Positions 1-64,000 of a stretch of 64,000 nucleotides of DNA are shown here, piece by piece. A program made the position numbers and the translations under genes. Numbering within the stretch: the first letter of the stretch is position 1; each line of letters opens with the position of its first letter. The notes under the pieces are model-generated. The model made no database searches, was not told the origin of the DNA, and saw only the letters and a list, made by a program, of their open reading frames with translations. Source of the stretch: Amphiscolops sp. MND2022 (taxonomy: Eukaryota); assembly GCA_964187785.1 (NCBI GenBank), contig OZ076409.1, forward strand, positions 3,474,001 through 3,538,000, written 5' to 3'.

Positions 1-20
1 TTACAAGAGCTTCCACTAAA

Positions 21-1607
21 TTGACAATTATAGCGAGTGATTTGCAACTTTCCGATTGCCGGATGTTGAAGAATGACCCGAAGGATGATTTGCAAGAGTG
101 CTGCCTGACAGACGAGTGGCAGAACTCAACGTTGCAGCAACATATAGCAGCAGCTGGTGCGATCAATGAAAATCTTTCTGTTCTTTTGGTTGGGTATGAA
201 CCCTCCCTGGCTTCGTTCCAGAAACGAAAATATGAAGCAAGTGGTTTGTCTATTGAAGGGGTTACCGAGTACGTCGGTGTGAAAGGAAGCTTCCTTCACG
301 TAGAAGATGTGGCTGACACCAAAAGTCTTGAAACATTTCAAAATCTTGGTATAAAAGTTATTTATGTAGCAACTGTTCGTGTACAAGGCAGAATGCAAGA
401 CAGATTTTACCAAATCACCCACCGGTTGATTGAAGCTTTCTTCAAAAAACAGGAGAACCCTTTTAGGATTTTTTTTCTAGGAGACAAGAACGGAAACATG
501 GATGAGTTTCTGTCATTTTTAAAATTTGTTCTATCAGAGTCTGGAAAAGGCTCAACCTTCACCAGTATCGATTGCGATACCGAGAGAAATTATTCAGATA
601 TACTCTATCAAATTCGCAGTGATATTAGCTGGAGAAAGTGGAAACCAAAAGCGGATGCTCTATTTAGAGTAGGTGAAATGGATTTGTCATTAATTGCTTA
701 CTCCTTTGCTTTCGAAAGCCTGAAAAAAGAGCACCTTTTGGCAAAGCAAAGCAGTAGTTTATCTCAGGTTGTTGAAACGATGAAAGAAGCGGCCAAAGTG
801 TTGGCAGACGTTTCTTTAGTTTATTTGAAGTTACCACCAATAGAGTCGAGCATACATCCAATTGAAAAATTGGTTCCATTTTGCCTGGATTTTAATGATC
901 TTCAACCATTCCAATGTCACCTAATGAAAGCTTTGCTTTTCGCAATGTATGCTACAAAATGGAACGTTTGCTGGTTCGAAAGCTATGATAGAATTGGAGC
1001 CGCCGTGCAGAAATTGAGCTTCACAGCTCACATTCAGATGATCGAAGAAGACAAGAAAGCCCCAACTGATACATTGAACAAACGCATGAAAAATTTGATT
1101 AAAGAGGATAAATTGCTGAAGGAACCAGTACGTTTTTGGGACGCTTCTATTTTGAAAATTGGGACATTCTTCTATGCTGATATTGAACCCAAGTTGAAAG
1201 AATTCACCCAAGCTGTAAGTAATTATAAAGAAGGATTGGATTCAGCAACTATTGAAGAGCTTATCTCTTTGAGGAAGAAAGTATCAGATGTGCTTGAAGA
1301 GCTTCAAAAATGTAGTGGTGACGTCAGAAAGAAGATTTTGGATGAGCGTGCTGATCGCGAGGATGCAATTCATAAGCTGAGACTCGAAGCTGATATTGTT
1401 TTAAAATCTGAAATTCTTTTTGGTACATACGCTGTAAGATGGAATCCGACCAATGTCAAAAACTACCAAACTTTATTGGCATCATTGGAGAAGTTTGAAA
1501 CAGTGGTTAACCAACTCAGCGTTGAAACAAAACGTTTATCTCAGTACCTCGAAGTTATCGCGAAGAAGGAAATGTCAAGCAAAAAAAGAAACTTCGTCGG
1601 CATATGA
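21..1607 (+). CDS. Unknown protein of at least 528 aa, probably 5'-truncated by the window edge or a long terminal exon; C-terminal third looks helical/coiled-coil
   Basis: By far the longest ORF in the window. The frame has no stop from base 3 onward, so the TTG start at 21 is probably not real. The C-terminus is E/K/L-rich. AATAAA motifs lie near 2300 and 2327. I do not recognise the family. Confidence 0.75.
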   Translation: MTIIASDLQLSDCRMLKNDPKDDLQECCLTDEWQNSTLQQHIAAAGAINENLSVLLVGYEPSLASFQKRKYEASGLSIEGVTEYVGVKGSFLHVEDVADTKSLETFQNLGIKVIYVATVRVQGRMQDRFYQITHRLIEAFFKKQENPFRIFFLGDKNGNMDEFLSFLKFVLSESGKGSTFTSIDCDTERNYSDILYQIRSDISWRKWKPKADALFRVGEMDLSLIAYSFAFESLKKEHLLAKQSSSLSQVVETMKEAAKVLADVSLVYLKLPPIESSIHPIEKLVPFCLDFNDLQPFQCHLMKALLFAMYATKWNVCWFESYDRIGAAVQKLSFTAHIQMIEEDKKAPTDTLNKRMKNLIKEDKLLKEPVRFWDASILKIGTFFYADIEPKLKEFTQAVSNYKEGLDSATIEELISLRKKVSDVLEELQKCSGDVRKKILDERADREDAIHKLRLEADIVLKSEILFGTYAVRWNPTNVKNYQTLLASLEKFETVVNQLSVETKRLSQYLEVIAKKEMSSKKRNFVGI

Positions 1608-3737
1608 ATCGTAAGGTATATAAACTTGAGAAACGTCAATTGATGCACCAGCGCCTTCATTAAAAATTTCATCAACGATCAGAGCAACTATTAGAAACTC
1701 ATATCAAATTAGTTCCTAGATGAGAAAAACTTAATTTCTGATATGTACAGTTATAATAATTTTTCCTGGAGATATTGATTCGTCACGTTTTTTACAAGAC
1801 AAAATGCTTCAACGAACCTTCCATGTTGAAAGACAATTGTTGAAGCTGACAGTAAGCTTTACATCAATATTGCCTTGATGAACCGGGGAAAGGAATCATT
1901 TGAACGCTTAAAATTATAACTCATCTTCGTGAAATTTTGGTTATCACATTCCTAGTTTTGTTTGGAAATTTAGAGGAGGATTCTACATATTAAATTGCAA
2001 TACATGTTACCACATGATACAGCGGCAATCGTTTATGGACATCATTGGGTCCTAGCTATAGTTTATTGCAATAATTAGTAATAGGAAAACGAGGAACAAA
2101 AATACATTTATCAATGGAATGCAAAGTATAAACATTCATCAATCAGTGATAAATTTTGTGAAACAATTCTTTTTAAACACTTGTTGGATTCGAAGATTGA
2201 CGAATCAGGATATTCGCTGGAGAAGTGATATGGCTATTATCTGTATAACCAATCAAATTCTTTTGAAGTAGTGTAGATTTGTATTAATGTGTAATACTCA
2301 ATAAAATGTAATCTCCTGTAGTATTTAATAAAGTGTACTTACCATTTGATTTGATATATACCCGTCACAGAACAAATTGAATATTACTTCTCTGGTTGTT
2401 CTTCAACATAGACGTAGCACCGCAGCTCTAATAGTTATATCTCTAGTTCACTTACCCAATGACAATCGTATATATAAGATTTTCCTAAATATAAAGTCAA
2501 AGATAAAACAAAGGCGCTAAGGTGTTTAGGCTAATGTGTATGATAAAACAAAAGTGTTTAGGCCAAGGCTTCGAAGAATACCCGTCTGACACCAAATAAA
2601 TGCAGGACATGAATCATGTGCATCGCAAACAGTTTCGAAGATAGAGGCCAAAGAAAACTGGAGAGACTAAAAAGTCGCATTTGATCAATTTCGCTAAAAA
2701 ATGTACTAAGTAGCTACTTCAGCGAGATGAAAGAGTTCGGTAAGAAGGCCCCATGAGTGCACCATCAAAAACTATTGGTGAACCATGCCAGTATCCCAAA
2801 TAATTCCGCAGATACTGATCGTCACCTGGCTGGAACTGGGATTTTTGGCTCAAACTACCAAATTTTTTCACAGAAAAAGAATACGTTGGAGCTTTCTCTG
2901 GTTCAATATTTCAGCCCTAGAATTTGGGCCCAGATACTCTCGGAGAAATAGGCCTTGGAATACCATGTTTTCTAAAACGTCGCAATTGCTAAATCAATGA
3001 ACATTTTTCGTCCATGGACCACGGAGCAATTTTAGCGGGAAGTTGTTCTGCGGGAAACCTCGGGAGTGCACCATTAAAGTTCTACCGTAATGTCAGTAGC
3101 TCGAATAGTTTCGAAGATTTTAGTAGCCAACTGAATGGAAACTGGTGTTTAGGTTTTCTAACGGGAAAAGTCTATGTTGGAGCATCCGTCGATTCGTCGA
3201 AAACGTTTCTTACCGGATAGAGTTCAGAGTTGAATCAACTTTTTCTTAAAAGAACGAAATGCGTACCTACCATAGAGGACGGTTAAAGGACTAAAGTTGA
3301 AAAAGTTCATCAATGTCACACTTTCCAACACACACAATCTCACACAATTAAGTGAAATTTGCCTCTGGAAATCGAACGAGAATAGACTTCGCCTGGTCCA
3401 ATAAGACACATGTATCATATAATTGGTGCGACCATTTCCTCTGTTCTTTCGTTCCTTTCTTTTAATTATCTTTTTTACGTTCTTTTCTCTACTGACCAAT
3501 TGTGTTCGGCTATGCGTCGGAGAATGTTACAAGCTCGAATTATATCATGGCATATTGAAAAATCTCTCCATTATTTTTTTTGTGGGAACAAGAAAAGGCA
3601 CAGCCTGCTTCTTCGATATTCTTTGGAGAACACTTTTGTCAAAAGCAGAGACAACAGGCACTACCACTTCAATTTTGAGTTGTCGAACTGTACAGCGTAC
3701 CTCGAGTGCCGAGCAAGCGTCCATTTTTCCAGTACTT

Positions 3738-4178
3738 CTATTCACTTTGGATTCTGGCAGAATTACTCGCAAAGTTCTGATTGTTACGACTTGTACATGG
3801 GTCGTTACTTTGGGTAGAGTTTATCCTGGCAGATTTTGTTGGAGAATAGAAACTTCTGGTTTCGTTTTCTAAGTCATCTTCAACTTCTTCTATCACATTT
3901 TCTCCTGTTTTAGGTTTCAAAAGCTTCAACATTTCCTTTTGAGATTCTATCAGAAGACTTTTAATCTCAGAAGTTACTTCCATTTTCGAGGAACCTCTCA
4001 AACTTTCAAAGACGCTATTTTCAGTTCTGGGGGATTTTGCGCTGGAAGGCCCGCAACTAGTACGTCCTGACCTAATGACTGCTATTTCTATCAAGACTGG
4101 AGAAATTAAACTCTCACTTACGTTCACAGTGCTCTCCTGTTGGTTGTTCCTCCTTTTTTGGCTTCTTATTGTTGACAT
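3738..4178 (-). pseudogene. N-terminal stub of a gag-like ORF starting inside the LTR and cut at the LTR end
   Basis: ORF begins MSTIRSQKRR and has a short coiled-coil-like segment. It crosses the LTR boundary at 3782 (…TSRN) and stops soon after in flanking DNA. The gag identity is inferred from position only. Confidence 0.5.
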
Positions 4179-5494
4179 AATGATGAAAAGGTTTTGATTT
4201 TGTATTCTTTAATAGATTTTTGGTTATTTGGTTTTGACAAAGATGGGGCAAAGATTATAGAGCGGGAAATACAGTTCAACTGAACTTTATCGAAACAAAG
4301 GACTGAATCCTCTAGTTTTCGAAGTACATCGTTTTTATACCCTCCTAGAAACACTTGATCACGAATGAATCACTGAATTTTCCTCGAACATTTAGTCATT
4401 ACATGTATTTTCGATGAAAAAAAATCATGATTTGCGTCGACAATTCGTCAAATTTTAAGACACGAAAATTCTAGTCCAGTATTAGTCACCTAACATGATC
4501 ATATTCTTTCATTCCGGCAACCTTTTGTTTCCTCCCGAGCAGGAAGTAGATTTTACCTCAGTCTGTCAAACCTGAAATTGTTCCCTGTATTACGACTCTG
4601 GTTCGCGAGAAAATTGACGCGGAGATGACGCTGACGTGAACAACTAATACCTGATTTTGATTCCCAACTTAATAAAAGTGTGACAAATTTCCCAAATATG
4701 ATTGTCTGAATGATGCTAGGAAAGTAAAGCGCTCAATAAAGTGATGAATGTTCAATTATTTTACCCAATATAAACAACCTGCCCAAACAATTACGAAATT
4801 AGCGTCAAGACAACGTTAACATTGAACAGACGATCAGTATCAAGATATAAAATAAAACATCAACATACATTTACTAATATTGCTCAACGTAATTTGATGG
4901 CTGGTAAAAAGATATCACTTCTTAAGTGGTAACACTCAATAGTTATTATTTATCTGATAATATAGCATCATAATACAATAATACATCACACTTGATAATT
5001 GAGCCAATCTTAAGTCACGACAAGATGACGACAATTTTGAACAATTGCAATATGAATGGATAGTACCGTTTGAAAATACAATGCTGCAAATACAAAAATA
5101 TTCTTGTATCACAAAACACAATCACTTTGCTGCGTACTGAATATAAACTGTGACTTTCGTTCATGAAATATGGAAAAAATTCCTTTAACCTAAACCTTAG
5201 TGCGATCCTATTTTCACATTTAAATCAGCAATAATTTTGTTTGAAGGAGAATGGACGTATTCAATGAGCTTCCTATGAGCTTCCTATTGTTATCCTAGCT
5301 ATTTTAAACGTAATTAATCCTTGTTCTTCTGGCATTTTGTGTCAAAATGGTATTCATTCTACTAATAAAGGTGGACAAAATAAACTATTTCTAACAGTTG
5401 GAGTACCACCTCCGGAACCTTAAGCCACAGCCATGTCTTCTACCGATGCATATGCGTCTGCACCCACATGTCAGACCGGGAGCGGGCTGTGACA
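3782..5494 (-). mobile_element. Solo LTR (1713 bp) of an LTR retrotransposon
   Basis: TG...CA termini (TGTTACGA at 3782, ...CTGTGACA at 5494). Flanked by the identical 5-mer CTGAT at 3777-3781 and 5495-5499, consistent with a target-site duplication. Confidence 0.8.
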
Positions 5495-7479
5495 CTGATT
5501 GTTGAACGATTGCTCTGTTCTACTGCATGAATTATTTGAAAGGATGCATGTCAATTAAGATGACCAGTAAGTACTTCATTAGAAAGGAGTCTAGTGCCTC
5601 TGATTTCAACATATTCAAATATCTGCTCAAAAAACCTGACAAGTACTTTTCACAAGCAAGATTGAAACAATTGGATGCAAAACTCACTCTCGAATTTTTT
5701 GTTACACCAGAAAAAAACTTTTCGTTTCACAATTTTTGCAAAGTATTACAAATTTTTTGCAAAATAATTGTTTGCAAAATAATATGCAATTTTTGGCGAA
5801 ATAATCCAATAAAAAAGTTCTTTTGCACCTAGTTCCCAAGTGAACAACATCAATTTAACATGCTCGTCTAAATCAACTTTTGTTTCACCCATCACAAACC
5901 CATAACGGACAAGCTAAAACACCAACATGATGTGTGGACTGCTTAGTTCATCCATTCAACAGACGTCCAAATTCATCCGGTAACCTATCGTCCACTTTCG
6001 TTACTTTATGTTTGGTAAAGATGAGGGTGATCCGTGATTTAGAGGTTTGGAAACTTTCTTACCGAAAACCATTCTACATACCCATAAAATCCACGTATAC
6101 ACACTGATGATAACCTTTAATGCCAGCGCAGTAGTAGTTGTTTGACTCTTCTTTTTGTCAAATTCAGCATGCAGACTTACAAAACGAATCTTCACACTAC
6201 TCAAGTCGCATAATTTTTCAGGGTATCATTTTTTCTGCCCTTGTTTAAGACAAACATCTTCTATCAGTTAGTGGAAAGCAAAAGCCCAAACTTCTACTAT
6301 TAAGATCAGAAATTTTTGGGCTTGAACTCAGGAAGTTCGGTATTTGGGATTGTGAAACCTTATTTGTGCCGTAAAGAGTCATATCACAATAGTTGAGCTG
6401 AAAGTGAGTGTTGAAACAATTTTTTAATTTCTTGCAATTGTTTCTGTCGCAATGATTATCTCAGAATACCCAGAGGGTAGAAAAATGGTAACATTACGTA
6501 TCAAATAGTGTAAGTGCAAATACCTTGAAAAATATGAATTTCGATTTAATTATAATTGAAAAAATATCTTCACAGTAAATCTGGTTGTATGGCTCGGCTT
6601 TGCCCCCTTTTGGGGCGCTTCGTCAAGCTGTAAGTCAGTCTCGGTCAAAACCAGCCACTGGACCAGTGTGGCACGTTGCTCCGCATCGCGTCTCTTCTGA
6701 ATCTGGAGAACTGGAGGTTCCGATTGTGGTCAGAATTACGCTATAGTATCATGGGTAACGATGACATTTGGCCAATCAAATTTGTGTCTTTGAGAGAAAA
6801 TGAATTCTCAATTCAAGCGCAACTAAATTATTTCTCATATTATTTGTTTTCATGCTGTTCGGTAAACAGCCAACAGTTACTGTCTACTTACTTTTATGCT
6901 TCATGCATAATCTCTGTGAACTGTTTGAAAACGAGGAGTGAAAGTTTGGTTTACAATGACAATCCTAAACCAAACTCCAAGAATATATTCCAGCACAGTC
7001 TGAAAAAACTAACGGAAAGGTCTCTGTGAAATATGTAGATGCTGAGATACCGACCTAAATGAAAACTTCGAAATAGAGATGGTTGTTTTTAGAAAAATGT
7101 TCCGAAACAAGCAATAATTTAGCAAATTTAAGAAGTTGTTTCAATGCATGCATGTGAAGTTATCAAAATAGATTAATATAGAGCATTTTAGCGACTGTTG
7201 AAAAATAGTTTAGTACAAGTCTATATATAAAAGTAATTGTTTAGGTAAATAAGAAAGAGCCATTTATCTTTCAACTTTTTCCATCCGAAGCCATTGTAGA
7301 AGTCAATGGCCACTGGAGCCACTAGAATTGTAGAATAAGAACAAGGTTTACAACGTCAAACCTCAACAACCTCAAACCTCAACAACTCGAACCTCAAAAG
7401 CGCGTCCAAAACGAAAAGAAAAAACAAAACAGACGTCCAGAACCTCAAAAACATACTACGGATCCCACCTTTGGTGTTT

Positions 7480-7780
7480 TTCACTTAGATGTTTTTCCGG
7501 GACTTAGAGACTTTTTTGAAAGTTTTTGGATTGCACCAAAGGGTCCCCCTACTGAAAAAACCCAAAGGTTCCCCCCTTTTACACTTTTCGGCACTGTGAC
7601 ACTGTTCAAAAATCTGTTTTTGATTCTTTTCCGAAATTTTTTCAAGGTCTCCAAAGGGCCCCCTTCATTTTTTTTCTTATTTTGCAACAAACTGGAGTTT
7701 CAAGAAGCCCAAAGGTTCTCTTTACAATTAAAAAACCCTTTTTGAGCCTGATAAACTTTGGCCCGTCCTGGCTTGTTCTT
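7480..7780. repeat. Short interspersed repeat or non-autonomous element fragment with iterated CCAAAGG(G/T)YCCCC motif
   Basis: The motif recurs at about 7536, 7562 and 7651, with a partial copy near 7709. Boundaries are uncertain. Confidence 0.35.
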
Positions 7781-7905
7781 TTTAAACGCTCATTCATGGT
7801 AATTGACCTATCATACTGCTCAATTCTCATCTATAGTCTTTAACAAGCGTTGCTCACTTATGTAACCTTCAGTAAAGTATATGTGAACAACCTACTTTTA
7901 ATAAT

Positions 7906-8160
7906 TGTCACAGTCCGCGCCCGGACTGGCTTGCGGGTGTATGAGAGCTGAATTTGGCAAAACGGAATATTGGTTATTAAACCTATCTAAATAAGAAAAT
8001 AAAACTACTACTTAAAGGAAACCACTCGTCAAATTCCAGAGATTCCAAAATAAAACCGACTACCAAAATGAACGGATCAAATTTATTTCACGCGTTTCCA
8101 CCAAGACGTTTAAGCCGTGCTGGAAATAGTAACATTCTCCACCTGATAACCTATGTAAAA
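7906..8160 (+). mobile_element. 5' fragment of an LTR related to the 3782-5494 element
   Basis: Starts TGTCACAGTCCGCGCCCGGACTGGCTTGCGGGTG, which matches the reverse complement of 5461-5494 (TGTCACAGCCCGCTCCCGGTCTGACATGTGGGTG). The right end is not defined. Confidence 0.5.
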
Positions 8161-8827
8161 AACAAATAATTGGGAAGATCATAGTGTCGTGATTTTGTGC
8201 ACTGTTATCAGAGTCTATTGAGCTTTGGCGGGACAATTGTCTGTTGTTTTCCTGGATAAAATACTTCCTAGGACCAATTTCCCATGATCTTTGTGCATTT
8301 CCTACTTCGGAGTTCCACTGTAGCCCACTGGACTTATGATCCCTTGAGACAAAATTGGATGAGATCGGGCTCTGGTGTGGCCCAACGGACGCTTGGTCCA
8401 TAGCGATGTAATTCACATTCCCATGTGTTCCTAATGTATTTTGGATGGAAGGAAGTACTGTCTCTGTCATTACACTGTTTATAGCTTCCTGTATTTGGGA
8501 ATTGAAGCTATTTTTGATCTCAATCAGTTTTCTTGACATTTGGTTGGAAATTTCCTCGCTAATCATTCTAGTAGTTTCAACAGTAATTTCACTATTTTCT
8601 CTACTATTGGTGTTGAGTAGCGATCTGAAGTTCTCTCCTAATACATTAGAATTTGGCTGAGGCCTGCTTGACCCAGAGTCAAAATTCACTTCATTTTCAC
8701 TAGCTATGTTCTCCTCCTCATCTCGTGAATAACTTCCTAACATTATATCAACATTTTCCACATCGGACAACATGTCTAATTGTCTAGAGCGACGCTCTTT
8801 AGCCTTTTGCTTTCTCGTGGAAGGCAT
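8060..8827 (-). pseudogene. N-terminal stub of a gag-like ORF starting inside the LTR
   Basis: ORF begins MPSTRKQKAKERRSRQ with a coiled-coil-like middle. It runs over the LTR end at 8185 (…QNHD), so the last ~40 aa come from flanking DNA. The gag identity is inferred from position. Confidence 0.5.
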
Positions 8828-9821
8828 TAGAAAGGGATTTGAGTTTCAAAGTTAATTGTAGATATCAATCAACAAGATAATTCAAATCAACAACGTATGT
8901 ACCAGTAGAGTTACAAACGCAAGATTCAATATCACGCAGAGAATATATCAACTTGTAAGTATCAAGATTGTAAAAGGTTCTGTCCCTACTCTCCGGTGTT
9001 CCTGCTTTTTATAGTTAGGATGGGGTGACACGCAAGATTATGCAGGTCATGGTTCTAAAAATAGCACTGAATGGGGTTTTAGGACAGTTCTAGGGACATT
9101 ACGTCACCATTTCGTCACAATTACAAAGACAAAAATAGCATCAAAGAGAAGCGGCTAAGATGTGTAGCTGAAGACTACCGGGTCATGTATACATGCATGG
9201 AGGAATTATATTAGGCCTGAATATGCTATTTACATGTTTATCTTACTAAAACTAACACTTCATGTCATTCAGAATAATCACAAACAGCATGATTGCCAAT
9301 TACGCCAGATTGGACGTAACGTCCACGCGGCGTCACCAATTATATAGTTGGTTCAATCTGATTGGTTAATATAGCACTCGACGTCGCGTACATTCAACCA
9401 CAGCAACGGTACATTTGAACACGTTTCCTTACTGCGCTTTAACTGCATTCCAGTACTTCATTCAAATTGATTATTTTACATTGCTAATTCCAATTCATTT
9501 GGTACATTACTTATTTCAACAACAAACAACAGGTAAATCAAGAACAAACTAACTATAATATAAAGCGATAATAAAGTACATAAAGTAGAGTGTTTTGTGA
9601 TTAGATTTAACACAATTGTTTGATGTGGCCGTATTGACCTAAGGTCCTTTGAGTTCTGAAAGCATTTCTTCTATCTTTGCCTTAATTTGGGTGAGGACGT
9701 CCGTACCTTCGGTCCGCATGATCAAATCGCCTAGATGGGAAGTACTCCTGGTGGGGGTTAGATAAATCGTCTACTGAGGGTATTTGATATAAATTCCCGT
9801 CACAAGCAGCAGCTTGCGACA
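8185..9821 (-). mobile_element. Solo LTR (1637 bp) of a second LTR retrotransposon family
   Basis: Termini are TGTCGTGA at 8185 and ...TTGCGACA at 9821 (TGTCG/CGACA inverted ends). Flanked by the identical 5-mer CATAG at 8180-8184 and 9822-9826. Confidence 0.8.
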
Positions 9822-9826
9822 CATAG

Positions 9827-11390
9827 AAAGTTCAAAATGAAAAACAGACCCGCATACGCGCTAAAGGTCTTAGGTCTTTTTCATTCTGACTCGCACGAAT
9901 CCCAGTCATACAATTTATTGAAATTGCACACATGGGCTAATTTTGGCCTTGTTTCTCTCATTCCAGCCATACGATTTTAATGCCATTGCACATAAGGACT
10001 CTAATATGGTGTAGAAGGACTGTACAAAATTTCGTTCCAATCGAATGGACAGTTTTTGCGAAAATCAGAAAAGCTCGAAAAATGGCTAGCTTTTGATCAT
10101 TTTGGGGTTAGTTTTGGCTATGTTTCGCGCATCCAAGACCGATGCACGTCCTCACAGGATTGGCTAGTGGATGGGTTGATGACGACAAATGTCTTAACGT
10201 TTCATTGTTCTCAATTCCGGACGATCACTTATTAGCAGCACTGCAATTCCCCCACTTGTTTCTCAGAGTAGCTACATCGAAAATCATGGAGGTAATGGAA
10301 ACAATTTTGTGTTTTCCTGCGTGTCGGCCGTGACATTTGATGTTTTAGAGTTTGGGAAAGTAGTATCTTTTGGCTGTTGAAGATTACCTTCTCACCTGAG
10401 AGTGGTAATGAGATTGTACTTGGGTACTTCTTGTTAAATGATAACTGTTACAGCTTTCAAACCTTTTCAAAATGGGTGAAAAAAAACTTTGCATGATTTT
10501 GGTGCGCTAAACAACGTCAATTGAATAGCTTTGGGGTTAATTGAACGTCTTCTGTTGAGTTTTGATGAGACTTACATTTCCATTTTCAACTTTGACATTT
10601 CAACCCCTTATCCTGCTCACACTCAAAGCATCATGTCAACGTCAGGTCAAGATACCTACAAGATATCTACAATAGCGCATTCTTATCGTCTATTCGAGTA
10701 CTTTCCACATGCATCCACTTCTAATCCTAGTTGTGTGGAAGTTTCTTCGGGAGGCCTGCAGTTGGAGAAAAATTGGAGTTGAAAAAGTTTTTTTTTGAAT
10801 ATGAAGTCTCGTAATTTTCCAACGGGGAATGGTGAAACGCTGAAACAATGGCAAAAGGACCGAATGGTCTCTCATTGGTACGAATTTGGGCAGAATTTAC
10901 CCATTTTAACTGTATTTTTGAAAAACTGGGTGAAATTTGAAGTCCAAAAAGGCTGACTTTTCAAACATTTTTGGGCTAACTTTAACTATGTTTCTCGCAT
11001 CCGAGTCATACAAATTTGATGCCATTTCACATTTAGGACTCTAATATAGTGCAGCATGACTGTAGAAACTTTCGTTCGAATCGTATAGACAGTTTTTGAG
11101 AGATTCGATTGAGAAATTCGAATAAAGTCCAAAAATTATTGTTTTTTGGCCTAGTCTAGGTTAGTTTTTGCTATGTTTCTCACATCGAAGCCATACGATT
11201 TTGACGCCATTGCACATATAGGACTCTAAGATGGTGTAGAATGACTGTAGGAAATTTAGTTCGAATCGCATGGACAGTTTTAGAGATAATACTCATGAGA
11301 CCCCTAGTTGTTATGTAGTTCCACTTTCTGTCTCGGTAAAGGGGCCCTACCACTCCTTCGGGGTGTTTCTTCGGGCATTTCACCACCCAC
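9827..11390. mobile_element. Head-less, divergent array-type unit ('Y') with internal ~120-190 bp repeats; its tail forms the first junction
   Basis: The block ...GCCATT(G/T)CACAT..AGGACTCTAA.AT.GTG...GACTGTA.AAA.TT.GTTC.AATCG.AT.GACAGTTTT occurs at ~9950-10060, ~10985-11100 and ~11170-11285. The segment ends in GGGGCCCTACCA...CCACCTAG like the array tails. Confidence 0.55.
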
Positions 11391-12778
11391 CTAGCTGAGG
11401 ACTGCGGGTGTCGTTGGAATGGATTCGTCATACGTCGTCGAAGGGCATGCCTCGGCATGCCCACAGACGGTGGGCGTTGGTATGAATGTGTGGAGTTGAC
11501 TAAGACGGTCAGTTGTTAATTTAAAAAGTGTGATTTCAGAACCACACTAGTCTGTGTAACGCTTCGCTGCTCCAGCTATAACATGGGCTTAATATTGATT
11601 TCAACTAACGGCCATGTATATGTCACAAGAAAGTTTGAGGAAAAACAACGGGAAAAAAACGAGAGAAACAATGTACTTTGTTGTTCATTTTTCTTTATCG
11701 ATAGCCTCCAAAGTTGACGCAAGGTCAACTTCGAAGGCTATCGGGGGCGATAGAGCTCATCAATTTCCATAAATTCAGCAAAACAAGCCAGTACGCTAGT
11801 TTTGAGATTGAAAAGTTTCAATTAAGTGGTCTTGAAATAGTGAAAAAGTCATTTTTACATTAATTTTTGGACCATTTCCGGTCACATTGGGTAACTTCCG
11901 GTCATGGGGGTAACTTCCGGGATATGCTAAAGATCTTCCGGGACTTCGGTTGTCTAACATTTTATCTTTGTACAGATTTGAATGCCTCATTAGGCCTCAA
12001 GATGTTGGCATTTTGGTGCACAAGGTCAAAAAGCGGTCACAAAAAGGGGGGTTGACCCCACTTCCGGTCATGATGATACCTCCAAGTGGCCAACATATTG
12101 TCACTGGGTTGTGATCAGGTTGTATTTCAATTTCGATATCCTGCTAGGAGTCCCTAAAACGACTGCCTAATAATGAAAAAGGCTAAATTCTGCCAAAAAA
12201 CACAAAAAAGTGTCATTTCCGGTCCAAGGGGGGGTTGGGGGTGAAAACCACACATGTCGTCAGATTGACCCCAATACGTACAACAAAACATCAGGAGGGT
12301 GCGGGTACGCTAAATCCTCGGCTTCATGCTCAAAATTGGCTATTTTGCAAATTTGGGGGGTAAAACTGGAGGGGGGAACCCTTCTATCTCGGTGGGGGGT
12401 GATCCGAATGCAACCAAAATTTTCCACCAATTGTATTTTGAGATGCTGCAACTAAGTGTAAAAGTGAACGAGAACGCTAGCATGCCCTGGAAAAAAGTTA
12501 TGACGACACTTCGGATATAACGTCTAAAAAGGACGTTATTTCCGGTTTTTCGGCCATAAGTCAACAAAAAACAATTTGCGGGGAAAATGACAGTAAGAAA
12601 AAGTTCTTAGAATTTCGAGTTATGGCCGCATGCAAAAAATTATCCAAATCCTACGGTTAGATTCCAAAATCGCCTCTAAAACACCCATGTAGGATACTAG
12701 TATTATATGAAATTATTCTACGTCGGCGCAGGACCCTCCCCGCGCCTCCTTGTGCGTTCTGGGGACCGCCCCAACCAC
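11391..12778 (-). mobile_element. Array unit Z (1388 bp), unique body with repeated (AC/AT)TTCCGG motifs
   Basis: Bounded by junction cores. Has the conserved head core, the GATAGCC hairpin (11699-11743) and a tail stem-loop. Confidence 0.8.
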
Positions 12779-14771
12779 CTAGCAGCTACCGCACAAGTGC
12801 GGGCGCGCATAGATTTGGCGCGCGTCGTCGAAAGGCATGCCTCGGCATGCCTACGGACTATGGGCGTTGTTTCCCTATGTGGCGTTGTAGTGACAAGACG
12901 CCGTAGGTATGTAGGCGCGCGGATTGTACCATCACCGCGAATAACTATGGAAACAGTTGTTTAAGTATTTCAACCAACCAAGTACTAGTATGAATTTTGC
13001 GCTAATGGCAGTACATTGTGATAGTTATCGAAAACAAACGACTGAAAATGTAAAGTCGTGTGAACCGAATACACGGACGGTGGTCGAAAATTGTGGAAGT
13101 ATAAGCGACCTGGTTTAACCAACTAACCGTAAGACGATCGTACCAAAAGACGTTAGGAACAAACAAACAAATCAGAATTTAGTTTATTTTAGTGATAGCC
13201 TTCTCAAGTTGACGCAGAAGGTCAACTTAGAAGGCTATCACGAGATTCAGTTAACAGGTACTTGAAAAATAATCAAAATCTGTCCAGCCAGGATCGTAGA
13301 AAGACTACATGTCAGCATTGTGATTGACATTTTCAATCATCTTGAGTCCTTAAGGTGGCGTTAGAAGTATTAAAAGAGTTTTAAAGCTAAACAATTGCAA
13401 TTCAATCTTAGCAAAATAGCGTATTTTTTAGCGTCTACTTTTTTTACTGCTACAGATATAAAACATGGGAAGGGATTTTTTTCTTGAAACATTAAAGTAG
13501 AGAGTTTCTGATCAACCACATGATTCATTTGTATTCTAGGAATTAAATTAGATATCAGAAAGTATTTTTTAATGTTTGCTTTTCGAGATATTTAACGAAA
13601 AGTTTTTGAAAAACACTAGTATATGAGAAAAAAGTGTCTCATACCACGCCTTGAGCAACCCGATTCCTTCAAAATCTTCATATTAGTGCTGAAACTTACC
13701 CTACGCATTCTGTCTACATAGTGATTGACAAAAAAGAGTAAATATTTGTTCAAATCAACTTTCACTGTAATCCAAGGCTTCCGCGATGTTTACATCAATT
13801 GAACAGTATTGTTGAAAAAACGTCTTATCACGGCTCATATGTTTTTGGAGCGACTGATACCAGTCTCAATGGTGTTGTTGAGTATCATTGGCCCTACTGG
13901 TTACGTCAGAGTGCATATTTGTGCTTCAAAAGCTGAATTTCAAATTTCGACCTGACGAAAAATGGGTTTTTGAGACGAAATTTTTCTAAGTTAAGTTCCG
14001 AATGTCTGAAAAATGTCTGAAGAACGGGTGAAAAGATTTTTTTAAAACTTTATATTTCTATAAATGGTTATTACGTTGCCAGTAGGACCGTTCGTGAGCA
14101 ATAAGACTATATCCGACATGCCTCGATGAAAATATGATGTTGTAAATGACCGATTTGTAAAACAAGACTATGTTGTGAAATCCTTGTGAAACACCTATGA
14201 CCTCGAAAAAATTTTTAATTTCAGATTCGATGCTAACTGTTGAGTCTCTGGCAGCGAGTAGATACTAACAGAAACCATGGATAGCAAGGATTCTAAATTA
14301 AATAAAATAAAAAAATTTTTCTGAGGTTATTTTGACATATATGGTACTGATAGTAGTGAAAAAAATTTAAAAATGTCAAATTTTCAAAAAATTTAAAAAC
14401 TCTGCATCTTTTGTGTTTAGTGCATTGCCATGGTCACGAAATGATGGTTCCGACCTTGTTTCACAGTCAACGTCCAAAAATTAATGCAATCAGAGATATT
14501 TCACAAAAATTGCCAAAATCACTATTTTTGATGAAAAACCAAAGATAAATTTTTCAAAAAGTCATATTAGTAACATTTGGAGAGCAAAACGTCAGCAGGA
14601 AAAAGTTCTTAGATTGGGCGATAGGGTACACACAGCAATTTTCAGAGAATTTGTATGGCTCAATTTTCTAAACTCACATAATTTGGTACCTTTTCTATGG
14701 TATTTTGCCTCGGCCAGGGCCCCTACCCCGGCCTGCAATTTTTTTTTGACTACGGGAAACCTACCGCCCAC
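12779..14771 (-). mobile_element. Array unit A, copy 1 (1993 bp)
   Basis: Head CTAGCAGCTACCGCACAAGTGCGG; tail GGGAAACCTACCGCCCAC. Confidence 0.85.
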
Positions 14772-16757
14772 CTAGCCGGGGAGCGCGGGCGTAGGCCCGC
14801 GGTATTCGGCATACGTCGTCGAAGGGCATGCCTCGGCATGCCCACAGACTGTGCACGTCGCAACACTATGTGGCGTTGTACAGTATGACAGAGAGCGTGG
14901 CTGTAGGAAGTTGATGGGCCTAATAACAGTAGAAAAAGAAAAACAAAAACGGTAAAGACTCAATTTTGAATAATTTGGATAAGTTTGATGTTTATTTTTA
15001 GCACAAAATTAATAAATATGACTTCGAGTTCATAGGTATTTATCAAAGACTGAATGCAATCGACAGGTGACTTAATGGAAGGTACTAACGGTAGTATAGA
15101 ATCACGAAATTATATATAGACTGTCATTTCCAATGAACAAAAAAAAATTTTTGTTGAAAATTTTTTGATGTGATAGCCTTCCCAAGTTGACACAAGGCCA
15201 ACTTAAAAGGCTATCACGAGATTCAGTTAACAGGTACTTGAATAATTTGCGAAAATTGTTCAGTCAGGATCGTTGAAAGACCATATGTCACCATTGTGAA
15301 TAGCAGTTTTGATCATTTTGGGTGCGTAAGGTTGCGTTAGAAGTGTTTAAAGAGTTTTTAGACACAATCATTGCGATTCTATATTAGCAAAAAAGCTTAT
15401 TTTTCAGTTTCGATTTTTATTCCTGCTACAAATGTAACACATGCGAAGGGAAATATTTCGGAAAACGAAAGAGATGAAAGTTTCTGATCAACCACAGTGT
15501 TCATCTATAATGTAACCTTTGAATAAAGTAGTTGAAAGTATTTTGTCAAGTTTGTATTTCCAGATATTGGGCTAAAAATTTTGGAAAATACAGTAGTATA
15601 TGGGACAAAATTGTCTCATACCACCCCTTGAGCAACTCGATACCTTCAAAAACCTCATTATAGTGCTGAAACGCACCCTACGCATTCTGTGCACATAGTG
15701 ATTGACAAAACTGAGTAAAATTTTGATGAAATCACATTTCACAGTGATCGCTGGCTTGCGAGATCTTTACCTCAATTGAGACGTATTGCTCAAAGTAACG
15801 TCTTATCGCGACTCATATGTTATTGGAGCCACTGATACCAGTGTCAATCGTTGTTTTGAGTATCATGGGCCCCATGGGTTACGTCAGAGTTAATAATTTT
15901 GCTTAAAAAGTTGAATTTGATTATTCGACCTGACAAAAAATGGGTATTTTGGTCGAAATTTTTCTAAGTTAAGTTCCGAATGACTGAAAAATGACTGAAG
16001 ACCGGGTGAAAATATATTTTTTAAAACTTTCTAATACTATAAATGGTTCCTACATTGCCAGTGAGACCGTTCTAGAACATTAAGGCTATAGCCGACAAGC
16101 TTCGATGGAAATAATGTGTTCAAAATGACCAATTTGTAAATTGATACTAAGTTGAGAAATCCTTGTGAAACACCTAAGACCTCCAAAAAAATTTTATTTT
16201 CACATTGGATGCAAACTGTTGAGCGTTTTGCAGCGAGTAGGTACTGACGGAAACCATGGATACCGAGGTTTCTAAATTTGAGCAAATAAAAAATTTTTTC
16301 AGAGGTGTTTTTGACATATAGTGTACTGATACTAGTGAAAAAAAATCAAAAACGTCGAATTTTCAAAAAATGTAAAAACTTTACATCTTTTGTGTTCAGT
16401 GCAATGCCACAGCCACGAAATGAAGGTTCCAAGCTTGTTTCACAGTCAATGTCCAAAAATTAACACCTTTTGAGTTATCAGCGACTTTGTTAAAAATTTC
16501 CTCATTTTACCCTTCTATGTGAGTGGAAATTGGGCCATAACTTTTTATATATTATTTCAATCGCTTAACGTCAGCAGGAACTTCGATTCGTATGGGCATT
16601 TCAGGGCCGCATGCACTCCAAGTCCAAAAAATTGTGGTTAGATTTAAAAATCGCGATTCTGTGTCGCCGTTTCCTACTAGATATTCTTTGCTATTTGACG
16701 TCCGGCAGGACCCAACCCGCCGGCCGTAATTTTTGTTGGGGAATTACCCCCGCCCAC
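14772..16757 (-). mobile_element. Array unit B, copy 1 (1986 bp)
   Basis: Head CTAGCCGGGGAGCGCGGGCGTAGGCCCGCG; tail GGGGAATTACCCCCGCCCAC. Confidence 0.85.
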
Positions 16758-18765
16758 CTAGCTGCTACCGCACTCCAGAGTGCGGGTAAGGCTTATTTGG
16801 CATACGTCTTCGAAGGGCATGCCTCGGCATGCCCACAGACGGTGGGCGTTGATGTTGGTATGTGGCGTTGTTATACAAATCACAGGGTCATGACATAGGC
16901 TCAGATCATGGGTGACGGAAGACTGATAGCGGAAGAGAAAACAAATGTGATAGTATTCAAAGGTCAGAAGTTGTTATTTATTATTTAGACATAAAATTAT
17001 TTACCAAATAATAAACAAAAATGTCTTCGAGTTCATAGGTATTTTTTCAAACTCTGCATGCTATCGTCAGCTGACATGATGGAAGATACTAACGGTAGTA
17101 TACAATCACGAAAATAGGCATCGACAGCAAAATCCGATTAACAAATGGTAGTTTTGTTTATAGTTTTTGGTGGTGATAGCCTTCCCAAGTTGACACAAGG
17201 TCAACTTAAAAGGCTATCACAAGATTCAGTTTAAAGCTACATGTAAAATTTTCAAAAAATGTGCAGTCTGGATTGTAGAAAGAGTACATGTGAGGACTGT
17301 GAACGGTATTTCTAATAATATTGGGTCCATAAGGTTGCGTTAGAAGTATTTAAAGGGTATTTAGGCTCAATCATCGCGTTTCTATCTTAGCAAAATAGCG
17401 TATTTTTTATCTTCTGCTTTCTCTTCTGCCATAAATGTAACCCATGCGAAGGTATTTTTTCGGAAAACAAAAAAAATTGAGAGGTTCTGATCAACCACAG
17501 TGTTCATTCATATTCTAACCTTAGAATAAAGTATTTGAAAGCATTTTGCGAAGTTAGGTTTTTGAGATAATGGGCTAAAAATTTTGGAAAATATAGTACT
17601 ATATGGGAAAAAAATGTCTCATACACACCCTTGAGCAGGCCGAGTACATCAAAAACCTCATTATAGTGCTGAAACTCATCCTACGCACTCTGTGCACATA
17701 GTGATTGACAAAAATGAGTAAATTTTTGATGAAATCACATTTCACAGTGATCGCTGGCTTGCGAGATCTTTACCTCAATTGAGACGTATTGCTCAAAATA
17801 ACGTCTTATCGCGACTCATATGTTATTGGAGCCATTGATACCAGTGTCAATCGTTGTTTTGAGTATCATAGGCCCCATGGGTTACGTCAGAGTTAATAAT
17901 TTTGCTTGAAAATCTTAATTTCATTTTTCGACCTGACAAAAAATGGGTATTTTGGTCGAAATTTTTCTAAGTTAAGTTCCGAATGACTGAAAAATGACTG
18001 AAGACTAGGTGAAAATATTTTTTTAAAACTTTCTATTGCTATAAATGGTTCCTACGTTGCCAGTAGGACCGTTCTAGAACATTAAGGCTATAGCCGACAA
18101 GCCTCGATGAAAATATTGTGTTCAAAATGACCAACTTGTAAATTAAAACTAAGTTGTAAAATCCATGTGAAACGCTTATGACCCAAAAAAAATTTTTTAT
18201 TTTCACATTGGATGCAAACTGTTGGGTGTTTGGCTGCGAGTAGGTTCCGACAGTAACCATGGATACCAAGGTTTCCAATTTAAAGCAAATAAAAATTTTT
18301 TTATGATGTGTTTTTGACATATGGGGTACTGATAGTAGTGAAAAAAATTTCAAAAATCTCGAATTTTCGAAAAATGTAAAAACTTTACATCTTTTGTGTT
18401 CAGTGCAATGCCACAGCCACGAAATGAAGGTTCCAAGCTTGTTTCACAGTCAAAGTCCAAAAATTAACACATTTTGAGATATTAAGTGAAAAATTAGAAA
18501 TTTCCCAAAAATGTTGAAATTTTGAACAAAAAATTGGCCATAACTTTTTATAAAGTTTATAGAACGCTTAGCGTCAGCAGGAACTTCGTCTTGCAATAGG
18601 ATTTGAGGGCCGCATGCAAAAAATGAGCAAATTCTAATGGTTAGATTAAATTTTAGGTCTTTTTTTTGCAATTTCTGCTACATACCGCTAGCTTAAGGCG
18701 GATCGTCGGCCGCCAGGACCCTACCCGTCGGCCGAATACAAACGGGGTGAAATTTCCCCGCCCAC
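16758..18765 (-). mobile_element. Array unit C, copy 1 (2008 bp)
   Basis: Head CTAGCTGCTACCGCACTCCAGAGTGCGGGTAAG; tail CGGGGTGAAATTTCCCCGCCCAC. Confidence 0.85.
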
Positions 18766-20741
18766 CTAGCTGCTACCGCGGTAGTGACCTCGCAGGGGCG
18801 AATTTGCCATACGTCGTCGAAGGGCATGCCTCGGCATGCCCACAGACGGTGGGCGTCGGAACGCTATGTGGCGTTGTACTACTAACACTGCGAGGCCGCA
18901 CGCGATTGGTGTGGCTGATAACGGTAACGAATGTGAAAGTTAGAGTTTTTTAAGTTGGTAATAAAATAAAATTCTACTTTTGGAAAAAAAAACGATAAAA
19001 AATGTTTTTGATTTCATAGGTTTTTATCGAAAACTGAATGCAATTGTTATCTGACCTGCTGGATGGTACTAACGGTGGGATATAATCACGAAGTTAATCA
19101 TCAACAGCATTGTCTTATAAACGAGAAGTATTTTTGTTCATAGTTTTTTGTGGTGATAGCCTTGCCAAGTTGACACAAGGCCAACTTGAAAGTCTATCAC
19201 AAGAATCAGTTGACAGCTACATGTAAAATGTGCTAAAGTTGTGCATCCTGGAACGTAGAAAAAGCTAATGTGCGCATTGTAAACGGTTTTTTCAATCATT
19301 TTGAGTACGTAAGAGGGCGTTAGAAGTATTTAAAGATATATTGGTTACAATACTTGTAATTCTATCTTAGCAAAATAGCGTATTTTTTAGCTTCAGCTTT
19401 TTTTAATGCTACAAATGGGACACATGCGAAGGAATATTTATTGAAAAACATAAGAGTTGAGAGTTTCTGATCAACCACAATGTTCAATTATATTCTAAGA
19501 AGTGAATTAAGTATCGGAAAGTATTTTTTAGGTTTGCTTTGTGAGATATTGGGCGAAAAGTTATTCAAAAAAGCAGTAGTATATGAGACAAAAGTGTCTC
19601 ATACCACGCCTTGAGCAACCCGATTCCTTCAAAATCCTCATAGTAGTGCTGAAACTCACCGTACGCATTCTGTGTACATAGTGATTGACAAAAAAGAATA
19701 AATTTTTGTTCAAATCAACATTCACTGTGATTCAAGGGTTCCGAGATGTTTACTTCATATGAACAGTTTTGTTAAAAATAACGTCTTATCGCGGCTCATA
19801 TGTTATTGGAGCCACTGATACCAGTCTCAATGGTGTTGTTGAGTATCATTGGCCCCACTGGTTACGTCAGAGTGCATATTTGTGCTTCAAAAGCTGAATT
19901 TCAAATTTCGACCTGACGAAAAATGGGTTTTTGAGACGAAATTTTTCTAAGTTAAGTTCCGAATGACTGAAAAATGACTGAAGACCGGGTGAAAATATTT
20001 TTTTTAAACTTTCTATTACTATAAATGGTTCCTACGTTGCCAGTGGGACCGTTCTAGAACATTAAGGCTATAGCCGACAAGCCTCGATGAAAATCTTGTG
20101 TTCAAAATGACCTTTTTGTAAATTATTACTAAGTTGAGAAATCCTTGTGAAACGCTTATGACTCAGAAAAAATTTTTATTTTAACATTGGATGCAAACTG
20201 TTGGGTGTTTGGCTGCGAGTAGGTTCCGACAGAAACCATGGATACCAAGGTTTCCAAGTTAAAGCAAATAAAAATTTTTTTCTGAGGTGTTTTTGACATA
20301 TATGGTACTGATAGTAGTGAAAAAAATTTCAAAAATGTCAAATTTTCAAAAAATGTAAAAACTTTACATCTTTTGTGTTCAGTGCAATGTCACAGCCACG
20401 AAATGAAGGTTCCAAGCTTGTTTCACAGTCAATGTCCAAAAATTATTGCATTTTGAGATATTTGCCCTTTTATGAAAAATTTCATCATTTTTACATCTAA
20501 TGGGGACCAAAAATTGGCCATAACTTTTTTTATAATGTTTTTTGGGCTTAACGTCAGCAGGAACTTCGTCTCGTATGGGCAAATTAGGGCCGCATGCAAA
20601 AAATGAGAAGAATCGTACGGTTAGATTTTAAAATCGGCTGTTGAGGGTGTGCTTTTTCTTATAAGCGTTAGCTGTTTTGGGAGTTCGCGGCAGGACCCTA
20701 CCCGCCGCTCTAGTTTTTTTTGGGGTGAAATCCCCGCCCAC
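18766..20741 (-). mobile_element. Array unit D (1976 bp)
   Basis: Head CTAGCTGCTACCGCGGTAGTGACC; tail GCGGCAGGACCCTACCCGCCGCTCTAG...CCCCGCCCAC. Confidence 0.85.
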
Positions 20742-22018
20742 CTAGCCGCTACCGCAAAAGTGCGGGCGCGCTTGTGTTTGGCGCGCGTCGTCGAAAGGCA
20801 TGCCTCGGCATGCCTACGGACTATGGGCGTTGGTAAGGGTATGTGGCGTTGACGTTTGTTATGTAAATGATGGGTATTGTCAGTACCAAACGTACAGTAT
20901 ACGTCAAGTCAGAAGCAAAATCCAGCCAAACAACTTGTATTTATATGCACTAGCATAGAGGGCGTCGCATAAAACCAAATATGATCTGTAGTACCTGGAC
21001 TTTAGGAAGTACATTCTCATCTCCCCCAAGAGGGAGATGGAATGTACACAACTGTTTCGTTCTCTCAGATTGATTATGCAGCATCAAAAATTTTCAAATA
21101 GGGTCAAAAGAACTTGAAAGGCTTTGGAGCATTACACAGCTACTAATGACTAACGGAAATGACCAACAAAGCAAGTTTTTAATTTAAAAAATGATAAATT
21201 TTTTCCACTGACAAAATTCATGAAAAGTGTCGAAATTTGATTTAAAGAAAGTAAAAAGAATTTTAAAGGCTTTCTTTAGCTAATACAAGAAATCAGTTTG
21301 TTTCTGAGCATTTGTTTCTACCTGTAAGTCGCCTTAAACTCAACTTTAGGTTTTTAAATTCTGATATTTTCACTCGTTAGATTGAAAATGAGTGATTTTT
21401 CACTATTAAAAATGGCGTAAGTTGAACTGCGGAATAAAATTATTTCGTTGTCAGATTCAGGTTCCCCGTATGCGAAAACCTATATGGGAGAGCAAAAAAC
21501 ATCAAAAACGTGCAAAAAAAGGTTTTTTAAAAACATTTTAAAAATATTTAGTGGAACTTAGTAAAAATTCAATAAATTGTATCAAAAAACACTGAAATGA
21601 AAAAAAGTGTGAAATTTTGAAAAAACTAAACACTTTTGACAAAATCTGATTATGCAAGCCAATTGATGGCTTTTTGCAGACCTTATAACCTCTTATGACT
21701 TACTTCACCAAAATCAACCAGTTCTGAGGAAATTGACCAAAAAAAGCGAAAAAGTCAAATTTTAGCCTTAGACGGTCAAAAATTTTTCAATTTGACCAAC
21801 TTTTTGAATTTTCTGGGCAAAATGTCACTAGGACAAAGTCATTTGTTTACCAAGACGATGCTGTATGCCAATTTTCAGCCAAATCGTACGGGCCAATTTT
21901 TTAAACTCGCAGATTTTCACATTTTTCCTCCGTAAGAAATTGGTAACGGCCCGGGACCCTACCCCGGCCTAAAAAAAGTGGACTACGCTCATAAAGAAAA
22001 TCCCATGCTAACGACCAC
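20742..22018 (-). mobile_element. Array unit E, copy 1 (1277 bp); body unrelated to the 2-kb class
   Basis: Head CTAGCCGCTACCGCAAAAGTGCGG; tail CCCATGCTAACGACCAC. Confidence 0.85.
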
Positions 22019-24023
22019 CTAGCTGCTACCGCACTCCAGAGTGCGGGTAAGGCTCATTTGGCATACGTCGTCGAAGGGCATGCCTCGGCATGCCCACAGA
22101 CGGTGGGCGTTGATGTTGGTATGTGGCGTTGTTATACAAATCACAGGGTCATGACATAGGCTCAGATCATGGGTGACGGAAGACTGATAACGGAAGAGAA
22201 AACAAATGTGATAGTATTCAAAGGTTAGAAGTTGTTATTTATTATTTAGAAATAAAATTATTTACCAAATAATAAACAAAAATGTCTTCGAGTTCATAAG
22301 TATTTTTTCAAACTCTGCATGCTATCGTCAGCTGACATGATGGAAGATACTAACGGTAGTATACAATCACGAAAATAGGCATCGACAGCAAAATCCGATT
22401 AACAAATGGTAGTTTTGTTTATAGTTTTTGGTGGTGATAGCCTTCCCAAGTTGACACAAGGTCAACTTAAAAGGCTATCACAAGATACAGTTTAAAGCTA
22501 CATGTAAAATTTTAAAAAAATGTGCAGTCTGGATTGTAGAAAGAGTACATGTGAGGACTTTGAACGGTATTTCCAATCATATTGGGTCCATAAGGTTGCG
22601 TTAGAAGTATATAAAGGGTATTTAGGCTCAATCATCGCGTTTATATCTTAGCAAAATAGCGTATTTTTTATCTTCTGCTTTCTCTTCTGCCATAAATGTA
22701 ACCCATGCGAAGGTATTTTTTCGGAAAACAAAAAAATTGAGAGGTTCTGATCAACCACAGTGTTCATTCATATTCTAACCTTAGAATAAAGTATTTGAAA
22801 GCATTTTGCGAAGTTAGGTTTTTGAGATAATGGGCTAAAAATTTTGGAAAATATAGTACTATATGGGAAAAAATGTCTCATACACACCCTTGAGCAGGCC
22901 GATTACATCAAAAACCTCATTATAGTGCTGAAACTCATCCTACGCACTCTGTGCACATAGTGATTGACAAAAATGAGTAAAATTTTGATGAAATCACATT
23001 TCACAGTGATCGCTGGCTTGCGAGATCTTTACCTCAATTGAGACGTATTGCTCAAAATAACGTCTTATCGCGACTCATATGTTATTGGAGCCATTGATAC
23101 CAGTGTCAATCGTTGTTTTGAGTATCATAGGCCCCATGGGTTACGTCAGAGTTAATAATTTTGCTTGAAAATCTTAATTTCAATTTTCGACCTGACAAAA
23201 AATGGGTATTTTGGTCGAAATTTTTCTAAGTTAAGTTCCGAATGACTGAAAAATGACTGAAGACTAGGTGAAAATATTTTTTTAAAACTTTCTATTGCTA
23301 TAAATGGTTCCTACGTTACCAGTAGGACCGTTCTAGAACATTAAGGCTATAGCCGACAAGCCTCGATGAAAATATTGTGTTCAAAATGACCAACTTGTAA
23401 ATTAATACTAAGTTGAGAAATCCTTGTGAAACGCTTATGACCCAGAAAAAATTTTTATTTTCACATTGGATGCAAACTGTTGGGTGTTTGGCTGCGAGTA
23501 GGTTCCGACAGAAACCATGGATACCAAGGTTTCCAAGTTAAAGCAAATAAAAATTTTTTTCTGAGGTGTTTTTGACATATATGGTACTGATAGTAGTGAA
23601 AAAAATTTCAAAAATCTCGAATTTTCGAAAAATGTAAAAACTTTACATCTTTTGTGTTCAGTGCAATGCCACAGCCACGAAATGAAGGTTCCAAGCTTGT
23701 TTCACAGTCAAAGTCCAAAAATTAACACATTTTGAGATATTAAGTGAAAAATTAGAAATTTCCCAAAAATGTTGAAATTTTGAACAAAAAATTGGCCATA
23801 ACTTTTTATAAAATTTATAGAACGCTTAGCTTCAGCAGGAACTTCGTCTTGCAATAGGATTTGAGGGCCGCATGCAAATTTTGAGCAAATTCTAATGGTT
23901 AGATTAAATTTTAGGTCTTTTTTTTGCAATTTCTGCTACATACCGCTAGCTTAAGGCGGATCGTCGGCCGCCAGGACCCTACCCGTCGGCCGAATACAAA
24001 CGGGGTGAAATTTCCCCGCCCAC
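22019..24023 (-). mobile_element. Array unit C, copy 2 (2005 bp)
   Basis: Same head, body and tail as 16758-18765. Confidence 0.85.
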
Positions 24024-27000
24024 CTAGCCGCTACCGCAATCGGGTGTAGATATAAAAAGTAGTTGGCATACGTCGTCGAAGGGCATGCCTCGGCATGCCC
24101 ACAGACGGTGCTCGTTGGTAACAGTAAGTGGCATTATACAAATGACGACAGAGTAGAGACATGGTAAGGTGTTTAGTATGATGGATGATAAGGGTAGAAG
24201 ACACCAAAACCAAAACTATATCAATTTCAAAAAAAATAATATATTTTTTCGGTTGTGATTTGAAAACGCTAATCACATAATTCTGTAGTTAAACTCTTCG
24301 GGATTGCAAAATTTGGATGACAGTTATTTGGCAAACGTACATTCCCACAGAAGGGAAGGGATGTACTTAACGAAAGTACCTAACGGCATTGAAAATTAAG
24401 AACAACAAAGACTTGTGAGTCAATTCTATCATAATATCTCAAATACCTCCGTCATGTACACTAAGCTAACGTCACCAAAAGAACACACGCATGCATGCTC
24501 GAAACAAACATTCTGTTCTTTCTGAAAGCTTTCCACGGTGTTATTAATATAGAAGTTAGTTTTCCACTATTGTCGTCACAGATCGATTTATCCTCAAAAG
24601 ATTATAAGTCAACGTCATCTTGAGATAAAGGCCAGTTCTTTACATTATTTATCCCATCCATTAAAGTGGATTCAGCATTCATTCACTTGCTATCTTGATT
24701 GTGTGGAGTTTCATGAATTTGGAAGGCCGGAAAGATTTGAAAAAACTTGTGAACTTCCTCAGTCAAACCTTTGTTCACTGGGTAATACAATCGAACTTAA
24801 CTGCGGCAAATGTGTCTTTTGGTTTTGTTCTGCAGAAATAGAAGCTGAAGCAAAACTTCATGAAGGTACTAGAAGCATTTTTATTCTTTCATCGTTTCAG
24901 CAGTTACATACAATGTTACAAAAGAATCAAACTTCGAAGTTTTTGGCTTTTGAAAAGTACATTCTCATCTCCCCCGATGGGGAGATAGAATGTACTCAAG
25001 TGTTTCTTGTTATTTAATGGTTAAGATTAAAGTTGATTGGACGTATTCCATTGAGATTTCGATGAAACTTAGGGTCCATTTATGTATTATCACATGTCAA
25101 CCTCTTATGAAGCTCACTCTCAAAAAAAATTAAGTATAAATGTTATCGCTAATTTAAAAATATTAGACCGGGTATATATGTGGAATGATTCACTTTTTAT
25201 ATGGAACAGATTATGGTGTTCTTACCAAAAAATCGGTGGTTTTAAATATAGCTCAAAAGATTGCCAATACCTGATTTGGTATTCTCTGAAGGTCATATGG
25301 ATTTGATAGAACGTCAAGAGGCTGTGGTTTGGATGATTTTTTGACAATTTTTATATCTAAAGTTTCTTTTTCGTGTCATTTTTGCCCATTTTTGGAGGGT
25401 TTAATATTTTTTCATATCCACCAAAAATCATTCTAAACAAAATTCTGATAATCAACAATAGAAGTAGAGTTGATCGGTATGTGATAGTTTTCTGGGCTAT
25501 TCTCATACGGCAAATGGCGTGCATTTGAAATTTTTCAGGAAACGGTATGTTTTTCTTTCCCAAAAATGTCGGCTTTTTCACATATTGCTCAAAAACGGGT
25601 AAAACCTGTTTTACCATACTCTGTGGACCACGTGGAGTTGATAGAACCCCAAGAAGCTGTGGTTTGTATGATTTTTTGACTTTTTAAAATTTTAAGGTCA
25701 ATTTTTTCGTGTCATTTTGGCCCATATTTGGAGGGTTCAAAATTTTTTCATATCCATTAAAAATCTTTCTAAGCAACTTTCTGATAATTTACAATAGAAG
25801 TAAAGTTGATCGGTATGTGATAGCTTTCTGTGCTATTCTCATAGAGCAAATGGCGTGCATTTGAAATTTTTTAGGAAATGGTATGTATTTCTTTCCCAAA
25901 AATGTCGGCTTTTTCATATATTGCTCAAAAACGGGTAAAACCTGATTTAGCATACTCTGTGGATCACGTGGAGTTGATAGAATCCCAAGAAGCCGTGGTT
26001 TTGATGATTTTTTTACATTTTAAAATTTTTAGGTCATATTTATCGTGTAATTTTTTCCCTGTTTTGGAGGATTTAAATTTTTTAAATATCCATCAAAACC
26101 TATTCTAAACTAAATTCTGTTCATCTACAATGGAAGTGGAGTTGATCGGTATGTGGTAGTTTTCTGTGCTACTCTCATACAGCAAATGGCGTGCATTCAA
26201 TATTTTTTAAGAAATGGTATGTTTTTCTTTCCCAAAAATGTCGGCTTTTTCACATATTGCTCAAAAACGGGTAAAACCTATTTTAGCGTACTCTGTGGAC
26301 CACGTGGAGTTGATAGAACCCCAAGAAGCTGTGGTTTTGATGATTTTTTGACATTTTAAAAATTTAAGGTCAATTTTTTCGTGTAATTTTGGCACATTTT
26401 TGGAGAGTTCAAAATTTTTTAATATCCATCAAAATTCAATCAAAACAAAATTCTAATAATCTACAAGGGGAGTAGAGTTGATCGGTATATGATAGTTTTC
26501 TGTGCTACTCTTATACGTCAAATGGGGTGCATTTGAAATTTTTTAGGAAATGGTATGATTTTTAGGAATTTCGTCAAAAAAGTTTGCTTTTTAAATTTAT
26601 TTAAATTGAAAAGATACGGGGTTATTACACATGTCATATAACCAACTTTTTGAGCGGAATCCAATGGTGCCATCGAAAAAATTATTTACCAGCTAACATT
26701 TTTAGTACTGCCAAAATAACCGAAAAAGGAAACAACTTTTTCATGATTTGGCGATTTGTTCATCCGGACATGGTCCAAACACCAATACTAGCATTCTTCC
26801 ATCATATTTATTGTTCTAACACTTCAACCCATCATAAAGAAACATTTCAATTATATTTTGAATATTAACTTCATGTGACAAAGGGTTGAAATATTTTAAA
26901 AAGTTAGTAGAAAAGAGGAAGTTTTTGTTTTATAGAACGCCCTGAGCAACCCATATTATGGTAGAACCTCATTTCACGGCTGAAACTAACACAACCGGTT

Positions 27001-28794
27001 CTGTGTAAATAGTGATTGACGAAAAAGAAATATTTTTTGATGAAATCACTTCTCACGGTGATTCAAGGCTTTCAACATGTTTACTTCGGATGAGAGTTTT
27101 TGTGTTAAAAACATACTATCGCATCTCATATGTTATTAGATCATATGGTGACAGTCTTTTTGTTGTTTTTGAGTAATTTGGGCCCAACTTTTTGCTTCAG
27201 ACAGAAAAGTATTGCTTCCTAAACTAAATTTAAAATTGCGACCTGACAAAAATGGGTTTCTCAGAAAAAAAATTATTACCTAAGTGTTAATAAATAGACC
27301 TCGGTCTTATTTATAGCGATTGTCAGCATTGTTAATGGTATTTTCGAACCTCCTGGGTAAAAGAAGTGGCATCAGAAGTTGTTGAAACGTTTTTGCTCTG
27401 CATCATTGCATGTCTGTCCGTCCAAAATTGGGATTTTTGGAGCTACTGGTATTTTTCCTGTCACATATGTAACGCATGCGAAGGGTTTTTTTCTAAAAAC
27501 CAAATAGTTAATAGTTTCTGATCAACCAAACTGTTCATCTATATTCTAAGCTTTCACTAAAGTAACTGAAAGTACTTTGTCGAGTTAGTTTTACCAGATA
27601 ATGGGCTAAAATTTTTGGAAAATACAGTAGTATATGGGAAAAAAATGTCTCATACCACCCCTTGAGCAACCCGAATCCTTCAAAAACCTCATTATAGTGC
27701 TGAAACTCACCCTACGCACTCTGTGCACATAGTAAATGGCGAAAATGGGTAAATTTTTGATGAAATCACATTTCACTGTGATCCCAGGCTTGCGAGATGT
27801 TTACTTCGATTTAGAGGTTTTGCTCTGTATAACGTCTTATCGCGGATCATATGTTATCGAAGCTACTGATACCAGTCCCAATCGTGTTTTTGCGTATCAT
27901 GGGCCCCACTGGTTACGTCAGAGTTAATAATTTTGCATAAAAAGGTGAATTTCAATTTTCGACCAGAGGAAAAATGGGTTTTTGAGACGAAATTTTTCTA
28001 AGATAAGTTCCGAATGTCTGAAAAATGACTGAAGAACGGGTGAAAAAAATTTTTTATAACTTTGTATTTCTATAAATGGTTAATACGTTGCCAGTAGGAC
28101 CATTCGTGAGCAATAAGACTCTATCCGACACGCCTCGATGGAAATATGATGTTGAAAATGACCAATTTGTAAATTGAAACTAAGTTGTGAAATCCTTGTG
28201 AAACACCTATGACCTCGAAAAAAAATTCATATTCACTTTGGATGCAAACTGTTGAGTGTTTGGCTGCGAGTAGGTTCCGACAGAAACCATGGATACCAAG
28301 GTTTCTAAATTTAAGCAAATAAAAATTTTTTTCTGAGGTGTTTTTGTCACATTGGTTACATATAGTAGTGAACACCGAGTCAATTTGGTCAAATTTTTGA
28401 AAAATGTAAAAAATTTAGATCTTTTGGGTCTAGTGCATTGCTAGGGCAAAGAATCGAAGGTTTAAACCAGTGATAGGTTGATTGTCACAAGTTTTTCAAT
28501 TTTTTGCATTCGAGCTGTTTGTAAAAAGTTTCTCAAAAATACCTCAAAAATCGCACCAAAAAGTGGCTATATCTCGTTACACAATGAAACCATTGCTTAA
28601 CGTCAGCAGGAACTTCGTCTTGTATGCCCAAATTAGGGCCGCATGCAAAAAATGGTACAAATCCTATGGTTCAAAAAAAAGTTCGGTGCCGGAAAAATTT
28701 TCTCTAGTATATAGCGCCGTAAGCTTGGTAAATAGAAGCTCCCGACAGGACCCTACCCGCGGTCGCAAAAAAAGTGGAGATATATCCCCCCCAC
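24024..28794 (-). mobile_element. Array unit F, subtype 1 (4771 bp)
   Basis: Head CTAGCCGCTACCGCAATCGGGTGTAG; internal 336-bp repeats; tail GGAGATATATCCCCCCCAC. Confidence 0.85.
25210..26570. repeat. About 4 x 336-bp tandem repeat inside F1
   Basis: Anchor GTRRAGTTGATCGGTAT at 25464, 25800, 26136 and 26472. Confidence 0.85.
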
Positions 28795-30072
28795 CTAGCC
28801 GCTACCGCAAAAGTGCGGGCGCGCTTGTGTTTGGCGCGCGTCGTCGAAAGGCATGCCTCGGCATGCCTACGGACTATGGGCGTTGGTAAGGGTATGTGGC
28901 GTTGACGTTTGTTATGTATATGATGGGTATTGTCAGTACCAAACGTACAGTATACGTCAAGTCAGAAGCAAAATCCAGCCAAACAACTTGTATTTATATG
29001 CACTAGCATAGAGGGCGTCGCATAAAACCAAATATGATCTATAGTACCTGGACTTTAGGAAGTACATTCTCATCTCCCCCAAGAGGGAGATGGAATGTAC
29101 ACAACTGTTTCATTCTCTCGGATTGATTATGCAGTATCAAAAATTTTCAAATAGGGTCAAAAGAACTTGAAAGGCTTCGGAGCTATACACAGCTACTAAT
29201 GACTAACGGAAATGACCAACAAAGCAAGTTTTTAATTTAAAAAATGATAAAGTTTTTCCACTGACAAATTTCATGAAAAGTGTCGAATATTGATTTAAAG
29301 AAAGTAAAAAGAATTTTAAAGGCTTTCTTTAGCTAATACAAGAAATCAGTTTGTTTCTGAGCATTTGTTTCTACCTGTAAGTCGCCTTAAACTCAACTTT
29401 AGGTTTTTAAATTCTGATATTTTCACTCGTTAGATTGAAAATGAGTGATTTTTCACTATTAAAAATGGCGTAAGTTGAACTGCGGAATAAAGTTACTTCG
29501 TTGCCAGATTCAGGTTCCCCGTATGCGAAAACCTATATGGGAGAGCAAAAAACATCAAAAACGTGCAAAAAAAGGTGTTTTAAAAACATTTTAAAAATAT
29601 TTAGTGGAACTTAGAAAAAATTCAATAAATTATATCAAAAAACATTGAAATGAAAAAAAAGTGTGAAATTTTGAAAAAACTAAACACTTTTGACAAAATC
29701 TGATTATGCAAGCCAATTGATGGCTATTTGCAGACCTTATAACCTCTTATGACTCACTTCACCAAAATCAACCAATTCTGAGGAAATTGACCAAAAAAAG
29801 CGAAAAAGTCAAATTTTTGCCTTAGACGGTCAAAAAATTTTCAATTTGACCAACTTTTTGAATTTTCTGGGCAAAATGTCACTAAGACAAAGTCATTTGT
29901 TTACCAAGACGATGCTGTATGCCAATTTTCAGCCAAATCGTACGGGCCAATTTTTTAAACTCGCAGATTTTCACATTTTTCCTCCGTAAGAAATTGGTAA
30001 CGGCCCGGGACCCTACCCCGGCCTAAAAAAAGTGGACTACGCTCATAAAGAAAATCCCATGCTAACGACCAC
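28795..30072 (-). mobile_element. Array unit E, copy 2 (1278 bp)
   Basis: Near-identical by eye to 20742-22018. Confidence 0.85.
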
Positions 30073-32071
30073 CTAGCCGCTACCGCACTCCAGAGTGCGG
30101 GATAAGCTCATTTGGCATACGTCGTCGAAGGGCATGCCTCGGCATGCCCACAGACTATGGGCGTCGGAACGCTATGTGACGCGACGTTGTAATAAGGACA
30201 TACATTGCGAGGACGTTGGGGATGGCTGGAGATGATAACGGTCGAAAAGATTGAAGTTATACTTCCTAGTGGTTTTAATTAGGTTTTTTTAATTATTTGT
30301 TTTTATTTTTTGTAAACAAAAAAAAGAGAATTGACTTCAAGTTCATACATTCTTATCAAACACTGAAAGCAATCGTTAGCTGACCTGATGGAAGGATCTA
30401 ACGATAGGATCGAATTACGAAAATAGGCATCGACAGCAAAGTCAAATTAACAAATGGTAATTTTGTTTATAGTTTTTTGTGGTGATAGCCTTCCCAAGTT
30501 GACACAAGGCCAACTTAAAAGGCTATCACAAGATTCAGTTTAAAGCTACATGTAAAACTTTCAAAAAAAGTGCAGTCTGGATTGTAGAAAGAGTTTATGT
30601 GAGGACTGTGAACGGTATTTCCAATCATATTGGATCCATAAGGTTGCGTTAGAAGTATTTAAAGGGTATTTAGGCACAATCATCGCGTTTCTATCTTAGC
30701 AAAATAGCGTATTTTTTATCTTCTGCTTTCTTTTCTGCCATAAATGTAACCCATGCGAAGGTATTATTTCAGTAAAACAAAAAAATGAGAGGTTCTGATC
30801 AACCACAGTGTTCATTCATATTCTAACCTTAGAATAAAGTAATTGAAAGCATTTTGCGAAGTTAGGTTTTTGAGATAATGGGCTAAAAATTTTGGAAAAT
30901 ACAGTACTATATGGGAAAAAAATGTCTCATACACCCCCTTGAGCAGGCCGATTATTTCAAAAACCTCATTATAGTGCTGAAACTCATCCTATGCACTCTG
31001 TGTACATAGTAATTGACAAAAATATGTAAACTTTTGGTGATCTCACATTTCACTGTGATCCCAGGCTTCCGAGATGTTTACTCCGATTTAGAGGTTTTGC
31101 TCTAAATAACGTCTTATCCCGACTCATATGTTATTGGAGCCACTGGTATCAGTCCCAACGGTGTTTTTGAGTATCATTAGCCCCACTGGTTACGTCAGAG
31201 TAAAAAATTTTGCTTCAAGTGCTGAAATTCAAATTTCGACTTCACCAAAAATGGGTATTCGAGACGAAAATTTTCTAAGTTAAGTTCCGAATGACTGAAA
31301 AATGACTGAAGACCGGGTGAAAATTTTTTTTAAAACTTTCTATTACTATAAATGGTTCCTACGTTGCCAGTGGGACCGTTCTATAACATTAAGACTATAG
31401 CCGACAAGCCTCGATGAAAATATTGTGTTCAAAATGACCAATTTGTAAATTAAAACCAAGTTGAGAAATCCTTGTGAAACACCTAAGACCTCGAAAAAAA
31501 TTTTAAATTCACACTGGATGCAAACTGTTGGGTGTTTGGCAGCGAGTAGGTTCCGACAGAAACCATGGATACCAAGGTTTCCAATTTGAAGCAAATAAAA
31601 ATTTTTTTCTGATGTGTTTTTGACATATGGGGTACTGATAGTAGTGAAAAAAATTTCAAAAATCTCGAATTTTCGAAAAATGTAAAAACTTTACATCTTT
31701 TGTGTTCAGTGCAATGCCACAGCCACGAAATGAAGGTTCCAAGCTTGTTTCACAGTCAAAGTCCAAAAATTAACACATTTTGAGATATTAAGTGAAAAAT
31801 TAGAAATTTCCCAAAAATGTTGAAATTTTGAACAAAAAATTGGCCATAACTTTTTATAAAGTTTATAGAACGCTTAGCGTCAGCAGGAACTTCGTCTTGC
31901 AATAGGATTTGAGGGCCGCATGCAAATTTTGAGCAAATTCTAATGGTTAGATTAAATTTTAGGTCTTTTTTTTGCAATTTCTGCTACATACCGCTAGCTT
32001 AAGGCGGATCGTCGGCCGCCAGGACCCTACCCGTCGGCCGAATACAAACGGGGTGAAATTTCCCCGCCCAC
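30073..32071 (-). mobile_element. Array unit G, copy 1 (1999 bp); own head with C-type tail
   Basis: Head CTAGCCGCTACCGCACTCCAGAGTGCGGGATAAG...GGAACGCTATGTGACGCG; tail as in C. Confidence 0.85.
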
Positions 32072-35000
32072 CTAGCCGCTACCGCAATCGGGTGTAGATA
32101 TAAAAATTAGTTGGCATACGTCGTCGAAGGGCATGCCTCGGCATGCCCACAGACGGTGGGAGTCGGAACGCTATGTGGCGTTGTAAAATGAAGACAAGCG
32201 AGAGACATGGTAAGGTGCTTGTTATGATGGATGATAAAAGTAGAAGATACCAAAATCAAAACAAATTATCAATTTTCATAAAAAAAATTTTAAAAAATGT
32301 TAATCGGTTGTGATTTGGAAACGCTAAAGACGTGTTTATGTATTTAAACTCTTCGCGAATGCAAAATTTGGATGACAGTCATTTGGCAAACGTACATTCC
32401 CAGAGAAGGGGATAGAATGAATGTACTTAATGGCATAAAAAAATAGGAAAAACAAAGACTTGTGAGTAAATTTTATCATAATAGATCGAAAACTTCCATC
32501 ATGTACACTAAGCTAATGCCACCAAATGAACCCACGCATACATGCTCGAATCGAAAATACTGCAATTTCTGAACGCTTTCCACGCCATTATTCATATAAT
32601 AATTAGTTTCGCACTATTATGGTCAAAAATTGAACTATCCTCTAAAGATCATAAATCAACGTCATCTTCAGATAAAGGTAAGTTCTACACGTTATTTATT
32701 TTAACTAAAATGATGCATTCCACATTCATTCCTTTACTATCTTGGTTGTGTAGACGTTTCATGATTTTGGAAGGCGGGAAAGTTTTGAGACAACTTGTAA
32801 TCTTCCTGTCATACCTTTGTTCACTGGGTAATACAGTCGAACTTAACTGCGAAAAATATGTATGTCTTATGGTTTTGTTCTGCAGAAATAAAAGGTGAAG
32901 CAAAAAATCTTGAAGTTATTAGAAGAATTTTTTATCTTTCATCATTTCAGCTGTTACAGTAAGTGTTACAAAAGATAGAAAGATCTAAGTTTTTAGTTTT
33001 TGAAAAGTACATTCTCATCTCCCCGATAGGGAGATGGAATGTACTTAAGTGTTTTTTGTTATCGAATTGTTAAGATTGAAGTTGATTGGACGTATTCCAT
33101 TGACTTTTCGATGAAACTTGGAATCCATTTACGTATTATCACATCTCAAACTTTTATGAAGCTCACATTCAAAAAACATCAAGTATATATTTTTTTGCTA
33201 ATTTAGAATATTAGACAGGGTATATATGTGGAATGATTCACTTCTTATATTGAACATATTATGGTTTTCTTCAGAATAAAATTGGTCTTTTTAATTATCG
33301 CCCAATGTTAATAACTTGTTTGGTATACTCTGAAAGTCATATGGAAATGATAGAACCCCAAGAAGCTGGGGTTTTGATGAATATCTGACATTTTAATACT
33401 TAGGGTCAATTTTTCCGTGTGATTTTGGCCCATATTAGGAGGGTTTAAAATTTATAAATATTCATCAAAAGTTATTCTAAGCAAACTTCTGGTAATCTAC
33501 AAAAAGAGTAGAGTTGATTGGTATGTGATAGTTGTCTGTGCTATTGTTATACGCCAAATGGCGTGCATTTGAAGTTTTTTAGGAAATGATATGTTTTTCT
33601 TCCTCAAAAAAATCGGCTTTCCTAAATTTTGCTCAAAAACGCGCAAAACCTGGTTTGGCATACTCTGTGGGCCATGTGGAGTTGATAGAACCTCAAGAAG
33701 CTGTGGTTTTGATGATTTTTAGACATTTTAAAATTTTAGGGTCAATTTTTTCGTGTAATTTTAGCCCATTTTCGGAGGGTTCAAAATTTTTTTATATCCA
33801 TCAAAATTCATTCAAAACAAAGTTCTAATAATCTACAATAGGAGTAGAGTTGATCGGTATATGATAGTTTTCTGTGCTATTCTTATACGCCAAATGGCAT
33901 GCATGTGAATTTTTTTAGGAAATGTTATGTTTTTCTTTCCCAAAAATGTCGGCTTTTCCACATATTGCTCAAAAACGGGTAAAACCTGTTTTAGCGTACT
34001 CTGTGGACCATGTGGAGTTGATAGAACCCCAAGAAGCTGTTTTTTTGATGATTTTTCGACATTTTAATATTTTAAGGACAATTTTTTCGTGTAATTTTTG
34101 CCCACTTTTGGAGGATTTATATTTTTTATTATCCGTCTAATTTTCATTTAAACTAACTTCTAATCATCTACAATGAAAGTAGAGTTGATCGGTATGTGAT
34201 AGTTTTCTGTGCTATTCTCATACGGCAAATGGCGTGCATTTGAAATATTTTAGGAAATGGTATGTTTTTCTTTCCCAAAAATGTCGGCTTTTTCAAATAT
34301 TGCTCAAAAACGGGTAAAACCTGTTTTAGCGTACTCTGTGGACCACGTGGAGTTGATAGAACCCCAAGAAGCTGTGGTTTTGATGATTTTTTGACATTTT
34401 AAAATTTTAAGGTCAATTTTTTTGTGTAATTTTGGTCCATTTTTGGAGGGTTCAAAATTTTTTAATATTCTTCAAAATTCAATCAAAACAAAATTCTAAT
34501 AGTCTACAATGGGAGTAGAGTTGATCGGTATATGATAGTTTTCTGTGCTATTCTTATACGTCAAATGGAGTGCATTTGAAATTTTTTAGGAAATGGTATG
34601 ATTTTTAGGATTTTCGTCAAAAAAGATTGCTTTTTAAATTTATTCAAATTGAAAAGATACGGGGTTATTACACATGTCTTATGATCAACTTTTTGAGCGG
34701 AATCCAATGGTGCCTTCGAAAAAAATATTTATCAGCTAACATTTTTAGTACTGCCAAAATAACCAAAAAAGGAAACAATTTTTTCTTGATTTTGCGATTT
34801 GTTCATCCGGACATGGTCCAAACACCAATACTAGCATTCTTCGATCATAGTAATTGTTATAACAATTCACCACAACCTTAAGAAACAATTCAAAGAGATT
34901 TTGAATATTAACTTCGTGTGACAAAGGGTTGAAATATTTGTAGAAGTTAGTAGAAAAGAGGAAGTTTTTGCCTTATACAACACCTTGAGCAACCGATATT

Positions 35001-36839
35001 ACGGTAGAACCTCATTTCACGACTGAAACTAACACAACGGGTTCTGTGTATTTAGTGATTGACGAAAAAGAAATATTTTTTGATGAAATCACTTCTCACG
35101 GTGATTCAAGGCTTTCAACATGTTTACTTCAGAATGAGAGTTATTGTGTTAAAAACATACAGTCGCATCTCATATGTTATTAGAGCATATGGTGATAGTC
35201 TTTTTGTTGTTGTTGAGTATTTTGGGCCCAACGGTTTGGTTCAGAGTGAAAACTATTGCTTCCAAAACCAAATTTGAATTTGCGACCTGACAATAATGGG
35301 TTTCCGAGAAAAAAATTTAAAACCTAAGTGTTAGTAAATAGACCTCGATCTTATTTATTGCGAATGTCAGCATTGTTAATGGTGTTTTCGAACCTCTTGG
35401 GTAAAAAAAGTGGCGTCAGAAGTTGTTGAAACGTTTTTGTTTTGCATCATTGGAAGTCAGTACGTCCAAATTTTTGATTTTTGGAGCTACTGGTATTTTT
35501 CCTGCCACTAATGTAACACATGCAAGGCAGTTTTTTTCTAAAAACAAAATAGTTAATAGTTTCTGATCAACCACAGTGTTCATCTATATACTAAGCTTCG
35601 AATAGAGTAACTGAAAGTATTTTGTCAAGTTAGTTTTTCCAGATAATGGGCTAAAATTTTTGGAAAATACAGTAGTATATGGGAAAAAAATGTCTCATAC
35701 CACACTTTGAGCAACCCGAATCCTTCAAAAACCTCATTATAGTGCTGAAACTCACCCTACGCACTCTGTGCACATAGTAATTGGCGAAAATGGGTAACTT
35801 TTTGATGAAATCACATTTCACAGAGATCCCTGGCTTGCGAGATGTTTACCTCAATTGAGACGTATGGCTAAAAATAACGTCTTATCGCGACTCATATGTT
35901 ATTTGAGCCAATGGTACCAACCCCAATCGTTGTTTTGAGTATCATGGGCCCCACTGGTTACGTCAGAGTTAATAATTGTGCTTAAAAAGCTGAATTTGAG
36001 TTTTCGACCTGACAAAAAATGTGTTTTTGAGACGAAATTTTTCTAAGATAAGTTCCGAATGTCTGAAAAATGATGGAAGAACGGGTGAAAAAATTTTTTT
36101 ATAACTTTGTATTTCTATAAATGGTTAACACGTTGCCAGTAGGACCGTTCGTAAGCAATAAGACTCTATCCGACATGCCTCGATGGAAATATGATGTTGA
36201 AAATGACCAATTTGTAATATGAAACTAAGTTGTGAAATCCTTGTGAAACACCTATGACCTCGAAAAAAAATTTAAATTCACATTGGATGCAAACTGTTGA
36301 GTGTTTGGCTGCGAGTAGGTTCCGACAGAAACCATGGATACCAAGGTTTCTAAATTTAAGCAAATAAAAATTTTTTTCTGAGGTGTTTTTGTCACATTGG
36401 TTACATATAGTAGTGAAACCCGAGTCAATTTGGTCAAATTTTTGGAAAATGTAAAAGTTTTAGATCTTTTGGGTCTAGTGCATTGCTAGGGCAAAGAATC
36501 GAAGGTTTAAACCAGTGATAGGTCGATTGTCACAAGTTTTTCAATTTTTTGCATTCGAGCTGTTTGTAAAATTTTTCTCAAAAATACCTCAAAATTCGCA
36601 CCAAAAAGTGGCTATATCTCGTTACACAATGAAACCATCGCTTAACGTCAGCAGGAACTTCGTCTTGTATGCCCAAATTAGGGCCGCATGCAAAAAATGG
36701 TACAAATCCTATGGTTCAAAAAAAAGTTCGGTGCCGGAAAAATTTTCTCTAGTATATAGCGCCGTAAGCTTGGTAAATAGAAGCTCCCGACAGGACCCTA
36801 CCCGCGGTCGCAAAAAAAGTGGAGATATATCCCCCCCAC
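32072..36839 (-). mobile_element. Array unit F, subtype 2, copy a (4768 bp)
   Basis: F head and tail; body diverged from F1. Confidence 0.85.
33260..34610. repeat. About 4 x 336-bp tandem repeat inside F2a
   Basis: Anchor at ~33508, 33844, 34179 and 34515. Confidence 0.85.
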
Positions 36840-38824
36840 CTAGCCGGGGAGCGCGGGCGTAGGCCCGCGGTATTCGGCATACGTCGTCGAAGGGCATGCC
36901 TCGGCATGCCCACAGACTGTGCACGTCGCAACACTATGTGGCGTTGTACAGTATGACAGAGAGCGTGGCTGTAGGAAGTTGATTGGCCTAATAACGGCAG
37001 AAACTTGAAACGTAAAAAAGTTAAAGACTCTATTTTATATATTTTAGATATTTTTGATGTTTTTTTGGCAAAAAAATATATAAATGTGACTTTGAGTTCA
37101 TAGGTTTTTATCAAAGACTGAATGCAATCGTAAGGTGACCTGATGAAATATACTAACGGTAGTATAGAATCACCAAAAAAGGTATCGACTGTAAGATCCA
37201 ATAAACAAAAATTATTTTTGTTGATGGTTTTTTGATGTGATAGCCTTCCCAAGTTGACACAAGGCCAACTGAAAAGGCTATCACAAGATTTAGCTGACAG
37301 GTACTTGAAAAATATGCAAACCTTGTCCAGCCAGGATCGTAGAAAGAGCACATGTCACCATTGTGAATAGCATTTTCGATCATTTTGGGTGCGTAAGGTT
37401 GCGTTAGAAGTGTTTAAAGAGTTTTTAGGCACAATCATTGCGATTCTATATCAGCAAAATAGCGTATTTTTCAGTTTCGATTTTTTTTTCTGCTATGAAT
37501 GTAACACATGCGAAGGGAAATATTTCCGAAAACGAAAGAGATGAAAGTTTCTGATCAACCACATTGTTCATCTATATTGTAACCTCTGAATAAAGTAGTT
37601 GAAAGTATTTTGTCAAGTTTGTATTTCCAGATATTGGGCTAAAAATTTTGGAATATACAGTAGTATATGGGACAAAAATGTCTCATACCACCCCTTGAGC
37701 AACTCGATGCCTTCAAAAACCTCATTATAGTGCTGAAACGCACCCTACGCATTCTGTGCACATAGTGATTGACAAAAAAGAGTAAATTTTTGATGAAATC
37801 ACATTTCACAGTGATCGCTGGCTTGTGAGATCTTTACCTCAATTGAGACGTAATGCTCAAAATAACGTCTTATCGCGACTCATATGTTATTGGAGCCATT
37901 GATACCAGTGTCAATCGTTGTTTTGAGTATCATGGGCCCCATGGGTTACGTCAGAGTTAATAATTTTGCTTAAAAATCTGAATTTGATTTTTCGACCTGA
38001 CAAAAAATGGATATTTTGGTCGAAATTTTTCTAAGTTAAGTTCCGAATGACTGAAAAATGACTGAAGACCGGGTGAAAAATTTTTTTTATAACTTTACAT
38101 TTCTATAAATGGTTATTACGTTGCCAGTAGGACCGTTCGTGAGCAATAGGACTATATCCGACATGCCTCGACAAAGATATTATGTTGAAAATGACCAGTT
38201 TGTAGTTTAATACTAAGTTATGAAAACCTTGTGAAACCCTTATGACCTCGAAAAAAATTTTAAATTCACATTGGATGCAAACTGTTGGGTGTTTGGCAGC
38301 GAGTAGGTTCCGACAGAAACCATGGATACCAAGGTTTCCAATTTTAAGCAAATAATAATTTTTTTCAGAGGTGTTTTTGACATATAGTGTACTGATAGTA
38401 GTGAAAAAAAAATCAAAAATGTCGAATTTCCAAAAAATGTAAAAACTTTACATCTTTTGTGTTCAGTGCAATGCCACAGCCACGAAATGAAGGTTCTAAG
38501 CTTGTTTCACAGTCAAAGTCCAAAAATTAATGTATTTTGAGTTATCAGCGACTTTGTAAAAATTTTCCTCATTTTACCCTAATAGGTGAACGTAAAATGG
38601 GCCATAACTTTTTATAAAATGTTTTTATCGCTTAACGTCAGCAGGAACTTCGATTCGTATGGGCATTTTGGGGCCGCATGCACTCCAAGTCCGAATTCTA
38701 ACGGTTAAATTTTAAAATCGCTGATTTATGTCGCCGTTTCCTACTGGATGTTTCACACTATTTGACGTCCGGCAGGACCCAACCCGCCGGCCGAATTTTT
38801 TGAAGGGGAATTACCCCCGCCCAC
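36840..38824 (-). mobile_element. Array unit B, copy 2 (1985 bp)
   Basis: Same head and tail type as 14772-16757, with scattered substitutions. Confidence 0.85.
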
Positions 38825-40835
38825 CTAGCTGCTACCGCACTCCAGAGTGCGGGCAACGCTAAATTTGGCATACGTCGTCGAAGGGCATGCCTCGGCATGC
38901 CCACAGACGGTGGGCGTTGATGTTGGTATATGGCGTTGTTGTTGAAATCACGGGGTCATGACATAGGCTGACATGACATCATGGGTGAAGGAAGACTGAT
39001 AACGGAAGAGAAAACAAATGTGATAGTATTCAAAGGTTAGAAGTTGTTATTTATTATTTAGAAATAAAATTATTTACCAAATAATAAACAAAAATGTCTT
39101 CGAGTTCATAGGTATTTTTTCAAACTCTGCATGCTATCGTCAGCTGACATGATGGAAGATACAAACGGTAGTATACAATCACGAAAATAGGCATCGACAG
39201 CGAAATCCGATTAACAAATGGTAGTTTTGTTTATAGTTTTTGGTGGTGATAGCCTTCCCAAGTTGACACAAGGTCAACTTAAAAGGCTATCACAAGATTC
39301 AGTTTAAAGCTACATGTAAAATTTTCAAAAAATGTGCTGTGTGGATTGTAGAAAGAGTACATGTGAGGACTGTGAACGGTATTTCCAATCATATTGGGTC
39401 CATAAGGTTGCGTTAGAAGTATTTAAAGGGTATTTAGGCACAATCATCGCGTTTCTATCTTAGCAAAATAGCGTATTTTTTATCTTCTGCTTTCTCTTCT
39501 GCCATAAATGTAACCCATGCGAAGGTATTTTTTCGGAAAACAAAAAAATTGAGAGGTTCTGATCAACCACAGTGTTCATTCATATTCTAACCTTAGAATA
39601 AAGTAGTTGAAAGCATTTTGCGAAGTTAGGTTTTTGAGATAATGGGCTAAAAATTTTGGAAAATATAGTACTATATGGGAAAAAAATGTCTCATACACAC
39701 CCTTGAGCAGGCCGATTACATCAAAAACCTCATTATAGTGCTGAAACTCATCCTACGCACTCTTTGCACATAGTGATTGACAAAAATGAGTAAATTTTTG
39801 ATGAAATCACATTTCACAGTGATCGCTGGCTTGCGAGATCTTTACCTCAATTGAGACGTATTGCTCAAAATAACGTCTTATCGCGACTCATATGTTATTG
39901 GAGCCATTGATACCAGTGTCAATCGTTGTTTTGAGTATCATAGGCCCCATGGGTTACGTCAGAGTTAATAATTTTGCTTAAAAATCTTAATTTCATTTTT
40001 CGACCTGACAAAAAATGGGTATTTTGGTCGAAAATTTTCTAAGTTAAGTTCCGAATGACTGAAAAATGACTGAAGACCAGGTGAAAATATTTTTTTAAAA
40101 CTTTCTATTGCTATAAATGGTTCCTACGTTGCCAGTAGGACCGTTCTAGAACATTAAGGCTATAGCCGACAAGCCTCGATGAAAATATTGTGTTCAAAAT
40201 GACCAACTTGTAAATTAAAACTAAGTTGTAAAATCCATGTGAAACGCTTATGACCCAAAAAAAAAATTTATTTTCACATTGGATGCAAACTGTTGGGTGT
40301 TTGGCTGCGAGTAGGTTCCGACAGTAACCATGGATACCAAGGTTTCCAATTTAAAGCAAATAAAATTTTTTTCTGATGTGTTTTTGACATATGGGGTACT
40401 GATAGTAGTGAAAAAAATTTCAAAAATCTCGAATTTTCGAAAAATGTAAAAACTTTACATCTTTTGTGTTCAGTGCAATGCCACAGCCACGAAATGAAGG
40501 TTCCAAGCTTGTTTCACAGTCAAAGTCCAAAAATTATTACATTTTGAGATATTAAGTGAAAAATTAGAATTTTCCCAAAAATGTTGAAATTTTGAACAAA
40601 AAATTGGCCATAACTTTTTATAAAGTTTATAGAACGCTTAGCGTCAGCAGGAACTTCGTCTTGCATTAGGATTTGAGGGCCGCATGCAAATTTTGAGCAA
40701 ATTCTAATGGTTAGATTAAATTTTAGGTCTTTTTTTTGCAATTTCTGCTACATACCGCTAGCTTAAGGCGGATCGTCGGCCGCCAGGACCCTACCCGTCG
40801 GCCGAATACAAACGGGGTGAAATTTCCCCGCCCAC
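38825..40835 (-). mobile_element. Array unit C, copy 3 (2011 bp), variant head
   Basis: C body and tail; head variant GTGCGGGCAACGCTAAA. Confidence 0.85.
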
Positions 40836-42833
40836 CTAGCTGCTACCGCACTCCAGAGTGCGGGTAAGGCTTATTTGGCATACGTCGTCGAAGGGCATGC
40901 CTCGGCATGCCCACAGACGGTGGGCGTTGATGTTGGTATGTGGCGTTGTTATACAAATCACAGGGTCATGACATAGGCTCAGATCATGGGTGACGGAAGA
41001 CTGATAACGGAAGAGAAAACAAATGTGATAGTATTCAAAGGTTAGAAGTTGTTATTTATTATTTAGAAATAAAATTATTTACCAAATAATAAACAAAAAT
41101 GTCTTCGAGTTCATAGGTATTTTTTCAAACTCTGCATGCTATCGTCAGCTGACATGATGGAAGATACTAACGGTAGTATACAATCACGAAAATAGGCATC
41201 GACAGCAAAATCCGATTAACAAATGGTAGTTTTGTTTATAGTTTTTGGTGGTGATAGCCTTCCCAAGTTGACACAAGGTCAACTTAAAAGGCTATCACAA
41301 GATTCAGTTTAAAGCTACATGTAAAATTTTCAAAAAATGTGCAGTCTGGATTGTAGAAAGAGTACATGTGAGGACTGTGAACGGTATTTCCAATCATATT
41401 GGGTCCATAAGGTTGCGTTAGAAGTATTTAAAGGCTCAATCATCGCGTTTCTATCTTAGTAAAATAGCGTATTTTTTATCTTCTGCTTTCTCTTCTGCCA
41501 TAAATGTAACCCATGCGAAGGTATTTTTTCGGAAAACAAAAAAATTGAGAGGTTCTGATCAACCACAGTGTTCATTCATATTCTAACCTTAGAATAAAGT
41601 ATTTGAAAGCATTTTGCGAAGTTAGGTTTTTGAGATAATGGGCTAAAAATTTTGGAAAATATAGTACTATATGGGAAAAAAATGTCTCATACACACCCTT
41701 GAGCAGGCCGATTACATCAAAAACCTCATTATAGTGCTGAAACTCATCCTACGCACTCTGTGCACATAGTGATTGACAAAAATCAGTAAATTTTTGATGA
41801 AATCACATTTCACAGTGATCGCTGGCTTGCGAGATCTTTACCTCAATTGAGACGTATTGCTCAAAATAACGTCTTATCGCGACTCATATGTTATTGGAGC
41901 CATTGATACCAGTGTCAATCGTTGTTTTGAGTATCATAGGCCCCATGGGTTACGTCAGAGTTAATAATTTTGCTTGAAAATCTTAATTTCATTTTTCGAC
42001 CTGACAAAAAATGGGTATTTTGGTCGAAATTTTTCTAAGTTAAGTTCCGAATGACTGAAAAATGACTGAAGACTAGGTGAAAATATATTTTTTAAAACTT
42101 TCTATTGCTATAAATGGTTCCTACGTTGCCAGTAGGACCGTTCTAGAACATTAAGGCTATAGCCGACAAGCCTCGATGAAAATATTGTGTTCAAAATGAC
42201 CAACTTGTAAATTAAAACTAAGTTGTAAAATCCATGTGAAACGCTTATGACCCAAAAAAAATTTTTATTTTCACATTGGATGCAAACTGTTGGGTGTTTG
42301 GCTGCGAGTAGGTTCCGACAGTAACCATGGATACCAAGGTTTCCAATTTAAAGCAAATAAAAATTTTTTTCTGATGTGTTTTTGACATATGGGGTACTGA
42401 TAGTAGTGAAAAAAATTTCAAAAATCTCGAATTTTCGAAAAATGTAAAAACTTTACATCTTTTGTGTTCAGTGCAATGCCACAGCCACGAAATGAAGGTT
42501 CCAAGCTTGTTTCACAGTCAAAGTCCAAAAATTAACACCTTTCGAGATATTAAGTGAAAAATTAGAAATTTCCCAAAAATGTTGAAATTTTGAACAAAAA
42601 ATTGGCCATAACTTTTTATAAAGTTTAAAGAACGCTTAGCGTCAGCAGGAACTTCGTCTTGCAATAGGATTTGAGGGCCGCATGCAAATTTTGAGCAAAT
42701 TCTAATGGTTAGATTAAATTTTAGGTCTTTTTTTTGCAATTTCTGCTACATACCGCTAGCTTAAGGCGGATCGTCGGCCGCCAGGACCCTACCCGTCGGC
42801 CGAATACAAACGGGGTGAAATTTCCCCGCCCAC
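40836..42833 (-). mobile_element. Array unit C, copy 4 (1998 bp)
   Basis: C head, body and tail; small deletion near 41433. Confidence 0.85.
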
Positions 42834-44827
42834 CTAGCAGCTACCGCACAAGTGCGGGCGCGCATAGATTTGGCGCGCGTCGTCGAAAGGCATGCCTCGG
42901 CATGCCTACGGACTATGGGCGTTGTTTCCCTATGTGGCGTTGTAGTGACAAGACGCCGTAGGTATGTAGGCGCGCGGATTGTACCATCACCGCGAATAAC
43001 TATGGAAACAGTTGTTTAAGTATTTCAACCAACCAAGTACTAGTATGAATTTTGCGCTAATAGCAGTACATTGTGATAGTTATCGAAAACAAACGACTGA
43101 AAATGTAAAGTCGTGTGAACCGAATACACGGACGGTGGTCGAAAATTGTGGAAGTATAAGCGACCTGGTTTAACCAACTAACCGTAAGACGATCGTACCA
43201 AAAGACGTTAGGAACAAACAAACAAATCAGAATTTAGTTTATTTTAGTGATAGCCTTCTCAAGTTGACGCAGAAGGTCAACTTAGAAGGCTATCACGAGA
43301 TTCAGTTAACAGGTACTTGAAAAAAAATCAAAATCTGTCCAGCCAGGATCGTAGAAAGACTACATGTCAGCATTGTGATTGACATTTTCAATCATCTTGA
43401 GTCCTTAAGGTGGCGTTAGAAGTATTAAAAGAGTTTTAAAGCTAAACAATTGCAATTCAATCTTAGCAAAATAGCGTATTTTTTAGCGTCTACTTTTTTT
43501 TACTGCTACAGATATAAAACATGGGAAAGGATTTTTTTCTTGAAACATTAAAGTAGAGAGTTTCTGATCAACCACATGATTCATTTATATTCTAGGAATT
43601 AAATTAGATATCAGAAAGTATTTTTTAATGTTTGCTTTTCGAGATATTTAACGAAAAGGTTTTGAAAAACACTAGTATATGAGAAAAAAGTGTCTCATAC
43701 CACGCCTTGAGCAACCCGATTCCTTCAAAATCTTCATATTAGTGCTGAAACTTACCCTACGCATTCTGTCTACATAGTGATTGACAAAAAAGAGTAAATT
43801 TTTGTTCAAATCAACTTTCACTGTAATCCAAGGCTTCCGCGATGTTTACATCAATTGAACAGTATTGTTGAAAAAACGTCTTATCACGGCTCATATGTTT
43901 TTGGAGCGACTGATACCAGTCTCAATGGTGTTGTTGAGTATCATTGGCCCTACTGGTTACGTCAGAGTGCATATTTGTGCTTCAAAAGCTGAATTTCAAA
44001 TTTCGACCTGACGAAAAATGGGTTTTTGAGACGAAATTTTTCTAAGTTAAGTTCCGAATGTCTGAAAAATGTCTGAAGAACGGGTGAAAAGATTTTTTTA
44101 AAACTTTATATTTCTAGAAATGGTTATTACGTTGCCAGTAGGACCGTTCGTGAGCAATAAGACTATATCCGACATGCCTCGATGAAAATATGATGTTGTA
44201 AATGACCTATTTGTAAAACAAGACTATGTTGTGAAATCCTTGTGAAACACCTATGACCTCGAAAAAAATTTTAATTTCAGATTCGATGCTAACTGTTGAG
44301 TCTCTGGCAGCGAGTAGATACTAACAGAAACCATGGATAGCAAGGATTCTAAATTAAATAAAATAAAAAAATTTTTCTGAGGTTATTTTGACATATATGG
44401 TACTGATAGTAGTGAAAAAAATTTAAAAATGTCAAATTTTCAAAAAATTTAAAAACTCTACATCTTTTGTGTTTAGTGCATTGCCATGGTCACGAAATGA
44501 TGGTTCCGACCTTGTTTCACAGTCAACGTCCAAAAATTAATGCAATCAGAGATATTTCACAAAAATTGCCAAAATCACTATTTTTGATGAAAAACCAGAG
44601 ATAAATTTTTCAAAAAGTCATATTAGTAACATTTGGAGAGCAAAACGTCAGCAGGAAAAAGTTCTTAGATTGGGCGATAGGGTACACACAGCAATTTTCA
44701 GAGAATTTGTATGGCTCAATTTTCTAAACTCACATAATTTGGTACCTTTTCTATGGTATTTTGCCTCGGCCAGGGCCCCTACCCCGGCCTGCAATTTTTT
44801 TTTGACTACGGGAAACCTACCGCCCAC
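42834..44827 (-). mobile_element. Array unit A, copy 2 (1994 bp)
   Basis: Near-identical by eye to 12779-14771. Confidence 0.85.
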
Positions 44828-46807
44828 CTAGCTGCTACCGCGCTAATGCGTATATTTGGCATACGTCGTCGAAGGGCATGCCTCGGCATGCCCACGGACG
44901 GTGGACGTCGCAACACTATGTGGCGTTGTACTAATGACAGACAGCGTGGCTGTAAGATGTTCATGGGCCTAACAACAGTAGAAAAACGAAAAATAAAAAC
45001 GTTAAAGACTCTATATTAAATAATTTCGATCTTTTTGATGACTTTTTATAGCAAAAAATATCTAAATGTGCTTGGAGTTCATAGGTTTTTATCGAAGACT
45101 GAATGCTATCATTAGCTGACATCATGGAAGGTACCAACGTTGGACAGAATCACAAAAATAACTATCGAAAGCTATACCCTGTAAACAAAACGTACTTTTG
45201 TTTATAGTTTTTTGATGTGATAGCCTTCACAAGTTGACACAAGGCCAACTTAAAAGGCTATCACAAGATACAGTTAACAGCTACATGTGAACTAAGCAAA
45301 AAATGAGCAGCCTAGATCGCAGAAAGAGCACATGTGATCCTTGTGAACAGTATTTTCAATCATCTTGGGTCCGTAAGGTGGCGTTAGAAGTATTTAAAGA
45401 TATATTGGTTACAATACTTGTAATTCTATCTTAGCAAAATGGCGTATTTTTTAGCTTCAGCTTTTTTTAATGCTACAAATGGGACACATGCGAAGGAATA
45501 TTTATTGAAAAACATAAGAGTTGAGAGTTTCTGATCAACCACAATGTTCAATTATATTCTAAGAAGTGAATTAAGTATCGGAAAGTATTTTTTAGGTTTG
45601 CTTTGTGAGATATTGGGCGAAAAGTTATTCAAAAAAGCAGTAGTATATGGGACAAAAGTGTCTCATACCACGCCTTGAGCAAGCCGATTCCTTCAAAATC
45701 CTCATAGTAGTGCTGAAACTCACCCTAAGCATTCTGTGTACATAGTGATTGACAAAAAAGAGTAAATTTTTGTTCAAATCAACATTCACTGTGATCCAAG
45801 GGTTCCGAGATGTTTACTTCATTTGAACAGTTTTGTTAAAAATAACGTCTTATCGCGGCTCATATGTTATTGGAGCCACTGATACCAGTCTCAATGGTGT
45901 TGTTGAGTATCATTGGCCCCACTGGTTACGTCAGAGTGCATATTTGTGCTTCAAAAGCTGAATTTCAAATTTCGACCTGACGAAAAATGGGTTTTTGAGA
46001 CGAAATTTTTCTAAGTTAAGTTCCGAATGACTGAAAAATGACTGAAGACCGGGTGAAAATATTTTTTTAAAACTTTCTATTACTATAAATGGTTCCTACG
46101 TTGCCAGTGGGACCGTTCTAGAACATTAAGGCTATAGCCGACAAGCCTCGATGAAAACCTTGTGTTCAAAATGACCATTTTGTAAATTAATTCTAAGTTG
46201 AGAAATCCTTGTGAAACGCTTATGACCCAGAAAAAATTTTTATTTTAACATTGGATGCAAACTGTTGGGTGTTTGGCTGCGAGTAGGTTCCGACAGAAAC
46301 CATGGATACCAAGGTTTCCAAGTTAAAGCAAATAAAAATTATTTTCTGAGGTGTTTTTGACATATATGGTACTGATAGTAGTGAAAAAAATTTCAAAAAT
46401 CTCAAATTTTCAAAAAATGTAAAAACTTTACATCTTTTGTGTTCAGTGCAATGCCACAGCCACGAAATGAAGGTTCCAAGCTTGTTTCACAGTCAATTTC
46501 CAAAAATTATTGCATTTTGAGATATTTGCCCTTTTATGAAAAATTTCATCATTTTTACATCTAATGGGGACCAAAAATTGGCAATAACTTTTTTAATAAT
46601 GTTTTTAGGGCTTAACGTCAGCAGGAACTTCGTCTCGTATGGGCAAATTAGGGCCGCATGCAAAAAATGAGAAGAATCGTACGGTTAGATTTTAAAATCG
46701 GCTGTTGAGGGTGTGCTTTTTCTTATAAGCGTTAGCTGTTTTGGGAGTTCGCGGCAGGACCCTACCCGCCGCTCTAGTTTTTTTTGGGGTGAAATTTCCC
46801 CGCCCAC
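44828..46807 (-). mobile_element. Array unit H (1980 bp); B-related head region with D-type body and tail
   Basis: Head CTAGCTGCTACCGCGCTAATGCG; matches D from ~45380 onward. Confidence 0.8.
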
Positions 46808-48083
46808 CTAGCCGCTACCGCAAAAGTGCGGGGGCGCTTGTGTTTGGCGCGCGTCGTCGAAAGGCATGCCTCGGCATGCCTACGGACTATGGGCGTTGGT
46901 AAGGGTATGTGGCGTTGACGCTTGTTATGTATATGATGGGTATTGTCAGTACCAAACGTACAGCATACGTCAAGTCAGAAGTAAAATTCAGACAAACAAT
47001 TTGTATTCATGTGCACTAGTATAGACGGCGTCGCATAAAAACAAATATGGTCTGTAGTACCTGGACTTTGGCAAGTACATTCTCATCTCCCCCAGGAGGG
47101 AGATGGAATGTACACAACTGTTTCGTTCTCTCGGATAGATTATGCAGTATCAAAAATTTTCAAATTGGGTCAAAATACTTGAAACGTGTTGGTGAATTAC
47201 ACAGATAATAATGACAAACGCAAATGACTAACAAAGCAAGTTTTTTATTTAAAAATTATAAATTTTTTTCACTGCCAAATTTCTTAAAAATAGTTGAATT
47301 TTGATTTAAAGAAAGTAAAAAGAATTTTAAAGGCTTTCTTTGGCTAATACAAGAAATCTATTTGTTTCTGAGCATTTGTTTCCACCTGTAAGTCTCCTTA
47401 AACTCAACTTTATGTTTTTAAATTCTGATATTTTCACTCGTTAGGTTGAAAATAAGTGATTTTTCAACAATTAAAAATGGCGAAAGTTGAACTGCAGAAT
47501 AAAGTTATTTCGTTGCCAGATTCAGTTTCCCCGTATGCGAAAACCTGTATGGGAGAGCGAAAAACATCAAAAACGTGCAAAAAAAGTGTTTTAAAACATT
47601 TTTAAAAAAATTTAGTGAAACTTAGAAAAAATTCAATAAAGTGTATCAAAAAACATTGAAATAAAAAAAAAGTGTGAATTTTTGAAAAAACTAAACACTT
47701 TTGACAAAATCTGATTTTGCAAGCCGATTGATGGCTACTTGCAGACCTTATAACCTCTTATGACTCACTGCACCAAAATCAACCAATTCTGAGAAAATTG
47801 GCCAAAAAAAGCGAAAAAGTCAAATTTTTGCCTTGGACGGACAAAAAATTTTCAATTTGACCAACTTTTTGAATTTTCTGGGCAAAATGACACTAGGACA
47901 AAGTCATTTGTTTCCCAAGACGATGCTGTATGCCAATTTTCAGCCAAATCGTACGGGCCAATTTTTTAAACTCGCAGATTTTCACATTTTTCCTCCGTAA
48001 GAAATTGGTAACGGCCCGGGACCCTACCCCGGCCTAAAAAAAGTGGACTACGCTCATAAAGAAAATCCCATGCTAACGACCAC
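46808..48083 (-). mobile_element. Array unit E, copy 3 (1276 bp), more diverged
   Basis: E head and tail; many substitutions at 46980-47300 relative to copies 1 and 2. Confidence 0.85.
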
Positions 48084-50082
48084 CTAGCCGCTACCGCACT
48101 CCAGAGTGCGGGATAAGCTCATTTGGCATACGTCGTCGAAGGGCATGCCTCGGCATGCCCACAGACTATGGGCGTCGGAACGCTATGTGACGCGACGTTG
48201 TAATAAGGACATACATTGCGAGGACGTTGGGGATGGCTGGAGATGATAACGGTCGAAAAGATTGAAGTTATACTTCCTAGTGGTTTTAATTAGGTTTTTT
48301 TAATTATTTGTTTTTATTTTTTGTAAACAAAAAAAAGAGAATTGACTTCAAGTTCATACATTCTTATCAAACACTGAAAGCAATCGTTAGCTGACCTGAT
48401 GGAAGGATCTAACGATAGGATCGAATTACGAAAATAGGCATCGACAGCAAAGTCAAATTAACAAATGGTAATTTTGTTTATAGTTTTTTGTGGTGATAGC
48501 CTTCCCAAGTTGACACAAGGCCAACTTAAAAGGCTATCACAAGATTCAGTTTAAAGCTACATGTAAAACTTTCAAAAAAAGTGCAGTCTGGATTGTAGAA
48601 AGAGTTTATGTGAGGACTGTGAACGGTATTTCCAATCATATTGGATCCATAAGGTTGCGTTAGAAGTATTTAAAGGGTATTTAGGCACAATCATCGCGTT
48701 TCTATCTTAGCAAAATAGCGTATTTTTTATCTTCTGCTTTCTTTTCTGCCATAAATGTAACCCATGCGAAGGTATTATTTCAGTAAAACAAAAAAATGAG
48801 AGGTTCTGATCAACCACAGTGTTCATTCATATTCTAACCTTAGAATAAAGTAATTGAAAGCATTTTGCGAAGTTAGGTTTTTGAGATAATGGGCTAAAAA
48901 TTTTGGAAAATACAGTACTATATGGGAAAAAAATGTCTCATACACCCCCTTGAGCAGGCCGATTATTTCAAAAACCTCATTATAGTGCTGAAACTCATCC
49001 TATGCACTCTGTGTACATAGTAATTGACAAAAATATGTAAACTTTTGGTGATCTCACATTTCACTGTGATCCCAGGCTTCCGAGATGTTTACTCCGATTT
49101 AGAGGTTTTGCTCTAAATAACGTCTTATCCCGACTCATATGTTATTGGAGCCACTGGTATCAGTCCCAACGGTGTTTTTGAGTATCATTAGCCCCACTGG
49201 TTACGTCAGAGTAAAAAATTTTGCTTCAAGTGCTGAAATTCAAATTTCGACTTCACCAAAAATGGGTATTCGAGACGAAAATTTTCTAAGTTAAGTTCCG
49301 AATGACTGAAAAATGACTGAAGACCGGGTGAAAATTTTTTTTAAAACTTTCTATTACTATAAATGGTTCCTACGTTGCCAGTGGGACCGTTCTATAACAT
49401 TAAGACTATAGCCGACAAGCCTCGATGAAAATATTGTGTTCAAAATGACCAATTTGTAAATTAAAACCAAGTTGAGAAATCCTTGTGAAACACCTAAGAC
49501 CTCGAAAAAAATTTTAAATTCACACTGGATGCAAACTGTTGGGTGTTTGGCAGCGAGTAGGTTCCGACAGAAACCATGGATACCAAGGTTTCCAATTTGA
49601 AGCAAATAAAAATTTTTTTCTGATGTGTTTTTGACATATGGGGTACTGATAGTAGTGAAAAAAATTTCAAAAATCTCGAATTTTCGAAAAATGTAAAAAC
49701 TTTACATCTTTTGTGTTCAGTGCAATGCCACAGCCACGAAATGAAGGTTCCAAGCTTGTTTCACAGTCAAAGTCCAAAAATTAACACATTTTGAGATATT
49801 AAGTGAAAAATTAGAAATTTCCCAAAAATGTTGAAATTTTGAACAAAAAATTGGCCATAACTTTTTATAAAGTTTATAGAACGCTTAGCGTCAGCAGGAA
49901 CTTCGTCTTGCAATAGGATTTGAGGGCCGCATGCAAATTTTGAGCAAATTCTAATGGTTAGATTAAATTTTAGGTCTTTTTTTTGCAATTTCTGCTACAT
50001 ACCGCTAGCTTAAGGCGGATCGTCGGCCGCCAGGACCCTACCCGTCGGCCGAATACAAACGGGGTGAAATTTCCCCGCCCAC
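48084..50082 (-). mobile_element. Array unit G, copy 2 (1999 bp)
   Basis: Near-identical by eye to 30073-32071. Confidence 0.85.
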
Positions 50083-52076
50083 CTAGCAGCTACCGCACAA
50101 GTGCGGGCGCGCATAGATTTGGCGCGCGTCGTCGAAAGGCATGCCTCGGCATGCCTACGGACTATGGGCGTTGTTTCCCTATGTGGCGTTGTAGTGACAA
50201 GATGCCGTAGGTATGTAGGCGCGCGGATTGTACCATCACCGCGAATAACTATGGAAACAGTTGTTTAAGTATTTCAACCAACCAAGTACTAGTATGAATT
50301 TTGCGCTAATGGCAGTACATTGTGATAGTTATCGAAAACAAACGACTGAAAATGTAAAGTCGTGTGAACCGAATACACGGACGGTGGTCGAAAATTGTGG
50401 AAGTATAAGCGACCTGGTTTAACCAACTAACCGTAAGACGATCGTACCAAAAGACGTTAGGAACAAACAAACAAATCAGAATTTAGTTTATTTTAGTGAT
50501 AGCCTTCTCAAGTTGACGCAGAAGGTCAACTTAGAAGGCTATCACGAGATTCAGTTAACAGGTACTTGAAAAATAATCAAAATCTGTCCAGCCAGGATCG
50601 TAGAAAGACTACATGTCAGCATTGTGATTGACATTTTCAATCATCTTGAGTCCTTAAGGTGGCGTTAGAAGTATTAAAAGAGTTTTAAAGCTAAACAATT
50701 GCAATTCAATCTTAGCAAAATAGCGTATTTTTTAGCGTCTACTTTTTTTACTGCTACAGATATAAAACATGGGAAGGGATTTTTTTCTGGAAACATTAAA
50801 GTAGAGAGTTTCTGATCAACCACATGATTCATTTATATTCTAGGAATTAAATTAGATATCAGAAAGTATTTTTTAATGTTTGCTTTTCGAGATATTTAAC
50901 GAAAAGTTTTTGAAAAACACTAGTATAAGAGAAAAAAGTGTCTTATACCACGCCTTGAGCAACCCGATTCCTTCAAAATCTCCATATTAGTGCTGAAACT
51001 TACCCTATGCATTCTGTCTACATAGTGATTGACAAAAAAGAGTAAATTTTTGTTCAAATCAACTTTCACTGTAATCCAAGGCTTCCGCGATGTTTACATC
51101 AATTGAACAGTATTGTTGAAAAAAACGTCCTATCACGGCTCATATGTTTTTGGAGCGACTGATACCAGTCTCAATGGTGTTGTTGAGTATCATTGGCCCT
51201 ACTGGTTACGTCAGAGTGCATATTTGTGCTTCAAAAGCTGAATTTCAAATTTCGACCTGACGAAAAATGGGTTTTTGAGACGAAATTTTTCTAAGTTAAG
51301 TTCCGAATGTCTGAAAAATGTCTGAAGAACGGGTGAAAAGATTTTTTTAAAACTTTATATTTCTATAAATGGTTATTACGTTGCCAGTAGGACCGTTCGT
51401 GAGCAATAAGACTATATCCGACATGCCTCGATGAAAATATGATGTTGTAAATGACCTATTTGTAAAACAAGACTATGTTGTGAAATCCTTGTGAAACACC
51501 TATGACCTCGAAAAAATTTTTAATTTCAGATTCGATGCTAACTGCTGAGTCTCTGGCAGCGAGTAGATACTAACAGAAACCATGGATAGCAAGGATTCTA
51601 AATTAAATAAAATAAAAAAATTTTTCTGAGGTTATTTTGACATATATGGTACTGATAGTAGTGAAAAAAATTTAAAAATGTCAAATTTTCAAAAAATTTA
51701 AAAACTCTACATCTTTTGTGTTTAGTGCATTGCCATGGTCACGAAATGATGGTTCCGACCTTGTTTCACAGTCAACGTCCAAAAATTAATGCAATCAGAG
51801 ATATTTCACAAAAATTGCCAAAATCACTATTTTTGATGAAAAACCAGAGATAAATTTTTCAAAAAGTCATATTAGTAACATTTGGAGAGCAAAACGTCAG
51901 CAGGAAAAAGTTCTTAGATTGGGCGATAGGGTACACACAGCAATTTTCAGAGAATTTGTATGGCTCAATTTTCTAAACTCACATAATTTGGTACCTTTTC
52001 TATGGTATTTTGCCTCGGCCAGGGCCCCTACCCCGGCCTGCAATTTTTTTTTGACTACGGGAAACCTACCGCCCAC
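50083..52076 (-). mobile_element. Array unit A, copy 3 (1994 bp)
   Basis: Near-identical by eye to the other A copies. Confidence 0.85.
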
Positions 52077-54076
52077 CTAGCTGCTACCGCACTCCAGAGT
52101 GCGGGAGAAGGCTCATTTGGCATACGTCGTCGAAGGGCATGCCTCGGCATGCCCACAGACTATGGGCGTCGGAACGCTATGTGACGCGGCGTTGTAATAA
52201 GGACATACATTGCAAGGACGTAGGGGATGGCTGGGGATGATAACGGTAGAAAAGATAGAAGGTATACTTCCTAGTGGTTTCAATTAGGTTTTTTTAATTA
52301 TTTGTTATTACTTTTTGTAAAGAAAAAAAATGAAAATTGTATTCAAGTTCATAGGTTCTTATCAAACACTGAAAGCAATCGTTAGCTGACCTGATGAAAG
52401 GATCTAACGATAGGATCAAATGACGAAAATAGGCATCGACAGCAAAATCCAATAAACACACGGTAGTTTTGTTTATAGTTTTTTGTGGTGATAGCCTTCC
52501 CAAGTTGACACAAGGCCAACTTGAAAGGCTATCACAAGATTCAGTGTAAAGCTACATGTAAAATTTTCAAAAATTATGCAGTCTGGATTGTAGAAAGAAA
52601 ACATGTGAGGACTGTGAACGGTATTTCCAATCATATTGGATCCATAATGTTGCGTTAGAAGTATTTAAAGAGTATTTAGGCACAATCATCGCGTTTCTAT
52701 CTTAGCAAAATAGCGTATTTTTTAGCTTCTGCTTTTTCTTCTGCCATAAATGTAACCCATGCGAAGGTATTATTTCGGAAAACAAAAAAACTGAGAGGTT
52801 CTGATCAACCACAGTGTTCATCCATATTCTAAACTTAGAATAAAGTAATTGAAAGCAATTTGCGAAGGTAGGTTTTTGAGATAATGGGCTAAAAATTTAG
52901 GAAATGCAGTACTATATGGGAAAAAAATGTCTCATACACCCCCTTGAGCAGGCCGATTACTTCAAAAACCTCATTATAGTGCTGAAACTCATCCTATGCA
53001 CTCTGTGTACATAGTAATTGACAAAAATGTGTAAACTTTTGGTGATCTCACATTTCACTGTGATCCCAGGCTTCCGACATGTTTACTCCGATTTAGAGGT
53101 TTTGCTCTGAATAACGTCTTATCGCGAGTCATATGTTATTGAAGCCACTGATACCAGTCCCACTTGTGTTTTTGAGTATTATGGGCCCCACTGGTTACGT
53201 CAGAGTAAATAATTTTACTTCAATAGTTGAATTTGAATTTTCGACCTGACACAAAATGGGTTTTTGTGTCGAAATTTTTCTAACTTAAGTTCCGAATGAC
53301 TGAAAAATGACTGAAGACCGGGTGAAAATAATTTTTTAAAACTTTTTATTACTATAAATGGTTCCTACGTTGCCAGTGGGACCGTTCTATAACATTAAGA
53401 CTATAGCCGACAAGCCTCGATGACAATATTGTGTTCAAAATGACCAATTTGTAATTTAAAACCAAGTTGAGAAATCCTTGTGAAACACCTAAGACCTCGA
53501 AAAAAATTTTAAATTCACACTGAATGCAAACTGTTGGGTGTTTGGCAGCGAGTAGGTTCCGACAGAAACCATGGATACCAAGGTTTCCAATTTAAAGCAA
53601 ACAAAAATTTTTTTCTGATGTGTTTTTGACATAGGGGTACTGATAGTAGTGAAAAAAAATTCAAAAATCTCGATTTTTCGAAAAATGTAAAAACATTACA
53701 TCTTTTGTGTTCAGTGCAATGCCACAGCCACGAAATGAAGGTTCCAAGCTTGTTTCACAGTCAAAGTCCAAAAATTAACACATTTCGAGATATTAGGTGA
53801 AAAATTAGAAATTTCCCAAAATTATTGAAATTTTGAACAAAAAATTGGCCATAACTTTTTATAAAGTTTATAGAACGCTTAGCGTCAGCAGGAACTTCGT
53901 CTTGCAATAGGATTTGAGGGCCGCATGCAAATTTTGAGCAAATTCTTATGGTTAGATTAAATTTTAGGTCTTTTTTTTGCAATTTCTGCTACATACCGCT
54001 AGCTTAAGGCGGATCGTCGGCCGCCAGGACCCTACCCGTCGGCCGAATACAAACGGGGTGAAATTTCCCCGCCCAC
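52077..54076 (-). mobile_element. Array unit G' (2000 bp), diverged G subtype
   Basis: Head CTAGCTGCTACCGCACTCCAGAGTGCGGGAGAAG; G-like body; C-type tail. Confidence 0.8.
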
Positions 54077-56074
54077 CTAGCCGCTACCGCACTCCAGAGT
54101 GCGGGATAAGCTCGTTTGGCATACGTCGTCGAAGGGCATGCCTCGGCATGCCCACAGACTATGGGCGTCGGAACGCTATGTGACGCGACGTTGTAATAAG
54201 GACATACATTGCGAGGACGTTGGGGATGGCTGGAGATGATAACGGTCGAAAAGATTGAAGTTATACTTCCTAGTGGTTTTAATTAGGTTTTTTAAATTAT
54301 TTGTTTTTATTTTTTGTAAACAAAAAAAAAGAGAATTGACTTCAAGTTCATACATTCTTATCAAACACTGAAAGCAATCGTTAGCTGACCTGATGGAAGG
54401 ATCTAACGATAGGATCGAATTACGAAAATAGGCATCGACAGCAAAGTCAAATTAACAAATGGTAATTTTGTTTATAGTTTTTTGTGGTGATAGCCTTCCC
54501 AAGTTGACACAAGGCCAACTTAAAAGGCTATCACAAGATTCAGTTCAAAGCTACATGTAAAACTTTCAAAAAAAGTGCAGTCTGGATTGTAGAAAGAGTT
54601 TATGTGAGGACTGTGAACGGTATTTCCAATCATATTGGATCCATAAGGTTGCGTTAGAAGTATTTAAAGGGTATTTAGGCACAATCATCGCGTTTCTATC
54701 TTAGCAAAATAGCGTATTTTTTATCTTCTGCTTTCTTTTCTGCCATAAATGTAACCCATGCGAAGGTATTATTTCAGTAAAAAAAAAATGAGAGGTTCTG
54801 ATCAACCACAGTGTTCATTCATATTCTAACCTTAGAATAAAGTAATTGAAAGCATTTTGCGAAGTTAGGTTTTTGAGATAATGGGCTAAAAATTTTGGAA
54901 AATACAGTACTATATGGGAAAAAAATGTCTCATACACCCCCTTGAGCAGGCCGATTACTTCAAAAACCTCATTATAGTGCTGAAACTCATCCTATGCACT
55001 CTGTGTACATAGTAATTGACAAAAATATGTAAACTTTTGGTGATCTCACATTTCACTGTGATCCCAGGCTTCCGAGATGTTTACTCCGATTTAGAGGTTT
55101 TGCTCTAAATAACGTCTTATCCCGACTCATATGTTATTGGAGCCACTGGTATCAGTCCCAACGGTGTTTTTGAGTATCATTAGCCCCACTGGTTACGTCA
55201 GAGTAAAAAATTTTGCTTCAAGTGCTGAAATTCAAATTTCGACTTCACCAAAAATGGGTATTCGAGACGAAAATTTTCTAAGTTAAGTTCCGAATGACTG
55301 AAAAATGACTGAAGACCGGGTGAAATTTTTTTTTAAAACTTTCTATTACTATAAATGGTTCCTACGTTGCCAGTGGGACCGTTCTATAACATTAAGACTA
55401 TAGCCGACAAGCCTCGATGAAAATATTGTGTTCAAAATGACCAATATGTAAATTAAAACCAAGTTGAGAAATCCTTGTGAAACACCTAAGACCTCGAAAA
55501 AAATTTTAAATTCACACTGGATGCAAACTGTTGGGTGTTTGGCAGCGAGTAGGTTCCGACAGAAACCATGGATACCAAGGTTTCCAATTTGAAGCAAATA
55601 AAAATTTTTTTCTGATGTGTTTTTGACATATGGGGTACTGATAGTAGTGAAAAAAATTTCAAAAATCTCGAATTTTCGAAAAATGTAAAAACTTTACATC
55701 TTTTGTGTTCAGTGCAATGCCACAGCCACGAAATGAAGGTTCCAAGCTTGTTTCACAGTCAAAGTCCAAAAATTAACACATTTTGAGATATTAAGTGAAA
55801 AATTAGAAATTTCCCAAAAATGTTGAAATTTTGAACAAAAAATTGGCCATAACTTTTTATAAAGTTTATAGAACGCTTAGCGTCAGCAGGAACTTCGTCT
55901 TGCAATAGGATTTGAGGGCCGCATGCAAATTTTGAGCAAATTCTAATGGTTAGATTAAATTTTAGGTCTTTTTTTTGCAATTTCTGCTACATACCGCTAG
56001 CTTAAGGCGGATCGTCGGCCGCCAGGACCCTACCCGTCGGCCGAATACAAACGGGGTGAAATTTCCCCGCCCAC
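54077..56074 (-). mobile_element. Array unit G, copy 3 (1998 bp)
   Basis: Near-identical by eye to G copies 1 and 2. Confidence 0.85.
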
Positions 56075-59000
56075 CTAGCCGCTACCGCAATCGGGTGTAG
56101 ATATAAAAAGTAGTTGGCATACGTCGTCGAAGGGCATGCCTCGGCATGCCCACAGACGGTGGGAGTCGGAACGCTATGTGGCGTTGTAAAATGAAGACAA
56201 GCGAGAGACATGGTAAGGTGCTTGTTATGATGGATGATAAAAGTAGAAGATACCGAAATCAAAACAAAGTATCAATTTTCATAAAAAAAATTTTAAAAAA
56301 TATTAATCGGTTGTGATTTGGAAACGCTAAAGACGTGTTTATGTATTTAAACTCTTCGCGAATGCAAAATTTGGATGACAGTCATTTGGCAAACGTACAT
56401 TCCCAGAGAAGGGGATAGAATGAATGTACTTAATGGCATAAAAAAATAGGAAAAACAAAGACTTGTGAGTAAATTTTATCATAATAGATCGAAAACTTCC
56501 ATCATGTACACTAAGCTAATGCCACCAAAGGAACCCACGCATACATGCTCGAATCCAAAATACTGCAATTTCTGAACGCTTTCCACGCCATTATTCATAT
56601 AATAATTAGTTTCGCACTATTATGGTCAAAAATTGAACTATCCTCTAAAGATCATAAATCAACGTCATCTTCAGATAAAGGTAAGTTCTACACGTTATTT
56701 ATTTTAACTAAAATGATGCATTCCACATTCATTCCTTTACTATCTTGGTTGTGTAGACGTTTCATGATTTTGGAAGGCGGGGAAGTTTTGAGACAACATG
56801 TAATCTTCCTGTCATACCTTTGTTCACTGGGTAATACAGTCGAACTTAACTGCGAAAAATATGTATGTCTTATGGTTTTGTTCTGCAGAAATAAAAGGTG
56901 AAGCAAAAAATCTTGAAGTTATTAGAAGAATAATTATTCTTTCATCATTTCAGCTGTTACAGTAAGTGTTACAAAAGATAGAAAGATCTAAGTTTTTAGT
57001 TTTTGAAAAGTACATTCTCATCTCCCCGATAGGGAGATGGAATGTACTTAAGTGTTTTTTGTTATCGAATTGTTAAGATTGAAGTTGATTGGACGTATTC
57101 CATTGACTTTTCGATGAAACTTGGAATCCATTTACGTATTATCACATCTCAACCTTTTATGAAGCTCACATTCAAAAAACATCAAGTATATATTTTTTTG
57201 CTAATTTAGAATATTAGACAGGGTATATATGTGGAATGATTCACTTCTTATATTGAACATATTATGGTTTTCTTCAGAATAAAATTGGTCTTTTTAATTA
57301 TCGCCCAATGTTAATAACTTGTTTGGTATACTCTGAAAGTCATATGGAAATGATAGAACCCCAAGAAGCTGGGGTTTTGATGAATATCTGACATTTTAAT
57401 AATTAGGGTCAATTTTTCCGTGTGATTTTGGCCCATATTAGGAGGGTTTAAAAGTTATAAATATTCATCAAAAGTTATTCTAAGCAAACTTCTGGTAATC
57501 TACAAAAAGAGTAGAGTTGATTGGTATGTGATAGTTTTCTGTGCTATTGTTATACGCCAAATGGCGTGCATTTGAAGTTTTTTAGGAAATGATATGTTTT
57601 TCTTCCTCAAAAAAATCGGCTTTCCTAAATTTTGCTCAAAAACGCGCAAAACCTGGTTTGGCATACTCTGTGAGCCATGTGGAGTTGATAGAACCTCAAG
57701 AAGCTGTGGTTTTGATGATTTTTAGACATTTTAAAATTTTAGGGTCAATTTTTTTGTGTAATTTTAGCCCATTTTCGGAGGGTTCAAAATTTTTTATTAT
57801 CCATCAAAATTCATTCAAAGCAAAGTTCTAATAATCTACAATAGGAGTAGAGTTGATCGGTATATGATAGTTTTCTGTGCTATTCTTATACGCCAAATGG
57901 CGTGCATGTGAATTTTTTTAGGAAATGTTATGTTTTTCTTTCCCAAAAATGTCGGCTTTTCCACATATTGCTCAAAAACGGGTAAAACCTGTTTTAGCGT
58001 ACTCTGTGGACCATGTGGAGTTGATAGAACCCCAAGAAGCTGTGGTTTTGATGATTTTTCGACATTTTTATTTTTTAAGGACAATTTTTTCGTGTAATAT
58101 TTGCCCACTTTTGGAGGATTTATATTTTTTTATTATCCGTCTAATTTTCATTTAAACTAACTTCTAATCATCTACAATGAAAGTAGAGTTGATCGGTATG
58201 TGATAGTTTTCTGTGCTATTCTCATACGGCAAATGGCGTGCATTTGAAATATTTTAGGAAATGGTATGTTTTTCTTTCCCAAAAATGTCGGCTTTTTCAC
58301 ATATTGCTCAAAAACGGGTAAAACCTGTTTTAGCGTACTCTGTGGACCACGTGGAGTTGATAGAACCCCAAGAAGCTGTGGTTTTGATGATTTTTTGACA
58401 TTTTAAAATTTTAAGGTCAATTTTTTCGTGTAATTTTGGTCCATTTTTGGAGGGTTCAAAATTTTTAAATATTCTTCAAAATTCAATCAAAACAAAATTC
58501 TAATAGTCTACAATGGGAGTAGAGTTGATCGGTATATGATAGTTTTCTGTGCTATTCTTATACGTCAAATGGAGTGCATTTGAAATTTTTTAGGAAATGG
58601 TATGATTTTTAGGATTTTCGTCAAAAAAGTTTGCTTTTTAAATTTATTTAAATTGAAAAGATACGGGGTTATTACACATGTCTTATAATCAACTTTTTGA
58701 GCGGAAGCCAATGGTGCCTTCGAAAAAATTATTTATCAGCTAACATTTTTAGTACTGCCAAAATAACCAAAAAAGGAAACAATTTTTTCTTGATTTTGCG
58801 ATTTGTTCATCCGGACATGGTCCAAACACCAATACTAGCATTCTTCGATCATAGTAATTGTTCTAACAATTCACCACAACCTTAAGAAACAATTCAAAGA
58901 GATTTTGAATATTAACTTCGTGTGACAAAGGGTTGAAATATTTGAAGAAGTTAGTAGAAAAGAGGAAGTTTTTGCCTTATACAACACCTTGAGCAACCGA

Positions 59001-60840
59001 TATTACGGTAGAACCTCATTTCACGACTGAAACTAACACAACGGGTTCTGTGTATTAAGTGATTGACGAAAAAGAAATATTTTTTGATGAAATCACTTCT
59101 CACGGTGATTCAAGGCTTTCAACATGTTTACTTCAGAATGAGAGTTATTGTGTTAAAAACATACAGTCGCATCTCATATGTTATTAGAGCATATGGTGAT
59201 AGTCTTTTTGTTGTTGTTGAGTATTTTGGGCCCAACGGTTTGCTTCAGAGTGAAAAGTATTGCTTCCAAAACCAAATTTGAATTTGCGACCTGACAATAA
59301 TGGGTTTCCGAGAAAAAAATTTAAAACCTAAGTGTTAGTAAATAGACCTCGATCTTATTTATTGCGAATGTCAGCATTGTTAATGGTGTTTTCGAACTTC
59401 TTGGGTAAAAAAGTGGCGTCAGAAGTTGTTGAAACGTTTTTGTTTTGCATCATTGGAAGTCTGTCCGTCCAAATTTTTGATTTTTGGAGCTACTGGTATT
59501 TTTCCTGCCACTAATGTAACACATGCAAGGCAGTTTTTTTCTAAAAACAAAATAGTTAATAGTTCCTGATCAACCACAGTGTTCATCTATATTCTAAGCT
59601 TCGAATAGAGTAACTGAAAGTATTTTGTCAAGTTAGTTTTTCCAGATAATGGGCTAAAATTTTTGGAAAATACAGTAGTATATGGGAAAAAAATGTCTCA
59701 TACCACCCTTTGAGCAACCCGAATCCTTCAAAAACCTCATTATAGTGCTGAAACTCACCCTACGCACTCTGTGCACATAGTAATTGGCGAAAATGGGTAA
59801 CTTTTTGATGAAATCACATTTCACAGAGATCCCTGGCTTGCGAGATGTTTACCTCAATTGAGACGTATGGCTAAAAATAACGTCTTATCGCGACTCATAT
59901 GTTATTTGAGCCAATGGTACCAACCCCAATCGTTGTTTTGAGTATCATGGGCCCCACTGGTTACGTCAGAGTTAGTAATTTTGCTCAAAAAGCTGAATTT
60001 GAGTTTTCGACCTGACAAAAAATGGGTTTTTGAGACGAAATTTTTCTAAGATAAGTTCCGAATGTCTGAAAAATGATGGAAGAACGGATGAAAATTTTTT
60101 TTATAACTTTGTATTTCTATAAATGGTAAACACGTTGCCAGTAGGACCGTTCGTAAGCAATAAGACTCTATCCGACATGCCTCGATGGAAATATGATGTT
60201 GAAAATGACCAATTTGTAATATGAAACTAAGTTGTGAAATCCTTGTGAAACACCTATGACCTCGAAAAAAAATTTAAATTCACATTGGATGCAAACTGTT
60301 GAGTGTTTGGCTGCGAGTAGGTTCCGACAGAAACCATGGATACCAAGGTTTCTAATTTTAAGCAAATAAAAATTTTTTTCTGAGGTGTTTTTGTCACATT
60401 GGTTACATATAGTAGTGAAACCCGAGTCAATTTGGTCAAATTTTTGGAAAATGTAAAAGTTTTAGATCTTTTGGGTCTAGTGCATTGCTAGGGCAAAGAA
60501 TCGAAGGTTTAAACCAGTGATAGGTCGATTGTCACAAGTTTTTCAATTTTTTGCATTCGAGCTGTTTGTAAAATTTTTCTCAAAAATACCTCAAAATTCG
60601 CACCAAAAAGTGGCTATATCTCGTTACACAATGAAACCATCGCTTAACGTCAGCAGGAACTTCGTCTTGTATGCCCAAATTAGGGCCGCATGCAAAAAAT
60701 GGTACAAATCCTATGGTTCAAAAAAAAGTTCGGTGCCGGAAAAATTTTCTCTAGTATATAGCGCCGTAAGCTTGGTAAATAGAAGCTCCCGACAGGACCC
60801 TACCCGCGGTCGCAAAAAAAGTGGAGATATATCCCCCCAC
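56075..60840 (-). mobile_element. Array unit F, subtype 2, copy b (4766 bp)
   Basis: Very similar to 32072-36839. Confidence 0.85.
57265..58615. repeat. About 4 x 336-bp tandem repeat inside F2b
   Basis: Anchor at ~57510, 57846, 58183 and 58519. Confidence 0.85.
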
Positions 60841-63800
60841 CTAGCCGCTACCGCAATCGGGTGTAGATATAAAATGTATTTGGTATACGTCGTCGAAGGG
60901 CATGCCTCGGCATGCCCACAGACGGTGGGCGTTGGTAACAGTATGTGGCGTTGTACAAATGACGACAGAGGAGAGACATGGTAAGGTGTTATGTATGATG
61001 GACGATAAAGGTAGAAGGCACCAAAACCAAAACCATTATCAATTTTGATAAAAATAAAAATGTTATTCGGTTGTGATTTGAAAACGCTAAACACATGTTG
61101 ATGCAGTTAAACTTGTCGGGGTTGCGCGAAATTTGGATGATAGTCATTTGGCAAACGTACATTCCCATAGAAGGGGATAGAATGAATATACTTAACGGCA
61201 TAAAAAAACTAAGAAAAACAAAGACTTGTGAGTAAATTTGATCATAATATCTCGATTATATCCGTCATGTACACTAAGCTAATGCCACCAAAGGAACCCA
61301 CGCATACATGCTCGAAACAAGCATGCTGTCTTTTCTGAACACTTTCCAGGGTGTTATTCATATAATATTTACTATTCCACTAATGTGATCACATATTGAA
61401 CTATCCTTAAAAGATCATAGGACAACTTCATCTTGGGGTAAAAACAAGTTCTAATTGTTTTTTATCCCATGTAATAAGGTGCATTCAGCAATCATTCTTT
61501 TGCTATCTTGGTTGTTTGGGCGTTTTATGATTTTGGAAGGCCGGAAAGTTTTGAAACAACTTGTGAACTTCCTCAGTCATACCTTTGTTCACAGAGTATT
61601 ACAATCGAACCTAACTGCGGCAAATGTGTCTTTTGGTTTTGTTCTTCAGAAATAGAAGCTGAAGCAAAAATTCATGAAGGTACTAGAAGCATTCTTATTC
61701 TTTCATCGTTTCAACAGTTACATAAAATGTTAGAAGAGATTCAAAATTCGAAGTTTTTGGCTTTTGAAAAGTACATTCTCATCTCCCCCGATGGGGAGAT
61801 GGAATGTACTCAAGTGTTTCTTGTTATCTAATGGTTAAGATTGAAGTTGATTGGATGTATTCCATTGAGATTTCGATGAAACGTAGGGTCCATTTACGTA
61901 TTATTACATCTCAACCTTTTATGAAGCTCACGTTCAAAAAACATCAAGTTTAAAAGTTATCGCTAATTTGAAAATATTAGACCGGGTATATATGTGGAAT
62001 GATTCCCTTCTTATATGGCACATATTATGGTGTTCTTGCCAAAAAGTCGGTTTTTTAAATACTGCTCAAAAGATTGTCAATACCTGGTTTGATACACTCT
62101 GAAGGTCGTATGGAGTTGAGAGACGCTGTGGTTTGGACGATTTTTTTGACATTTTAAAATTTTAGAGTCAATTTTTCGTGTCCTTTTGGCCCATTTTTGG
62201 AGGGTTTAAAATTTTTTCATATCCATCATATTTTATTCTAAACAAAATTCTGATAATCTACAATGGAAGTAGAGTTGATCGGTATGTCATAGTTTTCTGT
62301 GCTTTCCTCATACGGCAAATGGCGTGCATTTGAAATTTTTTAGGAAATGGTATGTTTTTCTTTCCAAAAAATGTCGGCTTTTTCACATATTGCTCAAAAA
62401 CGGGTAAAACTTGTTTTTGCATACTCTGTGGACCACGTGGAGTTGATAGAACCCCAAGAAGCTGTGGTTTGGATGATTTTTCGACATTTTAAAATTTTAA
62501 GGTCCATTTTTTCGTGTCATTTTGGCCCATTTTTGGAGGGTTTAAATTTTTTTCATATCCATCAAATTTTATTCTAAACAAAGTTCTGATAGTCTACAAT
62601 GGAAGTAGAGTTGATCGGTATGTAATAGTTTTCTGTGCTATTCTCATACGGCAAATGGCGTGCATTTGAAATTTTTTAGGATATGGTATGTTTTTCTTTC
62701 CCAAAAATGTCGGCTTTTTAACATATTGCTCAAAAACGGGTAAAACTTGTTTTTGCATACTCTGTGGACAACGTGGATTTGATAGAACCCCAAGAAGCTG
62801 TGGTTTGGATGATTTTTTGACATTTTAAAATTTTTAGGTCAATTTTATCGTGTAATTCTGGCCCATTTTTGGAGGGTTTAAAAAAATTAAATATCCATCA
62901 AAACTCATTTTAAACTAAATTCGGTTCATCTACAACAAAAGTAGAGTTGATCGGTATGTGATAGTTTTCTGTGCTATTCTCATACGGCAAATGGCGTGCA
63001 TTTGAATTTTTTTAGGAAATGGTATGTTTTTCTTTTCCAAAAATGTCGGCTTTTTCACAAATTGCTCAAAAACGGGTAAAACTTTTTTTTATCATACTCT
63101 GTGGACCACGTGGAGTTGATAGAACCCCAAGAAGCTATAATTTTGATGATTTTTTGACATTTTAAAATTTTAAGGTCAATTTTTTCGTGTAATTTTGTCC
63201 CATTTTCGGAGGGTTCAAAAATTTTTAATATCCATCAAAATTCATTCTAAACAAAAGTCTAATATTCTACACTGGGAGTAGAGTTGATCGGTATATGATA
63301 GTTTTCTGTGCTATTCTTATATGTCATATGGTGTGCATTTGAAATTTTTTAGGAAATGGTATGATTTTTATGACTTTGGTCAAAAAAGTTGGCTTTTTAA
63401 AAATATTTAAATTGAAAAGATATGGGGTTATTACACAAGTCATATACCTAACTTTTTGAGAGGAATCCAATGGTGCCATCGAAAAAATAATTTTTTGGCT
63501 AACATTTTAAGTACTGCCAAAATAACCAAAAAAAGGAAAAAAATTTTCATGATTTTGCAAATTTTTCATCCGGAAATGGTCCAAACACCAATATTAGCAT
63601 TCTTCGATCATAGTTTTTGTTCCAACACTTCACCCCAACCTAAAGAAACAATTCAAAGAGATTTTGAATATTAACTTCTGGTGACAAAGGGTTGAAATAT
63701 TTGAAGGTGTTAGTAGAAAAGAGGAAGTTTTTGTCGTTTACAACACCTTGAGCAACCCATATTACGGTAGAACCTCATTTCACGGCTGAAACTAACACAA

Positions 63801-64000
63801 CGTGTTCTGTGTATAAAGTGATTGACGAAAAAGAAATATTTTTTGATGAAATTGCTTTTCACGGTGATTCAAGGCTTTCAACATGTTTACTTCGGATGAG
63901 AGTTTTTGTGTTAAAAACCTACTGTCGCATCTCATATGTTATTAGGGCATATGGTAACAGTCTTTTTGTTGTTTTTGAGTAATTTGGGCCCAGCGGTTTG
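60841..64000 (-). mobile_element. Array unit F, subtype 3, cut by the window end
   Basis: F head; body colinear with F1 and F2 but diverged from both. Confidence 0.8.
62025..63370. repeat. About 4 x 336-bp tandem repeat inside F3
   Basis: Anchor at ~62269, 62605, 62941 and 63278. Confidence 0.85.

Follow-up and report, generated by a model that had tools for sequence, protein, structure and literature searches.

The window, a stretch of 64,000 nucleotides from Amphiscolops sp. MND2022, carries a long array of units that share one joint sequence. The array is best explained, with a probability of roughly 0.6, as a set of non-autonomous Helitron-like units inserted by a Rep protein at the end joints of resident units, with concatemer runs adding to them. 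The evidence lies in the anatomy of the array, a Rep-encoding partner in the same arrays, copies made at the level of whole units, a terminal base that is specific to the unit family, and flanks that resemble the joint.

The array and the order of its units

The motif CCACCTAGC occurs 23 times in the window, always on the plus strand, against 0.15 copies expected, and none of 100 shuffles gets 23. Cutting at this motif splits more than 52 kb of the window into whole units, the lengths of which differ within one family by no more than about 14 bp. At the unit joints compared in the window, each tail runs into the motif and then directly into the next head, and neither a reverse motif nor a reverse head was found in the 124 kb read, which bears out the fixed junction, single orientation and absence of spacers described in the first-pass annotation. 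The start of the array had been placed at 11387, the position of the first copy of the motif, and has to be moved, as the preceding 240 nt are the tail of a further unit. The features, in window coordinates, are the following.

11387..64000, minus strand: array of 23 units, read as non-autonomous Helitron-like, head to tail; the minus strand is the canonical, Rep-sense orientation
11150..11394, minus strand: terminal part of a further unit before Z, with the GGGGCCCTACC box, terminating in CCACCTAG; no conserved head of this unit within the window
11395..12782, minus strand: unit 1 (Z), 1388 bp
12783..14775, minus strand: unit 2 (A), 1993 bp; 15 further full-length genome copies at 99% identity
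14776..16761, minus strand: unit 3 (B), 1986 bp; 1995 nt match at 100% to a unit 80 kb off with different neighbours
16762..18769, minus strand: unit 4 (C), 2008 bp
18770..20745, minus strand: unit 5 (D), 1976 bp
20746..22022, minus strand: unit 6 (E), 1277 bp
22023..24027, minus strand: unit 7 (C), 2005 bp
24028..28798, minus strand: unit 8 (F), 4771 bp; final 1.25 kb 79% identical to 2-kb units
25212..26592, no strand: internal repeats of about 335 bp each in unit 8
28799..30076, minus strand: unit 9 (E), 1278 bp
30077..32075, minus strand: unit 10 (G), 1999 bp; 100% identical to unit 18, downstream neighbours differ
32076..36843, minus strand: unit 11 (F), 4768 bp; in the duplicated block 10-11 / 21-22
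36844..38828, minus strand: unit 12 (B), 1985 bp
38829..40839, minus strand: unit 13 (C), 2011 bp
40840..42837, minus strand: unit 14 (C), 1998 bp
42838..44831, minus strand: unit 15 (A), 1994 bp
44832..46811, minus strand: unit 16 (H, clustering with D), 1980 bp
46812..48087, minus strand: unit 17 (E), 1276 bp; 100% match to a unit 57 kb off with different neighbours
48088..50086, minus strand: unit 18 (G), 1999 bp
50087..52080, minus strand: unit 19 (A), 1994 bp
52081..54080, minus strand: unit 20 (G'), 2000 bp
54081..56078, minus strand: unit 21 (G), 1998 bp
56079..60844, minus strand: unit 22 (F), 4766 bp
60845..64000, minus strand: unit 23 (F-like), clipped by the window end; 4761 bp when complete
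16754..16762, minus strand: example joint, reading G-CTAG|GTGG on the minus strand (3' end CTAG, then 5' GTGG of the next unit)
16768..16785, minus strand: family-specific 7-bp hairpin CCGCACT/AGTGCGG, 6 nt before the 3'-terminal CTAG (canonical)
16796..16870, minus strand: conserved block TTTGGCATACGTCGTCGAAGGGCATGCC-TC-GGCATGCCC...GGTGGGCG in the 3'-terminal region (canonical), common to all window families
18706..18735, minus strand: hairpin with covarying stem and conserved loop AGGACCCTACCC in the 5'-terminal region (canonical)
18744..18759, minus strand: short G4/C4 hairpin GGGGTGAAATTTCCCC, 2 nt from the joint motif, read by eye from the sequence

The array continues for about 51 kb past the window, and in the assembly it comprises 44 complete units in about 104 kb; 19 families are found within this one array. 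In the 44-unit order as assembled, five neighbour pairs recur, where shuffles give 4.06 (P = 0.37), and none of the triplets does. By this measure the order is indistinguishable from a random one, in agreement with the varying neighbours noted earlier. The periodic or block-wise order that unequal crossover gives in a satellite with higher-order repeats is not seen. An origin of the order in recent multi-unit duplications was rejected, since a single multi-unit block at 97% identity or more was found in 124 kb (units 10-11 against 21-22, 6.9 kb, 98.6%).

Within the tests made, the units are non-coding, as had been proposed. Three open reading frames (ORFs) of at least 150 aa overlap the array in 52 kb, none with a Pfam match; the six longest ORFs of the window likewise have no Pfam match, and the tRNA and Rfam scans of the window gave none. 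Outside the array, a homologue search with a 534-aa ORF at positions 3-1607 returned three unnamed relatives that give no indication of function.

The kinship among the families is closer than was first described, and the "unrelated bodies" and "about 9 families" of the first-pass annotation overstate the differences. Alignments among A, B, C, D, G and H, the 2-kb classes, span 68-100% of their length, and a 1.25-kb stretch of F matches the 3' part of these units at 79% identity; F also has internal repeats of about 335 bp. Only E, Z and a 2.8-kb unit from outside the window have nothing but their ends in common with the others. Most units diverge by 1-8% from their relatives.

Unit ends, joints and flanking sites

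Around the joint, the head and the architecture of the tail are conserved across all families. In the canonical orientation, a unit starts with GTGG at its 5' end and ends with CTAG, or in one family CTGG, at its 3' end. The 5' side is a region of about 230 nt with a conserved architecture and the hairpin loop GGGTAGGGTCCT, the stem of which covaries (mean 5.62 against 4.61 with the halves swapped, a value reached in none of 200 swaps). The 3' side consists of a conserved block of about 75-110 nt, followed in about half of the families by a GC hairpin and then by CTAG. This hairpin, 6-7 nt upstream of CTAG/CTGG, is clear in about 4-5 of the nine families folded, and its z-score drops below -3 in a single one of them; as a universal feature it is thus only partly borne out. 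The two ends show an inverted match, CCACC(GCG)/GGTGG(GCG), which at 5-8 nt, and absent from some families, is too weak to be claimed as terminal inverted repeats of the Helitron2 type.

The assignment of the terminal bases to the unit relies on a 3.07-kb family found elsewhere in the genome. CACCCAG precedes this family in all 100 listed joints (143 joints in total). Among the 100 listed joints that follow its tail, those leading into a head of its own family read CCCAG (62/62), whereas 34 of the 38 leading into other sequence, with at least 15 different heads, read CCTAG. The terminal base thus tracks the unit family and switches with the next unit, which identifies CTAG/CTGG as the unit's own 3' end.

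Solo copies, for which a search of the genome had been proposed, were found, and they and the array edges sit at sites resembling the end joint. In the canonical orientation, CTNG stands before the 5' end in 3/3 array edges or solo copies; after the 3' end, the first base is G in 6/7 and the next is T in 6/7. CTNGGT stands at both ends of solo copies, either because the target mimics the joint or because it was duplicated. The solo copy L040 has the same non-consensus variant on both sides (CAAG/CAAG, with ACCAAG on each), as does the second unit of locus L041 (CCAG/CCAG, with CCACCCAG on each), and a target-site duplication would explain these two cases more simply. In the first unit of L041, the outer flank is CCTAG and the inner joint CCCAG. 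From base composition, unique DNA is estimated to hold hundreds of thousands of CTNGGT hexamers, yet 97 of 100 listed places with the head motif fall inside arrays; either an additional targeting factor or a larger share of amplification in place is therefore needed.

Unit copies and a Rep-encoding element across the genome

Three pairs of units are 100% identical over tracts of 1995, 1302 and 2172 nt, and the neighbours differ within each pair. The identity ends within 1 nt of the motif where the adjoining unit belongs to a different family; otherwise the identical tracts continue for 18 or 165 nt into a similar tail. These pairs support the earlier proposal that the units behave as independent modules at one joint, and they could also be explained by gene conversion of full units. 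The 15 other full-length copies of unit A lie on C1, C2, C3, C6, C10 and three small contigs, and full-length A-type copies at 99% identity thus occur with differing neighbours on at least five chromosomes.

In the whole genome, 4535 head motifs are found. The largest block, at 70.45-76.46 Mb of the 104-Mb C1, is internal, and many arrays lie within a few Mb of contig ends. In this block, all listed heads are on the minus strand (44, 78 and 37 in three listings), and 16 of the 16 listed Rep ORFs, of 1216-2386 aa, are on the plus strand. Runs of a single family occur at other loci: the 3.07-kb tail is followed by a member of its own family in 62 of 100 listed joints, and the 1.28-kb unit forms runs at C1:38.14 Mb. 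The earlier argument that rolling-circle copying yields single-family runs only does not hold in this form, as the same group of elements gives such runs at other places. A metagenome scan with the head motif returned one 1.2-kb contig with one joint of the variant CACCTCG, which shows that the family exists elsewhere and nothing beyond that.

The longer unit with the same joint and a Rep/helicase gene, for which the first-pass annotation had proposed a search, is present. It is an element of 13.7 kb (13,684 bp in one copy) that occupies the same arrays in the same junction frame. Its 2377-aa protein combines a Rep domain with a PIF1 helicase and a GIY-YIG nuclease, and the element has a second, OB-fold-like gene (ORF2). 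In the 2377-aa protein, Helitron_like_N covers residues 1030-1127 and PIF1 residues 1771-1907; an HUH motif (QHYHILF) lies at 1123 and a YxxxY motif (RYLTSY) at 1294. The C-terminal GIY-YIG domain scores slightly below the cut-off in P0004 and above it in the relatives P0009 and P0017. Among the Atlas neighbours of ORF2, those with a named family are OB-fold binders of single-stranded DNA, which is no more than a lead for ORF2. In all five copies examined, the unit with the 2376-2380-aa ORF begins directly after CCACCTAG and terminates in [CG]CACCTAG, followed by the head of another unit, and the ORF is antisense to the plus-strand motif. The genome also holds Rep families of 2545 aa and 2603 aa, which are candidates for an autonomous element with the 3' block of the window units.

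The Rep elements share the 5'-side architecture and the terminal [CG]CACCTAG with the units of the window. The 2377-aa and 2380-aa elements lack the conserved 3'-side block of these units, which measures about 110 nt, and BLAST of the 2377-aa element against nine unit types gave no similarity for seven and 90-160 nt for the other two. The units were therefore rejected as deletion derivatives of the 13.7-kb element, which, lacking the 3' block and any similarity to seven of the nine types, is a candidate mobiliser only. It, or a relative, is the putative source of the enzyme, the supply of which in trans, as proposed earlier, is supported.

Mechanism, alternatives and relation to known systems

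In the proposed mechanism, Rep would nick single-stranded DNA at CTRG^GTGG, and a single unit would be peeled off between two joints and closed as a circle with its own CTAG|GTGG joint. The circle would then be pasted into a joint-like site, CTNG^GT, for which the end joint of a resident copy would be the best, and the terminal hairpins at this joint probably recruit Rep too; the GIY-YIG nuclease may contribute to these steps. Since every insertion would create two new joints, arrays would grow as same-orientation, spacer-free and near-random mosaics. When the stop at a joint is missed, two or more units would be copied together, giving single-family runs and occasional multi-unit blocks. In a stronger version, held tentatively and at somewhat less than even odds, this lineage with its Rep/PIF1-GIY-YIG protein is truly site-specific for its own CTRG^GTGG joint, and any unit with both terminal modules is cut out as a circle and re-integrated at any resident joint.

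Targeted insertion may be dispensed with altogether if rolling-circle concatemers or a few chance neighbouring insertions are rearranged locally through unequal crossover and gene conversion. This is judged unlikely, although several observations fit it: every family has the conserved head and tail architecture around the joint, and 200-350 nt of common homology there would bring breakpoints to the joint automatically; single-family runs are common elsewhere (the 62 of 100 listed 3.07-kb joints, the 1.28-kb runs on C1); and one two-unit block of 6.9 kb is duplicated in the array. Crossover, however, only duplicates or deletes contiguous blocks and cannot assemble 19 families in one array, nor can it yield a random-like order with no repeated triplet. 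Copies of one unit at 99% identity on at least five chromosomes with differing neighbours, Rep-encoding units in the same frame, and solo copies and array edges that stop exactly at the motif in joint-like unique DNA also speak against this account. A false order produced by the assembly of a repeat-rich region is given very little credence. The 2-kb repeats at 97-100% identity are indeed difficult to assemble, but most units differ by 1-8% from their relatives, the joints are base-perfect and the same array grammar recurs at many loci and on many contigs.

Two further accounts concern the nature of the joint. If the GIY-YIG nuclease made a staggered cut at CTNGGT and the hexamer were duplicated, the "joint" would be a target-site duplication rather than the end of an element. 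The fusion of this domain to RepHel, together with ACCAAG found twice at L040 and CCACCCAG found twice at the second unit of L041, would suit such a process. It is nevertheless distinctly improbable, as the variant base tracks the unit family (100/100 listed joints for the 3.07-kb family) and, where the tail is identical, depends on which unit comes next (62/62 against 34/38 listed joints), which is not the behaviour of a duplicated target; the differing outer flank and inner joint of the first unit of L041 disagree with it as well. A true integron-like system, with a tyrosine recombinase and an att-like core at which circular cassettes enter, was favoured by the fixed short core at all joints, the single orientation, the exchange of whole units and the folded ends. 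It now has next to no probability: the genome has four weak Phage_integrase (PF00589) matches, none of them in the arrays read, the product of the arrays' coding units is an HUH Rep/helicase, and the cassettes themselves are devoid of genes. Insertion is also not limited to one end of the array, different units are found behind the same tail at many positions, and the kinship with integrons suggested earlier finds no single attI-like entry point. Overall, the first-pass observation is partly confirmed and its interpretation partly supported.

The resemblance to integrons is accordingly an analogy only. In both systems, whole units that all face the same way are exchanged at one short core, and single-stranded folds at the ends probably serve for recognition. 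Integrons differ in having the tyrosine recombinase IntI, an attI platform and a promoter, which the array lacks, and in cassettes that are promoterless genes with attC, whereas the units here are non-coding and entry may be possible at any joint. Neither IntI with attI nor gene cassettes with attC were found here. In its mode of working, the closest analogy appears to be with the IS91/ISCR elements, bacterial elements in which an HUH transposase without a fused helicase inserts beside a short target resembling the replication-end sequence and in which missed termination gives multi-copy products. IS91/ISCR elements are not known to form arrays of many families.

Placement among Helitron-like elements is indicated by the 2377-aa ORF, which has the RepHel combination of HUH, two tyrosines and a PIF1-like helicase. 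The second, OB-fold-like gene, the abundance of non-autonomous copies, the CTAG/CTGG terminus, which fits the CTRR 3' end of Helitrons, and the hairpin near it in several families add to this likeness. Tandem arrays of Helitrons are usually attributed to a missed stop signal that gives runs of a single element; the arrays here differ as random-order mosaics of many families that extend up to megabases. Tandem Helitron arrays are described in Myotis and Bombyx, as are unrelated Helitrons directly adjoining one another in bat and maize (PMC4067079), and Helitron concatemer arrays are described in Arabidopsis (PMC11934779).

HLE1 inserts at A^T and HLE2 at T^T (PMC11417382). The units here have neither the 5'-TC nor the A/T insertion of HLE1, starting instead with GTGG and with CTNG^GT as the target, and the 8-16 nt terminal inverted repeats and T/T insertion of HLE2 are replaced by the 5-8-nt match and by a target other than T^T. 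The C-terminal GIY-YIG as the nuclease domain distinguishes the protein from known Helitrons; GIY-YIG has one earlier record, from a Sphagnum HLE2 family (PMC11417382), and a narrow literature search gave this single mention of a RepHel-GIY-YIG architecture. Helitron2/Helentron elements and their non-autonomous HINE/DINE-1 relatives have terminal features that include hairpins at both ends (PMC3627910, PMC4067079). The units here resemble them in such hairpins and, in some units, in internal tandem repeats, and the Rep protein resembles that of Helitron2/Helentron in the fusion of an extra nuclease domain to RepHel, which in Helentrons is an AP endonuclease, with T-rich insertion sites, and here GIY-YIG, with CTNG^GT.

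Large Helitron-derived blocks with an absolute orientation bias are described at chromosome ends in Paramecium and in Hydractinia and Nematostella, where the orientation of the ORF relative to the element varies and specific integration has been proposed (PMC13085455, PMC11934779). Telomeric repeats are proposed as targets there or the arrays consist of one subfamily, whereas the apparent target here is the element's own end joint. The position of many arrays near contig ends is a further likeness, and the internal position of the largest block on C1 a difference. In a narrow full-text literature search, neither Helitron arrays that mix many families in random order nor a target mimicking the end joint came up. 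What sets the present arrays apart is that many families are interleaved randomly at one base-perfect joint and that the flanks of solo copies mimic this joint; they also add a defined example of the RepHel-GIY-YIG architecture.

If the site-specific version is true, the arrays would be a eukaryotic, HUH-driven counterpart of a cassette-array system, and they would build up domains of one polarity, as large as about 6 Mb, which may act as heterochromatic or subtelomeric chromosome structures or compete with them. Elements that home to each other's ends would have a simple route to megabase repeat domains of a single polarity that leaves genes unharmed. Such homing would also provide a natural, sequence-defined nick site for Rep, CTRG^GTGG, and a possible path from a transposon to a satellite-like chromosome structure.

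Anatomy and order of the array

The joint motif CCACCTAGC occurs 23 times in the window, each time on the + strand, compared with a mean of 0.15 and a maximum of 2 in shuffled sequence. Cutting the window at this motif yields 22 whole units and one that is cut by the window end, with size classes of 1.28, 1.39, ~2.0 and 4.77 kb. Alignment of all joints reveals no spacer at any of the 23, which bears out the same-orientation, spacer-free arrangement at one motif described in the first-pass annotation. The array had been taken to begin at 11387, but the preceding 240 nt are already the tail of a further unit, and it is larger than described: read onward in the genome, it comprises 44 whole units over ~104 kb in a single orientation. 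Features in and around the array, in window coordinates, are:

11387 to 60837, + strand: the 23 joint motifs
25212-26592: example of the internal repeats of ~335 bp in the 4.77-kb F units
3-1607, + strand, and 8060-8845, - strand: long ORFs left of the array
113889-117100 (window-equivalent; loci L037/L038): right array edge, three older ~1.05-kb units

On the + strand, the unit tail is composed of a GGACCCTACCC box, a short G/C hairpin and CCACCTAG, in this order, and is kept across units. The head, which directly follows CCACCTAG, is a family-specific stretch of 30-45 nt, after which comes a block common to all units, TTTGGCATACGTCGTCGAAGGGCATGCC-TC-GGCATGCCC...GGTGGGCGTTG. The array contains three ORFs of at least 150 aa, none of them with a Pfam match, and no tRNA or Rfam matches. 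To the left, the 534-aa frame at 3-1607 is open at the window start; it has no Pfam match, and its three relatives (55-81% identity) are unnamed. The three ~1.05-kb units at the right edge are 82-85% alike and lack the conserved head, and the joint between the second and third is degraded.

The assignment of the units to about nine unrelated families holds for E (~1.28 kb) and Z (1388 bp), the sole window families that share nothing with the others beyond the ends, but not for the 2-kb classes and F, which are related and form fewer families. Alignments among the 2-kb classes span 68-100% of unit length, and a 1.25-kb stretch of the F units is 79% identical to the 2-kb units in their 3' part. 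The ~335-bp repeats of the F units resemble the central repeats of Helentron-type non-autonomous elements.

Clustered at 93%, the 44 units form 19 families in the order ABCDEFDGFHIJDDBEFHBHHIKLMDNHOPEDMDHICQHFRDIS, in which the letters are cluster labels for this string alone and differ from the A-H and Z of the first-pass annotation. When adjacency was tested against random order, as that annotation had suggested, 5 neighbour pairs were repeated versus 4.06 in 20,000 shuffles (P = 0.37), and the 44-unit order contains no repeated triplet. Within 124 kb, a single multi-unit block reaches at least 97% identity (units 10-11 versus 21-22, 6.9 kb, 98.6%).

The sharpest evidence for shuffling is three perfectly identical unit pairs between differing neighbours. 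Units 3 and 37 are identical over 1995 nt, a tract that includes both bounding motifs and one further nucleotide on either side; their left flanks are unrelated, and the right ones diverge from the second base past the motif. Units 17 and 40 are identical over 1302 nt and have different neighbours, and units 10 and 18 over 2172 nt, with an identity that extends into a common upstream family and stops 1 nt past the right motif, the next head being F in one case and A in the other. Unit A has 15 further full-length copies with 99% identity on contigs C1 (the contig of the window), C2, C3, C6 and C10 and on three small contigs, with different neighbours as judged by partial matches around the copies. 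Because identical units and the copies of unit A have different neighbours, the original claim of whole-unit exchange at a single fixed joint stands.

Unit termini and insertion sites

Read in the canonical orientation, which is the sense of the transposase (Rep) and corresponds to the - strand in the window, all units open with 5'-GTGG; their 3' end is CTAG, or CTGG in one family. On the + strand, the sequence before this 3.07-kb family is CACCCAG in all 100 joints listed (143 in total). After a 3.07-kb tail, the motif reads CCCAG in 62/62 joints that lead into the family's own head. In the 38 joints to other sequence, with at least 15 different heads, it reads CCTAG in 34, CCAAG in three and CCCAG in one. 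The variable base follows the identity of the next unit and therefore travels with the downstream (+) unit. The terminal tetranucleotide thus belongs to the unit, CTGG being the 3' end of the 3.07-kb family and CTAG that of the others, and it is the CTRR end of Helitrons, as the 3' end is defined in the text available from PMC11417382.

Families A, B, C and E carry a GC hairpin of 5-7 bp, 6-7 nt before CTAG; that of H folds weakly, and no convincing 3' fold was found in Z, D, F and the autonomous element. The 5'-side architecture of ~230 nt is common to all families, including the autonomous elements. The 5'-side hairpin keeps its loop, AGGACCCTACCC, while the stem varies by paired substitutions (GGCGC/GCGCC, CCGGC/GCCGG, GCGGC/GCCGC, GGATTC/GAATCC, GGGCG/CGCCC and others), and its mean stem of 5.62, versus 4.61 with the halves swapped, was reached in 0/200 swaps.

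For the landing sites of units outside arrays, 3'-side edges of solo copies or arrays were read at seven places, namely the small 8-unit array L042-44, L039, L040, L041, L045 and L046, and the autonomous copy on contig C6. The unique DNA after the edge has G as its first base in 6/7 and T as the next in 6/7. The unique DNA before the 5' edge, read at L042-44, L040 and L041, ends with CTNG in 3/3. From these edge bases, the empty target appears to be CTNG^GT, which mimics the joint CTAG^GTGG.

Rep-encoding elements and their spread

The window corresponds to C1:3,474,001-3,538,000 of the genome searched (1.07 Gb, 1929 contigs), which identifies the host as a eukaryote. In this genome, the conserved head motif has 4535 copies at up to 2 mismatches, most of them in arrays; 3 among 100 places listed are isolated. 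A genome scan gave 152 matches to the Helitron Rep domain. One Rep class has ORFs of ~2375-2386 aa, and in the five copies inspected the ORF always runs antisense to the + strand motif and is contained in a unit of the same arrays. These units start directly after CCACCTAG and end with [CG]CACCTAG followed by another unit's head (5/5), and one measures 13,684 bp. The longer unit with the same joint and a Rep/helicase (HUH), which the first-pass annotation had proposed to look for, is thus present. Its protein contains a Helitron_like_N match with HUH (QHYHILF) and YxxxY (RYLTSY) motifs, a PIF1-type helicase and a C-terminal GIY-YIG domain, whose score in this copy falls just short of the Pfam cut-off but exceeds it in two relatives (81% and 34% identity). 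A second ORF, ORF2, encodes 389 aa (locus L022:1223-2389, - strand) and 335 and 277 aa in two other autonomous copies. It has no Pfam match, and its best Atlas match and another cluster set are without a named family; the nearest Atlas clusters with one are OB-fold ssDNA binders (POT1, CDC24, CTC1, MEIOB/RPA). As a lead, ORF2 could be such a binder, which would match the RPA-like gene often present in Helitrons.

The conserved 110-nt block that adjoins the 3' end of all window units is missing from the 2377-aa and 2380-aa elements, whose resemblance to these units is confined to the terminal tetranucleotide and the architecture of the 5' side. The real mobiliser of the window units may be another autonomous family. 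On C1 and C4, arrays contain Rep ORFs of 2545 aa that run antisense to the local heads.

A second, unrelated Rep class at loci L009-L020 (ORFs of 456-1327 aa, 8/12 of them >1000 aa) matches the entire Helitron_like_N profile (E = 5e-58); more conventional Helitrons are thus present in this genome as well. Outside the window, C1:70.45-76.46 Mb is a ~6-Mb domain of single polarity, with all listed head motifs on the - strand (44, 78 and 37 in three listings) and 16/16 listed Rep ORFs, of 1216-2386 aa, on the + strand; it may be a heterochromatic or centromere-like block made of these elements. Many of the listed arrays are found a few Mb or less from a contig end (C1 at 3.5 Mb, the window; C2 at 102-103.9 of 103.9 Mb; C3 at 2.4-3.1 Mb; C9 at 0.26 Mb; C13 at 2.6 Mb; C6 at 71.5 of 75 Mb), which recalls the subtelomeric Helitron blocks reported for cnidarians and Paramecium. 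One joint of this element group, with tail box and conserved head and reading CACCTCG, is found in L047, a 1172-bp metagenome contig from an environmental sample.

Mechanism and relation to known Helitrons

The most economical mechanism would be the 'peel and paste' scheme of Helitrons. Rep would nick at CTRG^GTGG; strand displacement would extend to the following joint, and the displaced strand would be circularised and then inserted at a site that resembles the joint. The end joints of resident units would be perfect sites, their hairpins probably binding Rep, so that units would stack head to tail in one orientation and without spacers, with two new sites arising per insertion. Missed termination would account both for the single two-unit block of this array and for the runs of one family, seen with the 3.07-kb and 1.28-kb units. 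A possible role of GIY-YIG is to nick the second strand, which the portion of PMC4067079 at hand proposes for the Helentron endonuclease. By base composition, the bare hexamer is estimated to be very common in unique DNA, and arrays dominate despite this, which points to units being either recruited to resident ends or amplified in place to a substantial degree. The detailed chemistry of insertion could instead involve target duplication: L040 and L041 unit 2 carry an identical non-consensus variant on both sides, which would reflect either such a duplication or coincidence.

Helitron tandem arrays and adjoining Helitrons of different families have already been published and, in the extracts available, are ascribed to bypass of the stop signal (PMC4067079, PMC11934779, PMC12001565). 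Similarly, partial texts describe orientation-locked Helitron domains at the chromosome ends of Paramecium and cnidarians (PMC13085455, PMC11934779), and Helitron2 elements that have a hairpin at each end and a reversed RepHel (PMC3627910). GIY-YIG is mentioned once in the available part of PMC11417382, for a moss HLE2 family. The literature search found neither arrays in which many families follow in random order at a single base-perfect joint, nor a target mimicking the end joint, nor 5'-GTGG...CTRG-3' ends. Enzyme and CTRR end support the units as Helitron-like elements; they differ from HLE1 (5'-TC, A^T) and from HLE2 (terminal inverted repeats, T^T) in these marks.

An integron-like system, as the array had first been read, fails on recombinase, entry site and cassettes: tyrosine recombinase gave 4 weak matches genome-wide and none in the arrays read. 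Three partial Phage_integrase matches, 993 bp apart, lie in one 1055-aa open frame at C3:2,083,091-2,085,292; on C3, the closest listed array place is ~280 kb away. For what is probably a family of Helitron-like elements that target themselves, 'integron' can serve as an analogy. The finding of the first-pass annotation is real and well observed, and it is relevant to transposon and chromosome biology.

Follow-up and report, generated by a model that had tools for sequence, protein, structure and literature searches.

The 64,000-nt stretch of the Amphiscolops genome analysed here (the window, G000:C1:3474001-3538000 of a 1.07-Gb genome) contains a series of units that are non-coding copies of a divergent Helitron-like group, inserting after CTNG and likely moved by RepHel-encoding units with which they share their ends. 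The group numbers thousands of copies, which follow one another directly in mixed arrays, mostly one-way and up to about 6 Mb long, and the end-to-end arrangement has likely arisen because a rolling-circle enzyme uses the same CTAG to end a copy and to pick its landing site. Each element reads GTG...CTAG, and the sequence of the joint between two elements fits the elements' own target, CTNG|DT.

On the minus strand, positions 16785-16758 of the window read CCGCACTC-TG-GAGTGCGG-TAGCAG-CTAG and are followed by GTGG. The minus strand of the window contains 23 copies of the string CTAGGTGG and the plus strand none, the control value being 0.43 copies with both strands summed (30 dinucleotide shuffles); G plus CTAGGTGG forms the invariant core of the joint, and a palindrome lies ~60 nt upstream of it. 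From 11391 upward the joints divide the window into non-coding units of 1.3-4.8 kb, which represent about eight families in mixed order (Table 1). The ends of families C, G, A, E and B are as a sequence-only reading of this DNA had described them, including the joint at which CTAG is followed by GTGG. No 3' end was found for the last unit, Y, which is apparently decayed or interrupted. No open reading frame in the window exceeds 261 aa, and none could be assigned inside the array. A Penelope or retrozyme reading was set aside, as the Rfam scan of window positions 8000-30000 gave no match at E<=0.1 and thus no ribozyme support. The internal 44-bp inverted repeat is kept between otherwise divergent families, Z included, and family H carries internal tandem repeats of ~335 bp at 25194-26563, 33309-34606, 57312-58610 and 62121-63407.

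Table 1. Coordinates of the joint, the adjoining units and their terminal features in the window
Feature	Position	Strand	Remarks
CTAG 3' terminus of unit C	16758..16761	-	joint between 16758 and 16757; boundary set by solo copies and empty paralogues
8-bp hairpin, its end 10 nt short of the terminus	16768..16785	-	only families C/G/A/E/B
Conserved 3' subterminal palindrome GGGCATGCC-GA-GGCATGCCC, end type I	16815..16834	-	common to 7/18 RepHel units
Internal 44-bp inverted repeat	17175..17218	-	several non-autonomous families; 13 copies in window
Non-autonomous unit C, 2,008 bp, GTGG...CTAG, without coding ORF	16758..18765	-	
5' stem-loop conserved core GGTAGGGTCCT, unit C	18715..18725	-	40 nt from unit start
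Next non-autonomous unit B, 1,986 bp, GTGG start	14772..16757	-	
5' stem-loop of unit B, covarying arms flanking GGGTTGGGTCCT	16695..16730	-	
Mixed head-to-tail array, 23 joints in window	11391..64000	-	runs past window to G000:C1:3636881
Last unit Y, GTGG start	10590..11390	-	5' region akin to autonomous elements, 72-75% over 220-290 bp

Canonical Helitrons start with TC, carry a short hairpin about 10-12 nt upstream of CTRR and insert between A and T. An altered start and an altered target had been proposed for the present units, and both are borne out: the start is GTG, and the target is CTNG|DT in place of A|T. Across four arrays, the starts were GTGG in 97 and GTGC in 40 of 137 units, and the ends were CTAG at 107, CTGG at 25 and CTTG at 1 of 133 joints, counts that are conditioned on a joint finder demanding CTNG followed by GTGS. 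Forty array ends or solo copies were fetched, 32 of them with element-type sequence upstream, and the next letters at these 32 ends were AT (24), TT (7) and AC (1), so that 31 have T at +2. Of 15 host left flanks, 12 were CTNG and the other three GTCC, ATAT and ACAA. Comparison of the empty paralogue L102 with the filled L105 revealed an exact insertion at CTAG|AT, and comparison of L127 (twice) and L037 with the filled L109 an exact insertion at CTTG|AT, in both cases with no duplication. At L121 two neighbouring host CTAG sites, 17 bp apart, are occupied, the first by one unit and the second by two, and the host spacer between them is intact. The target is CT(A/T/C/G)G|(A/T/G)T, that is CTNG|DT, with CTAG the best, and there is no target-site duplication. 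Solo copies with empty paralogues place the boundary exactly after CTAG, where the sequence-only reading had put it; shifted registers, in which the element would start with CTAG, or with TG at an N|T target, are ruled out by L109 and L116. One solo target (L105, L102, L199-L210) is a short tRNA-like repeat, itself abundant and at times tandem at ~258-bp spacing. Another solo unit, L042:6616-7880, follows CTTG and lies among long ORFs that look like an LTR retroelement.

The conserved covarying structure of the group is a 5' stem-loop and not the 3' hairpin. Its arms, which lie about 40 nt from the 5' end and flank GGG(T/G)AGGG(T/C)CC, covary among 50 variants, and although these variants are related and their families not independent, the arms fold with a mean dG of -8.7 as against -6.1±0.2 for swapped arms (0/100) and have a longest complement of 4.7 as against 3.2 (0/1000). 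These folding and longest-complement tests replaced a strict count of contiguous stems, which understated the structure. Of the 50 end types seen at least twice across the fetched arrays, just 9 have a 3' hairpin that is more stable than shuffles (z<-2; median z -0.24), and it is thus a trait of some families rather than of the group. A hairpin 10-12 nt before the terminus, as claimed earlier, does stand at 16 of the 23 window joints (stem of at least 5 bp) but does not hold as a general feature of the group, and it is absent or misplaced at the other seven (four H, two F, one Z), in the very families in which it had been called weak. The count of 9 in 50 also rules out the hairpin as a general terminator, and the terminator is probably not the hairpin. 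The 5' ends, for example 18765-18715 on the minus strand, contain four top-strand G-tracts, a candidate G-quadruplex that may compete with the stem-loop. The 3' palindrome (16815-16834, minus strand), with about 5,000 genomic copies, resembles two abutting p53 half-sites.

Partners that could move these units were found within the arrays themselves. Autonomous array units measure 12-17 kb and encode a Y2 RepHel of 2,100-2,800 aa, often with a GIY-YIG domain, together with a predicted RPA-like protein. One unit of 13,675 bp between two joints holds a 2,373-aa ORF with matches to Helitron_like_N (5e-10), PIF1 (6e-11) and, at the C-terminus and below cut-off, GIY-YIG (4e-4). At least 151 genomic sequences match the Rep region; they cluster in array blocks and include dozens of intact frames of more than 2,100 aa, and 18 further long ORFs were picked from them for intact frames and diversity. 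All 18 have the HUH and YxxxY motifs; 17 of the 18 units end at a joint with another unit next, for 11 a 5' joint, too, lies within the sequence fetched, and 7 have the window's 3' motif at their end. Moreover, the non-autonomous copies share both the 5' stem-loop and the 3' motif with autonomous units. The two RepHel units of the window's own array have another end type, CCACTGG, and for this reason the putative exact partner of families A-H is assigned from terminal motifs of 60-83 bp. When the Rep region was modelled with AlphaFold, the sole Foldseek match of the model at E<=0.001 was Helraiser (7LCC, 1.1e-6), a partial fold match with a TM of 0.35 and a pLDDT of 66. The second ORF, which the sub-lineages have in common, shows similarity to RPA/CST OB folds. 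One autonomous unit has a third frame, 222 codons long (L031:4863-5528, minus strand), that lacks a Pfam match, and ~76-bp minisatellites occur in the autonomous unit L031/L032. The partners that share these ends thus encode RepHel and not a tyrosine recombinase, a DDE transposase or a reverse transcriptase, in line with the rolling-circle class to which the units had been attributed, and RepHel very probably mobilises the array elements.

The window's array extends over ~150 kb and comprises 58 units of the form GTG...CTAG/CTGG, head to tail, beginning at C1:3636881 after a host CTGG; two of the 58 carry intact RepHel ORFs. In the genome as a whole there are 4,965 exact copies of the 3' motif (control 0), and after one common end signature GTGS comes next 1,544 times and A, C or T 41 times, a count that excludes G without a following TGS. 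Between 70.8 and 76.05 Mb of C1, joints were present in 13 of 13 sampled 8-kb pieces, 12 on the plus strand and 1 on the minus strand (L226), and outside this interval in 0 of 7; together with the genome match lists, these samples therefore indicate a block of about 6 Mb, which was sampled and not read whole. Small arrays of 2-8 units are found at dispersed sites, and old solo 3' ends are numerous. At L043 (G000:C1:23.975-23.980 Mb) two arrays of opposite orientation meet across a 200-N assembly gap.

The order of units within arrays bears on how the arrays grew. Among 137 units in four arrays, which fall into 90 subfamilies at 97%, identical neighbours were at the chance level (3 of 129 pairs, null 3.2) and no unit triplet was repeated (0/125). 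Neighbours shared an end type in 117 of 129 cases (null 82.6±4.0), a clustering that could reflect waves of activity rather than recognition. It is conceivable that the elements are mobilised by RepHel but that their arrays are mainly rolling-circle concatemers or the products of multi-unit 3' read-through, reshuffled by unequal crossing-over. Tandem Helitron arrays and head-to-tail junctions are known from the published material consulted (PMC5876387, PMC12001565), repeated unit pairs exceed the null (12 vs 5.2±2.7), and a two-unit block of 6.9 kb recurs in the window at 98.6%. This excess, together with that of same-family neighbours at 88% identity (28, null 16.7), indicates that some multi-unit copying or duplication occurs too. 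As the main process, however, concatenation predicts identical neighbours and repeated blocks, at odds with the order just described, and L121 has separate insertions at separate CTAG sites, so that we consider this explanation unlikely.

A recognisable true 3' end precedes 133 of 133 joints, in spite of 329 CTNG|DT sites inside the units. The narrower hexamer CTAG|DT is depleted on the transferred (top) strand only: with one unit counted per family, 9 sites lie on the top strand and 38 on the bottom strand (p=2.5e-5), and in 12 autonomous units the numbers are 30 and 60, the corresponding controls being 76 vs 71 for host sequence and 34 vs 22 for HLE1/2 loci. From this one-sided depletion we infer that the enzyme reads the hexamer on the transferred strand and that the hexamer, not the hairpin, ends the copy. 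The same depletion is an indirect sign of rolling-circle transposition through single-stranded or circular intermediates. About 1.9 million CTAG|DT sites are expected genome-wide; hence the hexamer alone cannot explain stacking. One could suppose nonetheless that the hexamer suffices for insertion and that the clustering is due to a chromatin niche, at a centromere or in heterochromatin, or to counter-selection of insertions at other sites. The concentration of the largest array in one ~6-Mb block would agree with this, as would the many old solo 3' ends and the fact that within arrays joints are the main CTAG|DT sites (133, against 22 internal ones). The dispersed small arrays argue against it, as does the true 3' end before every joint; likewise, exact C/D-type starts are preceded genome-wide by CTAG in 78 of 78 cases and by CTGG ends in none, and a niche is in our view slightly less probable still than concatenation. 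The chance-level identical neighbours, the lack of repeated triplets and the one-strand depletion point instead to one-by-one insertion at joints, and such self-targeting is, judged from these genome patterns, the probable mode of growth. Stacking at own ends, as the sequence-only reading had suggested, is seen in the joints of GTG...CTAG units, and targeting by the enzyme is what we infer from the patterns in the genome.

Under one-by-one insertion, and in analogy to Helraiser and IS91, the Y2 Rep would make a first top-strand nick behind the CTAG of the 5' joint, a step that the 5' stem-loop probably guides, and the helicase and the predicted RPA-like protein would peel the strand off. A second nick would be made where the next CTAG|DT occurs, after which the freed strand, or a circle made from it, would be joined to a target that had itself been nicked at such a hexamer. 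One signal would thus serve as origin, terminus and target, and each insertion would leave two such sites. The joint is proposed to be the best target in the genome because it carries both subterminal motifs, and by the same analogy a chromosomal joint with both motifs is likely the preferred target. Arrays would grow unit by unit and keep a single orientation, and each end type would favour its own kind. Helraiser does precisely cleave its own end-to-end junction on the plus strand, according to the part of PMC5876387 drawn on here. Precise joints without duplication, mixed order and palindromes near the joints might also recall cassettes of a tyrosine recombinase or integron-like system, with CTAG|GTG as crossover core and the RepHel units as passengers; yet the long ORFs found inside array units are RepHel and the conserved ORF2, and only one strand shows depletion of the target signal, which makes such cassettes very improbable. 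That collapsed or mis-joined repeats in the assembly produced the arrays hardly merits consideration, for although one array abuts an assembly gap, the units differ copy by copy in non-repetitive order, the joints are exact and the array starts join unique host sequence.

The same genome also houses HLE1 elements and HLE2-type elements bearing DUF6570, with no array joint at those loci; its HLE1 ends in hairpin-CTAG|T within unrelated flanks in 6 of 6 copies. The array elements belong to the RepHel superfamily but fail the HLE1 and HLE2 features tested: by the definitions in PMC11417382, they fail the TC start, A|T target, motif 2 and clade of HLE1, and the DUF6570, T|T, motif 2 and clade of HLE2. 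All 137 detected starts, conditioned as above, were GTGG or GTGC, and solo boundaries agree with a non-TC start; insertion is at G|AT, G|TT or G|GT, neither the A|T of HLE1 nor the T|T of HLE2, and the HLE1-type 3' CTRR is present (CTAG 107 and CTGG 25 of 133 joints). DUF6570 was found in 8 of 9 ORFs or ORF pieces from HLE2-type loci and was absent from array protein P0001 and the 10 relatives scanned. Rep motif 2 of HLE1 and HLE2 is ExQxRG(S/L)(P/L)HxH in the portion of PMC4067079 drawn on; array proteins have EFQ-x7-HxH in its place, with the canonical motif in 0 of 18 own ORFs and the canonical 5-residue spacer in 0 of 107 readable motifs, 36 of the 143 newly listed top database matches being unreadable. 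In a Rep+helicase tree the array proteins are separated from HLE1+HLE2 by 1.55 changes per column (100/100), the tree being unrooted, with references from this genome alone, meeting long branches and HLE2 support of just 72/25. Near-duplicates and partial rows were omitted from the trees (Rep, 34 of 45 rows; Rep+helicase, 20 rows).

A profile search returned at least 431 protein clusters (50% identity) at E<=1e-30; a threshold of E<=0.001 gave 2,067, and the weaker matches possibly include other Helitrons. A scan of metagenomes gave 21 loci, among them one (L233) that keeps the 5' stem-loop at 42% amino-acid identity to the nearest ORF compared; no arrays were seen at the 21 loci, most of whose contigs are too short to show one, and no relative was found in viral contigs. 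Several metagenome relatives (L238, L240, L245-L247) are flanked by dense ORFs without a Pfam match, several of them on the opposite strand. The literature searched holds no account of the group, although Repbase, Dfam, closed papers and supplements may do so. On balance we lean towards an undescribed lineage, although it may coincide with the Paramecium clade or with Repbase entries.

Comparisons with published systems draw on parts of the sources cited. In common with HLE1 and Helraiser, the array elements have a Y2 RepHel, a PIF1-type helicase, an ORF in the 5'-end-to-CTRR direction, an RPA-like accessory gene and non-autonomous partners, and make no target duplication (PMC11417382, PMC5876387, PMC4067079); they differ from HLE1 in the GTG start, the CTNG|DT target, the optional 3' hairpin, the conserved 5' stem-loop, EFQ-x7-HxH without RG, GIY-YIG and the mixed arrays. 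With HLE2 (Helentron, Helitron2, proto-Helentron) they share long ORFs and, in some database relatives of the array protein, OTU; some HLE2 have 5' hairpins, and one plant HLE2 family captured GIY-YIG (PMC11417382, PMC5148889). Unlike HLE2, they lack DUF6570 and T|T insertion, show no terminal inverted repeats on inspection by eye, and form a separate tree branch. The nearest concept is the third clade of Helitrons in Paramecium (PMC13085455), compared here by its published description, which likewise stands apart from HLE1/HLE2, has long ORFs and sequence-specific oriented insertion, and has an end (CCAA) that resembles its target repeat, as the array end resembles its target. That clade, however, has a C4A2 telomeric target, telomere-repeat flanks and ORFs of 9-10 kb, and the array elements have neither telomeric-repeat insertion nor a CCAA end; the main text of PMC13085455 does not contain 'GIY', nor does the part drawn on describe mixed end-to-end arrays.

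IS91 offers a parallel in site choice; it too is a Y2 HUH element without duplication that uses related tetranucleotides for target and terminus (PMC13181058). Its targets are CTTG, GTTC, GTCC and CTCG, with T at position 2, and its terminal cleavage is at CTCG; host flanks of the array elements comprise CTAG, CTTG, CTCG, CTGG and one GTCC. IS91 differs in being bacterial and without a fused helicase, and large stacked arrays are not described in the portion of PMC13181058 drawn on. By analogy, then, the group would work like a Helitron with IS91-like site choice. Replitrons (PMC10288648) are also eukaryotic HUH transposons with oriented, site-specific insertion, but have a Y1 Rep, no helicase and short direct terminal repeats. 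The Terminons of bdelloid rotifers (PMC6431247) form long head-to-tail arrays of mobile elements as well, though as 5'-truncated telomeric retroelements with a different chemistry. Published Helitron tandems, as far as the sources go, are short or single-family (PMC12001565) or nested self-insertions (PMC5148889), and a centromere atlas mentions Helitrons, in the text drawn on, merely in passing (10.64898/2026.09.17.752431).

Current schemes recognise two Helitron clades and one ciliate clade. With confidence slightly above even, we suggest that the group is an unnamed, widespread third rolling-circle lineage (RepHel-GIY-YIG plus an RPA-like gene) that prefers the joints of its own elements, and that dozens of co-active families build ordered one-way arrays of up to ~6 Mb, which would be at once a self-made safe harbour, an insertion record and maybe a chromosome domain such as a centromere. 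Because detectors seek TC...CTRR or short inverted repeats, they would overlook such elements or take them for satellite DNA. If a Helitron-like enzyme chooses its sites as IS91 does, it becomes possible to test how Helitron target choice and termination are encoded and how transposons become megabase tandem domains. An integrase that makes no duplications, keeps to one orientation and places its cargo at its own joint could likewise attract interest as a tool; the joint sequence, the target hexamer and many intact ORFs are known.

Just beyond the decayed last unit Y, the window contains a 261-codon frame (8060-8845, minus strand) without a Pfam match. By eye it looks like the frame beside a 1,274-aa ORF at G000:C5:24.26 Mb, and the two probably belong to another mobile element.

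Follow-up and report, generated by a model that had tools for sequence, protein, structure and literature searches.

What does a small stem-loop do shortly before each joint of a long array of non-coding units? The question was raised by the window, which here means the whole stretch of 64,000 nucleotides that was analysed. The preliminary description had likened the stem-loop to the rolling-circle origins of CRESS-DNA viruses and read it as the initiation or protein-recognition site of the unit. The DNA of the window is A+T-rich and eukaryote-like, and its host is taken to be an invertebrate animal, speculatively an acoel worm. From 11391 to the window end it is composed of non-coding units in a single orientation with 23 copies of CCACCTAGC as separators. 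The 22 complete units fall into seven tail families, with unit sizes of 1.28 kb (f), 1.39 kb (a), 2.0 kb (b, c, d/h and e/j) and 4.77 kb (g/i). The 2-kb families have about 80% identity to one another across 1.3-1.9 kb, and families a and f have only their ends in common with the other families. Some array blocks are near-identical (99.2-100%) and are recent duplicates, and some subfamilies are mosaics. No truncated units were found in the array. The stem-loop, termed hairpin A, is carried at all junctions over a same-orientation span of 52 kb. The main features, with the junction after unit e as the example, are as follows.

about 11387/11391..64000, minus strand: mixed head-to-tail array of 22 complete units and one cut unit, extending past the window edge
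9830..11390 (left limit approximate), minus strand: degenerate leftmost unit P, with the tail block three times, a decayed hairpin A (loop at 11341) and no head found
18766..20741, minus strand: unit e (1,976 bp), non-coding, owner of the hairpin at 20687-20708
20511..20637, unstranded: conserved tail block (AACGTCAGCAGGAA ...), 100-230 nt before the core
20687..20708, minus strand: hairpin A, an 8-bp stem (GCGGCGGG/CCTGCCGC) with one G.T pair and a 6-nt loop, TAGGGT (20695-20700)
20722..20735, unstranded: hairpin B, a weak GGGG...CCCC stem between hairpin A and the core
20738..20746, unstranded: junction core CCACCTAGC, with CTAG at 20742-20745, identical at 23/23 junctions
20752..20765, minus strand: hairpin C of the next unit, a Helitron-type 3' terminal hairpin with a family-specific stem, 10-12 nt before the CTAG end
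20797..20814, unstranded: invariant 18-bp palindrome GGCATGCC-TC-GGCATGCC, 23/23 and metagenome contig L001
20823..20851, plus strand: two direct repeats GTGG(G)CGTTG, about 20 nt apart, candidate binding repeats
12730, 14717, 16707, 18715, 20692, 21953, 23973, 28747, 30007, 32021, 36792, 38774, 40785, 42783, 44773, 46756, 48018, 50032, 52022, 54026, 56024 and 60794: loop starts in the array units

Because the leftmost unit P is degenerate, the array does not begin at a clean target site on its left. Between 9935 and 11290 two of its three tail blocks are at 185-nt spacing, an arrangement resembling a nascent minisatellite. The 4.77-kb g units have part of the shared body in duplicate, together with four to five copies of a subrepeat about 336 bp long (25200-26600; also 33, 57 and 62-63 kb). 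GC skew on the plus strand is steadily positive (about +0.03 to +0.12) over 12000-64000 and negative at 3-10 kb. A public contig-only run (X1, 0.09 of words in common) was compared to 18550-22200 and yielded 27 low-depth contigs; no RNA run was listed among those with words in common. One of the 27 contigs spans 18550-18707 with 3 differences, and no new flank was seen at any junction among the matches listed.

Every stem-loop string quoted in the preliminary description was present (20687-20708 and 46751; 16702-16723; 12725-12746; 18707-18734 and 7 more). The observation was sound as to the hairpin and the pairing of its stem and had to be given up as to a constant 12-nt open loop. The loop is exact in 13/23 copies, five other variants occur, and 7/12 positions are invariant in ten aligned sequences. 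Nor is it open, as its outer bases pair (GG with CC, and position 1 with position 12) to leave a 6-nt loop. The GG-CC pairing inside the former loop is invariant. The pair formed by positions 1 and 12 is G-C in two families; in the remaining families it is G.T on the minus strand and A.C on the plus strand. Elsewhere the minus-strand loop reads TTGGGT, GAGGGT, TAGGGG or TAGGGC, with GGG invariant. The loop TAGGGT is a piece of the TTAGGG telomere repeat; no telomeric doublets or repeats were found in the window. The sequence AGGACCCNNCCC, with at most one mismatch, occurred 19 times, always on the plus strand, compared to 0.76 expected and a largest count of 3 in 100 shuffles. A tail-profile search returned exactly 23 matches, one ahead of each of the 23 cores. 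The distance from loop end to core was 31-50 nt at 23/23, confirming a hairpin shortly before each junction. Family e alone has a further CTAG directly behind hairpin A on the plus strand (20710-20713), with a T run after it; this feature is not conserved in the remaining families.

A single copy of hairpin A is unremarkable alone, with z of -1.1 on the plus strand and -1.7 on the minus strand. The claim that the stem differs by family while pairing is kept was upheld by permutation of the right arms among seven families and L001, with the degenerate unit P and variant c2 excluded. Only 4/40,320 permutations folded as well as the native arrangement on the minus strand and 32/40,320 on the plus strand. 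Stems pairing no better than shuffled controls had been named in advance as grounds for rejecting the stem-loop; this comparison was run and 0/2,000 arm shuffles folded as well. In a structural alignment of the tails (10 rows) 77% of cells pair compared to 58.5 ± 3.4% in shuffles (0/500), and controls with a slid register gave 38-52%. Cells changed on both sides numbered 17 in this alignment against 8.1 in shuffles. Pairs with a two-sided change numbered 5 against 4.7, which is no excess over shuffles (315/500). The stem of the g family is weak, with 2/5 arm pairs in register, and the stem has been lost in unit P.

Hairpin A was more stable on the minus strand in 9/9 distinct sequences, which are related copies, by 1.7-4.1 kcal/mol; background 40-mers were split 250:259. 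This preference is partly compositional, since shuffles of the intact families differ by 0.5-1.3 kcal/mol in the same direction. The minus strand was also favoured by the long internal hairpins (7/9 and 6/6). The palindrome showed the opposite bias, with 5/7 favouring the plus strand. Hairpin A is genuine: non-coding mobile elements carry it as a conserved end signal, and it looks functional.

Read on the minus strand, each unit starts with GTGG and continues with hairpin B, hairpin A at 35-54 nt, the conserved block and the body. These are followed by a long internal hairpin, the two direct repeats, the palindrome, hairpin C, 6-8 nt and CTAG. CTAG is present on the minus strand at 23/23 junctions. 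The bases after CTAG at all 23 are GTGG on the minus strand and C[C/T/A]G on the plus strand, with no 5' TC. Hairpin C is clear in b, c, d/h, f and g (5/8 distinct heads), although the stem in g has just 3 bp. In e and j the hairpin is imperfect; it is weak in L001 and absent in a. A weaker mirror image is seen on the plus strand, where a 4-5-bp stem lies 10-11 nt before CTAG in a, c, d, e and L001. The conserved tail block is in all tails, including those of unit P and L001. The foot of the palindrome shows a compensatory G-C/A-T change, and an inverted partial copy of the direct repeat overlaps the core (CGCCCACC). The core is G+C-rich, and no A or T run longer than 4 nt was found within 15 nt of the 23 cores. 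No poly(A) was found at the 23 junctions. Terminal inverted repeats were absent from the 22 units, the longest inverted match between the ends of a unit being 5-8 nt. Each unit has one long internal hairpin. A GATAGCCTT...AAGGCTATC type is found in 16 units, 310-430 nt from the core (19152-19204 and 15 more). A GTACATTC...GAATGTAC type is found in 7 units and L001 (21009-21047 and 6 more), at about 270 nt in f and L001 and about 930 nt in g. These hairpins, which are taken here to resemble Helentron-type end hairpins, suggest older elements captured between newer ends.

The point of exchange was located by clustering four segments around each junction into classes and counting their combinations against random expectation. 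Across the loop, 8 classes gave 8 combinations (random 18.4), a perfect linkage of upstream and downstream sequence. Both stem arms and both hairpin flanks always came from one family. Across the core there were 15 tail-to-head class combinations at 23 junctions (random 17.4, P 0.057), which is near-free exchange. Across the palindrome there were 10 (random 18.9), indicating little or no exchange. Where junctions had the same tail and different heads, divergence began directly after the ninth core base in 24/34 pairs and never earlier. Where they had the same head and different tails, 9/15 pairs had no base in common left of the core. Heads and tails are linked within units and neighbours vary. 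As linkage breaks at the core and not across the loop, the joint, and with it the cut, is placed in the core. The joint lies within the nine core bases, outside both the loop and the longest identical stretch. Because crossovers do not use the invariant 18-bp palindrome, exchange is site-specific and not homologous. Insertion of units at junctions is deduced from these adjacency patterns.

An exact search of metagenome contigs with the palindrome gave one match, the 1,172-bp contig L001. It holds a whole junction with the tail block, GGCGC-AGGACCCTACCC-GCGCC, the core GCACCTCGC, the palindrome and the first direct repeat. As the search pattern did not include the loop, finding it in L001 is a real test. 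L001 has 69% identity to the a/b junction over 310 nt, and beyond that only one internal hairpin is in common with the window. L001 thus repeats the whole architecture of the ends around a body that is unrelated. Its loop and palindrome are the same as in the window, and the core (878-886) differs at two bases, giving CGAG where the window has CTAG. The core difference is either a lineage-specific joint or a single mutated copy. The contig derives from either a different species or a different family of a related species.

The interpretation first attached to the stem-loop separated into two parts. A protein-recognition site of the unit is supported by inference, given the conserved cap, the co-varying stem, the fixed distance to the boundary and retention of the signal in the otherwise unrelated L001. 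A CRESS-like origin with initiation in the loop did not survive. CRESS origins need a nonamer in the loop, according to the available portion of PMC7468197, which gives the nonamer patterns. Four patterns (NANTANTAN, NAKWRTTAC, TAWWDHWAN and TRAKATTRC) matched 0/24 loops on either strand, agreeing with the earlier remark that the loop is not the CRESS nonamer. The units do resemble CRESS-DNA virus origins in their conserved loop bases, a stem of variable sequence and direct repeats nearby. They differ from them in the missing nonamer, the 6-nt loop, a joint 31-50 nt outside the hairpin with exchange never crossing the loop, arms and flanks that stay together, and the lack of a Rep or capsid gene on the units among the window frames. 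No comparable site was found in viral contigs, phages or plasmids: the palindrome patterns gave 0 matches in viral contigs and 0 in prokaryote genomes, and the junction region had no match among phage and plasmid records. The loop with two closing pairs gave three matches in viral contigs (G+C-rich, 14-104 kb), and neither a core nor a palindrome followed within 150 nt; the loop with the core gave one match in viral contigs, which had no stem. All of these were taken as chance. The CRESS analogy is wrong in its key point, and a literal origin of this type, nicked inside the loop, is given almost no credence.

The favoured reading, thought to have slightly better than an even chance of being right in full with its mechanism, is that hairpin A is a subterminal recognition signal in the 5' (left) end of non-autonomous Helitron-like rolling-circle elements read on the minus strand. 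A canonical Helitron 3' end has a 16-20-nt hairpin 10-15 nt before CTRR, as stated in an excerpt of PMC13286980. In b, c, d/h, f and g a family-specific hairpin 10-12 nt before the CTAG end matches this layout, as far as the excerpt goes. The part of PMC5876387 consulted describes tandem Helitron arrays as established and reports for Helraiser that circles have precise RTS-to-LTS junctions, that the left end is needed and that the right-end hairpin is a terminator. Separate binding and nicking sites are usual in rolling-circle origins, according to the text seen of PMC5714925. An HUH transposase encoded elsewhere would recognise the single minus strand by binding its invariant cap, GG-NNGGGN-CC, which sits on a G+C stem with no fixed sequence. 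The same transposase would cut in the core about 40 nt from hairpin A, so that binding and nicking sites are separate. The displaced strand would be released at hairpin C and CTAG and circularised, and closure of the circle would rebuild the core. The rebuilt core may be the enzyme's own cut-and-join sequence, and it is proposed that for this reason circles insert at existing junctions in one orientation, regenerate the site and so let different families stack. Later unequal exchange would have duplicated some blocks. The likeliest cut would be CTAG^GTGG or CTAGG^TGG, the latter being the only minus-strand position giving a 5' T in both the window and L001. Against the Helitron reading, the 5' end is GTGG and not TC, and CGAG in L001 breaks the CTRR rule in one contig.

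Since no transposase, solitary copy, empty site or circle was found in the 64-kb window, the polarity, cut position and enzyme class given here are inferred, as are the strand and the targeting; the anatomy and the exchange point were observed directly. No autonomous RepHel partner with these ends was found in the window either. Stop-to-stop unit frames of at least 62 aa had 0/58 Pfam matches, recombinases included. These frames were drawn from 8.9-16.8, 18.8-22.0 and 24.0-28.8 kb, with unit d (80% like c and e) not separately translated. Outside the array, the frame at 3-1604/1607 on the plus strand was considered as an enzyme partner. It has no Pfam or Atlas match and no longer relatives, and was not linked. 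It encodes 534 aa, is cut by the window start and has 31 distant relatives. When 12 of these were scanned, 5 had weak UvrD_C_2 matches (3 of them also Viral_helicase1) and 0/12 had a Rep domain. In the relatives, which reach about 850 aa, a weak C-terminal motif of superfamily-1 helicases precedes a long domain without a Pfam match. This is an unannotated multi-copy protein family. The minus-strand frames 8060-8827 and 3738-4208 are related to each other and belong to a highly repeated family. Frame 8060-8827 has 543 relatives, and PF03564 was found in 2/120 of those listed on ENA contigs, which are mostly long. Both frames are probably LTR-retrotransposon remnants.

The units were compared to described element groups. 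They are like the non-autonomous elements of Helitron1/HLE1 (Helraiser, Xuan-Feng) and their tandem arrays in the hairpin 10-12 nt before a terminal CTAG in those families where it is clear, the absence of terminal inverted repeats, the non-coding bodies with internal repeats and the precise head-to-tail joints. HLE1 elements insert between A and T without target-site duplication. The units differ from them in the 5' GTGG in place of TC, CGAG in L001, the conserved structured signal 35-54 nt inside the 5' end and, at 55-110 nt from the 3' end, an invariant palindrome and direct repeats that HLE1 elements lack. HLE1 arrays also repeat one element, whereas here unrelated families are mixed at one 9-bp core. 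With Helitron2/Helentron/HINE elements (HLE2), including Fusarium FoHeli, the units have in common hairpins at both ends (A and B at one, the palindrome and C at the other) and a short inverted motif tying the 5' end to a site just before the 3' palindrome; termini other than TC and CTRR are known among HLE2 elements. HLE2 subterminal inverted repeats are 11-18 nt in the accessible section of PMC11417382, whereas the inverted match of the units is 5-8 nt without co-variation within units. HLE2 termini are T-rich and insertion is at TT; the units have no T runs or TT at their joints and end in a hairpin and CTAG about 55 nt past the palindrome. The HINE layout is outlined in an excerpt of PMC4067079, and the passages seen of PMC5148889 describe Fusarium Helitrons with non-canonical ends and self-insertion. 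The units resemble Helitron ends yet fail HLE1 on the 5' TC and HLE2 on inverted repeats and T-rich ends.

A third Helitron clade in Paramecium, as far as described in the part of PMC13085455 available, has strict orientation and a repeat target. Like these elements, the units keep strictly to one orientation, have a non-canonical tetranucleotide at the end and stem-loops that co-vary at the termini, and form clusters of non-autonomous copies with satellites; the target is apparently sequence-specific in both. The Paramecium elements in that text are flanked by telomeric repeats, which the window does not have, and the apparent target of the units is their own junction. Replitrons, described in plants, algae and protists in the excerpt of PMC10288648, have short terminal direct repeats. 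They are like the units in what may be a short motif common to both ends, in orientation-specific insertion and in a proposed HUH mechanism. They are unlike them in having a Y1 Rep transposase without helicase, as no Rep was found in the window units. Each unit is bounded by the same 9-bp core, and in an array end repeats of the Replitron type are indistinguishable from one sequence at the junction. Arrays derived from Helitrons in Hydractinia, Xenopus and Meloidogyne are satellites or repeats of one element in the portions seen of PMC11934779, PMC12001565 and PMC13404089. No description of mixed families joined at one shared core was found in the literature searched, which was mostly open-access. 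Subscription papers, Repbase and the plant centromeric arrays reportedly treated by Xiong et al. 2016 could hold similar cases.

The plus strand also has a weak hairpin 10-11 nt before CTAG, which stands against a settled polarity. The same elements and enzyme class may operate with opposite polarity, the plus strand being moved, hairpins A and B forming the 3' termination signal, and the 5' end starting with T(A/C)GC, hairpin C following closely, much like Helitron2-type ends, which have a hairpin at each terminus. This appears unlikely. Hairpin B does end 10-11 nt before the plus-strand CTAG end in a, c, d, e and L001, the plus-strand hairpin of L001 is stronger than its minus-strand one (-4.4 vs -2.8), and a cut at CACC^T would leave a 5' T in the window and L001 and 5'-TC in L001. 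Non-canonical Helitron ends of this sort are on record in the passages of PMC5148889. However, hairpin B is missing from f and weak in b and g, the G.T pairs of hairpin A on the minus strand become A.C mismatches on the plus strand, and in b, c, d and f the terminal hairpins of the minus strand have the greater length and strength. A more distant departure would be an integron-like cassette array, in which the asymmetric 9-bp core is the site where a tyrosine or serine recombinase recombines non-coding circles, and in which the hairpins serve as folded single-strand recognition elements. A crossover spacer needs identity only between partners. The L001 core, differing at two bases beside an unchanged loop and palindrome, would suit such a spacer, as would exchange restricted to a short asymmetric core in one orientation and near-free order. 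Most families lack inverted arms symmetrically flanking the core, however, no recombinase frame is present in the units, and the hairpin with CTAG fits a Helitron end without extra assumptions, making a cassette array distinctly improbable.

The asymmetry between the strands in G.T pairs, which would be G.U in a minus-strand transcript, fits RNA equally with single-stranded DNA. A folded minus-strand transcript, spread by reverse transcriptase or produced from arrayed RNA genes, would account for it, yet the units have base-precise joints, no poly(A) and no truncated copies. Over the 64 kb there was no Rfam match at gathering score, and over 18.5-22.3 kb the 4 matches had E of 1.2-2.9, none below 1 and all far below gathering. 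An RNA-level function is accordingly thought very improbable. Hammerhead-like patterns gave 8 plus-strand matches, none at a junction and all without a proper stem II, and HDV-like folds were rejected on inspection by eye. Guide pairing of the IS200/IS605 type and loop-to-downstream pseudoknots showed no co-variation by eye. A passive satellite, with G+C-rich ends homogenised by gene conversion and a hairpin without function, would explain the blocks of 99.2-100% identity, the mosaic subfamilies and the modest stability of a single hairpin. Against this stand the two-sided stem changes, and a loop, spacing and palindrome kept between non-homologous bodies and in L001; unequal exchange within bodies also cannot make new tail-to-head joints at one 9-bp site. 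The passive satellite was largely refuted by the permutation tests and retains very little probability.

A broader proposal goes beyond the Helitron-like reading and is put forward tentatively, being considered rather unlikely. The units may be undescribed animal single-strand transposons or recombinase cassettes with a structured two-part origin, in which a hairpin with a G-rich hexaloop would serve for binding and the 9-bp core for cutting. Circles would insert only into the core, each insertion would regenerate the site, and unrelated families would form an integron-like, self-extending array. The enzyme would then be a sequence- and orientation-specific integrase native to animal cells.

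More interesting than the hairpin is the larger object, an array in which different families of Helitron-like elements, all with unusual left ends, are joined to one another. To our knowledge, recognition of the Helitron left end is much less clear than termination at the right end. The seven families and the separate contig are a natural mutagenesis of an end, with seven invariant cap bases, a sequence-free stem, fixed spacing and a 9-bp joint, so that, with the enzyme in hand, recognition of the end could be tested directly. Search tools relying on TC...CTRR or inverted repeats would miss such elements. Known Helitrons have very short targets (AT or TT). If insertion truly targets the elements' own junction, this would explain how mixed arrays of kilobase units arise without harming genes, and it would point to a site-specific single-strand integrase.
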